Source: a virus (Duplodnaviria; Caudoviricetes). From it: a stretch of DNA of 64,000 bases. A program made the translations under genes and the position numbers. The notes beneath the pieces are model-generated. The model searched no databases. It was not told where the DNA came from and worked only from the letters and a program-made list of their open reading frames with translations. Of the stretch, positions 1 to 64,000 are shown in pieces (within the stretch, counting starts at the first letter, position 1; the number at the start of each line of letters is the position of its first letter). The stretch lies in the IMG/VR virus record IMGVR_UViG_3300014204_000110. One strand, 5' to 3'.

Positions 1-131
1 ATCAAGTATATATTTTAATAATTGATAATTTCCAGTATATTCATCATCAAATATTGTTCCAAATAGACCTATTGAATGAAATTTATCTTCAATTATTGCT
101 TGAGATCTAAGTATGCCAACTTCATACTTGA

Positions 132-536
132 TTAGCATTTTATATAATTTTTCTTCATGTTTAAGCATAAATATGTCTTTCCAGCAGCTTTATATTGTAA
201 ATACTTTTTATCTTTAATTTTAGACCAAGATACAATAGTTTTTTCAAGGAGTTTAGACTCTAGATGTAATTTATTTAATTGAGCAAGTTTGATAGCAGTT
301 ACGTGTGCTATATATTCACTATAAGTGTTAGCTAATATATGTCCAACTTCATGTAAAAGTATACAATGTTGTTCAAGTTGTGTATATTTATTAAATAAAG
401 TTTTATTTATTAAAATAACATTATCTTGGGTAACAACAGCTGGTTTATCCCCAGCTGTTTTATATCCACAGAATTTAAATTTAAATCTTTGTTCTTCAGT
501 TATTGATGATAAAAATCTATATATTTTCTGCTTCAT
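132..536 (-). CDS. Zn metallopeptidase-like protein (IrrE/ImmA-like HExxH)
   Basis: CILLHEVGH followed by SEYIA, a HExxH...E motif. Confidence 0.6.
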   Translation of the reverse strand: MKQKIYRFLSSITEEQRFKFKFCGYKTAGDKPAVVTQDNVILINKTLFNKYTQLEQHCILLHEVGHILANTYSEYIAHVTAIKLAQLNKLHLESKLLEKTIVSWSKIKDKKYLQYKAAGKTYLCLNMKKNYIKC

Positions 537-759
537 TTTCTAATTGTTCTTTAACTAGTAGAAGTTCGTTTGCAAGAGTTTCAAGTTCGTCTAGAACTAC
601 TCTGATGTCTTTTACACCAGCAAGGACTTCTACTGGATCTTCTGATGCTTTACGTCCAACCATAAGCTGTGTACGCTCTTTAAGTACTGCTCTAAGATCG
701 ATTATTGATAGTTTCATACTTCTCCTTAAATAATTATTTAATATATAATAATTGGTAAT

Positions 760-1152
760 TTACCAATCTATTTCAATACCATATTCACCAGCGTCTAATA
801 AACCACGTTTATGTAAGTCATTTACTATCATATCTAGATGTGGATAGAAATTTCTTTCCCACCATAAAGTTAAACCTAAATCATCTTTATCGTTTTCGTT
901 TTCTAGTTCTTTTTTAGGATCTCGTTCTAACCATGCTTTAAAACTTACTCCCATATCTGGATGGTTAACTACTTCTGGTACTGTGTCATTTTCATAATCT
1001 TCTGGATTTTCTACTGGAACACTAAAATATTCTGTTCCTCTATCTTTACAATCATCTTGTTGTTGAAAATTATAAGGTCTATTATATGTTTTGGATACAA
1101 GATCATCAAAATCAGAACAATCGATTAATTTAATTTGTTTAGTTTTAATCAT
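760..1152 (-). CDS. hypothetical phage protein
   Basis: 130-aa ORF with GGGAG RBS, in the minus-strand gene train. Confidence 0.6.
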   Translation of the reverse strand: MIKTKQIKLIDCSDFDDLVSKTYNRPYNFQQQDDCKDRGTEYFSVPVENPEDYENDTVPEVVNHPDMGVSFKAWLERDPKKELENENDKDDLGLTLWWERNFYPHLDMIVNDLHKRGLLDAGEYGIEIDW

Positions 1153-1273
1153 TTTTTATTACTCCCAGGTTTATGATATCCTTCTGGAATCCATTTAGAT
1201 CCCCTTGGATTTTTCATTGAAAATTCATAATCTTTAATTCTAACTTCAAGTTTTTCTTTTTGTTTTTTAGCTT

Positions 1274-1573
1274 TCATAAAATCTCCTTTAAATAATATAA
1301 AATTTCATTAGAATTTATAAGTTTATATTCTAATATTTTACCTTCTGTTGATAGTTTCCATCCTAGAATTATAATAGAATTACTATTAAATTTTGAATGG
1401 ATTCCTTTAAGTTCTTCTGGTATATAAATACAAACGTGATGATTTGGACATAAAAATATTCTATTAAATTTTTTATTAGAACCAAACTTAGATTTAGGAA
1501 TTATATGATGATAATTAATCTTAGATCGTATATCTGTTTTGTAATTACAATTTGGATATTCACAATAGTACAT
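1274..1573 (-). CDS. HNH endonuclease
   Basis: CEYPNC...HHIIPKSKFGSN..FN.IFLCPNHH. Confidence 0.8.
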   Translation of the reverse strand: MYYCEYPNCNYKTDIRSKINYHHIIPKSKFGSNKKFNRIFLCPNHHVCIYIPEELKGIHSKFNSNSIIILGWKLSTEGKILEYKLINSNEILYYLKEIL

Positions 1574-1576
1574 AAT

Positions 1577-2200
1577 TCAATGTTTCAAAAATGCTACATT
1601 AAAAGTAAAGTCACACATACAAATATTGCAAGTTTTTCCGCATCCCGAACGGCAAATAATCCAAGTATTTACGTCTGGAATATCTTCTTCTTTAGATATT
1701 ACTGTTGTAGTTCCATCAAGACTTTCATGAGACCATCCAGAGCCTCGTACAACGAAGTCTCTTCGAGAAAAATCAAGGTCACGTCTGGCTGTATAACCAT
1801 AGGTTGTGATGTTATGCTCTTCTTTAAAGTATTTCGCAATATCTGACAGCTTTGTAATGTCTGATTGATTGTGAAAATCCCCAGCTTCATTAAATCGTAT
1901 ATAATTAGTTTCTTTTCTTCTTGATTTAATTTTTTTACTAAATTCACATATGAGTTGATCGCTGCTTTTTGACTGCCACTCAGCTTCTTGAGCACGTCTA
2001 CTTGGTAATACCGCTTTGTATAATCCTTCGTCGCGTGTTGCATAACATTGTACCTTACTACCACAAATGTGTTTTAAAGTATATTGGTTATTATAAATAG
2101 GACATAGTCCTAATTTTTTACTACTACAGTCTGTTGCTGAACTCATGTTAAAAACACCAATTGAGTCATTTAATTTATGATTTCCAAATTTTAATAACAT
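1577..2200 (-). CDS. Gp88-like Cys-rich (radical-SAM-related) phage protein
   Basis: GNHKL..FNMSSATDC..LGLC...CYA...IRFNEAGDF...YGYT pattern. Confidence 0.6.
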   Translation of the reverse strand: MLLKFGNHKLNDSIGVFNMSSATDCSSKKLGLCPIYNNQYTLKHICGSKVQCYATRDEGLYKAVLPSRRAQEAEWQSKSSDQLICEFSKKIKSRRKETNYIRFNEAGDFHNQSDITKLSDIAKYFKEEHNITTYGYTARRDLDFSRRDFVVRGSGWSHESLDGTTTVISKEEDIPDVNTWIICRSGCGKTCNICMCDFTFNVAFLKH

Positions 2201-2430
2201 TAACCTATCCTTAAATTTATATTTCTTGCTTTATAATCTTTTGGTATGTCGAGCTTAATTGATGGAATACTATCTGAAAAAACGTCTGTATCTATGTCTA
2301 GATCTAATTTAAGGCAAATTTCATTCTTTTTAATTTCATTTTTATTTGAAGATATTCTTGCTGAGATAGATCCACTATATCTTTTAGTACTTTTACTTAA
2401 GTATAAATATTTAGTAACTTTTGTGTTCAT
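2200..2430 (-). CDS. hypothetical protein with C-terminal NLR tag
   Basis: ends NINLRIG*; coupled to next gene by TAATG. Confidence 0.6.
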   Translation of the reverse strand: MNTKVTKYLYLSKSTKRYSGSISARISSNKNEIKKNEICLKLDLDIDTDVFSDSIPSIKLDIPKDYKARNINLRIG

Positions 2431-2431
2431 T

Positions 2432-2692
2432 TTAATCCCTTAAATTAATATTTTTTCTTATTTTTAATTCTTTTGGTGTTAATTTAGTGATTTTAGTTTC
2501 TATTAATCTAGTTATATTTTTATCTTTAATTTCTTTATTTGATGAAGTTATTAATAATCGACCATGTCCATTACAATTAGAACAAGTTATATCATATTCC
2601 CATTCATCTTCATCTTCATGTGTCGTTTTACCATAACCATGACAATTTTCACATATTATTATACCTTCATGATATAAATCATTAACTTTCAT
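2432..2692 (-). CDS. DnaJ-type CxxCxGxG zinc-finger protein with C-terminal NLR tag
   Basis: CENCHGYG...CSNCNGHG; ends NINLRD*. Confidence 0.7.
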   Translation of the reverse strand: MKVNDLYHEGIIICENCHGYGKTTHEDEDEWEYDITCSNCNGHGRLLITSSNKEIKDKNITRLIETKITKLTPKELKIRKNINLRD

Positions 2693-2942
2693 AATCTCTT
2701 CTCAAGTTTATAGTTTTATACTTTATTGGTGTTCTTTTTGGTGTTCTTTTTTTGATTGGTTCAGTGTATATTTCACAATCTGAAGCAAGTATATATCCAC
2801 ATCTTGATCTTTCAGGAATAATAGCTTTATAGTTTAAACCATCTACAAAATTATAATCTTTATCTTCTACTTCAATTGTTTGATTAATATATGGATAATA
2901 CCAATAATCTTCACTTGGAGAATCAATTATTTTAACTTTCAT
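2682..2942 (-). CDS. hypothetical protein, paralog of 6731..6928, C-terminal NLR tag
   Basis: MKVKII...WY...IN...I...DC shared with 6731..6928; ends YKTINLRRDYES*. Confidence 0.65.
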   Translation of the reverse strand: MKVKIIDSPSEDYWYYPYINQTIEVEDKDYNFVDGLNYKAIIPERSRCGYILASDCEIYTEPIKKRTPKRTPIKYKTINLRRDYES

Positions 2943-3130
2943 ATAAGTTCTATTTCTGAAATAGTTAGATCTTCAATATAAGTTTCTTCAGTTTCAGGAT
3001 CTTCTGGACAAAATTCAATACAGAATGCACAGTCGTTCCAGATTGATATAATAGTTCCATGTGTTCCTACTGGAATATTTTTATTAGATATAACTTTTGT
3101 AGTTTTAATTACATCATGTTCTTTGTACAT
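2939..3130 (-). CDS. DUF4926-like small protein
   Basis: KEHDVIK...IPVGTHGTIISI...AFCIEF pattern. Confidence 0.55.
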   Translation of the reverse strand: MYKEHDVIKTTKVISNKNIPVGTHGTIISIWNDCAFCIEFCPEDPETEETYIEDLTISEIELI

Positions 3131-5580
3131 TATAAATCTCCCATATATACAACGTCTAGTTTTTGTTTCTTATTTTTAATTGGTTTTTTAGATGGTTCTG
3201 GATTAAATAAATCGGTTTTAATATAAGCAACTTTAGATATTCCAAATTTAGCCAAAGCTTTATCTATAAGTCCTTCATAATATTTAAGATCTATTTCACT
3301 AATGTCAGATACATAATTTATATATGTATAATTCTTTTCTGTTCTATAATATTGTTTAAACTCTAGATCATCTAATTGTTTCTTTGCTAGAACATAATTA
3401 ATTTGAGCACCTTCAGTAAGTATTTGACCAGTCTTTTTTTCTACTTGTTTAGCTAGAAACAGTGTCTTATTAAGTTTGTCTGAATAATCTATTTCTTCTT
3501 TGGTTAATTTAATACGTTCTACGAAATCATCTAATGTAAGATCTTTAAAATTATAAGCTTCGTCTATAATTTCATCAATAGGTTTATTGTTAAATATATA
3601 ATCTATTCCAAGTTTAATTGCTCTGTCTACTACGAATGCTTTTTGTGACGATTTAAATGAAGAACCATGAATTGTATATTTTCCTGGAGTTGTTTCAAGT
3701 ATATAGTTTTTAGCAAGATAGAAATATGCTCTATCTCCTTTACTTTCTGATTCAAGTGTCATAAAGTTATCGATAATATTAAATTTCTTTTTTATTTCTA
3801 CGTTAAGCCAAGCATTTTCTATTGATGCATCTAGTGGATTTGTAAAAATTAGACCATCGGTATCAACTTCTATAAGTAAACTTTTATTACGTTGCATTAT
3901 TTTAAGTGTACACCATCTACATAATGATGTTACCATTACAGCACTTATCATATCACCATATATAGATGTTTTAAGTCCAAGACTGCCGTAAATACTATTG
4001 TTTATAATTTTTATTGCATTTTGTTGTGCTTGTAAAGATATTTTTTTATCATCATCTACATTTTTAATTTCGTCTCTTATTTTTTTACGTTCAGCTTTAA
4101 GTCTAGTAATTTCTTGCTTTAGAAATCCATTTTCATTGTTTTTTACACGAACAATGAAATCATATTTTAATTTACCTTTATCAAATTCTGTAGGAATTCT
4201 ATACCAATTATATTTATCATCAGATTTACATTCATATCGTCCAGTATATTCTTCAACTTTAATAAGTTTAGTAGTATCAGGACCAAGATTAAAACTTTGT
4301 ATAGCACTAGGATATTGTGCACTAAAGTCTAATTTATAAACTGCAGGAAAATATCCATCTTGATATAATTCTGAAATAGCACCTTCAAATTTGAGTTCAT
4401 CACTGAGTTTAGCTACTGTACCAGTTTCTATGTTATATTTAGAAAAATTAGTTTCAGTATTTATAAGTCTACGTTGTTGCATGTTTCTAGCTAGAAGTAA
4501 TTTAGGTACAAAACTACTATACATACCCATAATGCTATCAAGTGAAGTATGCATCATCTCTGCGAGTGTTATACAGTTACGTATATATACATGACCAACG
4601 CCTTCTGTACGATAAATATCATCATCTAGATATTGATATAATTTATTTTCATCATCTTTAAATAATTGTAAAAGATTTTCTATATGTTCTTTAAGTTCGA
4701 TATCTTCCATTGGAGCTTCTATCCAAACTGAATCTTTTAAAAATGTTTTCTTAATTTTATACCAACGACTAACTTCTTTAAGTCCTTTTGATTTAAGATT
4801 ATATAAAGTCTGATCTTTTTGTACACCCGCATTAGATAAATAAATATCAAAATGAATACGTCCTGGAATTCTTATTTTATTATCTCCAGAACCTATTGTT
4901 GGTTCACGTCCACCACGACATAACTTAGTAAGATCACAACTGCTCATTTGAGCACGTTCTACAAGATATGGCATGTCAAACTCACTTGAGTTAAAGCCAG
5001 CTATAATATCTGGATTCCATTTTTGTACACAGTCTAGAAAATTATCTATTACTATTTTATCATCTAACGTATCTGAATTAAATCCTTTGCATATTTCATG
5101 ATGTACTTTTCTTTTTTTACCTTCATGATCGTATATCCAAATACTATAACCTACACAAAGTATTGGATTTGTATGTGCTTTTGGAAATAAACCATCACCT
5201 TTTGATGCTACTTCTATATCAAAGAACAGTACAACAAGATCTTTTGTATGAGGATATGCTAAGAAAAAGTCTTGATTAGAAATATAAACTTGTTCTATGT
5301 AATTATTAAATAAAAAACTATTTGATTGTTTAACATGTCTTTTTTTAAAGTCTAAACTATCTTTTATAGTGTTAAATTCTAGACGTGTATATTCTGTAAG
5401 TTCATCTTCTGGAACTTTTCTCCATATTTCTTTAGGACCAAATACTGTAGAAAATTTACTTGTTTCTGCTAATACAAAAGGTTTAAATGGAAAAGGAGCT
5501 TTATCTATTTGATTATTTCTATAAACTAAAATACCATCATCAACTGGATAAACTGAAATAGGAACTTTCATACAATCCAA
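3130..5580 (-). CDS. polB: family B DNA polymerase with 3'-5' exonuclease
   Basis: ExoI FFDIEV, ExoII GFNSSEFDMPYL, motif A LDFSAQYPS, motif B KIINNSIYG, motif C VDTDG. Confidence 0.95.
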   Translation of the reverse strand: MDCMKVPISVYPVDDGILVYRNNQIDKAPFPFKPFVLAETSKFSTVFGPKEIWRKVPEDELTEYTRLEFNTIKDSLDFKKRHVKQSNSFLFNNYIEQVYISNQDFFLAYPHTKDLVVLFFDIEVASKGDGLFPKAHTNPILCVGYSIWIYDHEGKKRKVHHEICKGFNSDTLDDKIVIDNFLDCVQKWNPDIIAGFNSSEFDMPYLVERAQMSSCDLTKLCRGGREPTIGSGDNKIRIPGRIHFDIYLSNAGVQKDQTLYNLKSKGLKEVSRWYKIKKTFLKDSVWIEAPMEDIELKEHIENLLQLFKDDENKLYQYLDDDIYRTEGVGHVYIRNCITLAEMMHTSLDSIMGMYSSFVPKLLLARNMQQRRLINTETNFSKYNIETGTVAKLSDELKFEGAISELYQDGYFPAVYKLDFSAQYPSAIQSFNLGPDTTKLIKVEEYTGRYECKSDDKYNWYRIPTEFDKGKLKYDFIVRVKNNENGFLKQEITRLKAERKKIRDEIKNVDDDKKISLQAQQNAIKIINNSIYGSLGLKTSIYGDMISAVMVTSLCRWCTLKIMQRNKSLLIEVDTDGLIFTNPLDASIENAWLNVEIKKKFNIIDNFMTLESESKGDRAYFYLAKNYILETTPGKYTIHGSSFKSSQKAFVVDRAIKLGIDYIFNNKPIDEIIDEAYNFKDLTLDDFVERIKLTKEEIDYSDKLNKTLFLAKQVEKKTGQILTEGAQINYVLAKKQLDDLEFKQYYRTEKNYTYINYVSDISEIDLKYYEGLIDKALAKFGISKVAYIKTDLFNPEPSKKPIKNKKQKLDVVYMGDL

Positions 5581-5884
5581 AACTCTCTAGCGTTATCTGA
5601 ATAAATTATATCTAGTGATGTCTTAATATTAGTGAGTGTAGCATTACCAGAAGCATCTATATATTCACATTTATATATTTTATCTGTATATATACTTTTA
5701 TAATTACATAAAAGTACAAAATTAAAATCACTTATCATTATATGACCATTACGTCGTTCTGTATATATTTGTTTGTCTTTTCTTAAAGATAAAATTAACT
5801 TATGTCCTACAAGTTCATAAAATACTCCATGACTAAGTTCATCACCATATGATGTTATTAGATAATTTTCTCTTACATTCCAGA

Positions 5885-6535
5885 TCATAGGTCACTCACA
5901 TTTAAAAGTTTTTCATGTACTAGTTTTTCTCTAAGACGATCTACAAGTTCACTAGTTATTGTATAGTTTTTATATATACTAAAACCTTTATCTATAAGAG
6001 AAGAAATAATTGTTTCTAGATCTATACATACATTATGTGTTATTTCTTTAAGATTATTATTTTTAGATCCAGATAGATTAGATATATAACAACCTTTTGT
6101 TAAAAACCAATAAACGTATAAAATATATATAGATTTATCGATTCTTAAATTAATTTCTCCAGTTCCATCTAGTAAGACTGATTTAATAACTGAAGATCTT
6201 ATATGACTTGGATTGTATTCTACCAGAGTTTTTAATACTTTACCCTTATGTTTAAAAATAATTGGTAATATGCTATTATCTAATTGTAATATACGATATC
6301 GATTATCTATTGATTGTTTACATAATGCTTCTAGATTGTTATAAAAATTACTTTGCTCTGGAAGTCTAGAACTTTTCCATCTTAGTAGTTCGTATGTGTT
6401 TTTATATGTATCTATTATATGAAATGATCTTTTAAACATACTTCTAATAGGACGTGTTACTTGTAAGTCATCAATTGATATATTACAAGCTTTAATGTTA
6501 TCAATAATCATTTCGTAATTCACCTTATCCACCAA
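5885..6535 (-). CDS. hypothetical protein
   Basis: 216-aa ORF overlapping neighbours; internal EINLRID. Confidence 0.55.
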   Translation of the reverse strand: MVDKVNYEMIIDNIKACNISIDDLQVTRPIRSMFKRSFHIIDTYKNTYELLRWKSSRLPEQSNFYNNLEALCKQSIDNRYRILQLDNSILPIIFKHKGKVLKTLVEYNPSHIRSSVIKSVLLDGTGEINLRIDKSIYILYVYWFLTKGCYISNLSGSKNNNLKEITHNVCIDLETIISSLIDKGFSIYKNYTITSELVDRLREKLVHEKLLNVSDL

Positions 6536-6731
6536 TCAATTTATTTGTTACACATACTTTTTTGCATCTAGCTATCTCAGTTTCAGAGATCATATCTCCA
6601 TTAAATAAACAGTTATCTAACCAAATTGATCGACCGTTAGATAATTCTATATTTAATATATTAAGTGCTTCTGAAGTTTCATATTCTTTATCTTCATAAC
6701 CTGTTTCAAGTGTTCGTTCTATATTTATCAT
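6525..6731 (-). CDS. putative ubiquitin-like (beta-grasp) protein ending in Gly-Gly
   Basis: 68 aa, C-terminus VCVTNKLIGG*; E1/ThiF gene about 2.7 kb upstream in the same train. Confidence 0.6.
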   Translation of the reverse strand: MINIERTLETGYEDKEYETSEALNILNIELSNGRSIWLDNCLFNGDMISETEIARCKKVCVTNKLIGG

Positions 6732-6928
6732 TAATCTCTCCGTAAATTTATTGTTTTATAATTATTTTCATTTATAAGTATACAATCACATTTTGGTATA
6801 CAAGCTATAAGATGTTTAAGTTCATAATAACATTCATGAGTATTAATATTTTTTATTGGTGTAACATCATTTATATTATTTTTATACCAACTATCTTTAT
6901 TAGAACATTTAATTATTTTAACTTTCAT
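6731..6928 (-). CDS. hypothetical protein with C-terminal NLR tag
   Basis: ends YKTINLRRD*; paralog of 2682..2942. Confidence 0.65.
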   Translation of the reverse strand: MKVKIIKCSNKDSWYKNNINDVTPIKNINTHECYYELKHLIACIPKCDCILINENNYKTINLRRD

Positions 6929-9252
6929 AACTCTTCCTGAAGATTATATATTGTATGTGCAATACTACTATCGTTTTTAAGAGCAAGCATCTTGGCTATT
7001 ACTGTATCGTAACTTATATTAGATTTTATATTACTCTGATCAATCATACAGATGTATTTACCTTCAGAATAATAATCTGTATCTGTTTTTATAGGATTCA
7101 TAAATACATATGAGTCTTTATTATTATAAGATATTATATATTCTTTTCCAGATAGTCCTGTAAGTTTAATACCATCCATAAGTTTATGTGTTTTCTTATT
7201 ATGATATTTTACGTATTGAGCATTAAGTTCACTTACTTTTTTATCTAGATATTCTTTACTCTTATCTTTAAATGCTTTATATGTACTATCAATAAGAGTC
7301 TTGTATTTAATATAATCTATACATGATTCACTTCCATCAATAATACATTTTTGAATCTTATCATTAAGATCAGGAATTCGATCTTCGATAAAATTAGAAT
7401 ACAATAAAGAAATGATCTTTTTACCAGTGATTTTAATAGAAGTATCATCTAGAAGTAGTTCGTAGTTTGATCGACCTTTAAGTTTTTTAAATCTAAATAA
7501 TTTATTATTTTCTTCATTAGATTTTTTACTTAGATCGACTTCATATCCTGTAGATATACCTATATATACTGAAAGACCAAGACGACCAATATTTTCTATA
7601 AAATTATCAGCTTCTTGTTGATTTTGATAACAGGTAATCTCTTTAAGGACCATTATAATTTCATTTTTATTAAATCTACGATCATTTATATAATAAAGCT
7701 GACTACTAGATATTACTTGAGATTCGTCTTTTTCACCAGTTTCAGTCTTGGCACACCGTTTAGAAATTTTTCCAGTAATATTAATATTAATTTTTTCATT
7801 TATGTTTATAGGAATATTAAGATCTTCTTTTTTAGTAAGAGTTAAACGACTGTCTAGTTCATTAAATATTTTTTCAATCAACTTATCTAGAATATCTTGT
7901 TCTGTAATTTCATTTCTATAATAGCTTATTAAATAATTATTAAATAATGTATATAATTTTGATTTGATATATTCATCATTTATAGATATTGAAAAATCAT
8001 TATATTTAATTTTTCCTTCAGTATGGTTATATTTTATATTTTCAGTTATTGTTACATCTTCTCCAAGTGCGCTATTCTTTTTTACAACATAATTAAATTC
8101 ATCACTCATTATAGATAAAGCTTTAAGTTTTTTTCTTATACCAGTTAAATCTTTTGTATGATCAGTATATTCATATTGATCATACGTTGCTTTAGCTTTT
8201 AAATTTTTATCTTCAATATAAGTTCCATCAATATTAAAATTATCTTCACATTCCTCTTTAAGAAAACTTAATATATCTTGTTCTAGAATAAGTTTATAAT
8301 TTTCATTAACTTTAGGATCTTGACTTGCAAAAATGTCCCAACTATGAGATTGAGTTGCTAAACCTATAAATAATCTACCTTTATCAATTAAATTATATGG
8401 AATTTTAATATAATCTATAATATTATATTCTCTATATACGTTTTTTGATCCTAATGAAAATATATTTTTATAAGGTCTACATTGTTCTGATGTTCCAGAA
8501 CTTTTACTATTATGACATGTTCCACAATTACTATCTTGAAACCATTTTAATATATAATATCTTCTATCTCCAACTTCTTTTACTGAAGTAATTTCTCCAA
8601 AAAATATACTTAAATTCGAATTAATATTAAATTTTGTATTTAATACTATATTTTTATCATTAATATTATTTTTTAATTTATTAATTATTTCATTTTGAAT
8701 GTTTGTAAGATCAGATAATCTATTTTTTATACTAACTAATTCTTTAAAATTTTCATTATATTTTATTAGATCATTATAAGTATTATTATTTCTAGATTCA
8801 TCTTCTTTTTTATAATCTAGTAATGAATTTAACTGCGATTTATTAATACTATATCCAGTTAATGTAGGAACAACAATAGCTGATATTATTTCAGAAATAT
8901 TAAAGTTATTACATCTATGTTGTTGAATTAAATTTGATAATTTATCATTGTTATTATTTTCATGTATGATTACATCAATTGATTTTTCAATCTCTTCAAT
9001 AAGATTCCATTTAGCTATTATATAAGTTTGATTTTCTTTCAAGATAAAAATAAGTTGTCTTTGCTTATTTCGTATGATTGAAAACAAAATATTAGAATGC
9101 TCAACTTTTTTAAATTCATCTAAAAGCGTTCCAATTTTAGTAACAACTGTTTCATTAGCTAAAAATTCTTTAGAATTAAGTTCAAAGTTTAATAAATTAT
9201 TTAAAACATTTGAAAGTCCATATTCTGTACTTATCTCTGGAGCAGTTTTCAT
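6925..9252 (-). CDS. large hypothetical protein with C-terminal Cys-containing domain (candidate Ubl acceptor or E2-like)
   Basis: 775 aa between Ubl and E1; C-terminal GLSGKEY...GKYICMID...DTVIAKMLALKND. Confidence 0.5.
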   Translation of the reverse strand: MKTAPEISTEYGLSNVLNNLLNFELNSKEFLANETVVTKIGTLLDEFKKVEHSNILFSIIRNKQRQLIFILKENQTYIIAKWNLIEEIEKSIDVIIHENNNNDKLSNLIQQHRCNNFNISEIISAIVVPTLTGYSINKSQLNSLLDYKKEDESRNNNTYNDLIKYNENFKELVSIKNRLSDLTNIQNEIINKLKNNINDKNIVLNTKFNINSNLSIFFGEITSVKEVGDRRYYILKWFQDSNCGTCHNSKSSGTSEQCRPYKNIFSLGSKNVYREYNIIDYIKIPYNLIDKGRLFIGLATQSHSWDIFASQDPKVNENYKLILEQDILSFLKEECEDNFNIDGTYIEDKNLKAKATYDQYEYTDHTKDLTGIRKKLKALSIMSDEFNYVVKKNSALGEDVTITENIKYNHTEGKIKYNDFSISINDEYIKSKLYTLFNNYLISYYRNEITEQDILDKLIEKIFNELDSRLTLTKKEDLNIPININEKININITGKISKRCAKTETGEKDESQVISSSQLYYINDRRFNKNEIIMVLKEITCYQNQQEADNFIENIGRLGLSVYIGISTGYEVDLSKKSNEENNKLFRFKKLKGRSNYELLLDDTSIKITGKKIISLLYSNFIEDRIPDLNDKIQKCIIDGSESCIDYIKYKTLIDSTYKAFKDKSKEYLDKKVSELNAQYVKYHNKKTHKLMDGIKLTGLSGKEYIISYNNKDSYVFMNPIKTDTDYYSEGKYICMIDQSNIKSNISYDTVIAKMLALKNDSSIAHTIYNLQEEL

Positions 9253-9467
9253 TAATCTTTCCTTAAATTTATTGTATGTTTACGATTTTCTTTTCTTTCA
9301 AATTCATATATTTTTTCAGTTTTATTATATATAAGTTTTGGCTTAAATTCAGATATAGATTTTTCAAGTCCTCTACGAAACTTACATACATGAGAATTAT
9401 ATTTTATATTATCTTTATATTGATAACAAAATTTTTGTGATATACAAGTTACACAATCTTTATTCAT
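9252..9467 (-). CDS. small Cys-rich protein with C-terminal NLR tag
   Basis: CVTC....C...C; ends HTINLRKD*. Confidence 0.6.
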   Translation of the reverse strand: MNKDCVTCISQKFCYQYKDNIKYNSHVCKFRRGLEKSISEFKPKLIYNKTEKIYEFERKENRKHTINLRKD

Positions 9468-9482
9468 AATCCATTATAATAT

Positions 9483-10052
9483 CTATAACATAAGTTGAAG
9501 ATCTACTGGTAGTTTATTTGATCGACTATAATTTAAAATAATTTGAGCTAGAATAGAAGCTATCACAACGTTACCGTATTCAATTTCTTTACGTTCTATT
9601 TGAAATGGATTTTGACACGATGAACTTTTAGTATCAGAAGATAATGTTTGTTCATAGTTCTTAGTGTCACTGCTAAATATACCTATGGCTCGTCCATTAG
9701 CTCGACTATCTATAAATGGAATTCTATTATCTATCCAGTTACGATAAGCTTCATGACGTATCTTGTTATTATCAGCACAAAGTATTACAAGATCACATTG
9801 TTTAAGATCGTTATAATCTAATCGTTTAATATTAAAATTAATATTAAAATATCTATAAGATAAAGCATCACTTTTATAACTATCGATATCTTTAGTAGTA
9901 AAATTCTGATAAAGTATATTTTTAAGTTCTACTTTATCATCGTCGTAGAATGTAAAATTCATATTTTTAATTTGTTTAAGTTCTATTAATCTATCTAGAT
10001 GATGGACTGTATATCCGCCTATTCCACCATTTCCGATTCCGATCACATTCAT
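9483..10052 (-). CDS. ThiF/MoeB/E1-family adenylyltransferase
   Basis: GNGGIG, YDDDKVELKNILYQNF, DLVILCADN, FIDSRANG, distal SSCQ. Confidence 0.9.
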   Translation of the reverse strand: MNVIGIGNGGIGGYTVHHLDRLIELKQIKNMNFTFYDDDKVELKNILYQNFTTKDIDSYKSDALSYRYFNINFNIKRLDYNDLKQCDLVILCADNNKIRHEAYRNWIDNRIPFIDSRANGRAIGIFSSDTKNYEQTLSSDTKSSSCQNPFQIERKEIEYGNVVIASILAQIILNYSRSNKLPVDLQLML

Positions 10053-10061
10053 AATTAATCC

Positions 10062-10973
10062 TTATAATTTATTTTCTAATTTATATTTTTCATTATTAAA
10101 TTCACATTTAAAATCCATACAATATTTTTTACAAATAATATCATTATTAGAATTATGATTATTAAACCAATTTAGTCTATCTTGATAGATATTATTTTTT
10201 AATAATCCAATTGGATTTCCATTTTCTCTAGCATATACTAAACAAGGATAATGATAATTACCAACAATAGATATATCATTTTTAACTAAATAACATTTTG
10301 AACTATCATTATATGATAAACCTCTCATTGTTAAACCTTGTTTAAATCTATTAATTCTATAATTTAAAATAGGATATTTATTAAAATTTATATTACAAAA
10401 CTTCGGAAACACTTCATCTTTAGTATTTATACTTAATTTAATATCATTTACTCCCATTGCTAATATATATGTAATTATATCATTAATTCTATTTACATTA
10501 ATATTATCAATAACTAATCCAATATTGACATAATTTATTTTTGATAATTTTATTATATTAGTAAAAATTTTGTAAATATTTTTGTAACCTCTAGTTTTGA
10601 GAATATCTATATCATAATCATCTAATGAAATTGAAAACATATCTATATTTAAACTTTTATAAAATTCAAAATCAGCACTACCATTTGTTGATAATCCTAA
10701 TTTTATATTTTGTTTTTTTATAAAATCACATAATTGTTTTAATTTAGGATATAGTGTTGGTTCTCCACCAGTTAGTTGAATATGATGTAATGTATTTTTA
10801 TTATTTAATATAAATTCACAAATATTATTATAATTTATCTCTGATTTTAATTTATTACAATATGTACATGAAAAATTACAATTATATGTTACTGCTATTT
10901 CACAATACCAAAATCCATTATCATTATAATTTAATCGTTCTTGTGTAATTTCACTAAAACCAGTATTTAACAT
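10062..10973 (-). CDS. radical SAM protein
   Basis: CNFSCTYC, LTGGEPTL, STNGS, SISLD; C-terminal Cys cluster. Confidence 0.9.
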   Translation of the reverse strand: MLNTGFSEITQERLNYNDNGFWYCEIAVTYNCNFSCTYCNKLKSEINYNNICEFILNNKNTLHHIQLTGGEPTLYPKLKQLCDFIKKQNIKLGLSTNGSADFEFYKSLNIDMFSISLDDYDIDILKTRGYKNIYKIFTNIIKLSKINYVNIGLVIDNINVNRINDIITYILAMGVNDIKLSINTKDEVFPKFCNINFNKYPILNYRINRFKQGLTMRGLSYNDSSKCYLVKNDISIVGNYHYPCLVYARENGNPIGLLKNNIYQDRLNWFNNHNSNNDIICKKYCMDFKCEFNNEKYKLENKL

Positions 10974-10975
10974 AG

Positions 10976-11245
10976 TTAATTCTCATAATTTATTTGTATT
11001 TGATCTAGATTACTATTAACTAGATATATACTATTTATTCTTTTATCTAATGGAATATCATTAAATACTATACAATTATCTGGATCAATAAATGTTTTTG
11101 ATTTTTTACTCCAAGCCCATTTTGATTCTATTCTAACTTTAGCTTTAGTAATATCTATAACATAAGTTAAATATTTATATTCATTTGAACATATATGTAA
11201 TACATAATCACCAATACGTATTTCTCTTCCTAGAAAGTCTTTCAT
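10976..11245 (-). CDS. small beta-barrel-like protein, MKD..G.E..IGD family
   Basis: paralog of 16740..16937 and 17173..17376. Confidence 0.55.
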   Translation of the reverse strand: MKDFLGREIRIGDYVLHICSNEYKYLTYVIDITKAKVRIESKWAWSKKSKTFIDPDNCIVFNDIPLDKRINSIYLVNSNLDQIQINYEN

Positions 11246-11673
11246 ACGTCTCCTTTTATATAACTATCAAATTCAGAATTAGTCATATTTAATTTATCTT
11301 TAGTATCTTTAAGTTCTTTAAGTAATTTAATAAAATCAGAAAATTTAAGAGCACAATAATCTTCTGAATGATTACGAGAGAATATAAGTAATGGTGGATG
11401 TTTACGATTATCACTTTCAGCTTGTTTAAGAGCTGACCATATATTTAATTTCTCTTGATTTTTATTTTCTATACTAAATGGTATACATTCTCTAGCTTTT
11501 TCTGAAAGTTTAATGTCCTCGCCTGGAACACCACCTGGTGTGGGGTAAACACAATCTTCAGATAAGTTAAATGTTGTACGTATAAGTTCAGCTATTCGTT
11601 GAGATAAACGTCTTCCCTTCGATTTTGATGCAGCAATGCTTATACGCTTCTTTTTCTTTATAATTTCAGTCAC
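11242..11673 (-). CDS. PD-(D/E)xK nuclease, Holliday-junction-resolvase-like
   Basis: SKSKGRR...GEDI...SIENKNQEKLNIWSALKQAE. Confidence 0.75.
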   Translation of the reverse strand: MTEIIKKKKRISIAASKSKGRRLSQRIAELIRTTFNLSEDCVYPTPGGVPGEDIKLSEKARECIPFSIENKNQEKLNIWSALKQAESDNRKHPPLLIFSRNHSEDYCALKFSDFIKLLKELKDTKDKLNMTNSEFDSYIKGDV

Positions 11674-12253
11674 GTAAGTTAATTCCTTTTGATTTATTTT
11701 CGTTTATAAATTTTTCACATATCCAGATGACATCTTTTTCTTTTCTATAACCTAAAAGATATCTTAAATGATCTTTCTGTCCTTGAGATGTATATTTAGG
11801 AGATGTTCGTATAATGCAATAACCTCGTTGAGATGATAAATTCTTAAATCCAGCACATAAAAAATCATAAGATCTTAATAATGTATTAATAGAACTATAA
11901 TTTTTAAGACCAAGTATAATATGATAATGTCTATGTGAAGTTAAAACAACATCTATATCATTAATACTTGAATCCTGTATAAGTATATTACATTGAGATT
12001 GAATACAATCAAAATTTTCACCATCAATGTCTAGAGGACATATTTTAGAATTATATATATCAAATATAAGACCATATGCATAATAGTCTATATTATTCAA
12101 ATCTATAATACTATTAAATGGTTCTAAATATATTTCTGATGAGTGTTCATATTTAAGTGAATGAGTATATATAACTTTTTTATATGAATCTAGATATCTA
12201 TCAGAATGGTATAAGGTCGTGATATAATTTGAATAATTTATTTGTTGTATCAT
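11666..12253 (-). CDS. AEP (primase-polymerase) fold protein with C-terminal NLR tag
   Basis: LDID...TSHRHYHII...IRTSPK; ends GINLRD*. Confidence 0.5.
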   Translation of the reverse strand: MIQQINYSNYITTLYHSDRYLDSYKKVIYTHSLKYEHSSEIYLEPFNSIIDLNNIDYYAYGLIFDIYNSKICPLDIDGENFDCIQSQCNILIQDSSINDIDVVLTSHRHYHIILGLKNYSSINTLLRSYDFLCAGFKNLSSQRGYCIIRTSPKYTSQGQKDHLRYLLGYRKEKDVIWICEKFINENKSKGINLRD

Positions 12254-12680
12254 TACTTAAAACCTGATGTTCTATAATAGGTTTGTAAAATAATCCAGAT
12301 GAATTAATTATAACTTCTTCTTTAATATCACAATCTAATATTGGTCGAAATATATCTATATCATGGCCAAATAATTCTATTTCATGTGATGATATACGCT
12401 TAAGACCTTTTAATCTTAAAACTTCAGATCTAGATATTATTCTAATTGATCTTATAAAAGTATTATTCATTAATGTTGATTGTAATATATTAAGTTTTCG
12501 ACCCATATAATAGAAACCATCTTTAGATTCTGTTATTATATAAAGCTTCCATGATGGTTCTTGAATGTCTGATCTTAAATTAATTTTAGTATGTTTAATT
12601 ATATCTGTACAATATTCAAATGAAAAATTATAGATATAAGCTAATTTTAATAATCTTTTAAGATATATAATATCAGTCAG
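12201..12680 (-). CDS. hypothetical protein (start uncertain)
   Basis: open frame downstream of the zinc-ribbon gene; contains KINLRSD. Confidence 0.45.
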   Translation of the reverse strand: MTDIIYLKRLLKLAYIYNFSFEYCTDIIKHTKINLRSDIQEPSWKLYIITESKDGFYYMGRKLNILQSTLMNNTFIRSIRIISRSEVLRLKGLKRISSHEIELFGHDIDIFRPILDCDIKEEVIINSSGLFYKPIIEHQVLSNDTTNKLFKLYHDLIPF

Positions 12681-12891
12681 GGGGATAAAATGCTGCTTTG
12701 TTTCCTCCACCAAGGAGGTGTTGTGGTACTGTGGTTCCACTACTTGGTCTGAAGTTATATGTTGTTGCACTATATTTCCTCTGCATAGGTTCATTACATA
12801 TTTTACACGTTACTATTTCATCGTAACGTTTAACAACTACTTCATTTTCACTATTTCCACAATGTGTACAAAAAAAGTCTAATATTCTCAT
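12673..12891 (-). CDS. FmdB-like zinc-ribbon protein
   Basis: DFFCTHCG...CKICNEPMQR.YS. Confidence 0.7.
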   Translation of the reverse strand: MRILDFFCTHCGNSENEVVVKRYDEIVTCKICNEPMQRKYSATTYNFRPSSGTTVPQHLLGGGNKAAFYPPD

Positions 12892-13063
12892 ACTATTTCT
12901 TCTATTGTTATTTTATATTTCTTATCTAATAACTTATCTACTTTAATAAAATTTTTAGAAGTATATTTTAATTCAAATTGTTGATCTTTATCTTTAAATT
13001 TAATAACACTTGGATTAATATGAGATAAGAATGATTCTTCTATTATTGGATATAATTCATATT

Positions 13064-13654
13064 TCATTTAGATAGTTCCTCATATTTCTTTTTTATAGCA
13101 TTCCAATCATTTAGCTTAATCTGTTCTTTATATACATAATTTTCTACTTTACTACGTTCTTCATAATATGAAGCTTTGTTTGTAGTAAATATAGGAATAT
13201 TTTCATGAGTTCCAATTTGTTTACCATGAAAATCCTGAATTAAAAACTTACGTTTAAAGAAACAAAACTGAGGATGTTCATCAAAACATACAATAAGTTT
13301 AGGAGCGATAATATCAGTAAGCTTTCGAACAAAATAACTAAATGATTTAATATTTTTAGGATTAATATCTACGTTTGGTATAAGAAAGTCATAAGTAATA
13401 AAATACTTATCAATCTTAAGTTCAGTCATAAGATTAATTATAACTTTATCATCTGGAGAATCAAAAAACTTTGAACTTGGTGGATCTCCTATAAGAAGAA
13501 CTCCAGATCCAAAGTTAGAAACGTTGCCATAAAATAATTTAATCTTACTTTTTTTTACTTCTAAATTAAGATTCTTTTGATATGTTTGTATCTCAATTCT
13601 TAAATCATTAAGTTGTTCTTCAGTTGTTTTATTTATTGAAAATAAGTCTATCAT
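13064..13654 (-). CDS. uracil-DNA-glycosylase-fold protein (degenerate)
   Basis: VLLIGDPP...IAPKLIVCF...HGK...IPIFTT; canonical HP motif absent. Confidence 0.55.
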   Translation of the reverse strand: MIDLFSINKTTEEQLNDLRIEIQTYQKNLNLEVKKSKIKLFYGNVSNFGSGVLLIGDPPSSKFFDSPDDKVIINLMTELKIDKYFITYDFLIPNVDINPKNIKSFSYFVRKLTDIIAPKLIVCFDEHPQFCFFKRKFLIQDFHGKQIGTHENIPIFTTNKASYYEERSKVENYVYKEQIKLNDWNAIKKKYEELSK

Positions 13655-14068
13655 TTATCCTGGTCCAAAATCTGTATATTTTCGAGCTGTAATAGTATTT
13701 AATCTAAGCATAGTCTTTTCTTGTTCTTTTTCTAACCAATTCATAGCTTTTTGATTTTCAGATAGTTCTATATAACTATCTCTAAGTTGTATATTTTTAG
13801 GTCTAGATACTTCTGTTTCAATAGGATCCATTAAGATATCAGTACTAGATATAACTACTTTATCATCATGATAAGCTGTTCTATTAGTAGCAACTATCTT
13901 AGAACCACATTTAGGACATTCAAAAGTATCACCAGCGTATACATGACTTCCATCAAAACTATATCGTACTTTAGTTCCAGTATGAACACATTGCATTTCT
14001 TTAAGACATGACGTGCATATATACATAGTTATTTTTCTAATGTTTAATGAAAGTTTTACCATTGTCAT
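13655..14068 (-). CDS. zinc-ribbon protein
   Basis: CTSCLKEM...GDTFECPKCG; real start probably at MYICT. Confidence 0.55.
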   Translation of the reverse strand: MTMVKLSLNIRKITMYICTSCLKEMQCVHTGTKVRYSFDGSHVYAGDTFECPKCGSKIVATNRTAYHDDKVVISSTDILMDPIETEVSRPKNIQLRDSYIELSENQKAMNWLEKEQEKTMLRLNTITARKYTDFGPG

Positions 14069-14504
14069 TAGTATATAATCGTTCTATTATCATAAAAAAC
14101 ATATTATCTTTAATTGTTACATGTTTTTTAATTACTTTAAAATAATCTGATATAGAAGAATCATAACACATATAAATATTATTTTTTTTAAATCCTTCAA
14201 AATCGTTATCTGTATGATTTTCACAAATACATTCTTCATATGTATTAGGATCTATATAATATTTTTCATAGACAGATATTTCATTATCATCATAAGATTC
14301 ATGAAATTTAACTAAGTATTGATCTTTATCTAATTTATTTTTATAATCTAAATATTCTGATGTATTATATAGTAAATAATATTCATTTAAAGTATAATCT
14401 ATAACTTTTTGTTTTTTAATAATATTTTTTAAGTTAAATTTATTTGTTATTATAATAAAACTAGAGCTACTAGAATTACTTACGAATCCGTTACGAGTTT
14501 TCAT
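14037..14504 (-). CDS. phage protein of the MKxRxGFVSNSSSSSF family
   Basis: N-terminus MKTRNGFVSNSSSSSFII. Confidence 0.7.
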   Translation of the reverse strand: MKTRNGFVSNSSSSSFIIITNKFNLKNIIKKQKVIDYTLNEYYLLYNTSEYLDYKNKLDKDQYLVKFHESYDDNEISVYEKYYIDPNTYEECICENHTDNDFEGFKKNNIYMCYDSSISDYFKVIKKHVTIKDNMFFMIIERLYTNDNGKTFIKH

Positions 14505-14845
14505 TTCGTCCCCAATTTAGAAGTTATATATTTATCTATATAAGTATCAAATCCAAATAATTTAGTAAGATTACTCTTTTTAAGCATACAAGAAATATCT
14601 TCTTCAGATATATTATAACAGTTAGCTACATGAAGTTTAGTTCTACAATGAGTCATAAGACTATAAGGATAACTTCTTGTTGGTTGTCTTATTCTAGAAC
14701 AACATGATTGTTCATCTGTTGGATACCAACGCTGTGCATTGTCAAATTGACCATCTGGATGGATCATTCGTTCTTTAAGCTTTATGTATTCTATTGTAGC
14801 TTTAACTATGTTTAGATCTAAGTTATCTGTTCTGAGATTAATCAT
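14501..14845 (-). CDS. phage protein with N-terminal NLR tag
   Basis: MINLRTD; core HPDGQFDNAQRWYP..CC..IRQPTRSYPYSLMTHCRT..HVA. Confidence 0.65.
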   Translation of the reverse strand: MINLRTDNLDLNIVKATIEYIKLKERMIHPDGQFDNAQRWYPTDEQSCCSRIRQPTRSYPYSLMTHCRTKLHVANCYNISEEDISCMLKKSNLTKLFGFDTYIDKYITSKLGTK

Positions 14846-15077
14846 AGGTTATAATAATCCTTAAATGATTCGATAGATTCATCTAATGTCTTTATACATT
14901 TATTTATATTTTCTTCATTTTCAGAACTTAATTTAAACTTAATATGTTGTTTTTTAAATATAATTCCAGTTTCTTCATAATCTAAATCAAGTTTAATATC
15001 ATAATCAAAAGCTAATTCTTTTAAAAATGGTATAAACTTTGATGATTTTGGTATTATACAACTATATTTATAACTTA

Positions 15078-16739
15078 TCATATCTTCATCTCACGTAAGA
15101 ATTTTGGTTTTTGTCCACTATAACTTATATATAGTTTTTGTTCTGGACGTGTGATCGATACGTAATACAAACGACGTTCGCTTTCCAAATCATAATCTTT
15201 ACCGTTTTGTGGATCAAATTGATTACACCAAGGCATTATAATTATTCTCTTTTGTAAACCTTTAAAACTGTGAATCGTTGACAATTGCACTAAAGCATTA
15301 TCTTCACCAAGATTACTTTCACCATTAAGACCAAGATCATTACTTATATCTCTTATATCAGAAGTATTAATTAAATATTCTTTAGAGATATCTCTTATAA
15401 AACTTTTCATATCGTCTTGATAATCAAATGAAGGTATAAAATATTTTTCTATAAACAAAGCTAGAAGTTCAAGATTACTATTTTTATTACTGTTAAAGAA
15501 ACTTATAATGCTTATAATACTATCATACTTTTTATGATTTTTAGGATCGTGGAACAAGTCTAGAAGGTATTCATTAAGCTTACGATTTTTAATGTTCTTT
15601 TTAATATACTCTACTGTTGTTTTACCAATGCCTCTGAGAGCTTTAGAAGCTATTTCTAGGTCATAAATGTCACCAGTCTGTCCTGCTAGCTTCATACAGG
15701 AGATCATCACTTTAATGGCACTTCTGTCGCTTATCTCAAGACTATCATTAACCTTATACTTGATGTTAGCTTTTTTAAGCGCAAATTCTAGATGATTTTT
15801 ATATAATCGATTACGATAAAGTATAGCTATCTCTTCGTTTTTATTTTGCTTACACTTGGTTATTATCCATTCTATTTCATCCATTGGATTTTTAGCTTCG
15901 AATGTAAGTATTACTCCATCTTCTTGATTAAAAGATTTTATTTCTTTTTTGATACGATCTTTGTTATGTTCAATGACTCTTACTGATGCTTCGACTATAT
16001 TTTTACAAGATCTGAAATTTATTCCCATATTTAAGATTTTACAATTAAATATCTTTATAAAATCTGTTACGTTTTCAGGTCTCGCTCCTCTAAATCTGTA
16101 CAAAATCTGGTCATCATCGGCAACCCCAATCATATTACAATTTAATTTTAGTTGTAAAGCTTTAAGCATTTCTAACTGTGGAAAGTTGGAGTCCTGTAAT
16201 TCATCTGTCAAGATGTGAGTGATCTTAGGTAAAGTTAAATTAGGAATAAGTTCTATAATTTTATAGATCATATCATCAAAATCTATAAGATTATATTTAT
16301 CTAGTTCATTATTATATTTAATTATTTCTTCACTTTGTTCTAGGGGCCAATCTGATTTTGCTTTAGAAATTAGATCTGTTATTTCTTCAAGTTTGTTTTT
16401 ATCTTTTTTACAATCAAATACTTTTCTAATTATAAGACGTTTTTTACCCTCATCACATATATTCCAATGAATATTGTTTCTTCTTGCAAAAGTATTAGCA
16501 AGTCCATGAAAAGTTCCACCAATAATTCTAGATTGATCTACTTTATTACATTTAGAAATTATGCTTTGACTTGCTTTATTGGTGAATGAAACTAAACATA
16601 CATAATTATTAGGATCTTGAAGTATCTTTTCTGCTATAAATGATAGCATTGTACTTTTTCCTGAGCCAGGTGCGCTGCTAACGTATAGATTATTATGTGA
16701 TTCGTTTAATATTATCTGTTGTTCTTCTGTAAGATTCAT
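15078..16739 (-). CDS. uvrD: UvrD/Rep/PcrA SF1A helicase
   Basis: APGSGKS, SFTNKA, TFHG, DELQD, DDDQILYRFRGA, TIHSFKGL, ERRLYYVSITR. Confidence 0.93.
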   Translation of the reverse strand: MNLTEEQQIILNESHNNLYVSSAPGSGKSTMLSFIAEKILQDPNNYVCLVSFTNKASQSIISKCNKVDQSRIIGGTFHGLANTFARRNNIHWNICDEGKKRLIIRKVFDCKKDKNKLEEITDLISKAKSDWPLEQSEEIIKYNNELDKYNLIDFDDMIYKIIELIPNLTLPKITHILTDELQDSNFPQLEMLKALQLKLNCNMIGVADDDQILYRFRGARPENVTDFIKIFNCKILNMGINFRSCKNIVEASVRVIEHNKDRIKKEIKSFNQEDGVILTFEAKNPMDEIEWIITKCKQNKNEEIAILYRNRLYKNHLEFALKKANIKYKVNDSLEISDRSAIKVMISCMKLAGQTGDIYDLEIASKALRGIGKTTVEYIKKNIKNRKLNEYLLDLFHDPKNHKKYDSIISIISFFNSNKNSNLELLALFIEKYFIPSFDYQDDMKSFIRDISKEYLINTSDIRDISNDLGLNGESNLGEDNALVQLSTIHSFKGLQKRIIIMPWCNQFDPQNGKDYDLESERRLYYVSITRPEQKLYISYSGQKPKFLREMKI

Positions 16740-16937
16740 CTATAAATATATCTCCAAATCTTCAGCACTAGCTTTTACTAAATTGGTTGAATCTACAAAT
16801 ACTTTAGTGTCTAGTTTTACTTTTTGTGGTGTAAAATCTTTTATCTTAACCACTTTAAGATGATTACCGTATTTTGTATGAACTATTCTAAAACAGATAT
16901 CATCTATTTGAAGTTCTCGTTTAAAATAATCTTTCAT
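16740..16937 (-). CDS. small MKD..E..I.D family protein
   Basis: paralog of 10976..11245 and 17173..17376. Confidence 0.55.
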   Translation of the reverse strand: MKDYFKRELQIDDICFRIVHTKYGNHLKVVKIKDFTPQKVKLDTKVFVDSTNLVKASAEDLEIYL

Positions 16938-17172
16938 TCATCTTCCTTTTCATCTAATCTATATGGACGATCTTCTGCGTAGTTCCAATGACGAATATCA
17001 TCTAAACATATATAAAAATTTATTTTAAATAATGTTAATTCAAAATTCCATCCAAAATGATCACCTTTATTATTATATTGTAATAAAATAGTAAAAGGAG
17101 AATATCGATCATTTATTATACCTATTGAGAATCTTTTTAATTTAAATATTTTAGAATATCCTATATTTTTCA

Positions 17173-17376
17173 TTAATAACTTTCTCCAAGTATAAAATGT
17201 TCATCATATGTTTTAAATACGTTTTGTGGATAAACATGATGTTTATCATCTAAAATTAAACGATCTTTATTAAAATGAGTTATTCTTCTTGGTACTAAAC
17301 GTACATAATTTCTAGATGCTCGTATATGTACAACAATATCTCCAATATTTAATTCTGTTCCAAGTCTATCTTTCAT
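17173..17376 (-). CDS. small MKD..G.E..IGD family protein
   Basis: MKDRLGTELNIGDIVV. Confidence 0.55.
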   Translation of the reverse strand: MKDRLGTELNIGDIVVHIRASRNYVRLVPRRITHFNKDRLILDDKHHVYPQNVFKTYDEHFILGESY

Positions 17377-18503
17377 AATGCACCGTCTTCTTCAATTTCT
17401 TCATCTTCGTTCGTTGGTATATAGTTCATAACCAGTTTTGTATATGCATCCATTAGTTGAGGTTCTAGATATGCTATTAGATCATCTGGAGCTTTTTCAA
17501 CACTTTCTTTAATACCTCTTGATTTAAATTCTTTAGGTTCTCCATTTACTTCATAAGTAATATGTTTACCATCCCAAATTTCAAGATCTTTTGCAATACA
17601 TAGGACGTTAAAGCGATGGTCAAATGCCCCATGATAGAAATATATTTTTATAGAATTTAAACGATATCGATCTTTTACCTTGCTTTTTAAAATAGTCAGT
17701 TTAACTGGAAAGCTATTTGGAGGAGCTTTTTCACCTTCTTTTACTGGAAATTGAGCATCACCCATTCTGGTCATTTTAACGTTTAAAACGTTATAATGTT
17801 TAAGAGCATTACCACCAGTTTCTTTTTCTTTATCACGAGCCATTGATGTAATATCAGTACGCACTTGAGAAGCTAGAATAAGTGTAAGCATGTCCATTGC
17901 TTTAGAAGTATACATTCGAAGGAATTGACTGTATAATCTAGGAAGTAAAGCCATAGTATCATCATTTGTAGAGCGTTCTGTATCACTAGGAGTTCCGTCT
18001 TTCTTCTTACCTTTATAAAGTTCTTTACCTGAAGCAAGAGCTTGTAAGGTATCAATAATAAGACAATCTACTCCACTTTCATCATCTGAACATTTCATAA
18101 CGAAATCAAGGTTTTCTTCAGCAAGTCTAGGTTCATAGACAAGTGTAGCTTTTGGATTACAGCCTTGTTTAATTGCCCATTCACGATCAAAACTTTTTTC
18201 AGCTGGAATATATGCAGTAACAAAGTCAGTAAAAATCTTTTGCCAATATGCAATAGATACAAGAAACTTAGTTGTTTTACCAACACTTTCACCACCTACA
18301 AGCTGATTAATTTTATTCTTGACCCATCCTCCACCAGTAAGTACATCGAAACCGATTATACCTGTAGGAAGACGTTCTATTTTACCGATGTTCTCTTTTT
18401 CATCTAGAAATCCTATTTTAGTCTTATCTGGATCTAGTTTATTATCTTTAATGAAACTATCTATAAGCTTATTTAAAGCTTTCTTTTTTTCTTTGCTAAT
18501 CAT
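17373..18503 (-). CDS. recA: RecA/UvsX-like recombinase
   Basis: PTGIIGFDVLTGGG, Walker A GGESVGKTT, LIIDT, SQVR, TGGNALKH. Confidence 0.9.
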   Translation of the reverse strand: MISKEKKKALNKLIDSFIKDNKLDPDKTKIGFLDEKENIGKIERLPTGIIGFDVLTGGGWVKNKINQLVGGESVGKTTKFLVSIAYWQKIFTDFVTAYIPAEKSFDREWAIKQGCNPKATLVYEPRLAEENLDFVMKCSDDESGVDCLIIDTLQALASGKELYKGKKKDGTPSDTERSTNDDTMALLPRLYSQFLRMYTSKAMDMLTLILASQVRTDITSMARDKEKETGGNALKHYNVLNVKMTRMGDAQFPVKEGEKAPPNSFPVKLTILKSKVKDRYRLNSIKIYFYHGAFDHRFNVLCIAKDLEIWDGKHITYEVNGEPKEFKSRGIKESVEKAPDDLIAYLEPQLMDAYTKLVMNYIPTNEDEEIEEDGAL

Positions 18504-18610
18504 TCTATGTCCTTAATCAAAAATTGATAATAATAGTGTTATTAACATTAATGGTATTTGAATTATATCATCTAATATATCTAAAAACCAATTATCTTTA
18601 CGTTTTTCTT

Positions 18611-18907
18611 TCATTTTATATATAATTTTTCTATTTTAATAATTAAAATATTATTTTTATTTATTTTAACTTTACCTAATATTTCTACATAGTCATTTAT
18701 TTTAACTAAACAAAAATTATCAAATAATATTTTATTTGTTTCTCTAACTTCAAATAATATTTTATTTCCATTATTATCAGAAATATATCCAAATAATAAT
18801 TTATTAAATTTTTTTATTGTTGTAATATATCCACTAGTAGTAATAATTAAATCAATATCATCATTACTAATTTTATCAATTAACATATTATTTCTCAAAT
18901 AAATCAC
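18611..18907 (-). CDS. small OB-fold-like protein
   Basis: TSGYITTIKK...FGYISD...DYVEILGKV pattern. Confidence 0.4.
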   Translation of the reverse strand: MIYLRNNMLIDKISNDDIDLIITTSGYITTIKKFNKLLFGYISDNNGNKILFEVRETNKILFDNFCLVKINDYVEILGKVKINKNNILIIKIEKLYIK

Positions 18908-19412
18908 ACATAGTTAAATCATCATATTTAACTTTTAGAGATTTACCTATACTTTCATATTTATTAGTTATTTTATTTTTTATATTGTTAAATAAATTAA
19001 GTAATTTGTTACTAAGCTTTGTACTATAAGTTATTTGATTAATATTAGATAATCTAGATATATCGTTTTCTAAACGAGCCATACCTTTTTTAACAGTTAT
19101 ATATTTTATAAAATCTTCTACATATTCAGAAGTGTTTTTATTTATAATTACCGATAAAATAGTTTCAGATTGGTTAGCTGTAACAAATAATGGAAATTTA
19201 TCTTGAAGTTTACATGCATCAAGCAATCTCAATATATCTTTTTCGAGTAATCCATGATTTTTATGTTCAGTATATTTACACTGAGCTATTATGTTATTAG
19301 ATATTATGTCTTCTTCTTTCTTAGCATTTCCACTACCTTTTGGTTTTACACTGTCATCACCTTTTAATAAATTTTCTACATAATCTTCAAGATCTTGCCA
19401 AGATTTCAACAT
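18888..19412 (-). CDS. PD-(D/E)xK resolvase-like nuclease
   Basis: E..V...GSGNAKKEEDI....AQCKYT. Confidence 0.55.
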   Translation of the reverse strand: MLKSWQDLEDYVENLLKGDDSVKPKGSGNAKKEEDIISNNIIAQCKYTEHKNHGLLEKDILRLLDACKLQDKFPLFVTANQSETILSVIINKNTSEYVEDFIKYITVKKGMARLENDISRLSNINQITYSTKLSNKLLNLFNNIKNKITNKYESIGKSLKVKYDDLTMCDLFEK

Positions 19413-20164
19413 AATTTTGACTTTCTAAATTTCACGGGAATTTTTTATAAATCTCTCGCGTGTAGCGATTAGAATTCTTCTTTATAAAATGGTTGTGGAG
19501 ATAAATTTCTTAAAGATTGTTGACTTTCATAATTTTTTAACATAGTTTCTAATATTTGTTTTTGATCAGAAGTTAATGTTTTATCTTTTAAATTTCTTTT
19601 TGTAGTTTCAATAGCTCTTTCAAGTTGAGTCATAAATACTCCTTATAATACTTCAAATATTTTAAATATTTCATATATATTACAATAATACTCATTATTT
19701 TCTTTTTTAATAAGATTTTTAGTATCAATTAAAGTATCTTCGATTCCTTTTTTCTCAGAATCTGTAAGTAATTGATTAAGTCGTCTTTGAATTATTTGAC
19801 GTGTTTGTATCTTAGCTTGTTCTATGTCTATTTGTTGTTCTAGAGATATAACCCTTGCAAGTTGTACAATGTTATTTTCAACTGCATCTATGAAATATTT
19901 AGAATTTACATTAATCGAAGAAGTCTGTTGCACTTACGCTCTCCTTTTTAACGTTAAACAACTCATCAGTTTTACGAGCTGTTTCTTTAAGAATTTCTAT
20001 AAATTCTTTATGTTTTTCTGGATCTTCTTTAGAATTCATTGTAAGTATCTGAAGACCACAAAGAGCTTTTAATAAATATTTAGTTTCATCATCTAGATTA
20101 TGATAACTTTTAACGTGACATTCACCTATTGTTTTTTCTTTTACATTAATATCCATACAGTATC

Positions 20165-20728
20165 CTAAAGTTCTATTGTATCATCACTAAGCTGTTGTTC
20201 TATAACTTTTGGCTTTTCTTTTTCTTTTTGTTTTTTAACTTCTTTCATAGATATTTTATTCTTTTTAAGATATTCTATAAGACCTCGATATATAATACTA
20301 TTCTCTTCAAGTTTATCTTCTTGAAGCATTTTTGAAGCTTGTTCATAATATTTCTTATCAGCTTTTCCAAGTAAGTATTCAACATCAGCATGATTAGTAA
20401 GATCAAGCAAAGCTTCATCTAGATTAATATTTTCTAATTCTTTAAGTAAAATACTATCAGCAGTTATACCAATTGCCATCTTACTAAGACTATCTCTGAA
20501 GAGATCGCTCAACGTTTTAGGATTAATATTTTCTGGAAGTTTCTTTGTATTTATAAGATATTTAATATCTTCAGATACGTCTACGTTATCAATGTGTTCT
20601 TTCATTATAAGTCTAAATGCTGGACTCATAGAGATAGCTTTAAGATAACTACCATAAGCAGCACTTTTTTTAAAGTTATTAAGATCATTGTTATCTTTTA
20701 CTGAAAGACTATATCCTAGACTAATCAT
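20165..20728 (-). CDS. hypothetical protein
   Basis: 187-aa ORF with AAGGAG RBS, ATGA-coupled. Confidence 0.6.
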   Translation of the reverse strand: MISLGYSLSVKDNNDLNNFKKSAAYGSYLKAISMSPAFRLIMKEHIDNVDVSEDIKYLINTKKLPENINPKTLSDLFRDSLSKMAIGITADSILLKELENINLDEALLDLTNHADVEYLLGKADKKYYEQASKMLQEDKLEENSIIYRGLIEYLKKNKISMKEVKKQKEKEKPKVIEQQLSDDTIEL

Positions 20729-21089
20729 TTGGATCTCCTTAGAAAAGCATCTTGTTCTTGATCGAGTCGATGTTGTTTAATTTTAGCAACCCAAGAGTTA
20801 AATTGTTCTACAGTTACTTCTATAAAATACATCTTGAGTTGAGCGTAAAATTGATTAACTCCAACTATTGGTGATTCTTCAGCGTTAAAACCTACAAGAA
20901 AACATCTATCTGTAGAAGCATCCATTGTAGGAACTATTTCATAACCGATTTCACTAGCATTCTTTTCAAATTCAGAGATACTTGAAGCTTCCCAGAATTC
21001 AGTTTCTTTATTACCAGATAGCTTACCTTTAAGTTCCTGTGCAAATATTTTTAAGATATTTGGCATATTTCCAGCACTTTTAATTTGTT

Positions 21090-21686
21090 TCATGTAATTA
21101 TTTCTCCAGTTTTACTATCGAATCGTACAAGATAACGTCTTAAGAATTGATTACCAATACGACAGTTTTCAAAGATATCTATATATCTAGATTTAAATAA
21201 TTGTTCTTCTTCTGTTACATTTCTTATCCAGATGCTATATTTAAATAAATTATATTTTTTATTAAGTTCTTCTATAGGACTATATATATGACCGTTTTTT
21301 GTAGGATCTTGTCTTATTTGAGATGTTATAATTATATGACCTTTTAATGAAGATTTGATCATTGGTATAACATTTCGGGAGACCATTAAAGCATCTCCAG
21401 GATCTAAAATAAGATAATCTATTTCGTAATTTATATACTCAAGAAAATTAATTAATAAACTTAAAGATTCTTTATGAAATATAACATTTTGATATACATC
21501 TTGATGGTATTTTTTAACAAACTCTTGATCTATGTCTTTAGATGGATTATAATATAATATACTTTTATTTTGATGTAAAAGCAAATTAGATAAATATAAT
21601 GTAAAAACAGTACTTCCATTACCAGAAGGTGCTGTAATAATTATATTATTGTCTAAGACAAATTCGTTTATAAGTTCTTTCAACAT
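21090..21686 (-). CDS. degenerate RecA-fold P-loop protein
   Basis: APSGNGST (Walker A Lys missing), YLILD, TSQIR. Confidence 0.55.
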   Translation of the reverse strand: MLKELINEFVLDNNIIITAPSGNGSTVFTLYLSNLLLHQNKSILYYNPSKDIDQEFVKKYHQDVYQNVIFHKESLSLLINFLEYINYEIDYLILDPGDALMVSRNVIPMIKSSLKGHIIITSQIRQDPTKNGHIYSPIEELNKKYNLFKYSIWIRNVTEEEQLFKSRYIDIFENCRIGNQFLRRYLVRFDSKTGEIIT

Positions 21687-22379
21687 CTGGTTTTGCTAAT
21701 TCTAAATTGTTATCTAATATTTTAACTATATTTTTATAATCACTGATAGCGCTATCATAGCTAAAATAATGATTTTCTTGATTTATATTAAATCTATCAA
21801 ATCTTTGATTAATAAATATAGAAAATAATAATGGTACATGATTTGCTGTTAAAGTATATTTAAAATTTAAAGATATATTATAATTTATTGCATTAATATA
21901 TTCTAATTCTAAAAATTGAGACCAAGGAATAATTTTATTAAAACATTCTTCTTTTGAACATTCAACTGGAATTTTACCATCAAGATAGAAATATCTCATA
22001 TTATTTACACAATACTCGTTTTAAATGTATTAAAAAATCTTCTATATCAAAAAATGGTTCTAATACTTGAATTTGTATTCCTTTTAAACTTTTATATAAT
22101 ATAAACCTATTATTATTCCAACTTAATCCCCAAATAGCATATTTATAACCATTACTATTTTTATGGTATGTTGGTCTTGATTTAAAAAGTTCACTAAGTT
22201 TACTTATTTGTTTTTTAAAATCACAATTAGCTTTAAGATTATGTGTATGATACCATCCTAATATTTCAAAAAATATAGAATGCAAAAAAACTCGTTTATT
22301 AGATTTTTGCATTAAATTTTCTATTCGAATAGTATCATACTCAAGTTGTTTAGTTTCATTTTTTGATAAAATAATCATA

Positions 22380-22577
22380 TTATCCTACATAATTTGGAAC
22401 ATAATCTGGTTGTAAATGCAAGTATCGTTCAGACTTATCTTCGGTGTGTGTTACCATTCCAAGTTGAGCTTCTAACTGACTGATAGCATCACACTGATCT
22501 CCAATAAATCCATCACATTCAGTAGTCATCTTACCAGTTTTTTTATTAATTTTTACAATTACTTTTTGCTGATTCAT
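22380..22577 (-). CDS. DUF2997-like protein
   Basis: VIVKINKKTGKMTTECDGFIGDQC....LEAQLG....EDKSE.Y. Confidence 0.7.
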   Translation of the reverse strand: MNQQKVIVKINKKTGKMTTECDGFIGDQCDAISQLEAQLGMVTHTEDKSERYLHLQPDYVPNYVG

Positions 22578-22587
22578 AATATTCTCC

Positions 22588-22998
22588 TTAACCTACGTAA
22601 CGTGTTAGTTCAAAACATATTTCATTATTGTTTTCTGTTCTAGTTCCTTCTTCAAGACTAAAGGATAGAGCAGCTAGACGTTCGATTACTTCTGCCTCTT
22701 TAGCGTGACTTGTAACCTCTTGAGACATGATCTCTGTATTATAACTCTTACCATTCTTATGAAGGCCGTAAAAGTCTCCTATAGCTTTATACGTACCATC
22801 AGACTGTTGTTTAAAACCAACACAACTATTGTTATCTGTTATAAGAATATCAACTTCTTCATGTACGCTATAATTACCTTTGGTTCTAAGAGTTTTTCCT
22901 TCTTCAGCTTCTAAGTATGAAAAGCCAAGACTGGTAAGACTTTTTAAAAGATATTCTTTATTGTTAAGCTCAAGCTTCACTTCTGATTTATGTGACAT
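22588..22998 (-). CDS. DUF1257/Ycf35-like protein
   Basis: MSH.S.V...L.N...L..SL..LG...VGF....DGTY..IGDFYG. Confidence 0.75.
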   Translation of the reverse strand: MSHKSEVKLELNNKEYLLKSLTSLGFSYLEAEEGKTLRTKGNYSVHEEVDILITDNNSCVGFKQQSDGTYKAIGDFYGLHKNGKSYNTEIMSQEVTSHAKEAEVIERLAALSFSLEEGTRTENNNEICFELTRYVG

Positions 22999-23025
22999 TT
23001 TTGTAACTCCTTGATTTAATTAGAT

Positions 23026-24771
23026 TTAAATAACTATATCATCTGTTCTAAGATTGACTTTAGTTTTCTTTTGTTTAGTTTCTTTTGGTTTAATAATTCC
23101 TGAAGATACGTTATTAGCATTATCTTCTGACCATTTTCTCATTGATGAGATTTTTTCTTTACCAACTTTTGTAATAGGTTTAATTTTTCTTAGTGTTTCT
23201 AAGATATCATCAGTTGTGATGTCATCTTTACCACCTATTTCAATTTCCTTTCCTTTTCCAAGAGCAAATTTGTTTCTAAGAGCATCTTTGATACTACTTT
23301 CTATTTCTGCTCCAGTAATAACAAATTTAGTTCCATCTAGATCTTCATATTCATAACTTGCTAGTTTATTTATGTCAAACTTTGATGGATCTCTTTCTCG
23401 TTTAGAGATATGAATTTTAAAGATTTCTTTACGTTCTTCACTATTTGGAACATCAGAAAACCAAATTTCATCAAATCGACCTTTACGTAAAAGTGCTGGA
23501 TGATTTGCTCTTATTGTACTAATATCATTAGCTGTAGCTATAAGTAACATTCCAGGATGTTCTTCATTAAGCCAATTTAAGAATGTTCCAATGACTCTAT
23601 TGGTTGTTCCGCCGTCTGTTTTGTCTGAACTTCCTGCTCCAGATAGTGCTTTATCAATTTCATCTATAACGACAACTCCACCAACAGCATCTGCAAGTGT
23701 AAGACCTTGTCTTGCTCTTTTCTCGCTTTCACCCATCAAAGATCCAAATACTTTACCAATGTCAAATTTAATAAGACTTGTCTTGAGTTCATGAGCAATT
23801 GCTTTAGCAATTAAAGTTTTACCACTACCTTCAACTCCAATAAGCATAATTGCTTTTGGTGGTTCAGTTTTAAATTTGATTGCATTATCAGCATTTTGTA
23901 TAACTGTTTTTTGTGTAGATATCCAGTTTTTAATATTATTAAATCCACCGACTTGATTTAAATCATCTGTACTATTCCAGAATTCTAGAATATCAGATTT
24001 ATTAATAATTGATTTCTTTTCTTCTATTATACTAGCAACATCAATCTTTTTTAATGTTACCATGCTGTATTGTAAAGTATTAATAATCTGATCTTCAGTA
24101 AGACCACAACATGCACGAGCTATATCATCTTCAACGTATTCTGGATTAATTTTATCAGAAGCATTATATTTTTTATTATGATCAGCTATTTGGTTATTTG
24201 TATCTTTAAGAAGTAGTAAAATCTCATCATAAGTGGGATAATTAAGTTTAATAAATACAGTATCTTTCTCAATTTCAGTTGGAACTGTGATACCGTATCC
24301 AGTTATAACTATTGTTGAATTAGCTGTAGAAGCTAGATAGACAAGATCTTTTAGCTTTCTAAGAATAACTGGATCTTTAAAGAATTTATCAAGATCTCTT
24401 AATACGTAGATATTTCGTTTTTCATTATTTACATCAGTAACAGTTTTTCCACGACAATCTTCTTCTATAACTGCAAATGCATATGCTGGATTCTGTCGAG
24501 TATCAAACTTTCCACCACTTCCAAGACGTGCTTGTGCACTTGGAAATTTATGTGGAAAGAATCTGTTTACATTGATTTTATTTCGATCAATTTCATGCAA
24601 TCCTTGACCAATTGACCAAAAGTTTACTACATCGTCTGGATATTTCTTTAATATCTCACGAATAACTCTTGTTTCTTCTGGAGTATCTATAAAGATTAAT
24701 CCAGCACTACAATCGATACGATCAAAAACAGGCTTAAATGTTTCAATTACAGTAAGTTTCTTTTTGCTCAT
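23026..24771 (-). CDS. AAA+ ATPase, Ycf46-like, with C-terminal NLR tag
   Basis: VGGFNNIKNW, GVEGSGKT, IDEIDK, ATAN, LLRKGRFDEIWF; ends KVNLRTDDIVI*. Confidence 0.9.
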   Translation of the reverse strand: MSKKKLTVIETFKPVFDRIDCSAGLIFIDTPEETRVIREILKKYPDDVVNFWSIGQGLHEIDRNKINVNRFFPHKFPSAQARLGSGGKFDTRQNPAYAFAVIEEDCRGKTVTDVNNEKRNIYVLRDLDKFFKDPVILRKLKDLVYLASTANSTIVITGYGITVPTEIEKDTVFIKLNYPTYDEILLLLKDTNNQIADHNKKYNASDKINPEYVEDDIARACCGLTEDQIINTLQYSMVTLKKIDVASIIEEKKSIINKSDILEFWNSTDDLNQVGGFNNIKNWISTQKTVIQNADNAIKFKTEPPKAIMLIGVEGSGKTLIAKAIAHELKTSLIKFDIGKVFGSLMGESEKRARQGLTLADAVGGVVVIDEIDKALSGAGSSDKTDGGTTNRVIGTFLNWLNEEHPGMLLIATANDISTIRANHPALLRKGRFDEIWFSDVPNSEERKEIFKIHISKRERDPSKFDINKLASYEYEDLDGTKFVITGAEIESSIKDALRNKFALGKGKEIEIGGKDDITTDDILETLRKIKPITKVGKEKISSMRKWSEDNANNVSSGIIKPKETKQKKTKVNLRTDDIVI

Positions 24772-24812
24772 TATTACCTTCTTGTTTATATGAAAATATT
24801 ATGTTAATCAAG

Positions 24813-25670
24813 TTAGATGATGCCATAAATTTCAAGGTTAGGATTTAGTGGTAGGAATAAATTCTGGTAAGTCGCAGATTTTATCGGGACATAGCCCGCT
24901 TCTTCCGCGTATTCACTTTCACACACTGGACTTGGATTTATTGCATATAATACTTTTTTAAATTTTCTTGATTTAATATCAAAATAACCATTTGCGTGTA
25001 AAAACATTTTATGAAAATGACCAAAAATAAATATATCTACTCCTGGAAATGAACTTTGTTTCTTTCTAAAAGCTCTTAGTATAGCTTCAGGAGATCCAGC
25101 ATCTGTTTTTGATGGTCTATGAGCGACGTATATTTTAAAAGTACGTTCCATATCTAGACGTTTATTATATATTGTAAGATCTACTATTGCTTGGATTCCT
25201 AGATATAATGTCTTTGATTGTTCACACATTTCTTTTGTAAGCCATTGTGCTGCTACTTTTCGTGTGCGATATTCATGATTACCATCTACGCTAACAGAAA
25301 GAACATTATTATAAATATTGTCTTTCTTTTTATTTATTGTTTTAAGATTATTTAACTTGGATTCACCATATAATGTTTTATTTGTATTTGTTAAAACATC
25401 GATCATATGAGTTTTTTGAACTGATGGATCGGCTAGTTCAGCGTCATAATTATGACCTACTGATGTTTTAAGCTGATTTTCTATCAGATCACCAGTAAAT
25501 ATTCGAAAAATATTTCCATTATGTTGTGTTGCTATTGTATTTAATTCTGTTTCAAGATAATCTTTAGAAACTCCATTAACTCCGTAATGAAAGTCTCCTG
25601 CTATGTTTAAAATCAGTTCTGATCCCTCTATCTGATTTCGTATCTTGAACACTGGTACTGTGTCTGACAT
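24813..25670 (-). CDS. calcineurin-like metallophosphoesterase
   Basis: GDFHYG, GDLIE, GNHE, GHFH. Confidence 0.85.
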   Translation of the reverse strand: MSDTVPVFKIRNQIEGSELILNIAGDFHYGVNGVSKDYLETELNTIATQHNGNIFRIFTGDLIENQLKTSVGHNYDAELADPSVQKTHMIDVLTNTNKTLYGESKLNNLKTINKKKDNIYNNVLSVSVDGNHEYRTRKVAAQWLTKEMCEQSKTLYLGIQAIVDLTIYNKRLDMERTFKIYVAHRPSKTDAGSPEAILRAFRKKQSSFPGVDIFIFGHFHKMFLHANGYFDIKSRKFKKVLYAINPSPVCESEYAEEAGYVPIKSATYQNLFLPLNPNLEIYGII

Positions 25671-26409
25671 CTGTATCTCCTAACCATTGTGAATATATAC
25701 ACTTTGGTGTTAAGTTTGAATCCATAAAGTTAACTATATCTGTTGTATTAAATGAAGGAATTTCATGTCCTTCTTTTTCATATGGACATTTTCTTACTGT
25801 TCCATCGTAATTTATATCTATATAATTATGTTCATATGGACAGTGTCCATTTAAAAGCCAACTAGATAAACAAGTATCTAAATTTTGTGAAAGATCAAAA
25901 CGATTATAAAAAAGTTTAAGAAAAGTATATAATCCTGCTTTACCAATTTGTTCTAGATATTTAAGTTCAATGATAAAACAAAGTTTTCCAGTAAGTATGT
26001 TCATTAAACCTTCAGCGAATTTTAATGTATAATTATCTTTAATTAAAAATAACTTCTGATGATCTGGATATTCTGAACATATTTTATGAATATTATAATC
26101 ATATACTGAAATCTGAATTTTATTTGTGCAATCTTTTATCAATGATTCTGGAAAATCTTTAATAATTTCTGAAGAAATTGTTATATTATAATTTTTTAAA
26201 GCTTGAATACCGCGTATTTCATTTCTATAACATATAGATTCATATACTTTAAAAGTATATATTAAGTTACTAATTTTTTCTTGACTTATACAATTATAAT
26301 TAGCTGAAGGTTTTCGATTTAATAAGTAACATATATTTTTATTAGTACATTCGTTTTGACATCTATGTAAATGAAATGAAACTATTTTATTTGAACAATC
26401 CTGTTCCAT
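25576..26409 (-). CDS. divergent radical-SAM/SPASM-like protein
   Basis: CQNEC.....CY near N-terminus; C...IDINYDGTVRKCPY...C near C-terminus. Confidence 0.4.
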   Translation of the reverse strand: MEQDCSNKIVSFHLHRCQNECTNKNICYLLNRKPSANYNCISQEKISNLIYTFKVYESICYRNEIRGIQALKNYNITISSEIIKDFPESLIKDCTNKIQISVYDYNIHKICSEYPDHQKLFLIKDNYTLKFAEGLMNILTGKLCFIIELKYLEQIGKAGLYTFLKLFYNRFDLSQNLDTCLSSWLLNGHCPYEHNYIDINYDGTVRKCPYEKEGHEIPSFNTTDIVNFMDSNLTPKCIYSQWLGDTDVRHSTSVQDTKSDRGIRTDFKHSRRLSLRS

Positions 26410-26830
26410 CTATATCTCCGATATGAGGTGATGTTTTAAGATCTTTATCAAATGTACCATCTCTCATCTTTTTGGCTGCTTCAATGAAACTATTCCCATA
26501 TATTTCTAGAGATTCAGCAATATGCTCATTACGTTCACTTTCGATAGGTTCTTCAACTACATGTACTATTTTCCAATCTTTATCCTTTTTAATACTTCTT
26601 ACAAGCCATCCAAGAACAAAACCATCTGATGTCCTTGGATCTGCTGTAAGAGCAAGACCAAGATTGTAAATTTCATCGCACAGTTCTTTCTTTTCTTCAA
26701 AAAGCTTAGTAGAAGTATCAAACAAGTCTTTTAGATCAATTTGTTCTCCATTGTGATTAATTGAAACTTTATGAAGTTTTCCATCGATCCAATACCATTT
26801 GATTTCTTTAGTGTCCTTACTCTTAAACAT
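26387..26830 (-). CDS. hypothetical protein
   Basis: 147-aa ORF in gene train. Confidence 0.55.
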   Translation of the reverse strand: MFKSKDTKEIKWYWIDGKLHKVSINHNGEQIDLKDLFDTSTKLFEEKKELCDEIYNLGLALTADPRTSDGFVLGWLVRSIKKDKDWKIVHVVEEPIESERNEHIAESLEIYGNSFIEAAKKMRDGTFDKDLKTSPHIGDIDGTGLFK

Positions 26831-26850
26831 TCTTGGCCTTTCGTTATATT

Positions 26851-27240
26851 TTAAAACGGCAATCGATCTTCTTGATTTGTAGTTTCAGTTACTTGAACTG
26901 GAGTAATTTCCAATACTCGTATTTCTCTTGGATATACTTTTTTACCAGTTTTAGGATCATCGTATGCTGTTCCAACAGTTTCAGTACCTTTGCAATCAAT
27001 GATATTTCCAAGTTGAAGGATATTTTTAATATCATTAACTTTTTCTTGATCTGCTGTCCAAAAATTACATTTTTCAAAAACAAATGGACTATTACTTACT
27101 CTATCATTTACTCGTGTTTTAATCTGAAAATTAATAATCCATCCAGGTTTTTCACCTTTAGTTTGATTAATTCGAGTTGTTTCATTACTGTCTTTTTTAA
27201 CTGGACATATTTCAGCATGTGTAAGTTCTACTTTTTTCAT
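26851..27240 (-). CDS. ssb: single-stranded DNA-binding protein (OB fold)
   Basis: OB-like pattern (INFQI...CNFW...LGNIIDCKG..Y.D..G) and acidic tail QEDRLPF. Confidence 0.75.
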   Translation of the reverse strand: MKKVELTHAEICPVKKDSNETTRINQTKGEKPGWIINFQIKTRVNDRVSNSPFVFEKCNFWTADQEKVNDIKNILQLGNIIDCKGTETVGTAYDDPKTGKKVYPREIRVLEITPVQVTETTNQEDRLPF

Positions 27241-27253
27241 CTATTTCTCCTTA

Positions 27254-27358
27254 TAAGATTAATATGGTTCTCAACTACGTGTTTATCTGGCCGTGAGTTC
27301 ACCCATAGAACCATATGGTAACGCTTCTATCTCGCACGTAATATGAATATTAATCTTA
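27254..27358 (-). promoter_or_regulatory. structured 5' leader of ssb (two long helices plus pseudoknot)
   Basis: 27254-65 pairs 27347-58; 27262-71 pairs 27307-16; 27276-81 pairs 27335-40; ends next to the AAGGAG RBS. Confidence 0.55.
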
Positions 27359-27362
27359 ATTT

Positions 27363-27548
27363 TTAGTTTCTATCTCGTGTAAGATTACCAAGCTTTGTAG
27401 CAATACTTCGGCTTGTATACGAGAGTAATCTAGATGTAGCGAATCGGCTACAATTAATATGATCAGCAATCTGTCTTGCTGTCCAACCTTTTTGTCTTCC
27501 TGATAGAATCATTTGATTGATTCTTTTTGGAAACTTTGACTTTGACAT
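27363..27548 (-). CDS. small basic HTH-like protein
   Basis: AAGGAG RBS; KGWTARQIADHIN; overlaps the Clp gene 3' end. Confidence 0.5.
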   Translation of the reverse strand: MSKSKFPKRINQMILSGRQKGWTARQIADHINCSRFATSRLLSYTSRSIATKLGNLTRDRN

Positions 27549-29544
27549 TACTTTTCTCCTTTGAGAGTGTTTGAAAAACTTGTCTTGGTATTTCTGAAGA
27601 TAATTTAGATATAACATCATGACCATTTTTAGAATCAGATGTTATTTGAGCTTTTAAAGATTTTGTATCAATCTTAATATTATACATATTAAGATAATAA
27701 TCTAAGTTTTTATCATAAATATTTGAAATATCATTTTCATTTAATTTATTAAACACAATGATTTCGTCACTTATATTTACAACATCTTCTCCGATTAATT
27801 CTTTTAACTTATCTTTAGAAAGTTCATTACTATCTTTTTTATCTTCGTTTATACTAAAACCCATTGTTTTTGTTTGTTTATTATATAGACTTTCTAGGTC
27901 TTTTTCTTCTAATGTTACTGAAAAAATTATTATTGTATTATTTAACTTAGCTTCACGTTCAGCACTATCTGTCATTTTACCAGTTCTACAACAATCAACT
28001 ATGTAACTTTTTATAGTATCATGTGCATGATTTATTCCTCTGAAATAAACGACACTTAAAGGATTTGTTCTTACTGCTTTTATAAGTCCTCCAGATTTGG
28101 CATAACCTACATATCCAGGAGGTGCACCTTTAAGTTCTGTAAGTGAAAATTCTTGTTTAAATCCACTCATATCATAATCAATAAAATAATTTTTAGATCC
28201 AAATAGATATTGTGAAAGTAATTGTGCTGAAGTTTTTTTACCACAACCACTTGGACCGATATATAAAAGTATTGATATTGGACGTTCACGATCATATTTA
28301 ACATTTTTAAATATATTAACAATATTTGATAATTTATCTATTTGTTCATTCTGTCCAAATATATTAGATTTGAGTTCAGTAGAAATAAAATTATAGTCTA
28401 GACTATTTTCAATTTGATCATAATCAACACCTGTTACTGAAGATATTGCTAAGTTAATATATTTATCTGTTAAAACTCGTTTACCTGCTATTGTAACTAT
28501 ACTTTCAAGTTCTTTTCTATTTTTATCTAAACTTAACAATTTATTATCTGATTGTAATATATTAACATCAGTTTGTTTAATTTCACGTTCATACATGATT
28601 GAACAAGCGATGTCTAGAATATCTAATGATTTATCTGGATTCTTTCTTGTTCCTAAAAATCTACTTCCAGTTTCTACAAGTTTCTTACATATTTCATTTG
28701 GGATTATACATTTATGATGATCTTCATATACACTTTTTGTACCGATTATCATCTTAATTGTTTCTTCAATATTTGGCTCATTAACTGGAATTACTGTAAA
28801 TCTACGTTCTAGAGCACTATCCTCTGTTATAATAGAATGATATTCATTTATTGTTGTACTTCCTATAAAACGTATCTTTTCAGTAAGATAAGGTTTAAGA
28901 ATGTCATTCATCTTATGACCAAGAAGTTGATGTACTTCATCTATAAATAGAATTACTTTATCATATTCAGAAGCTTTTTCAAGTATGTTTATAATAACTG
29001 TTATTGGATCGTCTTTATGTTTTGATAAGATATAAGGAACGTCCATATTGAGAATATAACAACCTTTAAGTTGTCTAGGAACTGTACGTTCAATAAGTCT
29101 AGCATTTACGGCGTTGACAAGTGCAGTTTTTCCCACGCCTGCTGGTCCGATAAGTATACAACCTCGTTTATTCTTTTTACTTAAAGTTAAAAGAATGCTT
29201 TCTATTTCTTTATCTCGACCTGTAATAATATTACCTTGTTGATATTTCATTATCTTACAAGGAGAAAGTTCTTTAAAATTTAAACTAAGTGGTGAATATG
29301 ATAATGAATCAGTTTCTATAATTTTTATAGATGTAGCTATAAGATTTTTAATGTCATTTATAGATGTATAAATACCATCAGGGAGTTGAGAAGACAGATT
29401 ATCTATAAATATATTTTCAGTTATTTTATCTTTTATGTCATAACTTTTGACGATATTTAAAGCTTGAGATGTAAAAATATCTGTAATATTTTTAGAAACA
29501 AATAACTTAAATAAGTTTTCAACTGATGGAGATAATTTAATCAT
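27463..29544 (-). CDS. ClpA/ClpC-like double AAA+ protein with degenerate second module
   Basis: GRDKEI, GPAGVGKT, FIDEVH, ALERRF, PDKSLDILD; D2 GPSGCGKK, GAPPGYVGY, MGF loop. Confidence 0.9.
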   Translation of the reverse strand: MIKLSPSVENLFKLFVSKNITDIFTSQALNIVKSYDIKDKITENIFIDNLSSQLPDGIYTSINDIKNLIATSIKIIETDSLSYSPLSLNFKELSPCKIMKYQQGNIITGRDKEIESILLTLSKKNKRGCILIGPAGVGKTALVNAVNARLIERTVPRQLKGCYILNMDVPYILSKHKDDPITVIINILEKASEYDKVILFIDEVHQLLGHKMNDILKPYLTEKIRFIGSTTINEYHSIITEDSALERRFTVIPVNEPNIEETIKMIIGTKSVYEDHHKCIIPNEICKKLVETGSRFLGTRKNPDKSLDILDIACSIMYEREIKQTDVNILQSDNKLLSLDKNRKELESIVTIAGKRVLTDKYINLAISSVTGVDYDQIENSLDYNFISTELKSNIFGQNEQIDKLSNIVNIFKNVKYDRERPISILLYIGPSGCGKKTSAQLLSQYLFGSKNYFIDYDMSGFKQEFSLTELKGAPPGYVGYAKSGGLIKAVRTNPLSVVYFRGINHAHDTIKSYIVDCCRTGKMTDSAEREAKLNNTIIIFSVTLEEKDLESLYNKQTKTMGFSINEDKKDSNELSKDKLKELIGEDVVNISDEIIVFNKLNENDISNIYDKNLDYYLNMYNIKIDTKSLKAQITSDSKNGHDVISKLSSEIPRQVFQTLSKEKSNVKVKVSKKNQSNDSIRKTKRLDSKTDC

Positions 29545-29896
29545 ATAAGTCCCTGTGTAAGATACCATTCAATAAATTGAGAATCGTTTATTCTTAGATC
29601 ACTTTGGTAATCTACATAATTAATTATTCTTTTTTCAAGTGTTGGATAATTTTTAATATTTTTAGATGTTACTAAAATAGGCTTACACATAAAATTAAGT
29701 AATCCCATTTCTATAACTGTAACTTCATTTATACTATTAATAACCGCCAATTTAATATTAGGAATCATTATAATATTTAATGAATCATTAAGTGTCCAAG
29801 TAGATAAATCTAATCCTAAAAGAATATCTAGATGTAATCTATCTTTTATTTTTGCTTTAATAACATCACAACAACTATCTGTATAAATCAGATTAT

Positions 29897-30448
29897 TTAA
29901 CATAAAATCTCTTTTTTGTTATAAGTTATTATCTTTGCTATAGGAAATAATTCTTTTTGACGATTAAATTTAATTTTAGCAGATTTAAACTCGTTTCCAT
30001 TAAGATCTAAAATACTTTTTAATGAAATAGGATTATTAATTATGTTAAATATTTCAGAAATTGAGGAATTATATTCCAATCCTGTAATTATATTTAAAAT
30101 ATTAATGTCTGTATTTAATACTTTAATAAGCCATTCGTTATACTGTTTAGCTCCTTCACTAAGCCATATAGATGCTGTAAGATTTCTTGTGAAGTACTTA
30201 TTATAATAAGAATTTTTAGATAATAAAGTCTTTGTAGGAGATATAAGATAATATCCTAATTTACCTGTGTTTTCTAAAATACCAGAACGTTCAAATGATT
30301 TAAGAACGTTTCGTATAGTAATATGTGATATTTCTAGATGTTCTGATAAAGTTTGTACTGATGGAATTTTTTGATTAATGATCCAAGTACCTCTAGAGAT
30401 CATTTTTTTAACGTAAATACTACATCGTTTGCTCGCTCTGTACTTCAT
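29897..30448 (-). CDS. GntR-type winged-helix protein
   Basis: KIPSVQTLSEHLEISHITIRNVLKSFE..G.L....LGYY. Confidence 0.75.
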   Translation of the reverse strand: MKYRASKRCSIYVKKMISRGTWIINQKIPSVQTLSEHLEISHITIRNVLKSFERSGILENTGKLGYYLISPTKTLLSKNSYYNKYFTRNLTASIWLSEGAKQYNEWLIKVLNTDINILNIITGLEYNSSISEIFNIINNPISLKSILDLNGNEFKSAKIKFNRQKELFPIAKIITYNKKEILC

Positions 30449-30761
30449 TTGGATACTCCAATTGTATGTAAAGTTCTATATAATGTTTAATTTTTTTCAG
30501 ATCTTCAATACCATTTTTATCCATATATCTACATATATATTTAATTACATTACCTTGAAAGAAATTAAGCTTATTTTTAATTATAAATTCAACTGGTTGT
30601 ATTACAAAATTTTTATAATGATTTCCACCAATTTGAGTGCTAAGAGGATTATTATCACGACTAAAAATAGCTTTAGGTTTATCTTTAAAAGTATTTACTT
30701 TGTGAGTTCCAGGAGGATCTGGAACGTATTTAGTTTCAACAAATTTATCTTGAGTTTCCAT
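30420..30761 (-). CDS. DUF3310 / T7 gp1.7-like nucleotide kinase
   Basis: QIGGNHYK..IQPVEFI....NFFQGNVIKYICRY..KNGIEDLKK..HY. Confidence 0.85.
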   Translation of the reverse strand: METQDKFVETKYVPDPPGTHKVNTFKDKPKAIFSRDNNPLSTQIGGNHYKNFVIQPVEFIIKNKLNFFQGNVIKYICRYMDKNGIEDLKKIKHYIELYIQLEYPNEVQSEQTM

Positions 30762-31213
30762 TAGAAGTACCTATTTCTAGTATCAAAAGTAACTGTTACG
30801 CATTGTTTATATTTATTTTTTTGAATATTTTTATTTTTGATGAATATATTAAAATATCTTAAATGTTGTTCAACTTTTCTTATACATATACATAATGACT
30901 CTTTTGTAAATAATATATGATTAATGTTTTGAAGATTTAAATTTAAATTAATATTACCTAAACAATATGTATGTCCTCTATAATTTAAATTAGTAGTAAA
31001 AATAGTAGCATTATCTTCAATTATTATATATATATTTGTATTATGTTTTTGACAGATTGGAGTAAATATTTCTATAAGTTGTTTTTCAAGTTGTTCATTT
31101 TGAAAAGTAATATCATTTTCAATTTCTTTTTTCTTTTTACAATACGATGTTCTCTTCTTGAATAGTTCTATTAAGTTTTCTATCGGTGAGTTCAGATCTT
31201 TTCTCAAGTTCAT
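30761..31213 (-). CDS. hypothetical protein with N-terminal NLR tag
   Basis: starts MNLRKD after AAGGAG RBS. Confidence 0.6.
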   Translation of the reverse strand: MNLRKDLNSPIENLIELFKKRTSYCKKKKEIENDITFQNEQLEKQLIEIFTPICQKHNTNIYIIIEDNATIFTTNLNYRGHTYCLGNINLNLNLQNINHILFTKESLCICIRKVEQHLRYFNIFIKNKNIQKNKYKQCVTVTFDTRNRYF

Positions 31214-31294
31214 TAGATTTCTCCTTAAAGATATTATTCCAGTGTTCTTCAGTTACAAACATTCCTATTGGAAAATTTCCACGAGATTTACTAC

Positions 31295-31546
31295 TCATTG
31301 CACATCTCCATTAACTCTACATTGTTCTTCTTCATAGGGTGCAAGAAATCTACGACGAATTTCAGCTCCACATTCTGTAAGTTCTGCAATAAAATTTCGA
31401 TAATTTTGATAAGATGGAGAAATAGTATCCTTACAAAACTTAAAAAGAAGATAATTAAGTCTGCCATCTGGTTGTACTACTTCTTTCATACTTTCAACTA
31501 TTTTATCAATATGTATTCTATCAATGTCTGATTTTATATATGGCAT
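31295..31546 (-). CDS. conserved phage protein (MPYIK family)
   Basis: MPYIK...G.LNY...Y......L.....E..RR..APYE......NGDV. Confidence 0.7.
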   Translation of the reverse strand: MPYIKSDIDRIHIDKIVESMKEVVQPDGRLNYLLFKFCKDTISPSYQNYRNFIAELTECGAEIRRRFLAPYEEEQCRVNGDVQ

Positions 31547-31709
31547 TATTTATTCCTTTTATGACTGATATGATATTTCTTACAATATGGACATTTATAA
31601 GTATATAAATTTTTATAATGTTTAAGTCTTTTAATAGTTCTTAAAGCTACTTGTTCAGTTTTATATTGTTTTTTACTTGAACACATTAAAAATTCTGTAT
31701 AATTCATAA

Positions 31710-32177
31710 TTAATAAGAAGAGTTAAAAGCTTTATAAAATGTATTAATAATTTTCTTTTCTAAGAGTTCTTCAACAGATGTAAAATAACAATTTACCATT
31801 GTAGATAAGAATGGATGTTGTTTATGCATATCATCAGTTGTAATCATAAGTATTGGTAATTTCGCTTCATATGCAAATGCAATCTCTAGAATGGTCCCTA
31901 CGTTGACCCTGTCAGAACCAAAGTTATCCATATTAACGATAAAAAGATTACTTATTCTTATAGCATTATAATCTTTTATAAATATAGCTGATGGTGGTAT
32001 ATTTGAAGTTAATCCAGAGATGTTATCTTCTCCATTAAGCGGATTAAGAAAACATACATCTCCATAATTTTTACCACTATTTTTCCAATTACTATAATGA
32101 TCAATTATTTGAGATCTCCATGCACGACAAAGATCTATTTCTTTTTCCGAGATAATTCCAGCAAGATAAATTTTCAT
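31710..32177 (-). CDS. nucleoside 2-deoxyribosyltransferase / NMP hydrolase-like
   Basis: KIYLAG, WR, LNP, D...I, GTILEIAFA, HPF. Confidence 0.8.
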   Translation of the reverse strand: MKIYLAGIISEKEIDLCRAWRSQIIDHYSNWKNSGKNYGDVCFLNPLNGEDNISGLTSNIPPSAIFIKDYNAIRISNLFIVNMDNFGSDRVNVGTILEIAFAYEAKLPILMITTDDMHKQHPFLSTMVNCYFTSVEELLEKKIINTFYKAFNSSY

Positions 32178-32418
32178 AAGTTAGTTTCTATATGTTCATG
32201 ACATTGTTTACTTGCATTAAGTAATGACCATTTTAGAAGGTATTCTACAGTTATTTTACTTAGATCTAAGTTACCATCTTCTTTTTTTGCAATGTCTATT
32301 GGTGTTTTACTAGATCTAGAAGCATTTTGTAAATCTTCTATAAGTTCAACTAGATTATCAAACATACGCTTATGAAGATCTAGATGACTCTCTTTCCAAA
32401 GACCTTGTATAATTGACA

Positions 32419-32685
32419 TTATAACTCCAAATCTTTGTAACTAATTATTTTAACATCTCTTGCTTTAGCAACATTTATTTTAGTCATTCCAGGATCATTT
32501 CCAACTATAAGATAATCTGTATAACTTCTAACTGTAGAATTATTTTTTACATAATATGTTTTATTTAAATATATTTCAAATTCTATTCTTGTATATCCTG
32601 GAATAGTTCCTGTTACACAAATATTTTTATATTTAAGATCTATTTTTTGTTTTGGTTCTTGATCTCTACGTAAGTTTATACCCAT
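32419..32685 (-). CDS. stand-alone BRCT domain with N-terminal NLR tag
   Basis: ICVTG...R......STV...TDYLIVG..PG.TK...A....VKIIS; starts MGINLRRD. Confidence 0.8.
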   Translation of the reverse strand: MGINLRRDQEPKQKIDLKYKNICVTGTIPGYTRIEFEIYLNKTYYVKNNSTVRSYTDYLIVGNDPGMTKINVAKARDVKIISYKDLEL

Positions 32686-33095
32686 TAATTACCACAGCAT
32701 GATTTAGGTTGTTTAAGTAATTCTTCAGTTTTAGTTTTATTAGTTTTAAAATTAACTATTAACTTATTTTTAAGTTCTTTAGCTATCTGACAATATTCAA
32801 GTTCAAGTCTTAGTAAATTTTTATTTTCTTCAGAAAAGTCTATTGGACAAGATATATTTAATATATAATCTTGATCTTTAAGTAAAACTATTTCTTCAAA
32901 TATATTTACGTTTATATTGTTAATTCTACAGAATGAAATTATATGACCGCCGACACATAGACCGAGTGATGATAATAATAACTCTAGAGGTGTATGAAAA
33001 TATAAATTACTTGATGTCTTTCCTCGTATAGGAACTTTTCCTACTGAAGTAATATTAATAATGTTATTTTTATCTCTCAGATTAACTGTTATCAT
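32685..33095 (-). CDS. OsmC-like protein with N-terminal NLR tag
   Basis: TPLELLLSSLGLC...YCQIAKEL; starts MITVNLRD. Confidence 0.6.
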   Translation of the reverse strand: MITVNLRDKNNIINITSVGKVPIRGKTSSNLYFHTPLELLLSSLGLCVGGHIISFCRINNINVNIFEEIVLLKDQDYILNISCPIDFSEENKNLLRLELEYCQIAKELKNKLIVNFKTNKTKTEELLKQPKSCCGN

Positions 33096-33121
33096 TGTTC
33101 TATTTGTCCACTGCCATTTAA

Positions 33122-33343
33122 TTATAAATTATGACTTTTATCGATACTTGGATATAATTCTAACTTTCCGTAATAATTAATACTTAATATATTTCCAGCA
33201 TTATATTCATAAGTTCCATCTTTATTAACTATTGATAAAACTACACGATTATTATCTCTAAATAGTCTTAAGTATATTGGTGGTTTATTTTCTAATTGTA
33301 ATTCAACTATTTCTTTTTCATCATAAGCTCGTAGATTAAGCAT
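33122..33343 (-). CDS. hypothetical protein with N-terminal NLR tag
   Basis: starts MLNLRAYD. Confidence 0.55.
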   Translation of the reverse strand: MLNLRAYDEKEIVELQLENKPPIYLRLFRDNNRVVLSIVNKDGTYEYNAGNILSINYYGKLELYPSIDKSHNL

Positions 33344-33346
33344 ATT

Positions 33347-34321
33347 TTATCCTATTTCTTTAATATCATTTATAGTTGGACCATAACCAAACCATGATAT
33401 TTTTGAGATGTTATTTAATCTAGAATAAAATTCATTACAATTATCTTTATTAAGATAATTAATAAAATTCATAAATACATTAGTTACACCATTCATTAAA
33501 CAAGATTCTTTATATTGTTCAATAGAAAAAGAAAATAATCTTCTTACTTTTTTACTAATAGTTGTTAATTCTGGTACTTGCTTAATATCATTCCAGGTTA
33601 TTTCATGTTGGTCTTGATAATATGGTCCTGAATAACCAATCATATTACCTATATTATCAAAATGATTAGCAACTCTAATTGGATAAGTACGCATACAAGC
33701 TATAATTTTATCGACCCATTGAATAGGAATTCCTGCATCAGCTAATCCTTGTTGTGGACTTGTATTACGGCTAGTACAATAAGGATAAAATCCATGATTT
33801 AGTGATAATGAATGTCCTTGTGGTATTGCTAATTGAATATGTTTACATGATTTTAACAATTCAAACCAATTTCTTGCACTAATTGTAAATTCTGGTAATA
33901 TTTTATTAGCAGTATTTATATTTTTAGGATCTCTATTTATTTTTTGAATAATAGAAGTACTAGTACCTCTCATAGTAGATCCTATTTGTATTAAATTCTT
34001 TTCTTTTTCTATATTATTTTCAGTTATTATTGTTGCATTTTCATGAATTAGAATTTTTGCATCTTTAGGAAGAAGTGCTTGCTCTTTCCAAAAATCAGTT
34101 ATATTAATGATTGATCCTGGTGATAATAAATGTAAACATGGTGCATTAGTAGCAAATGTTGTCCATTTATTACCATTTGAATCAAAACCTCCAGAATTTG
34201 GACCAAAATTACTTACAATTGTATCTGGATTATATTTATGAAAATAATATTCATTAAAAAGTCGTTTACCTTCACTACCATATTGTCCACCAAAAATTAT
34301 ATCTACCTTTGGATTATTCAT
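33347..34321 (-). CDS. purZ: adenylosuccinate-synthetase family protein, PurZ-like
   Basis: GGQYGSEGK (Ser at PurA Asp13), IGST..G, QG.SL..NHGFYPYCTSR, RTYPIRVAN, SGP, ELTT..K..RR. Confidence 0.75.
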   Translation of the reverse strand: MNNPKVDIIFGGQYGSEGKRLFNEYYFHKYNPDTIVSNFGPNSGGFDSNGNKWTTFATNAPCLHLLSPGSIINITDFWKEQALLPKDAKILIHENATIITENNIEKEKNLIQIGSTMRGTSTSIIQKINRDPKNINTANKILPEFTISARNWFELLKSCKHIQLAIPQGHSLSLNHGFYPYCTSRNTSPQQGLADAGIPIQWVDKIIACMRTYPIRVANHFDNIGNMIGYSGPYYQDQHEITWNDIKQVPELTTISKKVRRLFSFSIEQYKESCLMNGVTNVFMNFINYLNKDNCNEFYSRLNNISKISWFGYGPTINDIKEIG

Positions 34322-34322
34322 A

Positions 34323-35816
34323 TTATCCTATATCATAATTTTCAATAGTTTTAACTAAATTATTTTCACCTTGTTCTACAACTGAAATATAATCAAGTAC
34401 TTTATCACTCCATCCAGCTATAAGATTGACGTTATTACCAATTACTTTTATACTTCCATGCCCAGCTAGATCTATTGAATGAATCCACATGTTTTTATTT
34501 TTAGTTTTGAGCTGAGATGCATATCTTTGAGTATCTGAAGTTCTATAATCATAAGAGCTATCATTATAACATTGCATATCTGAAAATATAATAACTCTAT
34601 CAATAGGTTCATTTAAACTGTTAAGTACTTTAAACGCTTCATGAAGATTAGTACTATGACCTACTCCAGAATGCTCTAGTTTAGAAATATTATCAAATAT
34701 ACTTGCTTTTGTTGAAAGATGTATAATTTTAGCAGTTTCTCCAAATGGAACAGCTATAGAGTTATCACAAAATTTAACTGCTGCTGATGCTAAAAGATTA
34801 CCAATTTGTCTCATTTGAACAATACTATCTTTTGAAATAGTACTATCCATACTACCACTTTCATCAGTTATAATAGCAGTAGTTCCAGATAATTTAGGAA
34901 GATTTTCAAATGAAATCAATAGTGCATCTTCAATAGTATCTAGAACTTTTGTACATCTAGTTTTACCAAGAGTTTCAACCATTTTATAAGCAGAGAAAAA
35001 TCTAAATGGAAGTTGTTTAGATTTACGTACTTCTTCTGGATTCTTAAGTATGTTGCATACTTTATCTAGATGAATGTCTGAAATATTATTTTCAAGCATA
35101 TTTTTAAGATTACGTAAAAGCATCATATATCCAGCTTTACTATCTATAATCTCTTCCCATACTTTTTTACTTTGACCTTTTTCTGAAAGTATTGTTTCTC
35201 TTGTTTTAGGAGTTTTAAGACGATCTTCTATAAGACGTTTCCAAAGATCAGCTTGTTCCTGATCTTTAGGTTTTGGTCGACATAAAAGTAATGCGTCTTT
35301 AAGCTTTACAGTGCTTTTAGAGCCTTTGTATCGTGAGAGGCTATATTCATCAAACTTTGGAAATACATCTGCTATACCTCTTCGTAAGCTTCTAGGAATA
35401 GGATTAACTTGTCTTTTACCTAAAGATAGATGATAAGCTAAGATATTAGTAATATCATCAACTCGTTCAATGATTTTACTGATCATTTTACGAACAATTC
35501 TATTACCTTTAGCACCTTTTGCTACTTCTGCGGCAAGTACATGAGATACACTACGCATATGAAATTCATTACGTGCGTAACAAGCAAGTCGTGCTACAAA
35601 TTCAGGATCTTCAGATATAACTCTACGTGCTACTGAAATAAGTTCTGAAGTATTATCTCCATAAAATTTAGGTTCATTAATGAAACTGGTGAGTACTTCT
35701 GTTACGAGTTTTTCTTTATCTTTAAGATCATAAGCGAGTCCACCAGCTTTATTTATTGTTTTTCTAGTAGTAATTGTTGATCTACCAGTACTAACTGCTT
35801 TTGTATTTGCTTTCAT
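34323..35816 (-). CDS. rsr: TROVE-vWA protein, Ro60/Rsr ortholog
   Basis: NKAGGLAY, E.KFY, YAR....RS, FDEY.L.RY, MLLRNL, QLPFRFFSAY, DESGSM, IFSDMQ, GWSD. Confidence 0.92.
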   Translation of the reverse strand: MKANTKAVSTGRSTITTRKTINKAGGLAYDLKDKEKLVTEVLTSFINEPKFYGDNTSELISVARRVISEDPEFVARLACYARNEFHMRSVSHVLAAEVAKGAKGNRIVRKMISKIIERVDDITNILAYHLSLGKRQVNPIPRSLRRGIADVFPKFDEYSLSRYKGSKSTVKLKDALLLCRPKPKDQEQADLWKRLIEDRLKTPKTRETILSEKGQSKKVWEEIIDSKAGYMMLLRNLKNMLENNISDIHLDKVCNILKNPEEVRKSKQLPFRFFSAYKMVETLGKTRCTKVLDTIEDALLISFENLPKLSGTTAIITDESGSMDSTISKDSIVQMRQIGNLLASAAVKFCDNSIAVPFGETAKIIHLSTKASIFDNISKLEHSGVGHSTNLHEAFKVLNSLNEPIDRVIIFSDMQCYNDSSYDYRTSDTQRYASQLKTKNKNMWIHSIDLAGHGSIKVIGNNVNLIAGWSDKVLDYISVVEQGENNLVKTIENYDIG

Positions 35817-35873
35817 GACACCCTCCGTAAGAGATTATATTTTTAATAAAGGTTAATATATAACCAATATAGG

Positions 35874-36104
35874 TTAATTTATAAACATTAAAATTATCCA
35901 AGTAAATATTGCTAAAGGAATTGATAATTGTCCTATTGCTGGACAGAAACCTATAAGCGAACCTTGCCACCAAACTATAGCATCTGGTTTTCCCATAAAA
36001 TTTAACCAACTATTAATCGTATAAGGCCAACATATTGCTCCAATAATAGCACTTATAAGTAATATAAAAATAAATCCACCACAACTGGTTTTAACTGAAG
36101 CCAT
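35874..36104 (-). CDS. small membrane protein
   Basis: AAGGAG RBS; hydrophobic, CWPYTINSWL...WWQG. Confidence 0.65.
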   Translation of the reverse strand: MASVKTSCGGFIFILLISAIIGAICWPYTINSWLNFMGKPDAIVWWQGSLIGFCPAIGQLSIPLAIFTWIILMFIN

Positions 36105-36133
36105 AAAATTCTCCTTTAAGTTAAAATAAAAAA

Positions 36134-36196
36134 TAGCGGAAAAATCGATAAATGTATTTTTTTCACACAAGAAGTAACATTTATCAGCATCCGCTA
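36134..36196 (-). ncRNA. Y-RNA-like element 1 (minimal scaffold)
   Basis: UAGCGGA-UGCU-GAUAAAUGU-UACUUC...ACAUUUAUC-GAUUUU-UCCGCUA. Confidence 0.7.
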
Positions 36197-36203
36197 AAGT
36201 TAT

Positions 36204-36310
36204 ACAATAGTAATAAGAATCGAACTTACCTTTACGATACGTCTATCGATTAGTCTTCCAATAGGACTAGTCCTCGTGAGACCATGTTCCCCAGATCATC
36301 ATACTATTGT
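36204..36310 (-). ncRNA. tRNA-like RNA with expanded central region
   Basis: 9-bp closing stem ACAAUAGUA/UACUAUUGU, T arm GUAAG-UUCGAUU-CUUAU, three internal hairpins. Confidence 0.55.
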
Positions 36311-36316
36311 TTGTTA

Positions 36317-36436
36317 TAATAATATAGCGTGTTATTACACCAAAAAACTACCATTCAGATTAGCTTTATTTCAGCCACTCGCTTTTCATTTACTCATTAA
36401 AGATGCTCTACTATTAAGGCTACTACTATATTATTA
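36317..36436 (-). ncRNA. putative structured ncRNA inside the Y-RNA array
   Basis: 11-bp closing stem UAAUAAUAUAG/CUAUAUUAUUA; no ORF. Confidence 0.4.
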
Positions 36437-36447
36437 AAGTTAAAAAA

Positions 36448-36574
36448 TAAACGGTAAAAGCATTTTTAGTATTTTACGTGCTCTAACCAACTGAGCTATC
36501 TATTAGAATCTAATAGAAAAGGACTCGAACCTTTGACATCGTCATATGAAGTAACTAAAAATAACAACCGTTTA
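36448..36574 (-). ncRNA. YrlA-like Y RNA 2 (circularly permuted tRNA domain)
   Basis: scaffold plus T arm AAAGGUUCGAGUCCUUU, capped acceptor hairpin UCUAUUAGAUUCUAAUAGA, then D arm UAGCUCAGUUGGUUAGAGCA. Confidence 0.85.
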
Positions 36575-36583
36575 ATATATAAA

Positions 36584-36677
36584 AATGAGAAAATCTATTA
36601 AAGTTATGGCCCATGCCGTATAAGAAAAATCTTATACTTAGAATCGAACTAAGAAGTAGCTCTAATATACACTCATT
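36584..36677 (-). ncRNA. YrlA-like Y RNA 3 (compact permuted tRNA domain)
   Basis: scaffold plus T arm CUUAGUUCGAUUCUAAG, hairpin UAUAAGA-UUUU-UCUUAUA, reduced D arm GGCAUGGGCC. Confidence 0.75.
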
Positions 36678-36690
36678 ATAATTTACAAAA

Positions 36691-36771
36691 AGTGGGAAAA
36701 TTTAAAAGTCTTGGTAAGTTTCCTTACCTTCTGATATGTATAGTAGAAGTAAGACTTTTTAAACACCCACT
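36691..36771 (-). ncRNA. Y-RNA-like element 4
   Basis: AGUGGG-UGUU-UAAAAAGUCU-UACUUC...AGACUUUU-AAAUUUU-CCCACU with GGUAAG/CUUACC hairpin payload. Confidence 0.7.
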
Positions 36772-36779
36772 AAATTAAA

Positions 36780-36915
36780 TAAGATCGACAAAAATTATAG
36801 CAGTCTTTTTATACGGTCGCCTTACCACTTGGCTATAGATAACAAGTTATCTAGTAAGATTCGAACTTACGGTAACTGTTCCAATGGAAGTATCTGCTAA
36901 AAACATCCGACCTTA
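36780..36915 (-). ncRNA. YrlA-like Y RNA 5 (circularly permuted tRNA domain)
   Basis: scaffold plus T arm GUAAGUUCGAAUCUUAC, hairpin UAGAUAACUUGUUAUCUA, D arm UAGCCAAGUGGUAAGGCG. Confidence 0.85.
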
Positions 36916-36918
36916 AAG

Positions 36919-37323
36919 TTACTGTTTTGATTTGAAATGCAATTCTCTATGACAATTTGCACATAAAATTATACATTTATCTATTTCTTCTAATATTTTT
37001 GTCTTTGAACATCTTCCCATCATTGATACTTCAAAATCTTTATTAGCTGGATCTACATGATGAAAATCTAACACATACCATCTATCATCTCTGCAGTTTT
37101 TACAAGATAAAGTTTTCTTTAAGTCAATATACCACTCTCGTATTCCATTTTCGTATGTCTTTCTTGTATTTTTTTCTTCTATTTTATGATCTTGATAATA
37201 TTTTAGTCTTCTTTTAGTTGAACAGTCAATACAGTACGGTTGTAGTACTGTTTTGGTTTTTAATTTTCTTTTCCAAAATTTATCATCATCTAAATGTCTA
37301 TTACATTTTTTGCAATATTTCAT
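36919..37323 (-). CDS. free-standing HNH endonuclease
   Basis: CKKC..CIDC..CKNC...LDFHHVDP..K...E.DKC..LCANCHR; AGGAGGT RBS. Confidence 0.85.
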   Translation of the reverse strand: MKYCKKCNRHLDDDKFWKRKLKTKTVLQPYCIDCSTKRRLKYYQDHKIEEKNTRKTYENGIREWYIDLKKTLSCKNCRDDRWYVLDFHHVDPANKDFEVSMMGRCSKTKILEEIDKCIILCANCHRELHFKSKQ

Positions 37324-37391
37324 AGTGACCTCCTATATTTAGTATAGGCTGTCATTTATATTTTTGATTGACAATCAAGTGCATTAACCAA

Positions 37392-37667
37392 CTATGCTAA
37401 TATATCATTAAAGTATCCGTTTTCAAAATCATTCAATAAATGTACACCATTAGTAAAATTATATTTAAAATCTGTAGATTTTACATATTCAAGAAAAAGT
37501 GGTTGTTCAGTAACAGAAAAACCATCATAACTACCATTTTTAAATATAACGCTTATTGCAGTACCAAGTCCATCAAAGTCTGGATATTCGTCATAAACGT
37601 ATCCTAGAGTATTTATTGGATTTGCTAGACAAAGTACTTTAAGTTTTACTATATCTCCAATTTTCAT
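37392..37667 (-). CDS. hypothetical phage protein
   Basis: MKIGDIVK...G.VY.EY....SVIF.NG.YDGFS; AAGGA RBS. Confidence 0.55.
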   Translation of the reverse strand: MKIGDIVKLKVLCLANPINTLGYVYDEYPDFDGLGTAISVIFKNGSYDGFSVTEQPLFLEYVKSTDFKYNFTNGVHLLNDFENGYFNDILA

Positions 37668-37689
37668 AAAAATCCTTAAATAAATTATA

Positions 37690-37812
37690 ATATAATGAAA
37701 AAAGCTAGAACAGAGATTGTCGGCTATACGACTTTAAGTATTACTTAAAGCTCTGAATTTCACGTTTATACAAATTATAAAAGAAGTAACTGTTCTAAAA
37801 CATCCATTATAT
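37690..37812 (-). ncRNA. Y-RNA-like element 6 (multi-hairpin payload)
   Basis: AUAUAAUGGA-UGUU-UUAGAACAGU-UACUUC...CUGUUCUAG-CUUUUUU-CAUUAUAU. Confidence 0.7.
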
Positions 37813-37836
37813 CATAAAAATTAAAAATAAATTAAG

Positions 37837-38196
37837 CTATGTAATATTTATCTTTTCCCATAAAAATGGTATATAAGTTGCTCTTATTCCAACATTACCT
37901 AGAACATTAAGCATTGCTGCTGCTCCAATATTATTAGCAGTATGAATAAATATCTTGTCTGGAGCATGTTCTGGATTATTTGCTATCCAATTAGCAACTT
38001 CATATCCAGTACCTTCACCAGGTACATCAAAAGTATCACCAAGATCATGATCTAACATGAGATAATCATACTTATTATTTTTAAGAAGATCTATTGCTTC
38101 TTTAGGTATGTCTGTAAAAGTTACATTACAATCAATAAGACGCTTTTTAAATTGAAATATACGTTCAGCATTATCTTCAAGTATTAGTATTTTCAT
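37837..38196 (-). CDS. cyclic-phosphate-processing receiver-domain protein
   Basis: ILILEDN..R, LMLDHDLGD, GTGYEVA.WI, IHTAN..GA..M. Confidence 0.75.
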   Translation of the reverse strand: MKILILEDNAERIFQFKKRLIDCNVTFTDIPKEAIDLLKNNKYDYLMLDHDLGDTFDVPGEGTGYEVANWIANNPEHAPDKIFIHTANNIGAAAMLNVLGNVGIRATYIPFLWEKINIT

Positions 38197-38633
38197 TTTA
38201 ATCTTTCATTTATAAGTTGACTTATTCTTTTACTATCAAACAAACCTTTAGTCTGAGACATAACTTGCTTTATTACTAAACCCATTTCTTTTTTAGAAGT
38301 AGCATTTAAAGTTTTAATACTTTCGTTTATAATATCAGTTACTTCTTGTTCAGACATTTGTTTTGGTTGATATCTTTTGAGTATATCTATTTCATTTTGT
38401 TCTTTGGTTACTAGATCTTGTCTGTTGCCTTTAATGAACATTTCAATTGATTCTTCATGTTGTTTAATACTTTTGTTTACGATACTTATAACAAGATCAT
38501 CTGTTATTTCTAAACGTTTATTAAGTTTTTGAAGTTGTATGTCTGAGTCTAGAGTTCTTAGAACAGTAGTTTCACCGTTTTTAGTTTTCATACTTGTAAT
38601 TATATCAAATTTAATTTGTTCATAAATAGACAT
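38193..38633 (-). CDS. GatB/YqeY domain protein
   Basis: I..D...SMK...K..KQ..ESI..F..GNR.DL...E..EI..L..Y.PKQMSE...KEMG.V.K; start corrected to MSIYEQ. Confidence 0.9.
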   Translation of the reverse strand: MSIYEQIKFDIITSMKTKNGETTVLRTLDSDIQLQKLNKRLEITDDLVISIVNKSIKQHEESIEMFIKGNRQDLVTKEQNEIDILKRYQPKQMSEQEVTDIINESIKTLNATSKKEMGLVIKQVMSQTKGLFDSKRISQLINERLK

Positions 38634-38649
38634 AAATGTTCCTTTAAAG

Positions 38650-38723
38650 TGCAGTAAGTAAGATTTGAACTTACGATATTCTGTTTGGAAGACAGACTCC
38701 TTAACCAACTGGGATATTACTGC
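38650..38723 (-). tRNA. tRNA-Gly(TCC)
   Basis: GCAGTAA/TTACTGC acceptor, TCTGT-CTTCCAA-ACAGA, GTAAG-TTCAAAT-CTTAC; no encoded CCA. Confidence 0.85.
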
Positions 38724-39162
38724 ATAAAAGTTATAGGTGATTGAAATTCTTTGTTTTCTTTTTTTTCAGGAAGAACTTTAGCTAAAATGAGTTCTCGTTC
38801 AATGACTTCTATAAATATACGATTCCAAGCGCTATCAATAGATAATAAAATAAGTTCATTATTAGCTATAAATATTAATTTTTTATGATAACCTTTTTTT
38901 GTTTTTTCATTATAAATTTCAGTTATATTATTTTTATTTAAAAATTCTGTTAATTCATTATAGTTTATGCTTTTATAATTTTGTTTAAAATCATTATCAA
39001 CTGATAATATACATAATTTTTTCATATTTATTCAATCAATTCTTCAAAGAGATCATTAAGATTTTGTTCTTCATTAAAACTTTCAGCACAAGCAGTACAT
39101 AAATCTTCACTATCACATTCATCTGGTTCAATAACGTCACCACAGCAACTACAATACATATA

Positions 39163-39756
39163 TTACTCCTCTAGATCTAATTTCATTTGATCTTTTAAGA
39201 TCTTATTTTGTTTAATATCATAAAGTTCTCTATCTTCATATCGATGTTTTGCTCTCCAACCCATAATTTTAGTACCAATGTCCCAAAGTGCATTGCGTTT
39301 TATATGATGATAAAGTTCTGTTTTACAATAACTATATATTTCTACATAATTCTTTTTTATTATAGGCTTTATATATTGTCTAAGACTTGGAAGTAATCTT
39401 ACTCCAAATATTATATCCGTATCATAATAAAATGATTTATTTGGTTCTTTATAAATTGTAGATTTATGGTCAAAACATGATTTTTGTGAGATACTTAATT
39501 TATCAAATATTTGTTTAGATATTATAAGTTCGGGTTCTTTATAGTCATCTAGAGTTTGTATATAAGTTTCTTTAAAAAGTGGTACAATTTCACAAAGTTC
39601 TTTTCCTAAAGGGTGTTTTTTACCAGTTCGACTGACTGTATATTTAACTACATAACCTTTTTGATTATAAAAATCCTTTTCTCTGTTTTCAGTAGAACTA
39701 TCTTTGAGTATTTTTCTTATCTTTTTATGTTTATAATATTTTTTACTTTTAAACAT
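39163..39756 (-). CDS. hypothetical basic protein
   Basis: 197-aa ORF with GGAG RBS. Confidence 0.55.
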   Translation of the reverse strand: MFKSKKYYKHKKIRKILKDSSTENREKDFYNQKGYVVKYTVSRTGKKHPLGKELCEIVPLFKETYIQTLDDYKEPELIISKQIFDKLSISQKSCFDHKSTIYKEPNKSFYYDTDIIFGVRLLPSLRQYIKPIIKKNYVEIYSYCKTELYHHIKRNALWDIGTKIMGWRAKHRYEDRELYDIKQNKILKDQMKLDLEE

Positions 39757-39773
39757 TATATCTCCAAATAAAC

Positions 39774-39998
39774 TAAATGTAGTTCTTTTATATGTTCAAT
39801 TTCTTTCCAGAGCTGGATAAATGACATTGTAACATTGTTGTCTAACACTTCTATTAATAGCTAATTAATAGTCATTCCAGATGCGCCTTTAACAATATTA
39901 TAAGTTCTACTAAAATCGCGTTATGGGTTTAGGCAGTGTCCCATTAGTATACTATTATAATATTATAACCTAAGTTATATATAAAAGAACTACATTTA
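39774..39998 (-). ncRNA. putative 225-nt structured RNA closed by a perfect 20-bp stem
   Basis: 39774-93 TAAATGTAGTTCTTTTATAT is the exact reverse complement of 39979-98; fills the whole intergenic gap. Confidence 0.55.
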
Positions 39999-40224
39999 AG
40001 TTACCAATTGTATCTTTTATGACAATATATGATTCCAATAGTCATACATATTGATCCAATTATAGTAGAATAAATAGCATTCCAATGCATATTTGTTTCA
40101 ATAGCAAACCCAAGAGCTACTAGAAATGCTGAAACACCAAATATAAAACTAAATAATCCTAAAGAATCTTTAATAAAAGTATAATCTTTTTTAACTAATT
40201 CTTTTTCTTTTAACATAATATCTC

Positions 40225-41343
40225 CTATTCATATGTTCTTATTACAATTCCACGAGCATGACAAGGAATTAAATCTTTCGAAAAATATTGGAATCTTACT
40301 GTCAAAGGTTGACCAATAAGAGAATTAATATTATCTAACCATTCCTTTCTCTTACTACGACTACCTTTTGGTCTAACGTCAAACTCTTTACCTTCTTTAG
40401 TTTTACATCTAAATACAACGGTCCCAATATCATCACCGTCTGCACTTACACCACCAATAATTTCGAATTCATCCTCTAAGAAATCTTTTTTCTTGAGTAA
40501 ATCTATACTACGATGGTTAAATTTATAAAGTCCATGTTTATTTCTGATCATTGATCCTTCAAAACCAAGACTTGTAAATTGTTTATGATATTTTTCAATA
40601 TCTTCCATACATGTAACTTCATATGATGGAACTTCAACTAACTTTCCATATTTTCTAAATCCAAATTCATTTTTTTCTGTAGATTGGTTAAAAAACTCTT
40701 TAATAGTTTTATATCGATCGTCGTAGATTACTTCTTTTTTTGGAATATCAAATATCCAATATTCTAAATTTGGAGTATCTTTATTATATTTTTTACAAGC
40801 AGAAGTGATATCTTGTAATGGAAGACCGTGAAGATAAGCTTCACCATCTCCATTTTCTAATACTTTTAAAAGTTCTTTAGTATCTAGATGTAGATGTTCT
40901 AAAGCAGGATATTCTTTTCCTTTTTTAGATTTAAGTAGTATTTTATTATCTACTTCTTCTGAAGTTAATCTGTTACCATCAAGTTTTGGACTAATATATG
41001 CTGGAAGTACTATTTTATGAGCATATTTAGTTATATTTTGAGCTTTCATTGGTAATGGTACTGTGATATTTATATCTTCAATATCTTCTACATATCCTTC
41101 ATCAAGTTTTTTATTAAGTTTACTTTGAGCTTCATTAAGACCTTGTTGCCAAGGAGTGGTCTCATTACTTTTTCCAATATTGACAGATTTAATTTCTTTA
41201 GAAGATGTAGTTTGTTTACCATCTTGATATCCATGTGTAACTTCTAATGTTACGGTTTCTCCAGTTTTATTTACTTCACATTGCCATATTTTTGTCTTAT
41301 CATTAGAAGCTTTAGCATATATTGGACCAAATTGTTGTTTCAT
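40225..41343 (-). CDS. lig: ATP-dependent DNA ligase
   Basis: PKLDGNR, DGEAY, WIFDI, GFEGSMIR, RSIDLLKKK, C-terminal OB domain. Confidence 0.93.
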   Translation of the reverse strand: MKQQFGPIYAKASNDKTKIWQCEVNKTGETVTLEVTHGYQDGKQTTSSKEIKSVNIGKSNETTPWQQGLNEAQSKLNKKLDEGYVEDIEDINITVPLPMKAQNITKYAHKIVLPAYISPKLDGNRLTSEEVDNKILLKSKKGKEYPALEHLHLDTKELLKVLENGDGEAYLHGLPLQDITSACKKYNKDTPNLEYWIFDIPKKEVIYDDRYKTIKEFFNQSTEKNEFGFRKYGKLVEVPSYEVTCMEDIEKYHKQFTSLGFEGSMIRNKHGLYKFNHRSIDLLKKKDFLEDEFEIIGGVSADGDDIGTVVFRCKTKEGKEFDVRPKGSRSKRKEWLDNINSLIGQPLTVRFQYFSKDLIPCHARGIVIRTYE

Positions 41344-41351
41344 AATTATCC

Positions 41352-42011
41352 TTAATTAGTAAATAAACCTTTACTAAAACTTTCAAGTTTAATATCATCA
41401 TTTGATGTTGTTGATCGTGTACTCATATATCTTACTGAAGCAGTGTTAACATTATTCCACATATCTGTTGTTCCAGTAGAATCGCTAGAATATTTAAGTG
41501 AACTTCCTCCAGCTAAATTTAAAGTATATTTTACTACTGAAAGATCTTGATTAGCTCCGATGTAATTTATTGTCCATCGTTTTGTATCTAGACGTTCAGA
41601 GATCATTTCTGAAATTTGTTTACTGTTATATTCTACTGAACAGTTTTCTGCTCCATCACTTATGATTAAAATAACGTAAGTTGTAAAATCATTATCAATT
41701 ATGCTATTTTTCATTTCATTAAGTAATTTAGCAACACCGTCGTACATTGCTGTTGTACCATTAGGATTATAATCTTTATCTGTAAAATCAACGATGTTAT
41801 TTATAGGTGTAGCATTAAACACTGTAGAAATATTATCTCTACTTGAAAATTTAACAAGGGTAAGTGTGGTTTCAATGTCTGAAAACTTTTTATATTCTTG
41901 TATGTGTTCATTAAGTCCAGAAACCGTTTCTCGTCTGGAACTAGCCATACTACCACTTTCGTCTAGTGCAATGCCTATATGTACTATTTTTTTATCAGCT
42001 CTAAGATTCAT
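41352..42011 (-). CDS. vWA (MIDAS) domain protein with N-terminal NLR tag
   Basis: LDESGSM, GTTAMYDG, ISDGAENCS, YIGANQD; starts MNLRAD. Confidence 0.88.
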   Translation of the reverse strand: MNLRADKKIVHIGIALDESGSMASSRRETVSGLNEHIQEYKKFSDIETTLTLVKFSSRDNISTVFNATPINNIVDFTDKDYNPNGTTAMYDGVAKLLNEMKNSIIDNDFTTYVILIISDGAENCSVEYNSKQISEMISERLDTKRWTINYIGANQDLSVVKYTLNLAGGSSLKYSSDSTGTTDMWNNVNTASVRYMSTRSTTSNDDIKLESFSKGLFTN

Positions 42012-42542
42012 TGTATGTCCTCCAATGTGTTTGTTAATTTATTTGTCATTTCTACTAATTTATTAGAATCATCTATTCTAAGATTAATAGTTTTTTTAAT
42101 GTTCATATATTTTTGAATATCATTTACTTGTTCTTTAATATCTTTAAGTACTTGTTGATTTGTTTGAACATATGAACTTATACAATTTCTAATTTGAGTA
42201 AGATATTCTATATTTATTTCTAATTGTTCAAATTTTCTTATTTTATTAGTTATTTCTTTTGAATAATTAACAGTATTATCTATATTATAACATCTATGAT
42301 CTAGCTCAATTATAACATCTATGATCTAGCTCATTAACATCTATTTTTAAACTTTGTATAGATTCTTGTATTTCTTTGTATTGTTCTTGATTCATATCTA
42401 GTTCTTTTAGTAATAAACTTTCTATGATTTCTGTACATATTGGACAAAATTCATCAGAATTATGTCTATCAAGGATACCTCTAAGTATTGTTTTATCATT
42501 TAGTGATATTCCTGGATGTGATGTTATAATATCTTTATTCAT
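42008..42542 (-). pseudogene. 169-aa gene frameshifted by a 25-bp tandem duplication
   Basis: removing one copy of 42284-42333 restores one ORF ending in an ATGA overlap with the vWA start; N-terminus paralogous to 42539..42790. Confidence 0.75.
42284..42333. repeat. perfect 25-bp tandem duplication
   Basis: ATTATAACATCTATGATCTAGCTCA x2. Confidence 0.95.
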
Positions 42543-42790
42543 TTTAAGTTCTCTAATGCGCATTTAATATTATCTAGATCATATAAAATGCCGTCAATCT
42601 TTTCTTTATTTAAGGCTGGTTCTTCATGTATGTCATAATCAAATTTAAGTTCTTGATTAAGTAATGCATCAATAATATCAGAGGCAATTGGTCCAAATTC
42701 ATCAGTATTATATTTAGATAAGATATTATATAATATATTTTTATTTTCAAGAGTTATTTGATTATTACATGATATGTATGATTTATTCAT
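42539..42790 (-). CDS. hypothetical protein, tandem paralog of the downstream gene
   Basis: shared MNK..I.....I.L..K.IL..IL...N.DEF.PI...II..LL..EL. Confidence 0.65.
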   Translation of the reverse strand: MNKSYISCNNQITLENKNILYNILSKYNTDEFGPIASDIIDALLNQELKFDYDIHEEPALNKEKIDGILYDLDNIKCALENLK

Positions 42791-42805
42791 ATAAATCCTT
42801 TATAA

Positions 42806-42891
42806 TGCGGAAGGCGAGATTTGAACTCGCATGAAGCAATTGCTTCCTAAGATTTTAAGTCTTATTTGTAAACCAATTCCAACACAACCGC
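42806..42891 (-). tRNA. tRNA-Leu(TAA)
   Basis: TAAGA-CTTAAAA-TCTTA, long variable arm, GCGAG-TTCAAAT-CTCGC; two U.U mismatches in acceptor stem. Confidence 0.8.
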
Positions 42892-43750
42892 ATAAAATTA
42901 TTTAAATATTATTCCAGTAGATTTTTCTTCTTCTTTTTTATCAAAATTATAAGTTTCTACATATTTTCTATTAGGATCAGTACCATTAGGAAATGTTTTA
43001 GTACTAGTAATGTTTATAGGAAATTCTTCAACAATTTCTTCAATTACTTTTATTTTAACTATTTTAACGTGTTCATCTAGATAATAACTACAAACATGTC
43101 TACTTCCATAACTAGCTTTACCTAGAGAAGTATAAAAATCTTGTTTACCAATAGAATTTCCATCTTTATTAATTATTCTATAAGTTATATATTCTTTCAT
43201 ATTAATTATAGTTAATTTCTGCAAATTTTATTGGTTTTGTAGATTTATGTTTTACATCAATACGTCGTTTAGCTAGACCACCAACCATGAGTTCATGTCC
43301 ACCAATGAATTGATGAACATCATGCATCAGTTTTTGTAGGTCTTCTTGTTTTCCAATGAGATCGAATTTTGTTGTTTTTTTGTACAGGATTACTTTTTTG
43401 CTTTTTATTTCTTTCATTTAAAACCTCCAGTTTTAGGTAATTAGATATTAAAAATTGTCTTGTTACTATGTATCTTACTGTTGTATTTATTTTACGAACT
43501 AAAAGTTTATTTATTTTTATAAAAGTGATTATAACATTATCTACTTTATTAGTTTTATTTACTAAGACATCACCAACTTTTAGTTTCATATAATGTCCTT
43601 GTTAAATTATTTATTCTTCTTGATAGGTTGTATCTTTCTTAGGTTTTTCTAGTTTATTTTGTTTTCGAAGTCTTCGAGATCTAGAAATAGGATCTTCGTC
43701 TTCTTCATTTAAAAGAAGATCCAATTCTTCTGGAGAAACCTTTGGCATAC

Positions 43751-44464
43751 CTAACCTTTCTGTTGAAACATTTTACGTTTAAATGCACTTCTGTGACATT
43801 CGCAAAATTGTGGATATACAGATTGTCTTGAGTCATAAGTAATTAAAAAAGTATTAGAACATCTATTATTTAATTTATTTAAAGCATGGCATCGTATTTT
43901 AAGGCTTTGACCATTATGCAATCTTTTTTTATATTTAATTGATAGTATGATATTTTTACCATCAGGATCTGATAAAACAGATCTTGGAATACTTTTATTA
44001 TATAATTGTCGAGCTTCAATACATCTGATATCATCACAATATTTTTTTGTACCAATACCCATAAAAGTATTTATACATCCTACAAACTTACATATTTTAA
44101 GTCTTTTTTGATTTTTTGTAGGCCTTATATGTATTGGTGGATATCCACGTAGATTTAATATTTTTCCAGATTTATTTCTGTATTTTTCGAGATATATATT
44201 ATCGATTTCAAATTCTCCTGATAAAAGTGCATTTATACGTTCAAGATGTTTATTACATACTTCATAACCTTGAATAGATATTCCATCATGCTTAAGTTTT
44301 CCAGTTATACAAAAATATGCTTGTGCTGGTTCATCACAAAACATACAAGTTTTACTTGTTATATCTAAACTATTTCCTCTTACAACTTGAACAACACATT
44401 CCATTTTGTTCCTCAAATATCTTTCCGTAAGTATCTTCCCAATATTTGCGATATTTTGCTGCAA
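43751..44464 (-). CDS. Cys-rich zinc-binding protein (start uncertain)
   Basis: CMFC..VC..H, CKFVGC..KYC..C, C..C..FCECH. Confidence 0.5.
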   Translation of the reverse strand: MQQNIANIGKILTERYLRNKMECVVQVVRGNSLDITSKTCMFCDEPAQAYFCITGKLKHDGISIQGYEVCNKHLERINALLSGEFEIDNIYLEKYRNKSGKILNLRGYPPIHIRPTKNQKRLKICKFVGCINTFMGIGTKKYCDDIRCIEARQLYNKSIPRSVLSDPDGKNIILSIKYKKRLHNGQSLKIRCHALNKLNNRCSNTFLITYDSRQSVYPQFCECHRSAFKRKMFQQKG

Positions 44465-44648
44465 ATTTTTCTATCCATTCACAGCATGCTTGATCCTGAA
44501 GATCATGTCCACATTTTTCACTTTCAATCCATTTATGAATTTCTATTTCTTTTTTTTGATCTTCTAGAAACTTTTTAAACTTTGCGTCATTAAGTAACTT
44601 ATGTTTTAAAGTTTTACTTTTTTTATAGTTTTTTACCAACATACTCAC
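44370..44648 (-). CDS. DUF4032-like small protein
   Basis: EIEIHKWIESEKCGHDL...A..EWI..FA..YR. Confidence 0.6.
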   Translation of the reverse strand: MSMLVKNYKKSKTLKHKLLNDAKFKKFLEDQKKEIEIHKWIESEKCGHDLQDQACCEWIEKFAAKYRKYWEDTYGKIFEEQNGMCCSSCKRK

Positions 44649-44971
44649 CTCATGGTTTTAAAACTATTGTTTCGTTGTTATATTTGAATATAGCACAATA
44701 TTTAACTGATGGTCTTAGCATTTCTAATACTGGAAAATCAAATATTGTAAGTTCTTTAGGTTTTTTATTACAACCTATTCTTATATCATCTTTATATAAA
44801 ATTATTGTCATATTTATCCTTAATCGTAAATTATTATTTTAATTGGAATGTCATTTTTATAAATTATTTCACATATACATTTATATTTATACTCAAGTAA
44901 AAAGTTTTTGTCTTTACATTTTTCTATAAATTCGTTATAATTAAATATTTGTTTCATAAATATCCATATAT

Positions 44972-45072
44972 TAATATAAGAAAGGAAAGAGCACTAACTT
45001 ACCTAGGTTTTGTTTTTTTGACGTTCAGTTCCCATTACTGACTTGTAGTGTTTTTGTTTTAATCCTATATTA
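44972..45072 (-). ncRNA. putative structured RNA downstream of pncA
   Basis: UAAUAUAGGA/UCUUAUAUUA closing stem (G.U on minus), CACUA/UAGUG, UCAGU/ACUGA. Confidence 0.35.
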
Positions 45073-45077
45073 TATTA

Positions 45078-45926
45078 TTATTTTAAATAGTTATCTGTAG
45101 TATCTATTTTAACATTATATTTAGCTAGAAAGCTATGAAACTTTTTCTTAAGTTCAGGTACTGCTCCTACAGCAGCTGTTCCATCACTTAGAAATACCAT
45201 CTTTTTAGCAATCTGTTGAGCAATAGCATCATCTCCTTGAGATATCTGAAGAATAAAATCAACGAAACTATTCATAAGACAATAATCTTCTGCAAGACCA
45301 GCCCAAGCGAGTTCATCTAGATTGTTAAGAGAATTAATAAGAAACATATTTACATCAGTAGATGGATCACTTGCATCTGGTACTTCAGCTTTAAATACAG
45401 AAAAATGTTCAGCAAATATATTAGATCCTTTTGTTGTCTTATTTATTGGACGATTTTTAAGATCTTCCCATTCACATAAAGCTTTATATAAATTAGCTTG
45501 AATAGACATACCATCTGTTCCAATAAGACAATGTTCTGTCCATATTGTATGTTCAATGCGTTCAAGACCAAGCTTTTCACGTTCGTTATTTCTAACTGCT
45601 AGGTCTTTGATATACTTCTGTTGTCTACTTTGCCATGCTGGATTAGAAGCTCTCCAGATTGCTGTAGGACCTATTATATCGCTTTCTTTCATTTGAGTGA
45701 TGAATGGATCAGGATTTTTTCCTTGAGCGTTAATCCACATCCTAGGATGTCCTATATGATGTCTATGGTGTGCGTCTAGAGTGATATCGATACTAAATAA
45801 ATCTTTCTTTACTCTCTTAATCATATCTGCAACTCGATCAAGAGCGTCATTACCACCAGTTACAGCTAGTTTACCACCTTCACAGAAATCTACTTGAGGA
45901 TCAATAACAATAAGTCCTACTTTCAT
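45078..45926 (-). CDS. pncA: nicotinamidase / isochorismatase family
   Basis: VIDPQVDFCEGGKLAV, TLDAH, W.EHC.IG, KG, GLAEDYC. Confidence 0.85.
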   Translation of the reverse strand: MKVGLIVIDPQVDFCEGGKLAVTGGNDALDRVADMIKRVKKDLFSIDITLDAHHRHHIGHPRMWINAQGKNPDPFITQMKESDIIGPTAIWRASNPAWQSRQQKYIKDLAVRNNEREKLGLERIEHTIWTEHCLIGTDGMSIQANLYKALCEWEDLKNRPINKTTKGSNIFAEHFSVFKAEVPDASDPSTDVNMFLINSLNNLDELAWAGLAEDYCLMNSFVDFILQISQGDDAIAQQIAKKMVFLSDGTAAVGAVPELKKKFHSFLAKYNVKIDTTDNYLK

Positions 45927-45929
45927 ATT

Positions 45930-46406
45930 TTACTCCTTAAGTTTATAGGTTAAATTAAAAGTATCTTTTTCAATACGATAAATATCATCAACAGTATCTG
46001 GAACTTTGCAAATATAATCTCCAAAATTACATATCATTTCTTCATTCCAAGGAGCTAAAAAAGTAATAGATTCTCCAATATATTCAAAAGCATCAGTTTC
46101 ACCTTTTGGGATTACTATAAGCCATATATTATTGTTGTATGTGATTTGTGCTTTAGTATTTATATATCTATTATTAAAAACTTTTTCTGTTATTAAATAT
46201 GTTTCGTTTTTACCATTAACTGTAATATTTTGAATAACACAATTAAATTCATTATTAGATATATTAGTTGTTTCTATTTTATTATCTAGAACTGAAACTA
46301 TTAATTCATTAGGTAATGCTTTTCGATATATAAATTTTCCAGATTTAGCATACCTTTTTGTTTGATTAGAGTTAAATAAATTAATTAATTCAGTTTTAGA
46401 TAACAT
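45930..46406 (-). CDS. PGDYG-like phage protein
   Basis: APWNEEM....GDYI......DIYRIEKDTFNLTY. Confidence 0.55.
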   Translation of the reverse strand: MLSKTELINLFNSNQTKRYAKSGKFIYRKALPNELIVSVLDNKIETTNISNNEFNCVIQNITVNGKNETYLITEKVFNNRYINTKAQITYNNNIWLIVIPKGETDAFEYIGESITFLAPWNEEMICNFGDYICKVPDTVDDIYRIEKDTFNLTYKLKE

Positions 46407-46407
46407 G

Positions 46408-46812
46408 TTAAACTCCTATAGTTTTTTGTTTATACCAATTAAATTGAATTGAAGTTTCTTTTTTATGACAATTAGAACACATAATTTTACATTTAGATAT
46501 TTCTTTTTTTATTGTATCTAAACTCATATTTAACATGTGTGATATTACATATTTTTTATCTCTAAGATGATGAAATTCTAGACATCTTATATCTTTTTCA
46601 CCACATTTACATGGATTTTCTAAAAGATATTGAATTAAGAAATTCTGATTATGTTCAACTGTTTTAATTAATGATATTTTTCTTAATTTTTTAACAATAG
46701 GATTCAAACGTTTAATTCTATATTCTTCATTATAACACGTTTTACATTTTGCTGATCTACTATTAAATTCATCTTTAAATTTCCAGTCATTACATTTTTT
46801 ACATAATTTCAT
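46408..46812 (-). CDS. HNH endonuclease
   Basis: PCKCGEKD.RCLEFHH...EI.KC.IMCSNCH; same family as 36919..37323. Confidence 0.8.
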   Translation of the reverse strand: MKLCKKCNDWKFKDEFNSRSAKCKTCYNEEYRIKRLNPIVKKLRKISLIKTVEHNQNFLIQYLLENPCKCGEKDIRCLEFHHLRDKKYVISHMLNMSLDTIKKEISKCKIMCSNCHKKETSIQFNWYKQKTIGV

Positions 46813-46814
46813 GG

Positions 46815-47258
46815 TTATATATCATTTGAAGTTAATAATCCACTACATAAGAGATCTACTAGACGCGAATTTAAGGCATCACGTTCTAATTTATAACAAT
46901 CATCACATAATGTTTGTATCCAATCAAGATCTTTTCTTAATTTCCCAGATTTTCCATCATTTTCACATAGTGTATAAGATAATTGTTCAAATTGATTAAG
47001 TTGCCAGAATATTTTATTAAATATATCTTCCCATTCTTCTTTGGATAAATTTTCTTTTAATTTATCATAATTTAGATTTATTCTTAATCCACCTAATTTT
47101 TCTTTTATTTGAAATATTTCGATAAGTTTTTTTGTATCAATATCTGATAAGAAAGATAAAGTTAGATATATTAAACTATTCCATCCAGAACCGCATTCAA
47201 ATTTAAAATTATCTAGAAACATATATTTGTATTTATCTATAATTTCTTTTTCTGTCAT
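46815..47258 (-). CDS. conserved phage protein
   Basis: FECGSGW...QIKEKLGGLR...S...CE..G......WI.TLC..C. Confidence 0.65.
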   Translation of the reverse strand: MTEKEIIDKYKYMFLDNFKFECGSGWNSLIYLTLSFLSDIDTKKLIEIFQIKEKLGGLRINLNYDKLKENLSKEEWEDIFNKIFWQLNQFEQLSYTLCENDGKSGKLRKDLDWIQTLCDDCYKLERDALNSRLVDLLCSGLLTSNDI

Positions 47259-47575
47259 TAATCTTTCCTTAAATTTATATTTTTATATTTTGATATTATA
47301 TGATTATTTAAAAAAACTATATGAGCTTCTCCTCTATTCCAATCTCTATAAGATTCACTTATTAGTTTATATGAATATTTTCCAGTTAAAGATTTAAGTA
47401 TATTATCATCTATTGATTCTAAATTTTTTATAGTTGCTGTTCTTTCAGAAAATCTATTTCCATCAAGTAATGATATTAATTTTAATTCAAAAAAATTTAT
47501 CTGAGATAACATATAATAATTATAAAATGTATCTATTTCAAAAATATTTCCTATTTTATACATATTATTTTCCAA
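47258..47575 (-). CDS. hypothetical protein with C-terminal NLR tag
   Basis: ends YKNINLRKD*. Confidence 0.6.
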   Translation of the reverse strand: MENNMYKIGNIFEIDTFYNYYMLSQINFFELKLISLLDGNRFSERTATIKNLESIDDNILKSLTGKYSYKLISESYRDWNRGEAHIVFLNNHIISKYKNINLRKD

Positions 47576-48062
47576 ATATTTTTCTTATTAATGCTATAAT
47601 AATATGAACGCTTCCAAAAAACAATATCATAATATTTAGAATTATTAATTTATATATATTTATACAAAGTTTATTTATAAAATTTCCAATATTACTACCT
47701 AGATTGTCACAAAATTCAACTGAACGATCAAATTTAGCTTTATCAGAATTAGTAAACATTACTTTTCCTTTGGATAGTTATGAGTTCCTGGAGTAAATTT
47801 TGGTATTTTAGAAGTATCACCAAGTACACGAACGTAATCTCTTGTTATATCAAAAGATATTATAAGATCAAACTTTTTACCTTTTCTACTTTTATATTCT
47901 ACATCAATCCAATAACCTTTAAAAGTTCCTGTTTCTGACCATTGTTTAGTTATAACAATACGATCAGGATCTTGAGTTTTTCCTTCTTTTAGATTATTAC
48001 CAATTACTTTATAAACGTATTTTGTACATTCTGGTATTGTAAGTTTCATAAGATTTTCTATA

Positions 48063-48135
48063 ACTCCTGTAATGGATTTGAACCATTGATGATAGTTTTG
48101 CAGACTATAGACTTAGGCCACTTGTCTAACAGGAG
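48063..48135 (-). tRNA. tRNA-Cys(GCA)
   Basis: CTCCTGT/ACAGGAG, ATAGT-CTGCAAA-ACTAT, AATGG-TTCAAAT-CCATT, U73. Confidence 0.9.
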
Positions 48136-48141
48136 ATGTTA

Positions 48142-48252
48142 AATATTTAGTAAAACGTAGCTTACTCAAGGCTACTGGCTTAACTTATATTTATATATCT
48201 ATAAATATCATGTATGCTTATGTACATCATATAGAGTATTTTACTAAATATT
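48142..48252 (-). ncRNA. putative four-way-junction RNA immediately 5' of tRNA-Cys
   Basis: 14-bp closing stem AATATTTAGTAAAA/TTTTACTAAATATT enclosing three hairpins. Confidence 0.4.
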
Positions 48253-48662
48253 ATATTCTGAGATTGCTGGAATTTTGGTATTTTTCATAAATGACATAGT
48301 AACTCCATTTGATACTGGTCTTGTAGATTGAACTTTTGCTTCAATAAATGTACATACTTTTACTGGACTTGAAAGTTGAAACATTTCAGCACTTTTTGCT
48401 ATTACACTATCAAATGAAGAACAAATAGATCTTGGAAGATATTCTTTAATTTCAAATGGTTTGAAATATTTAATATCAATTGTATTAAGAGCATCTGTTT
48501 TACGTTTAGATGAGTCTCTACCAGTTTTACGACAGAAGTTATCATTTAAATGTGTAATTGAAAATCCTACCAGAAGTCTGTCATCTGGAGTTTTTTTGAT
48601 ACAATAACTATGAGCCAATGTATCTTTATTATCTTCTCTTACATGAAAATACAGTTCATCTT

Positions 48663-49076
48663 TCATTTTGTCTCCTTTTGAGTATTAGTTAATATGTTTA
48701 AATCTTGTGTACTTGCTGTTATAATACTAGAATTTATTAACTGCTTTAATCTAGCATGATTATATGTTCTATCTATTGCTTGTTTACTATCTTCTTTTTT
48801 AATTATATTATTATCAATAATAACATAGTTATATTTAATTATGTATATATTTCTAATTGTATCATTTATTTTAAATCCTAATGGAAGAATACAAGCTATA
48901 GCTATAAATAAACTTGCTACTCCAGATACTAACCATTTTGTAAGTTTATAATAATATAATTCTTCACCTTCAAGTTGTTTAGCTACTTTAAGTTTTTCAA
49001 GTTCAAGTATTTTATCTTCTGAAAGGTATTTATATGCATTTTTATCTTCTTTATTATGTCTAAGATTTAAGTTCAT
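48663..49076 (-). CDS. membrane protein with N-terminal NLR-like tag
   Basis: starts MNLNLRHN; one TM segment. Confidence 0.55.
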   Translation of the reverse strand: MNLNLRHNKEDKNAYKYLSEDKILELEKLKVAKQLEGEELYYYKLTKWLVSGVASLFIAIACILPLGFKINDTIRNIYIIKYNYVIIDNNIIKKEDSKQAIDRTYNHARLKQLINSSIITASTQDLNILTNTQKETK

Positions 49077-49624
49077 AAAAGCTCAATTGGTTTAAAGATT
49101 GTATTAGTTTTAAAAGTTTTTATAAACTCAGTTTTTATTGTAAAAGTATAACCTTTTCCAATGCAACCAAAAAGACCATAACTTTTCCAATCACAAATTC
49201 CAGAATTAGTTTTAGCTTTAAGTTTTGTATTACATTCATATGGATTTGTACTATGTCCTCCACAAAGTGGACATACAAACTTACCACTTGGAAATTTAAG
49301 TTTAAAATCTTCAAGAGTTTCAAATATTGCTATATTATCTATTCTTGGAAAGTTAGCTCTTTGATAATAATTTAAAGACCAATATGTTCGGTTACTTTCA
49401 AGTGCATCTAGAATAATATTTTTATCTATTCCTGTATGATGACTATAATGAGATATTAAACCATTAACGAATTTTATTAATTTTAAAGATTCTTTTTGTT
49501 CGTAAAATTGTACTTTATGATATTTTAAATTTGAACGAAAAGCATCTTTTCTTATTTGACTTAAAAGTTCTTTTGTTGTTTTCATAATGTTATAAATTTT
49601 GGTATAAAACCACCTTGAGTACAA
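49073..49624 (-). CDS. conserved phage zinc-finger protein
   Basis: [17 protein letters not shown]...[16 protein letters not shown]...[10 protein letters not shown]. Confidence 0.65.
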
Positions 49625-50256
49625 CCAGGAACTGGAATAAGATTATCACCTTTAACGTCTACGTTGTTTAACTTAGACATATTTTGATACCAAGTTTTTT
49701 TATATTCTTCTGATATTTTACCAAGTTCAACTAGAATATGATACCCACCACGAGTTTGAAGAACATTAAGACAATCTTTATTAATACAATCAAGTTTTAT
49801 ATCTTCAAGTTTAATGTTATCAAAATCGAAATCTATAAAGATTTTACGACTACAAGCTTTATGTATTTCACTTAAAACTTCTTGTTGTGGATTATATCCA
49901 CCATAAGGTTTAGAAATAAGCTCTGCAAGCTTTACTAGGCTTTTCTGAGCAGCCTTCTCTAGACTACGAGGGTTTGGATTGATATACAATACAAGAGCTT
50001 CTTGAGGTATTATGTTATGTTTCTGAAAGTATCGTCCTTTAGGTATCTCAAGCTGAGATATCTTTTCATATAAAAATTCTTTTGTAGAAGTGAATCTTTT
50101 AAGTTGAGATTTATCACTTTTTACATAAGAAACTGTTTGACAATACTTTTTACGTGCAAAGAGACAACAATAAAAGACTTCTCCATGCTGTAACTCTGGA
50201 AGCCAGTCTATGAAATCTTTAAAAAGTGGTTCATCTAGAATAATTTTGTAATTCAT
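49582..50256 (-). CDS. AEP (primase-polymerase) superfamily protein
   Basis: [24 protein letters not shown]; start corrected to MNYKII after GAGGA RBS. Confidence 0.65.
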
Positions 50257-50280
50257 AATATCCTCAAAAAAATTAAAAAT

Positions 50281-50313
50281 AAAAATGGGTAAGACCATTG
50301 CTGATCTTACCCA
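50281..50313 (-). terminator. intrinsic terminator
   Basis: UGGGUAAGAUCA-GCAA-UGGUCUUACCCA followed by U tract. Confidence 0.8.
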
Positions 50314-50320
50314 CACCGCG

Positions 50321-50515
50321 ACAGAACACATTCTATGGATCAATCACTGTACTGGATTTCTACAGTTTATTATAGGATTAGGCCCTTACCTGGAATCATC
50401 GTATTTTGACCAGTTATCTTCCTAACTTTAGTTTATACCTTTATAGCAACCATTACAACTACATACGATCTATTGTATTATCCACTATAAAAACATAAAC
50501 AACCTATTGTCCTGT
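50321..50515 (-). ncRNA. putative 195-nt multibranched RNA ahead of the terminator
   Basis: ACAGGACA/UGUUCUGU closing stem, AUCGUAU/AUACGAU, CUGUA/UACAG; no credible ORF. Confidence 0.45.
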
Positions 50516-50824
50516 GAAAGGTCATTCTCTATAAATTTTACCATTTTTATCATACCAAGTATATAAAGTACTTGATCTAAATAAATGAGTTAAGAAATCA
50601 TTATCATCTACTAAACCAAGTATAAATTTAGTAGTTATGTATTTTCCAGTATATGGATCATGTATTTTGTTTACCATAAACGCATTATACTTTAATTTTT
50701 TACCAATGTATATTGGTATTTTACTTCTAGAGATAAACTTCTTTTTAAGTCGGTTCATTCTTATAGGAAACATTAACCATTTGATAAATTTATTCATTAT
50801 TTTTACCTTTATTAGTTTAAATAA

Positions 50825-50904
50825 TAGGAGATAAAGGAATCGAACCTTTTTCGCATTTTCACGCCTTATAAGAGCGTCGGAGATTACCAACCTCCACATC
50901 TCCT
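50825..50904 (-). tRNA. atypical tRNA with UAU anticodon (Ile)
   Basis: AGGAGAT/ATCTCCT, D stem GGAG/CTCC, ACGCT-CTTATAA-GGCGT, AAAGG-TTCGATT-CCTTT. Confidence 0.7.
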
Positions 50905-50931
50905 TTAAAATCAATTAGTTATATTAATTTA

Positions 50932-51016
50932 CAGAAGGTATAGGATTTGAACCTATGGAAGATTACTCTCCGCTACGTTAGCAGTGTAGTGCCTTAAACC
51001 TCTCGGCCAACCTTCT
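50932..51016 (-). tRNA. tRNA-Ser(GCT)
   Basis: AGAAGGT/ACCTTCT, CTACA-CTGCTAA-CGTAG, long variable arm, G73. Confidence 0.9.
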
Positions 51017-51546
51017 ATTTAAATATCTTTTTAATTACTTCTTTATTTTTAAATGACTTACATTTATAACAACTTTCTTTTGTATCTAATAATGGAGAAG
51101 CTTCTTTAATCACAAGAGATAAAAGAATATTAAGGCAATCATCACTTAAGTTTTTATATACTGAACGTTTCCATCTAGAAAGTATGTTTTGTTCTAACGT
51201 TTTTACGTTCATTATTTAACTTTCTGAAGAATATCATCAACAGATTTTCTAAGCAGATATTTGAAATCATCTCTGATAGTAGCATTAGACATTAAATTTT
51301 TAATATCAGTTCCCATTTCAGTAAGTAATTTATTTACAAGTTTTTGAGCAAGTTCTTCTTCGATAAGTTCTTTGATACGAGCAAATACTTTAGCTCTATC
51401 AATAGTCGCATATACATGTTTTAGTTCTTGAGAAATGTCTATACGATTATTATAATCTATTTTAAAAGTTTCACCACTTTGAATAAGTTTAATTATAGCA
51501 TTTTCAATGCTTTGTTCTATTCTAGATGTATCTATCATAAAATCCC

Positions 51547-52611
51547 TTATCTAATTGTACTTAAAGTCATATATTCTGGAAAATTTCTTGATATAAATTT
51601 AATACTATTAAAGTAATCTAAATTTTTAGATAATATTAAACATCCATGTCCAATTAAATTAACTGAAAAATTAGACGCGTTGTTATCTGGAATTATGTTT
51701 ATTATTTCATTAAATTCTTCAACATATCCACATGGAATATATTTATCTGTTATATATCCAGAATCAGTATAAATATGTCCATGTATTATATAATTAACGT
51801 TTTTATAATAATTATATAATCTAATTTGAACTGCTGTATCTACACTTGGTTTATTAAATCCACTAAAAAATACTTTATCTTCAAGTAATTGTACTGGTAC
51901 AAAACCTGTAGAATCTAAAGTTTCTTTATTAATATTTCTTTGTGATACAAATATCATATCATTTAGTTTATAACTTGGAAATCCAAACATACATCGAGTA
52001 GATATATTACCTAAAAATCGTTCTTTATTTATAACTCCATTAATTTTAGTTTTAAATATATCTCCATAACTATGTATTATATCTAAAAATTTAGGTTCTA
52101 TATTAATATTGCTATTAAAATTAACGTTAACGGATTCTACTCTAGAGAGATTAGAAATATAATTAATTAATTTTATTAACATAAGACTCATGCCTGAAAT
52201 AGTATCAGTATTAATCCATATATTTCCTAAAGTATCAAGTATTTTAAAATTGTATTCTTTTTGTTTATTTATAACAATACATAAATTTGAATGATTTTTA
52301 AACATTCGTTCAATTATTTCAAATGTTGAATATTTATCATTATCATTTCTTTTTGAAGTTACAAGCAAGCATTTTTTATTTAAAACTTTAATTTTTGGTA
52401 GATACTTATCTATCGAGTTATCTATATTTGGCATCCAAATTATAGTTTTATATTTAGAAATATTATTAATAATTTGATCTAGTATATATAATTGTCCACC
52501 ATTATAAAAATCTATATCTCTATATTGATTTTTTAATTCATTATATATACATTCACCAAAATATGAAGATTTTCCTATATTATTAAAATCTCCAGTTACT
52601 AATAATATCAT
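51547..52611 (-). CDS. class II aldolase/adducin-like domain protein
   Basis: GNISTR, KPSVDT, YIIHGH, PCG, LIGHG. Confidence 0.7.
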   Translation of the reverse strand: MILLVTGDFNNIGKSSYFGECIYNELKNQYRDIDFYNGGQLYILDQIINNISKYKTIIWMPNIDNSIDKYLPKIKVLNKKCLLVTSKRNDNDKYSTFEIIERMFKNHSNLCIVINKQKEYNFKILDTLGNIWINTDTISGMSLMLIKLINYISNLSRVESVNVNFNSNINIEPKFLDIIHSYGDIFKTKINGVINKERFLGNISTRCMFGFPSYKLNDMIFVSQRNINKETLDSTGFVPVQLLEDKVFFSGFNKPSVDTAVQIRLYNYYKNVNYIIHGHIYTDSGYITDKYIPCGYVEEFNEIINIIPDNNASNFSVNLIGHGCLILSKNLDYFNSIKFISRNFPEYMTLSTIR

Positions 52612-53768
52612 AAAGTTCCTTTTATAGATGGTAATATTGTATTTTCGTATTCTTCTGGAGATATAATATATTCGTTTTTATTATTCATTATTATTTTATA
52701 ATAATAAAACATATTATAACATGTGTGATATTTATTATAACTTATTTCTGAAATTAAATTTGTGTTAATATCAATTGTTATATCTATAACATCTTGGTTG
52801 TTATTAATAATAGTAGTACAATTTATTAATTTATTATTAAATATTATAGAAGTTTTAATATTAATTATAAACATTATCCAATACTCCAATTTATAGTATT
52901 TTTAGCCCATGAAGGTTGTCTACATTTTATATATTTATTAGTCCATTTATACCAACAAACAATTCTAGATAATGGAACTATTCCTTTAGGAACTTGTTCA
53001 ACAACTATATATTTATAATATCCTTCTTCACTTATGTCCATACAATTAGATGTTATATGTTCTTGAGCTTCTTTTAATGTATTATACCATCCTAATAATC
53101 GTATATTTGAATTTATAAAATCTAAATGAATTTTGTTTTCTTTTTTAAATAATATTGGTCTTATTGCAGTAATGAAATATTTACTTATTTGGTAATATTC
53201 TTTTATTTCTTTTTCTGTCATATTTAGTTTTATCTTTGAAAGTTTTCTCAGTTTGTTTAGGTAATGGTATTCTAAATTTTTTAATCTTATTTTTCATAAT
53301 TGATTAGTAAAATCAGGTATATTTTTCCAACACCAAATAAAAAGACATTCATTAGGATATATTTGCATTAATTTATCCCAATTATATCCATGAGCTTTAT
53401 GTAAAAGTCTTATTAACATTGTTGTATAATTATCTCTATTTCCTGAAGATAATTCTATTTTATAATCTCTTATAAAATCATCTGAAACTTCAAAGTTATA
53501 TGTATGATTATCATAAATAATTGGTCCATCATAATTAAATAATTTATTGAAATATTTAAATGTTTGTTCTGTTATGGAAAATTTCATATATTAACTTTTC
53601 TTGGTGGAGAATCTTTATGTATTTCTTGTAAGTTGAATATACATTTATCTAATTTAATAGATTGTTGTAATTGTACAAGCTGTCTAAAATATTGATCTCT
53701 TGCATCTAGATCATCTAGACACTCTAATGGAATTTTAACTGTAAGTAGATAGTTCTTTTTAAGCATAT

Positions 53769-54587
53769 TTAATCCTTGAATAGATCTTCTCTTGAGATAT
53801 TATATGGATTGTTACGTTTATACTGTGAATTTAGATGTCTATCAATAACTTTTTGTTCCATTTCATTATTTTTTTGTATATCACCTCTTAGATAACTTTT
53901 TAAAATATTATCAACTTGTTCCCAGCTATCTGCTCCAATTTGTTCTAGACTTGTATTTGATACTCCAAGTCCATCTGTTGCATCTGCATTAACACAAGCC
54001 ATAAGAGCATTAGCTTGTTTTAGATGTCCACTGTTTGTAAGATCTTCTACGAGATATTTAGCAAGTTCATAAACTTCTGTTTTCCATAGACTTTGTATTG
54101 GTCCATAATCACCAACATCACCATGTAGGGTCCAGAAACCGAGCATCAGTTCAGAATAGTTATCAGTAGAAATAACCATTCCATTATTTAATCCTGCTAT
54201 TGCATATAAATTTATCATTCTTATTCTAGCTTTTACATTACCTTTGTAAATTGTATTTCTATTATCAACATTATTTCCAAATTCTGAACGTATATCATCG
54301 TATACACCATCACAAGTTTGATCAATATCATAGCAATGAAAATTTTTACAAAAATATAATCCGATATCATTTGCTCTATGATTTTCATTAGATTTATTAC
54401 TTTTAGTTGGAAGCGAAAGTCCAATCAATGGTAAATTAAGTTCATCCATTACTGGTTTAAGTAATGCTGCACATAGTGCACTATCAATTCCTCCAGATAT
54501 TCCAAGTACAACACTTTTAAGATTATTAGAAATCATATAATTCTTAAAATTAGATCTAATATTAGATATTACTTTAGAACAATTCAT
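53769..54587 (-). CDS. nadE: NH3-dependent NAD+ synthetase
   Basis: LGISGGIDSA, GNVKARIRM, TDNYSE..LGFWTLHGD, KTEVYELA. Confidence 0.93.
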   Translation of the reverse strand: MNCSKVISNIRSNFKNYMISNNLKSVVLGISGGIDSALCAALLKPVMDELNLPLIGLSLPTKSNKSNENHRANDIGLYFCKNFHCYDIDQTCDGVYDDIRSEFGNNVDNRNTIYKGNVKARIRMINLYAIAGLNNGMVISTDNYSELMLGFWTLHGDVGDYGPIQSLWKTEVYELAKYLVEDLTNSGHLKQANALMACVNADATDGLGVSNTSLEQIGADSWEQVDNILKSYLRGDIQKNNEMEQKVIDRHLNSQYKRNNPYNISREDLFKD

Positions 54588-54589
54588 GA

Positions 54590-55786
54590 TTAATCCTTAT
54601 AGTTAAAAGCACGTTTATATGTGGTTATATCTTCTTTAGAACCTAGAAATTTACCAGGATCATCACTAAGTTTAACTGTATTATACTTATAATCATCAAT
54701 ATAAAGTGATTGTAATTTAATTACAATATTAAGTGGACTTATCAAACCGTCATTGGATGTATCTGTCCCCCATCCAAATGAACAATCAAGATTAGGATAT
54801 TGATATCTAATATCTATAATTTTATGTGTGTTTAAATTATCAGAAAACATTATTTTACTTGAAGTTTTATTATATTTTCCTAATAATTTTACAAAATGAG
54901 CTATGCTTCCACTATCTTGTCTTAAATTTATACTTTCTTTTATATTTTTAAGAAACCATTCACTTCCATATGTATCTGTAAGAAAGTAGGTATCTGGAAA
55001 GATTTTAATGTAATCGCTAACTAATTGTTTTTGTGATTCTTCTAGATAATCCGCTTGTATAATATCAATTTCATACGATTCAATATTTCTATATTGATAA
55101 TCTTTATTAAATTGATATTGAGCTAAAGCAGCATATAACATATTCATTTCATGAGCAATTGTACCAATGGCTGGTATATTATATTTATTAGCTAGAGATA
55201 TATTAGATGTTCCAATAAGCTTATCTGGAATTTCTTTGAGACATTTCTCGATGAATATTTCTTGAAATTTAATATTAGAACGTCTACGAGTGCCAAATTC
55301 TACAAAATTAATATTTCTACAACTTTTAATTAGTTTAATTTTTTCATCAGTTTTTCTTATAAAAGCTTGTTCATGTTCATTACTAAATTTTCCCATAGTT
55401 TCTAAAGTATGATTTGAGAAAACTTCATTAACGGTTGACATTATAAGTGTCTCAAAAGGTATAAGATCTGATATTTTTCCTGTATAATATAAATTATTTA
55501 TATCTTGATTCATACTTGCAGCATTACCAATATCAAGTTTTGATAGATAATCTATAAAATCTAGATCATTAAAATGTTTATATAATAGCTGAAGTTCTGA
55601 ATATTTAAATTTTAAGTTAAATAATTTATTAACTTCTTCTCTTATTTTAACATCTAGAAATTTTAAATTAATATTACCACGATTGTATAATCTATAAGTA
55701 ACAATATGATTATCTAATTTCATTTTGTATAAAAAGTATAACATTTTATACTTATACATATCACAATCAAGTAGTGAAGTTATCAT
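54590..55786 (-). CDS. pncB: nicotinate phosphoribosyltransferase
   Basis: LLDCDMYK..M, EFGTRRR, GTSN, GTIAHE, LTDTYG, RQDSG, FSDNL, FGWGT, NIVIK, KLSDDPGK. Confidence 0.92.
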   Translation of the reverse strand: MITSLLDCDMYKYKMLYFLYKMKLDNHIVTYRLYNRGNINLKFLDVKIREEVNKLFNLKFKYSELQLLYKHFNDLDFIDYLSKLDIGNAASMNQDINNLYYTGKISDLIPFETLIMSTVNEVFSNHTLETMGKFSNEHEQAFIRKTDEKIKLIKSCRNINFVEFGTRRRSNIKFQEIFIEKCLKEIPDKLIGTSNISLANKYNIPAIGTIAHEMNMLYAALAQYQFNKDYQYRNIESYEIDIIQADYLEESQKQLVSDYIKIFPDTYFLTDTYGSEWFLKNIKESINLRQDSGSIAHFVKLLGKYNKTSSKIMFSDNLNTHKIIDIRYQYPNLDCSFGWGTDTSNDGLISPLNIVIKLQSLYIDDYKYNTVKLSDDPGKFLGSKEDITTYKRAFNYKD

Positions 55787-55787
55787 A

Positions 55788-56237
55788 TTACTTACTTTCT
55801 GATAAAGTTTTAGCTACAGATAAAATCTCATCTAGATAATTATGTCTATTACAACCTTTAAGTAATAAATCCATACATTCTTTTATAAGATGATGATATT
55901 TTGGTTTTATACATTTGTATAAAAAACTATTAGCTTCTGCTTCATATAGTATTTCTTGAGATAAAGTTATATCATCTTTAATATCAGTATGTTTTGCGTT
56001 AATATGTCCTTGTTCATGAAGTCCAACTATTATATAACATAAATCCATTTTAGAATTTGTTATTTTTGTTTGATTATTATGTTCTAAATATCTTTTATAT
56101 ATTCTTTTAGTTCCAATAATTATTCTATATGTTTCATTATCATATGATCCGTAGTTAAATTTATCTTCAAAATCAAAATTGGTAATTTCAATTTTTATTG
56201 GTTCTTTAATACTTTTAGTTTGTACTAAAGCAGACAT
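55788..56237 (-). CDS. HExxH metallopeptidase-like protein
   Basis: LHEQGHI...EAEANSF. Confidence 0.6.
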   Translation of the reverse strand: MSALVQTKSIKEPIKIEITNFDFEDKFNYGSYDNETYRIIIGTKRIYKRYLEHNNQTKITNSKMDLCYIIVGLHEQGHINAKHTDIKDDITLSQEILYEAEANSFLYKCIKPKYHHLIKECMDLLLKGCNRHNYLDEILSVAKTLSESK

Positions 56238-56238
56238 A

Positions 56239-57906
56239 TTACCTCATAGATATATGTAAAATTTTATTTGCATTTATCATAAGAACTCTAACTCCATCAG
56301 TAAATAACTTTTTAGTATTATCAAATGGAGGATCTTTTACTGATTTAATTCCAGAATCTAATATTAAATCTAAACGTTCATCTTCAATTATAGCTGCTGC
56401 TACAGATTTATTAAGAACACAAAAATTAGAAGAATCATTAGGTGAAGATTGTTCTTGAGTTAGTTTATAACCATCTTTAAAAATAATCGTATTTCTATAA
56501 TATTTTGATTTATATTCAGATATTATAATAGCTATTTTAAGTGATCCACCAATGTTATAATTTGCATCAATAATACGATGATTAGTAAGTTCTTTTATAG
56601 CGATTTGTTGTATTGAATCTTTGTTTGGAATAATTAACCAAGGTACTCCAAGAACGTTTTGAACAATCATATTAGTAAAAACTTGATAGTTAGAAAATAC
56701 ATTTCCTATAAGTTTTTTAGACCAAAGAATTCCAGGAATATGAACTATTATTTTATCATCTAGAACAGTATAAATCATATTATCAAATATAAAATAATCA
56801 GTATATTCAATTTTTGTACTATATTCTTGAACAGATGAATATAATTCTCTTATTCCTAAAATATGAGGGGTTATTTCAATTATAACTGGTAAATATTCAA
56901 ATTTAATAATATCATATTTATGATTTATATAAGTATGAAATAATTTATCTTTATGTTCATATATAACTGTTTTAGTAAAACAATATATTTTACCATTAAT
57001 TACTTTTGCGTCTATGATATTTTCAGATAGTGATATAACTTCAGAAATGTTAAAACTGTTATTATTTTGAATAACATATGATGATTGAGCTGTTACTTGA
57101 ATGTTATCATTTACTTCTGGAGGAATTGATCTGTCTTTCTGTTCTAAGACTGCTTCGTACCAAGATCGTATACTAGAAGGTATATTTGATAAATTTTTAG
57201 CGTGTTTAGGTAATGTTACTTTTTTATTAAAAATTGAATAGTTTAAATCCATTAGTTTAAGTTCTTTTACTTCTCGTCTAGAAAAATCAGGATGATTACC
57301 CTGATATGGATGAATTCCAAGAAATAATTGTATAGTTACAATTGCAAATCCAAACCAATCAGTTTTATCACTAAATTGACCAAATTTTACAGTACGATCT
57401 CTTACAGTATCCATTATGGCAGTACAAGGATATCCAGAGATTTGATAACTATCGGTGTCACAGAAGTATACATTATCAAAATTTTTATTTACTAAAAACT
57501 GTAGTTCGTTATAATCACCTACAACACAAGAATGCTTATGTAATGCAATTGTTGTATCTCTCATTATATTTATAAGTTTAATAAGAGTTTTTATATCTAT
57601 ATTATTTTTTTGTTTCCATCCTTCGTTGTACATCCAGCATAGATAAATTCTATCTGAGATATAGTCCATTGAAAAACCAATATCATGATAATTTTCAACA
57701 CATATATCTCTAGGACATAATACGTTTTTATAAGGTATATTTGTTAAAGCATCTATCTTACCGATAGGAATCATTTTACTTACGTCATGATATATTTTAA
57801 AAGCAGTACTACCAGATCTATATACTTTTCCTTCACCACCTGCTGCTACAAACTCATTCTGTCCAAGATTAAATTTTTGTCTTGACTTTTTAAGAGTTAT
57901 TTGCAT
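56239..57906 (-). CDS. Ser/Thr protein kinase (TerY-P triad type)
   Basis: AGGEGKVY, AFKIY, VVGDYNELQFL, FCDTDSYQ, DWFGFA, GIHPY. Confidence 0.85.
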   Translation of the reverse strand: MQITLKKSRQKFNLGQNEFVAAGGEGKVYRSGSTAFKIYHDVSKMIPIGKIDALTNIPYKNVLCPRDICVENYHDIGFSMDYISDRIYLCWMYNEGWKQKNNIDIKTLIKLINIMRDTTIALHKHSCVVGDYNELQFLVNKNFDNVYFCDTDSYQISGYPCTAIMDTVRDRTVKFGQFSDKTDWFGFAIVTIQLFLGIHPYQGNHPDFSRREVKELKLMDLNYSIFNKKVTLPKHAKNLSNIPSSIRSWYEAVLEQKDRSIPPEVNDNIQVTAQSSYVIQNNNSFNISEVISLSENIIDAKVINGKIYCFTKTVIYEHKDKLFHTYINHKYDIIKFEYLPVIIEITPHILGIRELYSSVQEYSTKIEYTDYFIFDNMIYTVLDDKIIVHIPGILWSKKLIGNVFSNYQVFTNMIVQNVLGVPWLIIPNKDSIQQIAIKELTNHRIIDANYNIGGSLKIAIIISEYKSKYYRNTIIFKDGYKLTQEQSSPNDSSNFCVLNKSVAAAIIEDERLDLILDSGIKSVKDPPFDNTKKLFTDGVRVLMINANKILHISMR

Positions 57907-58475
57907 TAATTAATCCTATGAAGTGTTTTTCTTGTAATATCACTAGTCATTTCATCAACGTAAATTATTATATTTGAATCGATTATAAATGTATAACCAT
58001 CATCACTTTGATATATTGGTCTTGGATCATATAATGTTTTTACTTTTTTAACTGCATCTTCTTGTGTATACATTATACATGAAGTTAAAAATAAATAAAT
58101 AAATATAAGTAGATATTTCATATTATACCTCAATAATTTCTGTACAATTTTTATGTTTTTTAAATATTTCTATTAAATTTAAATATTTTTTATAATTTTC
58201 ATTTGGATATTGTTTATAACGTTCTATAAATTCTTTATCATAATTTTTATTATTACCTTTAAAATAATGTATATCTTGTTCTAAATATATTACTATTTTT
58301 GGAGAGGTATTACTAAAGGATACATTATATTGTTGTTCTCGTAATATTATATAAAATATAATATTTGTATAAAATGTTACACTTTTATTAGGATCATATA
58401 ATTCTTTCATTGTATTTATATCTGAAATTCCTATAACGTAATCTAGATCAATAATAGTTCCATCCATAAGTTTAA

Positions 58476-59225
58476 CTAGATATGACATAAGTATTCCTCT
58501 ATTATCATTGTAGCCATTGAGAGATCATCATTAGGATAAATATCTCTAGAGTTCCATTCTCTAAGTTGAGCCTTCATTCTAGCCATAACAAATTGATTAT
58601 TTGTGCGTTTAAATGAAACTAAAGCAATTACTGCTTCTTTAACATCAATACCGTATATATCAGTTACTCCATCAGAAAATAAACTTATAGTTTTAATATT
58701 TTCTAGTATTTGAACGTTTTTACCATAATATGGAGAATTTTCTATTTGATTAGAAGTATCTTCTCCAGTTGTTAAATTAATAACTCGTTCTGTAAGTATT
58801 GGTTTAAATTTTTCATACATATCTCTGCCATTTTCATCATAAACATAAGACATATATAATGGTGTATTTGGATTATAACTTCGAATAATAATTTTTTCTT
58901 CAACATCTGTTTTTATATAAATTACACCATCACCAATTATTGTAAGTTTAACTGTGTTATCTTTTTCATGTGAACATTCTAGATATGTAGCATCAAGTGA
59001 TATGTCTGATAAGTGTAATATACTTGGATGTAATAAATTAATATCCATTCTACATAATAATCTTGCTGCTATATCACTTGTTTTATGAGGAGTACAAATT
59101 CCATCTTTAGATGTAAGTGAACATCCATCAGAGAGACATATCTTATTTGAATAAGCATATGCATAATCTTGACAATAATTATGTGATCGTCCGATTACGT
59201 AATATGAATCTGTTTTTATATTCAT
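58476..59225 (-). CDS. PP2C-family phosphatase
   Basis: GRSH..CQDY, LSDGCS, IGDG, FSDGV, DDLS. Confidence 0.85.
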   Translation of the reverse strand: MNIKTDSYYVIGRSHNYCQDYAYAYSNKICLSDGCSLTSKDGICTPHKTSDIAARLLCRMDINLLHPSILHLSDISLDATYLECSHEKDNTVKLTIIGDGVIYIKTDVEEKIIIRSYNPNTPLYMSYVYDENGRDMYEKFKPILTERVINLTTGEDTSNQIENSPYYGKNVQILENIKTISLFSDGVTDIYGIDVKEAVIALVSFKRTNNQFVMARMKAQLREWNSRDIYPNDDLSMATMIIEEYLCHI

Positions 59226-59396
59226 AATTTTTCTAACATTTTAATGTTAATTAGTCCAAGAAAAGCACCAACCACAGCATAAATTTGATGATGATTTATT
59301 TTAAGTATGTCTTCAATAATTATAAATATTAAAACCCAAGCACAAATAAAAAGAATTGAATATAAAAATTTATTCATAATTATCTTCTATTATTTG

Positions 59397-59475
59397 AGTA
59401 AACTACGCTTTGGCATCATCTATTATATCTAGAATATCAACAAATGGCTTTTACAGCCTACAAGCGTAATTTACT
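59397..59475 (-). ncRNA. putative structured RNA A between terY-like and PP2C genes
   Basis: 14-bp stem AGUAAAUUACGCUU/AAGCGUAGUUUACU, GGCU-GUAAA-AGCC hairpin. Confidence 0.45.
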
Positions 59476-59485
59476 AAAATATATG

Positions 59486-59595
59486 TACTATAGGTAGGAA
59501 AACACCTTGCTTATAATATAGATTAAATTTAAGGCATCTAGTGATTTATTATAATTGGGGTGTCATCCAATCACAGGAACTCCTACACTATAGTA
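59486..59595 (-). ncRNA. putative pseudoknotted RNA B
   Basis: UACUAUAG..GUAGGA/UCCUAC.CUAUAGUA closing stem; loop GACACC complementary to GGUGUU. Confidence 0.5.
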
Positions 59596-60348
59596 TTAAA
59601 TAGTTACTTGTGAAAGTACTTGTTGTGTATTTTGAGATGTAACGGTTTGAGATTTAGATGAAAAGCTTTGAGAAATAAGTCCAGCTATTTTACCAAGACT
59701 ACTTGGACTTGCATCTTCAACAGAAATAAACTTGTCAATTCCACATTCTTTTGCAAATATTTCAAGATTTGTCTTAGTATTAATATCTTGCATATTTACT
59801 CCAATCATAACTATAATTGGAGCTGAAGTGTAAGCTTTTTCATCTTTTTTAAGAGCATCGATCTTAGCTTTTAAGATACTGTTCTTTTTACATTTAACTG
59901 AATTATTTTCTTCACCATCAGTGACTATAAAGATACAAGCTGTTGCATCGTAGTCTTGATCAATAAGTTGTCTACAGAATGTTTCTGATGCTTCGAGAGT
60001 ATCTAGAATAGCATCTCTAAGAGCAGTCATACCACGACATTTAATGGTTCCAACATAATTATTTTCATCAATCTGATCTACTGGTTGTAGACCATGAACT
60101 TCAGTAACGTAATCAGAGAATCGTGTTACTCTCTGCATGATTTTATTTTTGGTTGGAAGCTTTTTATTCATCTTTGTTATGTCAATAAGCATACGTTCGA
60201 TATCTGATGCAAAACTTCCTACACTTCCAGATGTGTCTAGAGCAATCATTCCAATCATCTGTTCATTATCAAAAGCATCAGTAATTGGAACATGACCAAA
60301 TTGAAATCCACTCATTGTTGTTGTACTTACTAAATTTTTTTCATCCAT
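59596..60348 (-). CDS. TerY-like vWA protein
   Basis: LDTSGSV, GMTALRDAI, VTDGEEN; upstream of PP2C and kinase. Confidence 0.8.
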   Translation of the reverse strand: MDEKNLVSTTTMSGFQFGHVPITDAFDNEQMIGMIALDTSGSVGSFASDIERMLIDITKMNKKLPTKNKIMQRVTRFSDYVTEVHGLQPVDQIDENNYVGTIKCRGMTALRDAILDTLEASETFCRQLIDQDYDATACIFIVTDGEENNSVKCKKNSILKAKIDALKKDEKAYTSAPIIVMIGVNMQDINTKTNLEIFAKECGIDKFISVEDASPSSLGKIAGLISQSFSSKSQTVTSQNTQQVLSQVTI

Positions 60349-60359
60349 AAATTATCTCC

Positions 60360-61010
60360 TTATTTAGATTTTCGTTGATGTTTATATTTTCTAAAACTAT
60401 ATTTATCAAATCCTTTAGATTGAGCTTTAAGTGTGTCACTTATAGGCCAAGGTTCCTTCTCTGGAGTTGATAAAACTCCAGAAATAAATTGTTGTATCTT
60501 TTGAAATATTGTATAATTATCCATTACTTTTTGAAATTCAAATGGTTTTAGAAATGGATCTTTAAATAAAGTTAAATTTTTATATCTATCCTGAAAATTA
60601 AAAGAACTATTAAGTAATATTGGAGTTTTATATTTAATATGTAACTCAAATAGTTCTTGTGAAAAACCAGTTTGAAAGCTTGTTTTATGTATTTTATCTA
60701 TAGATTTTTCATATTTTGTATTTGTAAGTATTTTAATAAGTGCATCTCTAGAATATACAATCAAGCTTTTCGATAGATAATATCCTGAAACTAAAACTCC
60801 ATTATAATAATTACCACATATAGAAATTAAAAAAGATTCATATTGTGGTTCATAATTATTATAATAACTATTATTAAACATTGTATATAATTCTTTAGAT
60901 TTAAAATTATCTAGAACTACTTCAGATTTTCTAAAGTATTTAATACTTTTATCTATTCCAAGATTCATTATGTTGTCATAAAAGTCATGAAATGAACTAT
61001 AAATTACCAT
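60360..61010 (-). CDS. conserved phage protein
   Basis: I.S.FHDFYD...P.LK.F.F.KV.D.YT.FQ.I.QFISGVL...KGFDKYSFR. Confidence 0.6.
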   Translation of the reverse strand: MVIYSSFHDFYDNIMNLGIDKSIKYFRKSEVVLDNFKSKELYTMFNNSYYNNYEPQYESFLISICGNYYNGVLVSGYYLSKSLIVYSRDALIKILTNTKYEKSIDKIHKTSFQTGFSQELFELHIKYKTPILLNSSFNFQDRYKNLTLFKDPFLKPFEFQKVMDNYTIFQKIQQFISGVLSTPEKEPWPISDTLKAQSKGFDKYSFRKYKHQRKSK

Positions 61011-61011
61011 A

Positions 61012-62022
61012 CTATGCTACTTGTTTATGTTTGATTGAACTATAAAGTGAAGCTCCAATGAATCCTACACCAATAAGTCCAGTAATTACTTCTGGAACTT
61101 TAATAAAAGTGTCCATAAACATTATAATAGCAAGAGCACCAATTGCCCAATGCGCTCCATGTTCTAGATATATAAACTCTTTGAGAGTCTTTTTATCTAC
61201 AAGATATATTGTAAGACTTCTTACAAACATGGCACCGATACCAAGACCAATAGCTATAAGAACTATATCTTTACTAAGAGCAAATGCTCCAATAACACCA
61301 TCAAATGAGAAACTTGCATCAATGAGTTCTAGATATAAAAATAGAACAACACCAGCATGTTTAATAAGCTTTTCTTCACCTTTAAGTATAAATTCGCTAA
61401 GTTTATCTATAACTATAAATAAAGCTACTCCACTAATTGATGAAAAAGCTAGAATACTTTGTACATTTTTTGGAGATATATTTAATATTGTTACTAATAT
61501 TGTCATATATATTAATAAAGGCCAAGTTAAATTCCATCCATTTATTAATTTAATATAATGTTTTTCTCCAGGTAACCAGTGTGTTTCTTTTTCTTTATCA
61601 AATATAAAAGTAAGAAAAATCATAAGTAAGAAACTACCACCAAACATAGATATGAGATTATTACATGATTCTAGATGATGACTATAAGCCAACCCATCAA
61701 ATAAAGCTAACTTAACTGTTTCTAGTAAATTAATACCAGCAAATATACTTACAAGTACAATTGGAAATATAAGTCTCATTCCAAATACTGCTACAAGTAT
61801 TCCCCACGTAAGAAATCTACGTTGCCATATTTTAGGCATAAGTTCAAGTTTTGTTGCATTTATAACGGCGTTATCAAAACTAAGACTTACCTCAAGTACT
61901 CCAAGAAACAAAGCAAGTAAGCTATAAGATAATCCAGTCTGGAGATCTATACGAAGTCCCCATAAAAATGCTAAAATTACTCCAATTACTGTAATAATAA
62001 ATGACATTTTAAAGTACTTCAC
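61012..62022 (-). CDS. terC: TerC-family integral membrane protein (DUF475 type)
   Basis: LEVSLSFDNAVINA, WQRRFLTWGI..AVFGMRL, FLYLE..DASFSFDGVIGAFA, YLEHGAHWAIG. Confidence 0.9.
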   Translation of the reverse strand: MKYFKMSFIITVIGVILAFLWGLRIDLQTGLSYSLLALFLGVLEVSLSFDNAVINATKLELMPKIWQRRFLTWGILVAVFGMRLIFPIVLVSIFAGINLLETVKLALFDGLAYSHHLESCNNLISMFGGSFLLMIFLTFIFDKEKETHWLPGEKHYIKLINGWNLTWPLLIYMTILVTILNISPKNVQSILAFSSISGVALFIVIDKLSEFILKGEEKLIKHAGVVLFLYLELIDASFSFDGVIGAFALSKDIVLIAIGLGIGAMFVRSLTIYLVDKKTLKEFIYLEHGAHWAIGALAIIMFMDTFIKVPEVITGLIGVGFIGASLYSSIKHKQVA

Positions 62023-62674
62023 AAAGATCTCCTTATTTAAGTTTCAAAGTGTTCGTGTATTTTTAGTATTAAACCTATGCCAAAAATTATTAAACAAATA
62101 CTATTTATGATTAATGGATATATTAAATCTGGTATTTTATCTATCATACTAAGCTGAAAAATAACAGTTACTAAATTTAATATAAAAAATGTTAAATTAT
62201 ATAACATATATTACCTACTTAAATATTTTAAAAAATAATGCTTGTTCTTCAATTGAATTTGGTGTAAATAAACAGATTATTAATGAAATTATAAATACTA
62301 TCAATGATTCTTTCCAAAATGATTTATCATTTAAAATAAATAAAACAAATGAAATAAATGATAAATAAAATACTATTGTTGCAGTGTTATTTAAAGATAA
62401 TATTAAAAATTTCATAATAATCTCCTTAATTACTTCTTTTTACGTTCAAGTTCAATCTTAAGTTTTTCTCCAGCAATACTTTCGACTGTTGCTGTTCCAA
62501 TAAATGGAATATTGAACTTTTTAGATACAATGTGTCCTCCAGATTGACCAGCCATTTTAAATAGTTTCTTCTGGAGACCAGTAAGCGAAAGAATGATAGC
62601 AATAACAATAACCCAACCAAGTAGGGCAATTGACCAACCAATTAATGTAAACATAATTTCTCCTTAAATGAAAT

Positions 62675-62707
62675 AAAAAAGGGAACCGACCGTTAAGTCA
62701 GTTCCCT
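62675..62707 (-). terminator. intrinsic terminator after terB
   Basis: GGGAACUGAC-UUAACG-GUCGGUUCCC plus U tract. Confidence 0.8.
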
Positions 62708-62730
62708 AATGTTATAATAGTATGTATTAA

Positions 62731-63138
62731 TTAGATACCAAGTGACTTGAGAGCAGCATCAAAAGCAGGATCAATTGAAATTGCTTTTGCACGTACTGCA
62801 ACAAGTACTGCACGTTCAGTAGCATCAACACCACCATCCTTCATAAGAAGGTCTGTAAGCCACTGTGCTTCAGTAGCATCGATAACTCCAGGCGAACCTG
62901 CATCGTTAAGCGTAGCGTCACATACTGCGTCTGACATGAGTGTTACGAATGAAGGATCAACGTTACCTGAACACGCATCGTTGATCTGAAACAATGCTTC
63001 AACTTCTTCTTTTGAAACTACGCTATCTGCATAGATTTCTGTACGAAGCTGTGTGACTTCATCTGCATCAACTTTACCATCTGCAATTACTGCCGCTACG
63101 AGATCTTTAAGAGACATGAAATACTCCTTAAGAGACAT
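62731..63138 (-). CDS. terB: TerB-like protein
   Basis: VIADGKVDADEV..LR...ADSVVS.EE...GVIDATEA.WL....DG.VDATE. Confidence 0.8.
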   Translation of the reverse strand: MSLKEYFMSLKDLVAAVIADGKVDADEVTQLRTEIYADSVVSKEEVEALFQINDACSGNVDPSFVTLMSDAVCDATLNDAGSPGVIDATEAQWLTDLLMKDGGVDATERAVLVAVRAKAISIDPAFDAALKSLGI

Positions 63139-63148
63139 GAAATACTCC
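63107..63148. repeat. perfect 21-bp tandem duplication of RBS plus start codon
   Basis: TTAAGAGACATGAAATACTCC x2. Confidence 0.95.
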
Positions 63149-63197
63149 TTAAATTGAAGTTAAAGGTAATTGATAAATAATACTAATTCAAAAAAAT

Positions 63198-63267
63198 ATA
63201 AAATACTATATTTATGGTTGTTTTACATCCAAATTAGTAGCTATGCTTCTAATCTATAGTATTTTAT
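63198..63267 (-). ncRNA. putative three-way-junction RNA between terD-like and terB genes
   Basis: 13-bp stem ATAAAATACTATA/TATAGTATTTTAT enclosing two hairpins. Confidence 0.35.
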
Positions 63268-63288
63268 TAGTTACCAGCAATATTAAAT

Positions 63289-63855
63289 TTACTTTGTGAG
63301 AGCGTTAGCGCCAGGAATAGTTGTAACCAGTGTATCTAGAGACATGATTTTACCAACATTGATAAACTCTGCTCCAATTGCGCCATTCTTAATTGTACAA
63401 AGATGTGCTGCTACACCAGTTTCTGTACTATTAAGCTGACCCTGTACAAGACAACTTCCATCTTCTTTTACCATATTGATGCTTGCGTCGTAATTTGAAA
63501 AGCTTACGCTATTACCTTCACTTGCATCTGTGTAGTTAAGACAAACTATGTATAGTTCATCTACTGAAGCATCGATTTTATTAATGGTGATAAATTCTTC
63601 TTTATCACCATCTTTTAAATCAACACCAGCATCATCTTCCATATTAATAAATGGAAAAGAATTTAGATCTCCTTGGCTTCCTCCAAGTCTTTTTGTAAAA
63701 ATACTGAAATTACTTCCATCCTTGTTTTTTCCAAAAAGCATTAAGTCTAGGTCTACTTTAGCTTTCCACTGAAGTACAATTCGCATCTGCTTAATTGTAC
63801 CAACTGATGCACTTGCGTTCTTATCTTTAAGAACGATTTTTGGTTTAAGTTCCAC
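63289..63855 (-). CDS. TerD/TerA-family stress protein
   Basis: LQW...VDLDL, G.L..FPFI....DAG.....EE.I.I. Confidence 0.8.
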   Translation of the reverse strand: MELKPKIVLKDKNASASVGTIKQMRIVLQWKAKVDLDLMLFGKNKDGSNFSIFTKRLGGSQGDLNSFPFINMEDDAGVDLKDGDKEEFITINKIDASVDELYIVCLNYTDASEGNSVSFSNYDASINMVKEDGSCLVQGQLNSTETGVAAHLCTIKNGAIGAEFINVGKIMSLDTLVTTIPGANALTK

Positions 63856-63904
63856 AACTTACTCCTTGTTAAAGTTAAATGTATCAGAAAAATTAAAAAT
63901 AAAA

Positions 63905-64000
63905 TTAAAGTATTCCAACTTGTTTAGCAGCATTCTGCCAGATATCGTATTCTTCAAGAAGAGCTTTATACAGATCTTCATCTGAAGTTTTATTGATATC
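63905..64000 (-). CDS. C-terminus of TerF-type vWA protein (partial, window edge)
   Basis: DINKTSDEDLYKALLEEYDIWQNAAKQVGIL*. Confidence 0.55.
   Translation of the reverse strand, partial: DINKTSDEDLYKALLEEYDIWQNAAKQVGIL

Follow-up and report, generated by a model that had tools for sequence, protein, structure and literature searches.

A probable terminal docking tag, h-N-L-R-x-D, on unrelated non-structural proteins of an uncultivated jumbo phage clade

Introduction

It is well established for eukaryotic cells and their viruses that a short linear motif can connect many proteins to a single hub. To our knowledge, few terminal labels have been described for phages, namely the capsid targeting sequence (CTS) of phage T4 and the host degrons that occur incidentally on phage proteins, and we know of no degron code private to a phage. 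Unfoldases of the Clp type engage their substrates through a free, unstructured terminus, and the known ClpA and ClpX degrons differ between N- and C-termini. In the internal-protein locus of T4, arrays of small variable ORFs share only an N-terminal targeting sequence. The targeting sequences of T4 head proteins are exclusively N-terminal, comprise 10-20 residues and are cleaved off by a gp21-type protease (PMC5694885). The targeting peptides of Family 1 encapsulins, the shell of which descends from a phage capsid, are likewise short, terminal and borne on linkers; they are mostly C-terminal, and the TVGSL motif is N-terminal on ferredoxin cargo (PMC8346489).

Here we describe a 4-6-residue peptide, h-N-L-R-x-D, located at the very first or last residues of some two dozen mutually unrelated proteins encoded by an uncultivated jumbo phage, and also on the counterparts of these proteins in related phages. 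Literature searches returned no description of this motif.

Results

The genome analysed consists of contigs C121 and C3 (about 229 kb, 341 ORFs and 71,035 aa). DNA and protein searches revealed no close relative of this phage among cultured phages, and searches for related loci with the vWA or the 775-aa protein as query gave nothing beyond two contigs already known; PHROGs were uninformative on the conserved neighbour genes. The copies of the tag in the window, which is the whole stretch of 64,000 nucleotides analysed (IMG/VR record IMGVR_UViG_3300014204_000110), are listed in Table 1. All 15 terminal and four internal copies reported by the sequence-only reading, an earlier set of notes made without database searches, were recovered.

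The pattern [ILVM]NLR was counted in the first 10 (N-terminal) and the last 14 residues (C-terminal) of all 341 ORFs. Fifteen N-terminal copies were seen, against 0.19 expected from within-protein shuffles and 0.39 from column shuffles, which preserve position-specific composition, and nine C-terminal copies, against 0.28 and 0.30, respectively. The excess over chance that the sequence-only reading had estimated by hand is therefore real, with merely 0.2-0.4 copies expected per end. Internal copies are not enriched (five seen, 3.8 expected), and the enrichment, 50- to 80-fold over shuffles, is restricted to the termini. Moreover, NLR.?D has 17 terminal matches, compared to none or one for each of five permutations of NLR with the same.?D, and the other low-GC contigs of the same bin contain just three terminal copies in 1,318 ORFs. 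The carriers amount to about 7% of the ORFs of the genome, and the Asn and Arg residues are the most conserved positions. The motif had been called genome-wide, which proved wrong, as the copies are confined to the segment from C121:59.7 kb to C3:47 kb, the roughly 123-kb non-structural half.

Six Leu codons, five Arg codons and both Asn codons encode the copies, in line with the earlier count. The synonymous codons of the N-terminal and internal copies match genome frequencies, and the 15 N-terminal copies sit 0-3 codons past the start codon without bases resembling a ribosome-binding site (SD). AGG and CGG are over-used in the C-terminal copies only (six of nine, against 5% genome-wide), because there they double as the SD of the overlapping next gene. 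Base-level conservation independent of reading frame and synonymous sites, which would mark an SD or junction signal, was not found. These observations support the earlier claim that selection targets the peptide, not the DNA.

The carriers are unrelated, as had been proposed, for BLAST found no similarity among them. Several are of replication type, including an AAA+ ATPase, a BRCT protein and, by eye, a Cas4-like nuclease. The sequence-only reading had assigned DnaJ-finger, BRCT, OsmC and vWA domains, for each of which a Pfam match exists, all below the Pfam cut-offs; its AEP fold for the 195-aa protein received no confirmation from Pfam. The tag lies outside the core domains, as it had also noted, on the disordered tail of the Ycf46-like AAA+ ATPase (residues 557-581, pLDDT below 55 in the AF2 model) and on basic linkers of variable length in the vWA and BRCT proteins. 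Eighteen clade orthologues of the vWA protein begin with MNLRx(D/E/N) followed by such a linker, whereas homologues at 39% identity or less begin directly at the first vWA strand. (A/G)LNLR(R/T)G is retained in the BRCT-like orthologues, where the linker behind it measures about 10-45 residues. The AAA+ tail has hNhR in 54 of 95 orthologues and close variants in 27 more, with 4-12 further conserved residues behind the tag, and cellular homologues end with PRLEL in its place. In L006, L035, L037, L038 and L039, the Arg of this tail is changed to Lys or Phe, or the motif is absent; a co-variation test found these changes unmatched in the other tags of the same phage, which keep N-h-R, and gave no sign of co-evolution through the AAA+ copy. 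The AAA+ copy may thus serve another purpose.

Across the clade loci, 22 N-terminal and 11 C-terminal tags occur in 286 ORFs, compared to no N-terminal and four C-terminal tags in 535 ORFs of distant phage loci with a Ycf46-like AAA+ gene. The tags of the AAA+, vWA and BRCT proteins are kept across a broad uncultivated clade and missing in out-of-clade homologues. Phages from different samples, with GC contents of 23-36%, keep the four core residues, and the L038/L039 lineage has a longer tag, MNLR[LA]IEH[NR][RK]Y[KR], in which synonymous sites are again free. Tandem arrays of small unrelated ORFs that have only the N-terminal tag in common are present at C3:38928-40861 and in L038/L039. Fragments of the phage's own virion proteins were rejected as their source, as BLAST at 1e-3 gave no match. 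The phage small heat-shock protein (sHSP), ending with KKRVEIV, adjoins the N-terminal tag array.

Of the listed copies, two or three probably do not represent tags. Judging from the alignment, MITVNLRD of the OsmC-like protein probably supplies the fold with its first strand, contrary to its earlier listing as a tag: the orthologues read IHIRDKN, VHLRDKN, ISIKDKN or VKLLDNN (patterns hxhRDKN and hKLLxNN). The internal copies fared unevenly, as KINLRSD is conserved (TKLNLRES at the aligned site of L029), whereas EINLRID in the 5885 ORF is not conserved in orthologues and is probably an ordinary strand. The reading frame that contains TINLRID is split by a 25-nt tandem duplication (42277-42326).

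Table 1. Tag copies and candidate reader genes in the window
Feature	Position	Strand	Remarks
INLRIG-stop, C-terminal, 76-aa protein (2200-2430)	2203..2220	-	L030 orthologue ends RTINLRMS-stop
INLRD-stop, C-terminal, 86-aa CxxCxGxG zinc-finger protein (2432-2692)	2435..2449	-	
INLRRD(YES-stop), near C-terminus, 86-aa protein (2682-2942)	2694..2711	-	
INLRRD-stop, C-terminal, 65-aa protein (6731-6928) within Ubl cassette	6734..6751	-	
INLRKD-stop, C-terminal, 71-aa protein (9252-9467), between E1-like gene and 775-aa gene	9255..9272	-	L029 orthologue ends YNINLRRD-stop
INLRD-stop, C-terminal, 195-aa protein (11666-12253)	11669..11683	-	orthologues end KLNLRTS-stop (L029), RICLRHG-stop (L030)
KINLRSD, internal, residue 70 of 197-aa protein (12201-12794)	12567..12584	-	
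M-INLRTD, N-terminal, 114-aa protein (14501-14845)	14825..14842	-	
VNLRTD, disordered C-terminal tail of Ycf46-like AAA+ ATPase (23026-24771)	23041..23058	-	
M-NLRKD, N-terminal, 150-aa protein (30761-31213)	31196..31210	-	orthologues start MGLNLRN, MNLRSD, VGVQLRQ, MALQLRA
MG-INLRRD and charged linker, N-terminal, 88-aa BRCT-like protein (32419-32685)	32662..32679	-	
MIT-VNLRD, OsmC-like protein (32685-33095)	33072..33086	-	probably structural first strand
M-LNLRAYD, N-terminal, 73-aa protein (33122-33343)	33320..33340	-	
M-NLRAD, N-terminal, vWA protein (41352-42011)	41994..42008	-	
TINLRID, 22 residues before stop of split reading frame	42071..42088	-	
INLRKD-stop, C-terminal, roughly 101-aa protein (47258-47575)	47261..47278	-	
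MN-LNLRHN, N-terminal, 137-aa membrane-type protein (48663-49076)	49059..49070	-	
Ubl(-GG) / 775-aa protein / E1-like cassette	6525..10052	-	alternative candidate reader
ClpA-like two-ring AAA+ unfoldase	27463..29568	-	candidate tag reader

The phage encodes a putative unfoldase that resembles ClpA and ClpC, lacks the middle domain and has an N domain of 110 residues that belongs to no known family. It possesses an MGF loop, the tripeptide of which we take to stand where ClpA has IGL. In addition, a ClpP-family match of 60.8 bits is located at C121:48849-49337, in the non-structural block and not in a head module. The ClpA-like gene is syntenic with tagged genes in nine of nine clade loci examined and was not seen within 10 kb in 21 distant loci; this co-occurrence is inseparable from the shared ancestry of the clade. 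A conserved 120-aa protein encoded upstream, considered as a ClpS-type adaptor, is not ClpS-like; its predicted fold (pLDDT 92) is a generic flavodoxin/receiver-like alpha/beta fold with weak matches, the best at a TM of about 0.6. Complex prediction of the ClpA-like N domain, the Ubl and the sHSP against the tagged BRCT protein scored 0.00, which speaks neither for nor against binding.

Discussion

The sequence patterns make it highly probable that h-N-L-R-(x)-D is a docking tag acting at the peptide level. Terminal enrichment, unrelated carriers, linkers and clade-limited presence all fit the convergently acquired short linear motif that the sequence-only reading had proposed. One lineage of roughly 220-kb uncultivated phages would have added the tag to many unrelated non-structural proteins, at a free N- or C-terminus and via flexible, mostly basic linkers, and selection on the amino acids would maintain it. 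We infer that one receptor reads all copies. It may be the ClpA-like unfoldase, with its novel N domain and ClpP-docking-type MGF loop, together with the ClpP-like peptidase; the tag would then be a recruitment or degron label by which the phage remodels or removes its early and replication-associated proteins on schedule. The whole statement, a clade-specific docking tag read by phage Clp-type machinery, can be put forward only tentatively, and the ClpA-like/ClpP-like pair is the leading but weak candidate for the reader.

Similar to the AAA+ degrons (ssrA and the N- and C-motifs of ClpX and ClpA), the tag occupies a free, unstructured terminus, is appended to unrelated proteins, and occurs in a genome that encodes a candidate cognate unfoldase with a peptidase-docking loop and a candidate peptidase. 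However, the known degrons differ by terminus and belong to host-encoded systems, whereas here one sequence serves both termini. The conserved residues behind the AAA+ tag are also unusual for a C-terminal degron. The IxI/V anchoring motif of sHSPs provides another likeness, namely an h-x-h core after basic residues in a C-terminal tail; however, its middle residue is free, it does not require the Arg, and it is not known on dozens of clients.

Alternatively, the tag might be a cargo-loading or capsid-targeting label, whose carriers enter the procapsid or a phage-built shell and are delivered with the DNA, a rather doubtful reading. Like the T4 CTS, the tag is a short terminal peptide that would act as an address and not as part of a fold; its N-terminal form is common to unrelated proteins (15 here, about 50 across the clade loci) and, as in T4, is found on arrays of small variable ORFs. 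These arrays would favour capsid cargo over the Clp-type reader. In addition, h-x-E, the T4-type protease site, follows within 14 residues of the tag in 40% of the tagged N-termini against 21% of the untagged ones (P=0.004), although this excess may reflect the acidic composition after the tag (D+E 17.7% versus 11.3%). Unlike the T4 CTS, a propeptide that ends at an (L/I)-x-E protease site, the tag has nine C-terminal copies, a core of 4-6 residues and non-structural carriers: every carrier lies in the non-structural gene block, and several are of replication type. Moreover, neither a T4-type (gp21, S77) nor an HK97-type (S78) head protease was found on C121 and C3, and the only contigs matched by the S77 profile PF03420 were C25 and C18. 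A head-protease role of the ClpP-like protein is still conceivable. Compared to Family 1 encapsulins, whose targeting peptides of about 10 residues sit on flexible linkers at the C- and sometimes the N-terminus, the tag has a similar position, and by eye TVGSL(K/R) resembles T-I-N-L-R-(R/K) in its alternating small and hydrophobic residues and basic end. Nevertheless, the h-N-L-R core differs from the GSL(K/R)-type consensus SDGSLGIGSLKRS and lacks Gly-Ser, the carriers are dozens of different proteins rather than one or few cargo enzymes, and no encapsulin-type shell gene was identified in the phage. We regard a phage-encoded sorting address, one peptide that from either terminus loads at least two dozen proteins into a capsid or compartment, as equally doubtful.

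It is unlikely, but conceivable, that the tag docks early phage proteins on a conserved host hub, for example a replication factor, a chaperone, a protease adaptor or the core of RNA polymerase. If this receptor were highly conserved, the constancy of the core residues over such a range of GC content would be accounted for. The RpoH box of sigma-32, which contains F-N-L-R, contacts the polymerase and binds DnaK. The polymerase contact is documented (PMC3441632). The binding profile of DnaK, which rejects Asp at every position and admits only aliphatic, aromatic or basic residues at positions 2-3 (PMC2717214), poorly fits the invariant Asn and trailing Asp, and DnaK was set aside as the hub; the phage itself encodes no Hsp70. 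The sliding clamp was also set aside as an unlikely hub, because the C-terminus of PolB, as polymerase the main clamp client, bears another conserved peptide, LD-h-V-x-M-x-[DE]-L. The SSB has its own canonical acidic-LPF tail.

It is improbable that the tag is the recognition motif of the phage Ubl module, composed of a Ubl ending with GG, a minimal E1 and a 775-aa Cys protein. In that case it would serve either as a mark of substrates, modified at linker lysines, or as a Ubl-interacting strand, like the SIM and LIR motifs of eukaryotes. Both the window and its relatives contain the cassette, two small genes with tags lie interspersed in it, Lys-rich linkers flank the tags, and a Ycf46-type AAA+ ATPase is among the carriers. 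However, the interleaved genes are dispensable, as in L030 no such gene separates the E1-like gene from that of the large protein, and the cassette may carry sulfur rather than conjugate proteins.

A nucleic-acid signal (ribosome-binding site, junction or recombination site) read in frame by chance is largely refuted: six of the nine C-terminal copies have AAGG or CGGAG at SD distance from the overlapping next start, tags are hosted by gene junctions, and in L029 the stretch read as YNLRKD is shared, in a different frame, with the end of an unrelated gene upstream, but the codon usage of the 15 N-terminal copies does not uphold such a signal as the full explanation, which the sequence-only reading had itself raised, and the AAA+, vWA and BRCT tags are conserved as peptides over highly diverged DNA. 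Hardly credible, too, is the view that the tags belong to a fold or are remnants of one, for instance the first strand of a ribbon-helix-helix (RHH), which contains F-N-L-R in the Arc repressor, or reflect hidden paralogy: the h-N-h-R alternation is compatible with a beta strand, the OsmC-like copy probably is one, and MKVKII...D.WY is common to the 2682 and 6731 proteins, which are possible paralogues, but a stop follows 0-2 residues after the C-terminal copies, leaving no room for the helices of an RHH domain (a strand and two helices in about 45 residues), Pfam finds neither RHH nor another shared family, and the tags are borne by dissimilar carriers on disordered linkers of variable length.

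Throughout an uncultivated clade of phages of roughly 220 kb, a single peptide has been joined time and again to proteins that are otherwise unrelated. If true, a sorting address would be the equivalent in viruses of encapsulin targeting peptides, which may even have evolved from it, and a degron or Ubl-recognition code private to the phage and read by its ClpA-like/ClpP-like or E1/Ubl machinery would be equally unprecedented. The reader, once found, would reveal the step (sorting, packaging, timed turnover or tagging) that dozens of proteins of unknown function have in common and would explain the phage-borne ClpA-like, ClpP-like, Ycf46-like and Ubl/E1 genes; it may also yield a compact, terminus-independent tag for protein engineering.

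Genomic setting

The window has a GC content of ~26% and carries all its genes on the minus strand. Its positions 1-47799 come from the end of contig C121 and the remainder from the start of contig C3; these contigs (135,678 and 92,863 bp, respectively) were treated as a single jumbo-phage genome of ~229 kb. A plus-strand module of large proteins occupies C121:1-48 kb, beyond which small, replication-type and metabolic genes form one long leftward block reaching about C3:37 kb. DNA and protein searches against cultured phages revealed no close relative, the best match of the AAA+ ATPase having 31% identity. The parent bin, G000, is mixed: beside host-like contigs (41-45% GC) it contains ~1.08 Mb of contigs with GC below 31%. 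The latter share little mutual similarity, and two of them, C25 and C18, encode T4-type (S77) head proteases; the bin appears to pool several different large phages.

Features discussed in the text (window positions unless a contig is named)
Feature	Position	Strand	Remarks
Ubl cassette	6525-10052		68-aa protein ending LIGG, minimal ThiF/E1-like protein and 775-aa protein
ORF with proposed AEP fold	11666-12253		
Carriers of the M-K-[ILT]-R-x-G-F-V-S-N-S-S-S-S peptide	14037-14504; C121:79.5-84 kb		second site with ~13 genes, just upstream of the window
187-aa protein	20165-20728		ends DDTIEL
DUF2997 (65 aa) and DUF1257-like (136 aa)	22380-22998		immediately downstream of AAA+ ATPase
AAA+ ATPase, Ycf46-like	23026-24771	-	ends TDDIVI
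ClpA-like protein	27463-29568	-	
BRCT-like protein	32419-32685	-	
OsmC-like protein	32685-33095	-	ends SCCGN
vWA protein	41352-42011	-	
TINLRID copy			22 residues before gene end; gene split by 25-nt tandem duplication
25-nt tandem duplication	42277-42326		splits frame into 85-aa ORF (42306-42563) and start-less downstream frame carrying TINLRID
N-terminal tag array, adjoined by an sHSP ending KKRVEIV	C3:38928-40861		
Tagged 100-aa protein	C121:87033-87335		beside radical-SAM-like gene; ends GCCGGCI

Strictly terminal enrichment, specific to this phage

ORFs were called greedily on every low-GC contig of the bin, giving 341 for C121 and C3, and every copy listed in the sequence-only reading was found. 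Among these ORFs, [ILVM]NLR ends within the first 10 residues in 15 copies and starts within the last 14 residues in 9, compared to 0.19 and 0.28 from within-protein shuffling, respectively; elsewhere in the proteins, 5 copies compare with 3.8 by the same shuffle. A stricter null, which swaps residues among proteins inside each terminal column and retains the terminal composition including the motif residues, expects 0.39 N-terminal and 0.30 C-terminal copies, and the terminal excess thus holds under both. NLR.?D gives 17 terminal hits, compared to 0-1 for the five other N/L/R orderings followed by.?D, and the other low-GC contigs contain 3 terminal copies in 1,318 ORFs. Based on these shuffles, permuted motifs and contig counts, the excess is ~50- to 80-fold, confined strictly to the termini and particular to this phage. 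The copies are all located from C121:59.7 kb to C3:47 kb, a distribution that is regional and not, as had been stated, genome-wide.

When 44 relaxed-motif carriers were compared with all ORFs by BLAST, no carrier matched another at 1e-3, in line with the earlier view that the carriers are mostly unrelated. On the carriers, only the AAA domain exceeded the Pfam threshold; the DnaJ-finger, BRCT, OsmC and vWA matches were sub-threshold, and the proposed AEP fold was unconfirmed. The AlphaFold2 model of the AAA+ ATPase, built on a 29-sequence alignment, has a mean pLDDT of 83, with low confidence only in the last 25 residues that form the tag-bearing tail. Together with the variable linkers of vWA and BRCT orthologues, this places the tag outside the core domain, as proposed.

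Some of the listed copies are probably not tags. MITVNLRD of the OsmC-like protein corresponds to IHIRDKN, ISIKDKN and VKLLDNN in its orthologues, and is most simply, and probably, the first strand of the OsmC-like fold; the internal EINLRID is unconserved. The NAPRTase copy and ILNLRG are no more than chance would give at internal sites. In the 12201 protein, KINLRSD (residue 70) is conserved in the related locus L029. The split gene carrying TINLRID may represent either a frameshift or a feature of the assembly.

Other terminal peptides are also shared. The sequence M-K-[ILT]-R-x-G-F-V-S-N-S-S-S-S-[SN]-[FY] begins ~14 otherwise divergent proteins, one of which also bears KTINLRND at residue 26. 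A C-terminal Cys-Cys-Gly motif recurs in the OsmC-like and tagged 100-aa proteins, and OsmC-like orthologues end in CCGS, CCGGN, CCGAK, CCGG, CCGEK or CCGK.

Conservation in relatives

The AAA+ ATPase has ~95 orthologue clusters with 43-71% identity across the aligned part, 54 of which possess h-N-h-R among their final 30 residues, with a Lys-rich stretch before it and an acidic h-x-[IL] end after it; in 27 further clusters a close variant is present (N-h-K, N-h-F, h-x-h-R). The more distant Ycf46-like proteins of cells lack h-N-h-R and terminate in an acidic run plus (P/R)(R/K)LE(L/I/M). Similarly, 18 clade orthologues of the vWA protein begin MNLRx(D/E/N), after which comes a basic linker of 2-8 residues, whereas homologues of <=39% identity open directly with either the first strand of the vWA fold (MxKKIYNLIILDESGSM) or a Lys/Ala/Pro-rich tail. 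BRCT orthologues retain (A/G)LNLR(R/T)G before charged linkers of ~10-45 residues, orthologues of the 150-aa family retain N/Q-L-R, and C-terminal tags are present again on orthologues of the 71-, 76- and 195-aa proteins. Nine syntenic related loci (286 ORFs; 23-36% GC, contigs to 230 kb) contain 22 N-terminal and 11 C-terminal tags, compared to none and four, respectively, in 21 distant-phage loci with a Ycf46-like AAA+ (535 ORFs). In the L038/L039 lineage, a longer N-terminal tag, MNLR[LA]IEH[NR][RK]Y[KR] (long form, MNLRLIEHNRYK), occurs on five or six neighbouring small genes, again with free synonymous sites. Altogether, most clade orthologues keep the tag or a close variant and the vWA and Ycf46-like homologues outside the clade are without it; by these patterns and the locus counts, the tag is a terminal peptide confined to this lineage, which has acquired it repeatedly, and is maintained by purifying selection.

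The acidic-h-x-[LI]-stop end is common to the AAA+ ATPase and the 187-aa protein, recurs in orthologues (DEEITL, SNHIEL, DVEI, EIEL) and resembles the (R/K)LE(L/I/M) terminus of Ycf46-like proteins from cells; it may represent a separate docking motif of older origin. The Ycf46-like AAA+, DUF2997 and DUF1257-like genes form a conserved three-gene module in every clade locus. Inteins occur in some clade relatives (P0011, P0022, P0053-P0057 and L035:16841-19372), namely in ~935-aa AAA+ orthologues with a LAGLIDADG domain and in an 843-aa UvrD-like helicase orthologue with an Intein_splicing match; the window's own copies of both are intein-free.

Selection acts on the peptide

In N-terminal and internal copies, Leu, Arg, Asn and Ile codons match genome synonymous frequencies (TTA 48%, CTT 32%, AGA 59%), and the N-terminal copies lie 0-3 codons past the start. 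C-terminal copies use AGG in 5/9 and CGG in 1/9, compared to genome-wide shares of 4% and 1% among Arg codons, and in most C-terminal copies an overlapping TAATG comes next; their Leu-Arg codons (TTA AGG) double as a Shine-Dalgarno site for the next gene. This function is an overlay and not the cause, because such bases are absent from three C-terminal copies (2682, 11666 and the AAA+ ATPase) and from all N-terminal ones. The same absence, together with the genome-typical codons, rejects a pure ribosome-binding or junction signal, and the earlier proposal that selection acts on the peptide and not the DNA stands.

Candidate readers of the tag

Reading by the phage's own Clp-type machinery ranks first, as a tentative assignment. 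The clade encodes a ClpA/ClpC-like two-ring unfoldase lacking the middle domain, whose gene is syntenic with tagged genes in all clade loci examined, and a ClpP-family peptidase (C121:48822-49418) is encoded at the far end of the non-structural block. The 110-residue N domain of the ClpA-like protein matches nothing, and its MGF tripeptide lies at what we take to be the position of the IGL loop of ClpA. The 120-aa gene directly upstream is not ClpS-like.

Capsid or compartment cargo loading is less likely. The variable small-ORF arrays, with the N-terminal peptide as their sole common part, are reminiscent of the T4 internal-protein locus. Moreover, h-x-E follows 40% of tagged N termini versus 21% of controls, but the post-tag segment is acidic in general, and the S77/S78 head protease is absent from this phage, as profile searches of C121 and C3 for both families found none.

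Docking on a host hub is more doubtful still. Reading by the Ubl module is improbable; tagged small genes lie between the members of its cassette, which is conserved in L029, L030 and L040. Non-peptide or structural explanations are, even jointly, the least probable.

Three further hubs are weakened: the sliding clamp, since the polymerase ends in a different conserved C-terminal peptide; SSB, which has its own canonical tail; and DnaK, whose published binding profile excludes Asp and is unfavourable to Asn at the positions concerned (PMC2717214).

A literature search found no description of the motif. Its nearest known likenesses are the T4 capsid targeting sequence, terminal degrons and encapsulin targeting peptides, the last of which function at either terminus (PMC8346489). 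Of the original proposal, capsid, Clp/Ycf46 and host stand as candidate hubs, and the convergent motif is well supported: the tag is very probably a convergently acquired short linear docking motif.

What the first reader, a model, noticed from the sequence alone, without database searches (positions are those of the whole stretch)
36134..37812. Array of six Y-RNA-like ncRNAs: one constant scaffold, swappable payload domains, upstream of Ro60
Seen: six elements (36134-196, 36448-574, 36584-677, 36691-771, 36780-915, 37690-812) share terminal helix, UG(U/C)(U/A) opposite UUUU internal loop, roughly 9-bp helix, then invariant UACUUC. The helix sequences differ between copies but still pair, which is covariation within one genome. 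Payloads differ. Three are circularly permuted tRNAs (T arm, loop-capped acceptor stem, then D arm, with different D-arm types), one is a bare U-rich loop, one a single hairpin and one a multi-hairpin. Established: bacterial Ro60 (Rsr) binds Y RNAs, and YrlA RNAs have this permuted tRNA domain. Inference: a phage Ro60 platform with a panel of RNA adaptors or decoys, for example mimics of several tRNAs to absorb anticodon nucleases or recruit different RNases. Six diversified copies in a virus is unusual.
Basis: partly seen in the sequence, partly recalled or inferred. Interest (0 to 1): 0.82.

Follow-up and report, generated by a model that had tools for sequence, protein, structure and literature searches.

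The report
Phage Ro60 gene with six Y-RNAs
A large uncultured phage carries six small RNA genes next to its Ro60 gene that share one Ro60-docking stem but have different heads, and the same design recurs in arrays of up to eleven in many other phages, so it is an unrecognised branch of the known Ro60/Y-RNA system.

Summary
Six minus-strand elements lie within 2 kb upstream of a TROVE/Ro60 gene (34323-35816). Each has a terminal helix, a UG-containing 5' loop opposite a U-rich 3' loop, a roughly 9-bp helix and an invariant UACUUC.

- **Window evidence:** The helices differ between copies (3.7 of 9 identical) but still pair, with 2-7 compensatory changes per pair of copies. A covariance model recovers all six and nothing else in the window (E5 only at E 0.17). 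It finds no other site in the 2.36-Mb bin.
- **Wider family:** In 78 other viral Ro60 loci the model gives 170 hits, 169 of them on the Ro60 strand. UACUUC is nearly invariant and all 16 pairs covary. Copies per locus range from 1 to 11, often interleaved with tRNA genes. Six copies is therefore high but not unique.
- **Payloads:** E2 and E5 are circularly permuted tRNA-like domains of the YrlA type and E3 is a reduced one. E1, E4 and E6 are not tRNA-like. Four payload types recur in a relative whose Ro60 is 60% identical.
- **Interpretation:** A Ro60 platform with a panel of Y RNAs is supported. Absorbing anticodon nucleases is unlikely here, because no anticodon loop is present.

I class this as a new variant of a known kind. 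The scan had noted this same stretch before, in another window.

The parts
36134..36196 (-). E1: Y-RNA-like element whose payload is a bare 15-nt A/U-rich loop (YrlB-like). It is the copy nearest Ro60.
   Evidence: RNAfold z -4.93; R3 61.5 bits; parse. Its 5' motif AGCGGAUGC is close to the Rfam YrlA consensus at the same positions.
36448..36574 (-). E2: YrlA-type Y RNA. Its payload runs V hairpin, T arm, 7-bp acceptor-like stem capped by a 5-nt loop, then a D arm with a 4-bp stem.
   Evidence: Rfam RF02553 45.9 bits, E 2e-8, full length, below the gathering score of 69; R3 38.3 bits, held out of training; ARAGORN calls it a tRNA after un-permutation; counterpart L019:3343-3469, z 7.4.
36584..36677 (-). 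E3: Y-RNA-like element with a reduced tRNA-like payload: a 4-bp T arm with a UUCGAUU loop, an 8-bp hairpin, and a 3-bp mini-hairpin.
   Evidence: R3 57.5 bits; RNAfold; T arm found by script; not called a tRNA after un-permutation.
36691..36771 (-). E4: Y-RNA-like element whose payload is a single 6-bp hairpin with a GAAA loop.
   Evidence: RNAfold z -4.10; R3 50.3 bits; counterpart L019:2843-2919, z 5.7.
36780..36915 (-). E5: YrlA-type Y RNA. Its payload has a T arm, a 7-bp acceptor-like stem with a 4-nt loop, and a D arm with a 3-bp stem. H2 has one U-U mismatch.
   Evidence: R3 only 16.6 bits, E 0.17; parse 7 of 9 paired; ARAGORN calls it a tRNA after un-permutation; counterpart L019:2943-3105, z 8.3.
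37690..37812 (-). E6: Y-RNA-like element with a multi-hairpin, non-tRNA payload. It is separated from E5 by an HNH gene and a 91-aa ORF.
   Evidence: R3 27.8 bits, held out of training; RNAfold; payload motifs (GUGAAAUUCAGAGC and a hairpin with a UAUAGCC loop) shared with L019:2487-2599, 2711-2817 and 2943-3105, z 6.7-6.9.
34323..35816 (-). Ro60/Rsr orthologue (TROVE plus vWA), 497 aa: the presumed protein partner.
   Evidence: Pfam TROVE 3e-35; PDB 9KOP/9L5Y phiLo Ro60 E 1e-32; about 100 phage records hold relatives.
36919..37323 (-). HNH homing-type endonuclease gene that interrupts the array between E6 and E5.
   Evidence: PHROG 2255 HNH endonuclease 1.7e-29; blastn similarity to HNH genes of Lak and crAss-like phages.
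36202..36436 (-). Two further stem-closed modules in the E2-E1 gap that lack the UACUUC scaffold. One (36317-36436) has a 12-bp closing stem. The other (36202-36312) has a 9-bp closing stem and a T arm. Their status is unverified.
   Evidence: RNAfold closing stems, but z only -0.9 and -1.8. No tRNA call by ARAGORN even with introns allowed, and no Rfam family at E<=10. No sequence relatives in about 90 Ro60 loci.
37837..38196 (-). cREC_REC (cyclic-phosphate-processing receiver) domain protein directly upstream of E6. It marks an RNA-repair context.
   Evidence: Pfam PF20274 6.8e-18.

Best explanation
These are six Y-RNA genes of a large uncultured phage. They are probably transcribed with the neighbouring genes on the minus strand and processed like the tRNA arrays they resemble.

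Each RNA closes its ends into a stem made of H1, an asymmetric internal loop and H2, followed by the single-stranded hexamer UACUUC. This constant part is a diverged form of the Ro60-binding module of bacterial YrlA/YrlB. It most likely docks every one of the six RNAs onto the phage Ro60 encoded just downstream.

The variable heads then give Ro60 particles different partners.
- The permuted tRNA-like heads (E2, E5 and, in reduced form, E3) present an acceptor/T/D 'elbow'. This is the kind of surface that tethers PNPase and attracts tRNA enzymes in bacterial Ro60-Y RNA complexes.
- The non-tRNA heads (E1, E4, E6) would act as plain gates on Ro60 or bind other, unknown factors.

Shown here: the anatomy, the covariation, the genomic linkage to Ro60 across many phages, and the conservation of payload types. 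Inferred: Ro60 binding, the roles of the payloads, and a role in early host take-over or counter-defence.
For: - **Scaffold and covariation within the window:**
- **Match to YrlA:** E2 aligns to Rfam YrlA over the full model, with H1, the UG loop, H2 and UAC in register.
- **Ro60 next door:** Ro60 lies directly downstream on the same strand.
- **Family-wide linkage:** R3 gives 170 hits in 610 kb of other viral Ro60 loci. 169 are on the Ro60 strand and the 149 tabulated all lie beside the gene.
- **Family-wide conservation:** in 149 aligned members UACUUC is present in 145-148. Pairing is 94.9%, against 61.8% after shuffling and 41-51% after sliding. All 16 pairs show changes on both sides.
- **Breadth:** the same scaffold lies next to Ro60 in cultured phages crAss001 and Thermus phiLo and in a 634-kb phage.
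- **No stray copies:** no hit outside this array in the 2.36-Mb bin (that filtered search returned only E1, E3 and E4).
- **Payload conservation:** payload classes are shared with a 60%-identity relative.
- **Permuted tRNA geometry:** shown for E2 and E5.
- **Literature on bacteria:** bacterial Y RNAs lie within 2 kb of Rsr. [quoted passage not shown]
- **Literature on phages:** phiLo Ro60 binds Y-like RNAs and host PNPase in vitro (PMC12135203). The crAss001 TROVE gene is an early gene (PMC8375218). A Ro60-like protein of phage Bas63, encoded next to tRNA genes, counters the Ppl defence system (bioRxiv 10.1101/2024.10.10.617714).
Against: - There are no expression or binding data.
- No element reaches the Rfam YrlA gathering score.
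- The published Rsr motif GNCGAAN0-1G is matched only approximately, best in E1, E2 and E5.
- E5 scores only 16.6 bits with R3.
- UACUUC is not consistently unpaired in single-sequence minimum-energy folds of family members, so 'single-stranded' rests on the lack of any conserved partner rather than on folding.
- 25 of the 78 sources searched (24 of its 76 other Ro60 loci) had no hit at E<=0.01.
- The A7 alignment is fitted to the model, which inflates the percentage paired.
Confidence: 0.78

Rival explanations
1. Dosage rather than diversity. The six copies exist only to supply many Ro60-binding stems, as gates or sponges for Ro60, and the payloads are neutral filler.
For: About two thirds of family members (97 of 149) have short payloads with no recognisable T arm. 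E1 has only a 15-nt loop.
Against: Specific payload types are conserved between phages whose Ro60 proteins are only 60% identical (E2/K5 z 7.4, E5/K4 z 8.3, E6/K1-K2 z 6.7-6.9, E4/K3 z 5.7). tRNA geometry is kept in E2 and E5. Arrays hold different types rather than repeats of one type.
Confidence: 0.12
2. Decoys that act without Ro60. The tRNA-like and other heads soak up host tRNA-directed toxins or nucleases, and the common stem only stabilises the RNA.
For: The phage has an RNA-repair-type neighbourhood (cREC_REC, YqeY and tRNA genes). Some family members elsewhere do carry an anticodon-arm-like hairpin (L024:1759-1888).
Against: The window's tRNA-like members have no anticodon loop. The scaffold is found only beside Ro60, on its strand, in 169 of 170 hits, and it aligns to the Ro60-binding part of YrlA. 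That pattern argues for a Ro60-linked role.
Confidence: 0.07
3. Cis-acting structures or decaying tRNA-derived repeats: terminators or attenuators of the Ro60 operon, or pseudogenes with no trans function.
For: Each element ends in a stem followed by a U-rich run. The elements sit in or near tRNA arrays in 18 of 53 loci.
Against: An invariant hexamer alongside freely covarying helices across Ro60 proteins of 31-60% identity shows selection on the RNA itself. Elements lie upstream in most loci but only downstream in seven, which does not fit a leader or attenuator. The terminator scan finds none on the minus strand here.
Confidence: 0.03

Closest known systems
Bacterial and mycobacteriophage YrlA / YrlB Y RNAs bound by Rsr (Ro60) (Chen et al. 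2014, PMC4201824; Rfam RF02553)
   Same: - They are encoded within 2 kb of Ro60 on the same strand.
- The two ends form a stem with an internal loop that carries the Ro60-binding motif.
- One class has a permuted tRNA-like domain (T arm, capped acceptor-like stem, D arm), and another has a small U-rich loop.
- E2 aligns to the whole YrlA model.
   Different: - There are six copies here, and 1-11 in relatives, against the two or so Y RNAs reported per characterised bacterial species (at least two; PMC4201824).
- The 5' motif has diverged: it is (A/G)UG(U/C)(U/A) here and GUGUA in most relatives.
- A UACUUC hexamer follows H2 and is nearly invariant. The YrlA consensus shares only the UAC.
- No member reaches the Rfam gathering score.
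- Further payload classes exist, namely the E4 and E6 types.
Thermus phage phiLo Ro60 with Yrl1 and Yrl2 (PMC12135203; PDB 9KOP, 9L5Y)
   Same: It is a phage-encoded Ro60 (28% identity in the A6 alignment and 26.8% by tblastn; phmmer E 1e-32) with Y-like RNAs encoded beside it. In vitro it forms a complex with host PNPase.
   Different: The published Yrl1 and Yrl2 were picked upstream of the gene by their CGAA motifs. The elements that match the family scaffold found here lie downstream of phiLo Ro60 (L013:5549-5608 and 5738-5815) and were not described in that paper. phiLo has two copies, not six.
Metazoan Y RNAs (two to four per vertebrate species)
   Same: Several paralogous RNAs share one Ro60-binding bulged stem and differ in the loop domain, which is thought to recruit different proteins.
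   Different: Metazoan Y RNAs are Pol III genes. They have no tRNA-like module and a different binding-site sequence. They are not clustered next to the Ro60 gene in a virus.

Membership tests
Y RNA of the bacterial/phage YrlA-YrlB kind | Encoded near (within about 2 kb of) a Ro60/Rsr gene and on the same strand, the search criterion of Chen et al. 2014 | tested here: met
   All six are on the minus strand, from 318 nt (E1) to about 2.0 kb (E6) upstream of the Ro60 start at 35816.
Y RNA of the bacterial/phage YrlA-YrlB kind | The 5' and 3' ends pair into a long stem interrupted by an internal loop or bulge | tested here: met
   Seen in RNAfold minimum-energy folds of all six and in the script parse. 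Covariation supports both helices in 149 relatives.
Y RNA of the bacterial/phage YrlA-YrlB kind | Rsr-binding motif GNCGAAN0-1G on the 5' strand of the stem | tested here: inconclusive
   E1, E5 and E2 differ from the motif at 2-3 positions, and E3, E4 and E6 differ more. The UG of the motif's end is the best-conserved loop feature family-wide (U in 122 and G in 137 of 149).
Y RNA of the bacterial/phage YrlA-YrlB kind | At least one Y RNA per genome with a tRNA-like domain (T arm, capped acceptor-like stem, D arm) | tested here: met
   E2 aligns to RF02553 in all three arms. ARAGORN calls E2 and E5 tRNAs after un-permutation.
Rfam RF02553 (YrlA) | Score at or above the curated gathering threshold of 69 bits | tested here: not met
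   Only E2 matches, at 45.9 bits (E 2e-8). E1 and E3-E6 give no hit at E<=10.
Y RNA of the bacterial/phage YrlA-YrlB kind | Physical binding to Ro60, and Ro60-dependent accumulation as a discrete small RNA | not testable with these tools
   This needs RIP, EMSA or Northern blots.
Canonical tRNA | Cloverleaf in normal order with an anticodon arm, recognised by tRNA finders | tested here: not met
   ARAGORN and Rfam tRNA find five tRNAs in the window but none of E1-E6. The native-order elements are not called.

The most novel reading that the evidence does not exclude
Phage Ro60 is a hub that takes interchangeable RNA adaptors. A docking code conserved across this viral Ro60 clade (the GUGUA-type loop, the U-rich loop and the invariant single-stranded UACUUC) loads up to eleven different heads per genome. 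Each conserved head class directs the Ro60 particle to a different host enzyme or defence nuclease early in infection. On this reading UACUUC is the element read by Ro60, for example in or at its central cavity, or by a second conserved partner. The Y RNAs so far studied for phage phiLo would not be its natural ones.
Probability: 0.3. Interest if true: 0.82.

Novelty: new variant of a known kind. Interest (0 to 1): 0.66.

Why it matters
What Ro60 and Y RNAs do in bacteria is still poorly understood, and for phages almost nothing is known.

This locus and its relatives show that many phages pair Ro60 with a whole set of Y RNAs built on one scaffold. That scaffold is strict enough (UACUUC in about 97% of 149 members) to serve as a search key and as a mutagenesis target.

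It is missed by the Rfam YrlA model at its curated threshold. It is present in cultured systems, crAss001 with Bacteroides intestinalis and phiLo with Thermus thermophilus, so the docking and adaptor ideas can be tested directly.

It also links to recent evidence that a phage Ro60-like protein counters a defence system.

Tried and rejected
- **MAFFT alignments of whole elements** (A1, A2). These misplace the 3' halves because payload lengths differ. I therefore bootstrapped the model from E1 alone (R1), then three sequences (R2), then eleven (R3).
- **A simple two-helix descriptor scan**. It is not specific in this AT-rich DNA and gives many chance hits, so I did not use it as evidence.
- **tRNA with an intron in the E1-E2 gap.** ARAGORN run with introns up to 400 nt finds nothing. 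The gap as a whole folds no better than shuffles (z 0.03).
- **GTPase-centre likeness of 36317-36436.** No Rfam hit, and the bin holds no 23S rRNA to compare with. I left it as a lead.
- **UACUUC as a consistently unpaired segment.** Minimum-energy folds are inconsistent.
- **Full-text search for UACUUC**. It returned only unrelated siRNA sequences.
- **Bacterial Ro60 loci.** The one TROVE locus found in 400 genomes of the bin's phylum has no R3 or Rfam hit.
Full report
**1. What is in the sequence**

The finding lies on the minus strand of a gene-dense, AT-rich stretch in which all neighbouring genes are also on the minus strand. Immediately downstream in the direction of transcription is a 497-aa ORF (34323-35816). 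It matches Pfam TROVE at 3e-35. It also matches, over residues 24-488, the solved Ro60 of Thermus phage phiLo (9KOP/9L5Y, E 1e-32).

The window carries phage replication genes: a DNA polymerase, a Dda-like helicase, a UvsX-like recombinase and an HNH endonuclease. It also carries five tRNA genes.

Window positions 1-47799 are one 135.7-kb contig of a 2.36-Mb metagenome bin. TROVE was found in none of 17 genomes of that bin's genus and in only one of 400 other genomes of its phylum. The contig is therefore a phage that was binned with a bacterium, not part of the bacterial genome.

**2. The six elements**

RNAfold closes each of the six stretches with the same two-helix stem. A script parse gives each one this layout:
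- a terminal helix H1 of 6-10 bp;
- a 4-5-nt 5' loop containing UG;
- a 9-position helix H2 with 7-9 positions paired;
- UACUUC;
- a payload of 15-82 nt;
- the H2 partner strand, a 3' loop ending in UUUU, and the H1 partner strand.

The H2 strands are near-random relative to each other (mean 3.7 of 9 identical). Every pair of copies nevertheless shows 2-7 positions changed on both sides with pairing preserved. TACTTC occurs six times in these 1.68 kb, against 31 times on the whole minus strand.

E5, E4, E3 and E2 are separated by only 8-13 nt, like genes in a tRNA array. An HNH endonuclease gene (36919-37323), a 91-aa ORF and a tRNA-like fragment separate E6 from E5.

**3. A model-based test**

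MAFFT could not align the 3' halves of the elements. I therefore built a covariance model from E1 alone (R1). I used its three clean hits to build R2, and R2's eleven hits at E<=0.1 to build R3. Only E1, E3 and E4 of this window were in the R3 training set.

With filters off, R3 finds all six window elements and nothing else in the window above noise.

| Element | R3 score (bits) | In R3 training set |
|---|---|---|
| E1 | 61.5 | yes |
| E3 | 57.5 | yes |
| E4 | 50.3 | yes |
| E2 | 38.3 | no |
| E6 | 27.8 | no |
| E5 | 16.6 (E 0.17) | no |
| Best other window hit | 15.9 | - |

In the whole 2.36-Mb bin the filtered search returned only E1, E3 and E4, all within this array.

**4. Relation to known Y RNAs**

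Rfam's YrlA model aligns to E2 end to end (45.9 bits, E 2e-8, below the gathering score of 69). H1, the loop, H2, the T arm, the capped acceptor-like stem and the D arm are all in register. The UAC of UACUUC falls on the model's CUAC.

E1's 5' motif AGCGGAUGC differs at two positions from the model consensus GGCGAAUGC. That consensus contains the published Rsr-binding motif GNCGAAN0-1G (PMC4201824). The constant part is therefore a diverged Ro60-binding module.

ARAGORN does not call any element a tRNA in native order. E2 and E5 are called tRNAs once they are cut in the loop of the acceptor-like stem, re-joined in normal order and given the anticodon arm of the phage's own tRNA-Gly. E3 is not.

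This confirms 'circularly permuted tRNA' for E2 and E5 and 'reduced mimic' for E3. It also shows that no anticodon arm is present, because the Ro60 stem occupies its place.

**5. The same design in other phages**

- **Close relatives.** The Ro60 protein retrieved IMG/VR relatives at 41-42% identity. One has seven elements directly upstream of Ro60 and another has six. They carry UACUUCG, a UAGUGUA-type 5' loop and a U/C-rich 3' loop.
- **A wider sample.** An alignment of seven Ro60 proteins then retrieved 80 viral loci at 31-60% identity. Over 610 kb, R3 gave 170 hits at E<=0.05. 169 are on the Ro60 strand, and the 149 hits at E<=0.01 tabulated all lie beside the gene.
- **Conservation in 149 aligned members.** UACUUC is present in 145-148. 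The 5' loop reads G-U-G-N-A (U in 122, G in 137, A in 131). The last H2 pair is G-C in 138.
- **Covariation.** Pairing is 94.9%, against 61.8% after shuffling and 41-51% when partners are slid. The covariation score is 0.752 against 0.200. All 16 pairs change on both sides. This alignment is fitted to the model, so the percentage paired is somewhat flattering. The strand and position bias is independent of that.
- **Copies per locus at E<=0.01.** One copy in 19 loci, two in 12, three in 8, four in 5, five in 4, six in 2, and seven, eight and ten in one locus each. With filters off, one locus has eleven. Another has eight or nine interleaved with tRNA genes (eleven by Rfam, ten by ARAGORN).
- **Named phages.** The scaffold also lies next to Ro60 in Bacteroides phage crAss001, in a 634-kb uncultured phage and in Thermus phage phiLo.

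Six copies is thus at the high end of a common pattern, not an oddity.

**6. Payloads**

Of the 149 members, 49 have a T arm, and 27 of those also have a D arm. The other 97 have no recognisable tRNA part. Payload length runs from 11 to 159 nt.

The nearest relative, with a 60%-identical Ro60 on a 213-kb contig, has five elements.

| Window element | Counterpart in L019 | Alignment z-score |
|---|---|---|
| E2 | fifth element | 7.4 |
| E5 | fourth element | 8.3 |
| E6 | first and second elements | 6.7-6.9 |
| E4 | third element | 5.7 |

E6 shares specific motifs with its counterparts. Payload types are therefore kept by selection, which argues against mere dosage.

**7. How it most likely works**

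Shown here:
- a constant stem homologous to the Ro60-binding part of YrlA;
- tight and exclusive linkage to Ro60 genes;
- an invariant hexamer amid freely covarying helices;
- conserved and diverse heads.

From the literature:
- the tRNA-like domain is recognised by tRNA enzymes, and M. smegmatis YrlA, which has a 7-bp acceptor-like stem, is cut by RNase P and receives CCA (PMC4201824);
- phiLo Ro60 forms complexes with Y-like RNAs and host PNPase (PMC12135203);
- the crAss001 TROVE gene is expressed 0-10 min after infection (PMC8375218);
- a Ro60-like protein of phage Bas63, encoded beside tRNA genes, counters the Ppl defence system (bioRxiv 10.1101/2024.10.10.617714).

Inference:
- All six RNAs dock on the phage Ro60 through the scaffold, and the heads select partners or act as gates.
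- UACUUC is read in a sequence-specific way, most simply by Ro60 itself. No conserved pairing partner exists, and helices in this family tolerate change. Minimum-energy folds do not consistently leave it unpaired, so this step is weak.
- E2 and E5 have 7-bp acceptor-like stems and may be RNase P substrates.

**8. Limits**

I could not test cellular Ro60 loci broadly. Whether the UACUUC type is confined to viruses therefore stays open. I found no paper describing multi-copy Y-RNA arrays or the UACUUC motif. Two key reviews were not held in the library.

**9. Verdict**

This is a new variant of the known Ro60/Y-RNA system. It is one well-formed instance of a widespread family of modular Y RNAs in phages that, as far as I could find, has not been described.

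Noticed in passing
L013:5549-5608 and L013:5738-5815 (Thermus phage phiLo, MH673673.1, downstream of Ro60): Two elements with the family scaffold (H1, loop, 9-bp H2, UACUUC, CUUUCC-type 3' loop) lie just downstream of phiLo Ro60 and overlap the annotated hypothetical CDS phiLo_25. The published Yrl1 and Yrl2 were chosen upstream of the gene by CGAA motifs (PMC12135203), so the phage's natural Y RNAs may be different ones.
   Followed up: partly
L011:5487-6197 (Bacteroides phage crAss001, the unannotated 900 nt after TROVE gp96): At least three or four scaffold elements are here. One case (5660-5803) is a tRNA in normal order (Rfam tRNA 46.6 bits) whose anticodon arm is replaced by the Y scaffold closed by a GUAA hairpin. 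It is the un-permuted counterpart of YrlA. Another (5969-6050) has a T arm placed between H2 and H1.
   Followed up: partly
L024:1759-1888: This family member is permuted at a different point. Its order is capped acceptor-like stem, D arm, an anticodon-arm-like hairpin, then T arm. UUAUAUC stands in place of UACUUC. Some relatives therefore do carry an anticodon-like loop.
   Followed up: no
window 36202-36436 (-): Two stem-closed modules between E2 and E1 lack the scaffold. 36202-36312 has a 9-bp closing stem, a D-like arm, a 9-nt-loop hairpin, an extra arm and a T arm. 36317-36436 has a 12-bp closing stem and stretches that, from memory, resemble the 23S GTPase-centre helices 43/44. Folding z-scores are weak (-1.8 and -0.9), there are no Rfam hits, and there are no relatives in other Ro60 loci.
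   Followed up: partly
window 37352-37406 (-): A tRNA-like fragment with acceptor 5' strand, D arm and anticodon arm (anticodon GUC) but no T arm (Rfam tRNA 28.7 bits against a gathering score of 29). It lies between a 91-aa ORF and the HNH endonuclease gene.
   Followed up: no
window 33347-34321 (-); L012:586-1698: An adenylosuccinate-synthetase-like (PurZ-like) gene sits directly downstream of Ro60. A Vibrio phage with a Ro60 gene has an annotated '2-aminooxy adenylosuccinate synthetase' 2.3 kb upstream of its Ro60. This may be a recurrent neighbourhood.
   Followed up: no
L001:4038-4386 and L001:1402-1546: A relative with seven Y elements also encodes a tmRNA (119.5 bits). It has a partial match to OLE RNA (45.9 bits, just under the gathering score of 50) among its tRNA genes.
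   Followed up: no
window 47800-64000: The window is a composite. Positions 1-47799 are the end of contig C121, and position 48000 maps to base 160 of contig C3 of the same bin. Features that span the junction should not be trusted.
   Followed up: partly
L022:431-3422: Eight or nine Y elements alternate with tRNA genes (eleven by Rfam, ten by ARAGORN) in one array upstream of Ro60. This suggests co-transcription and shared processing with tRNAs.
   Followed up: partly
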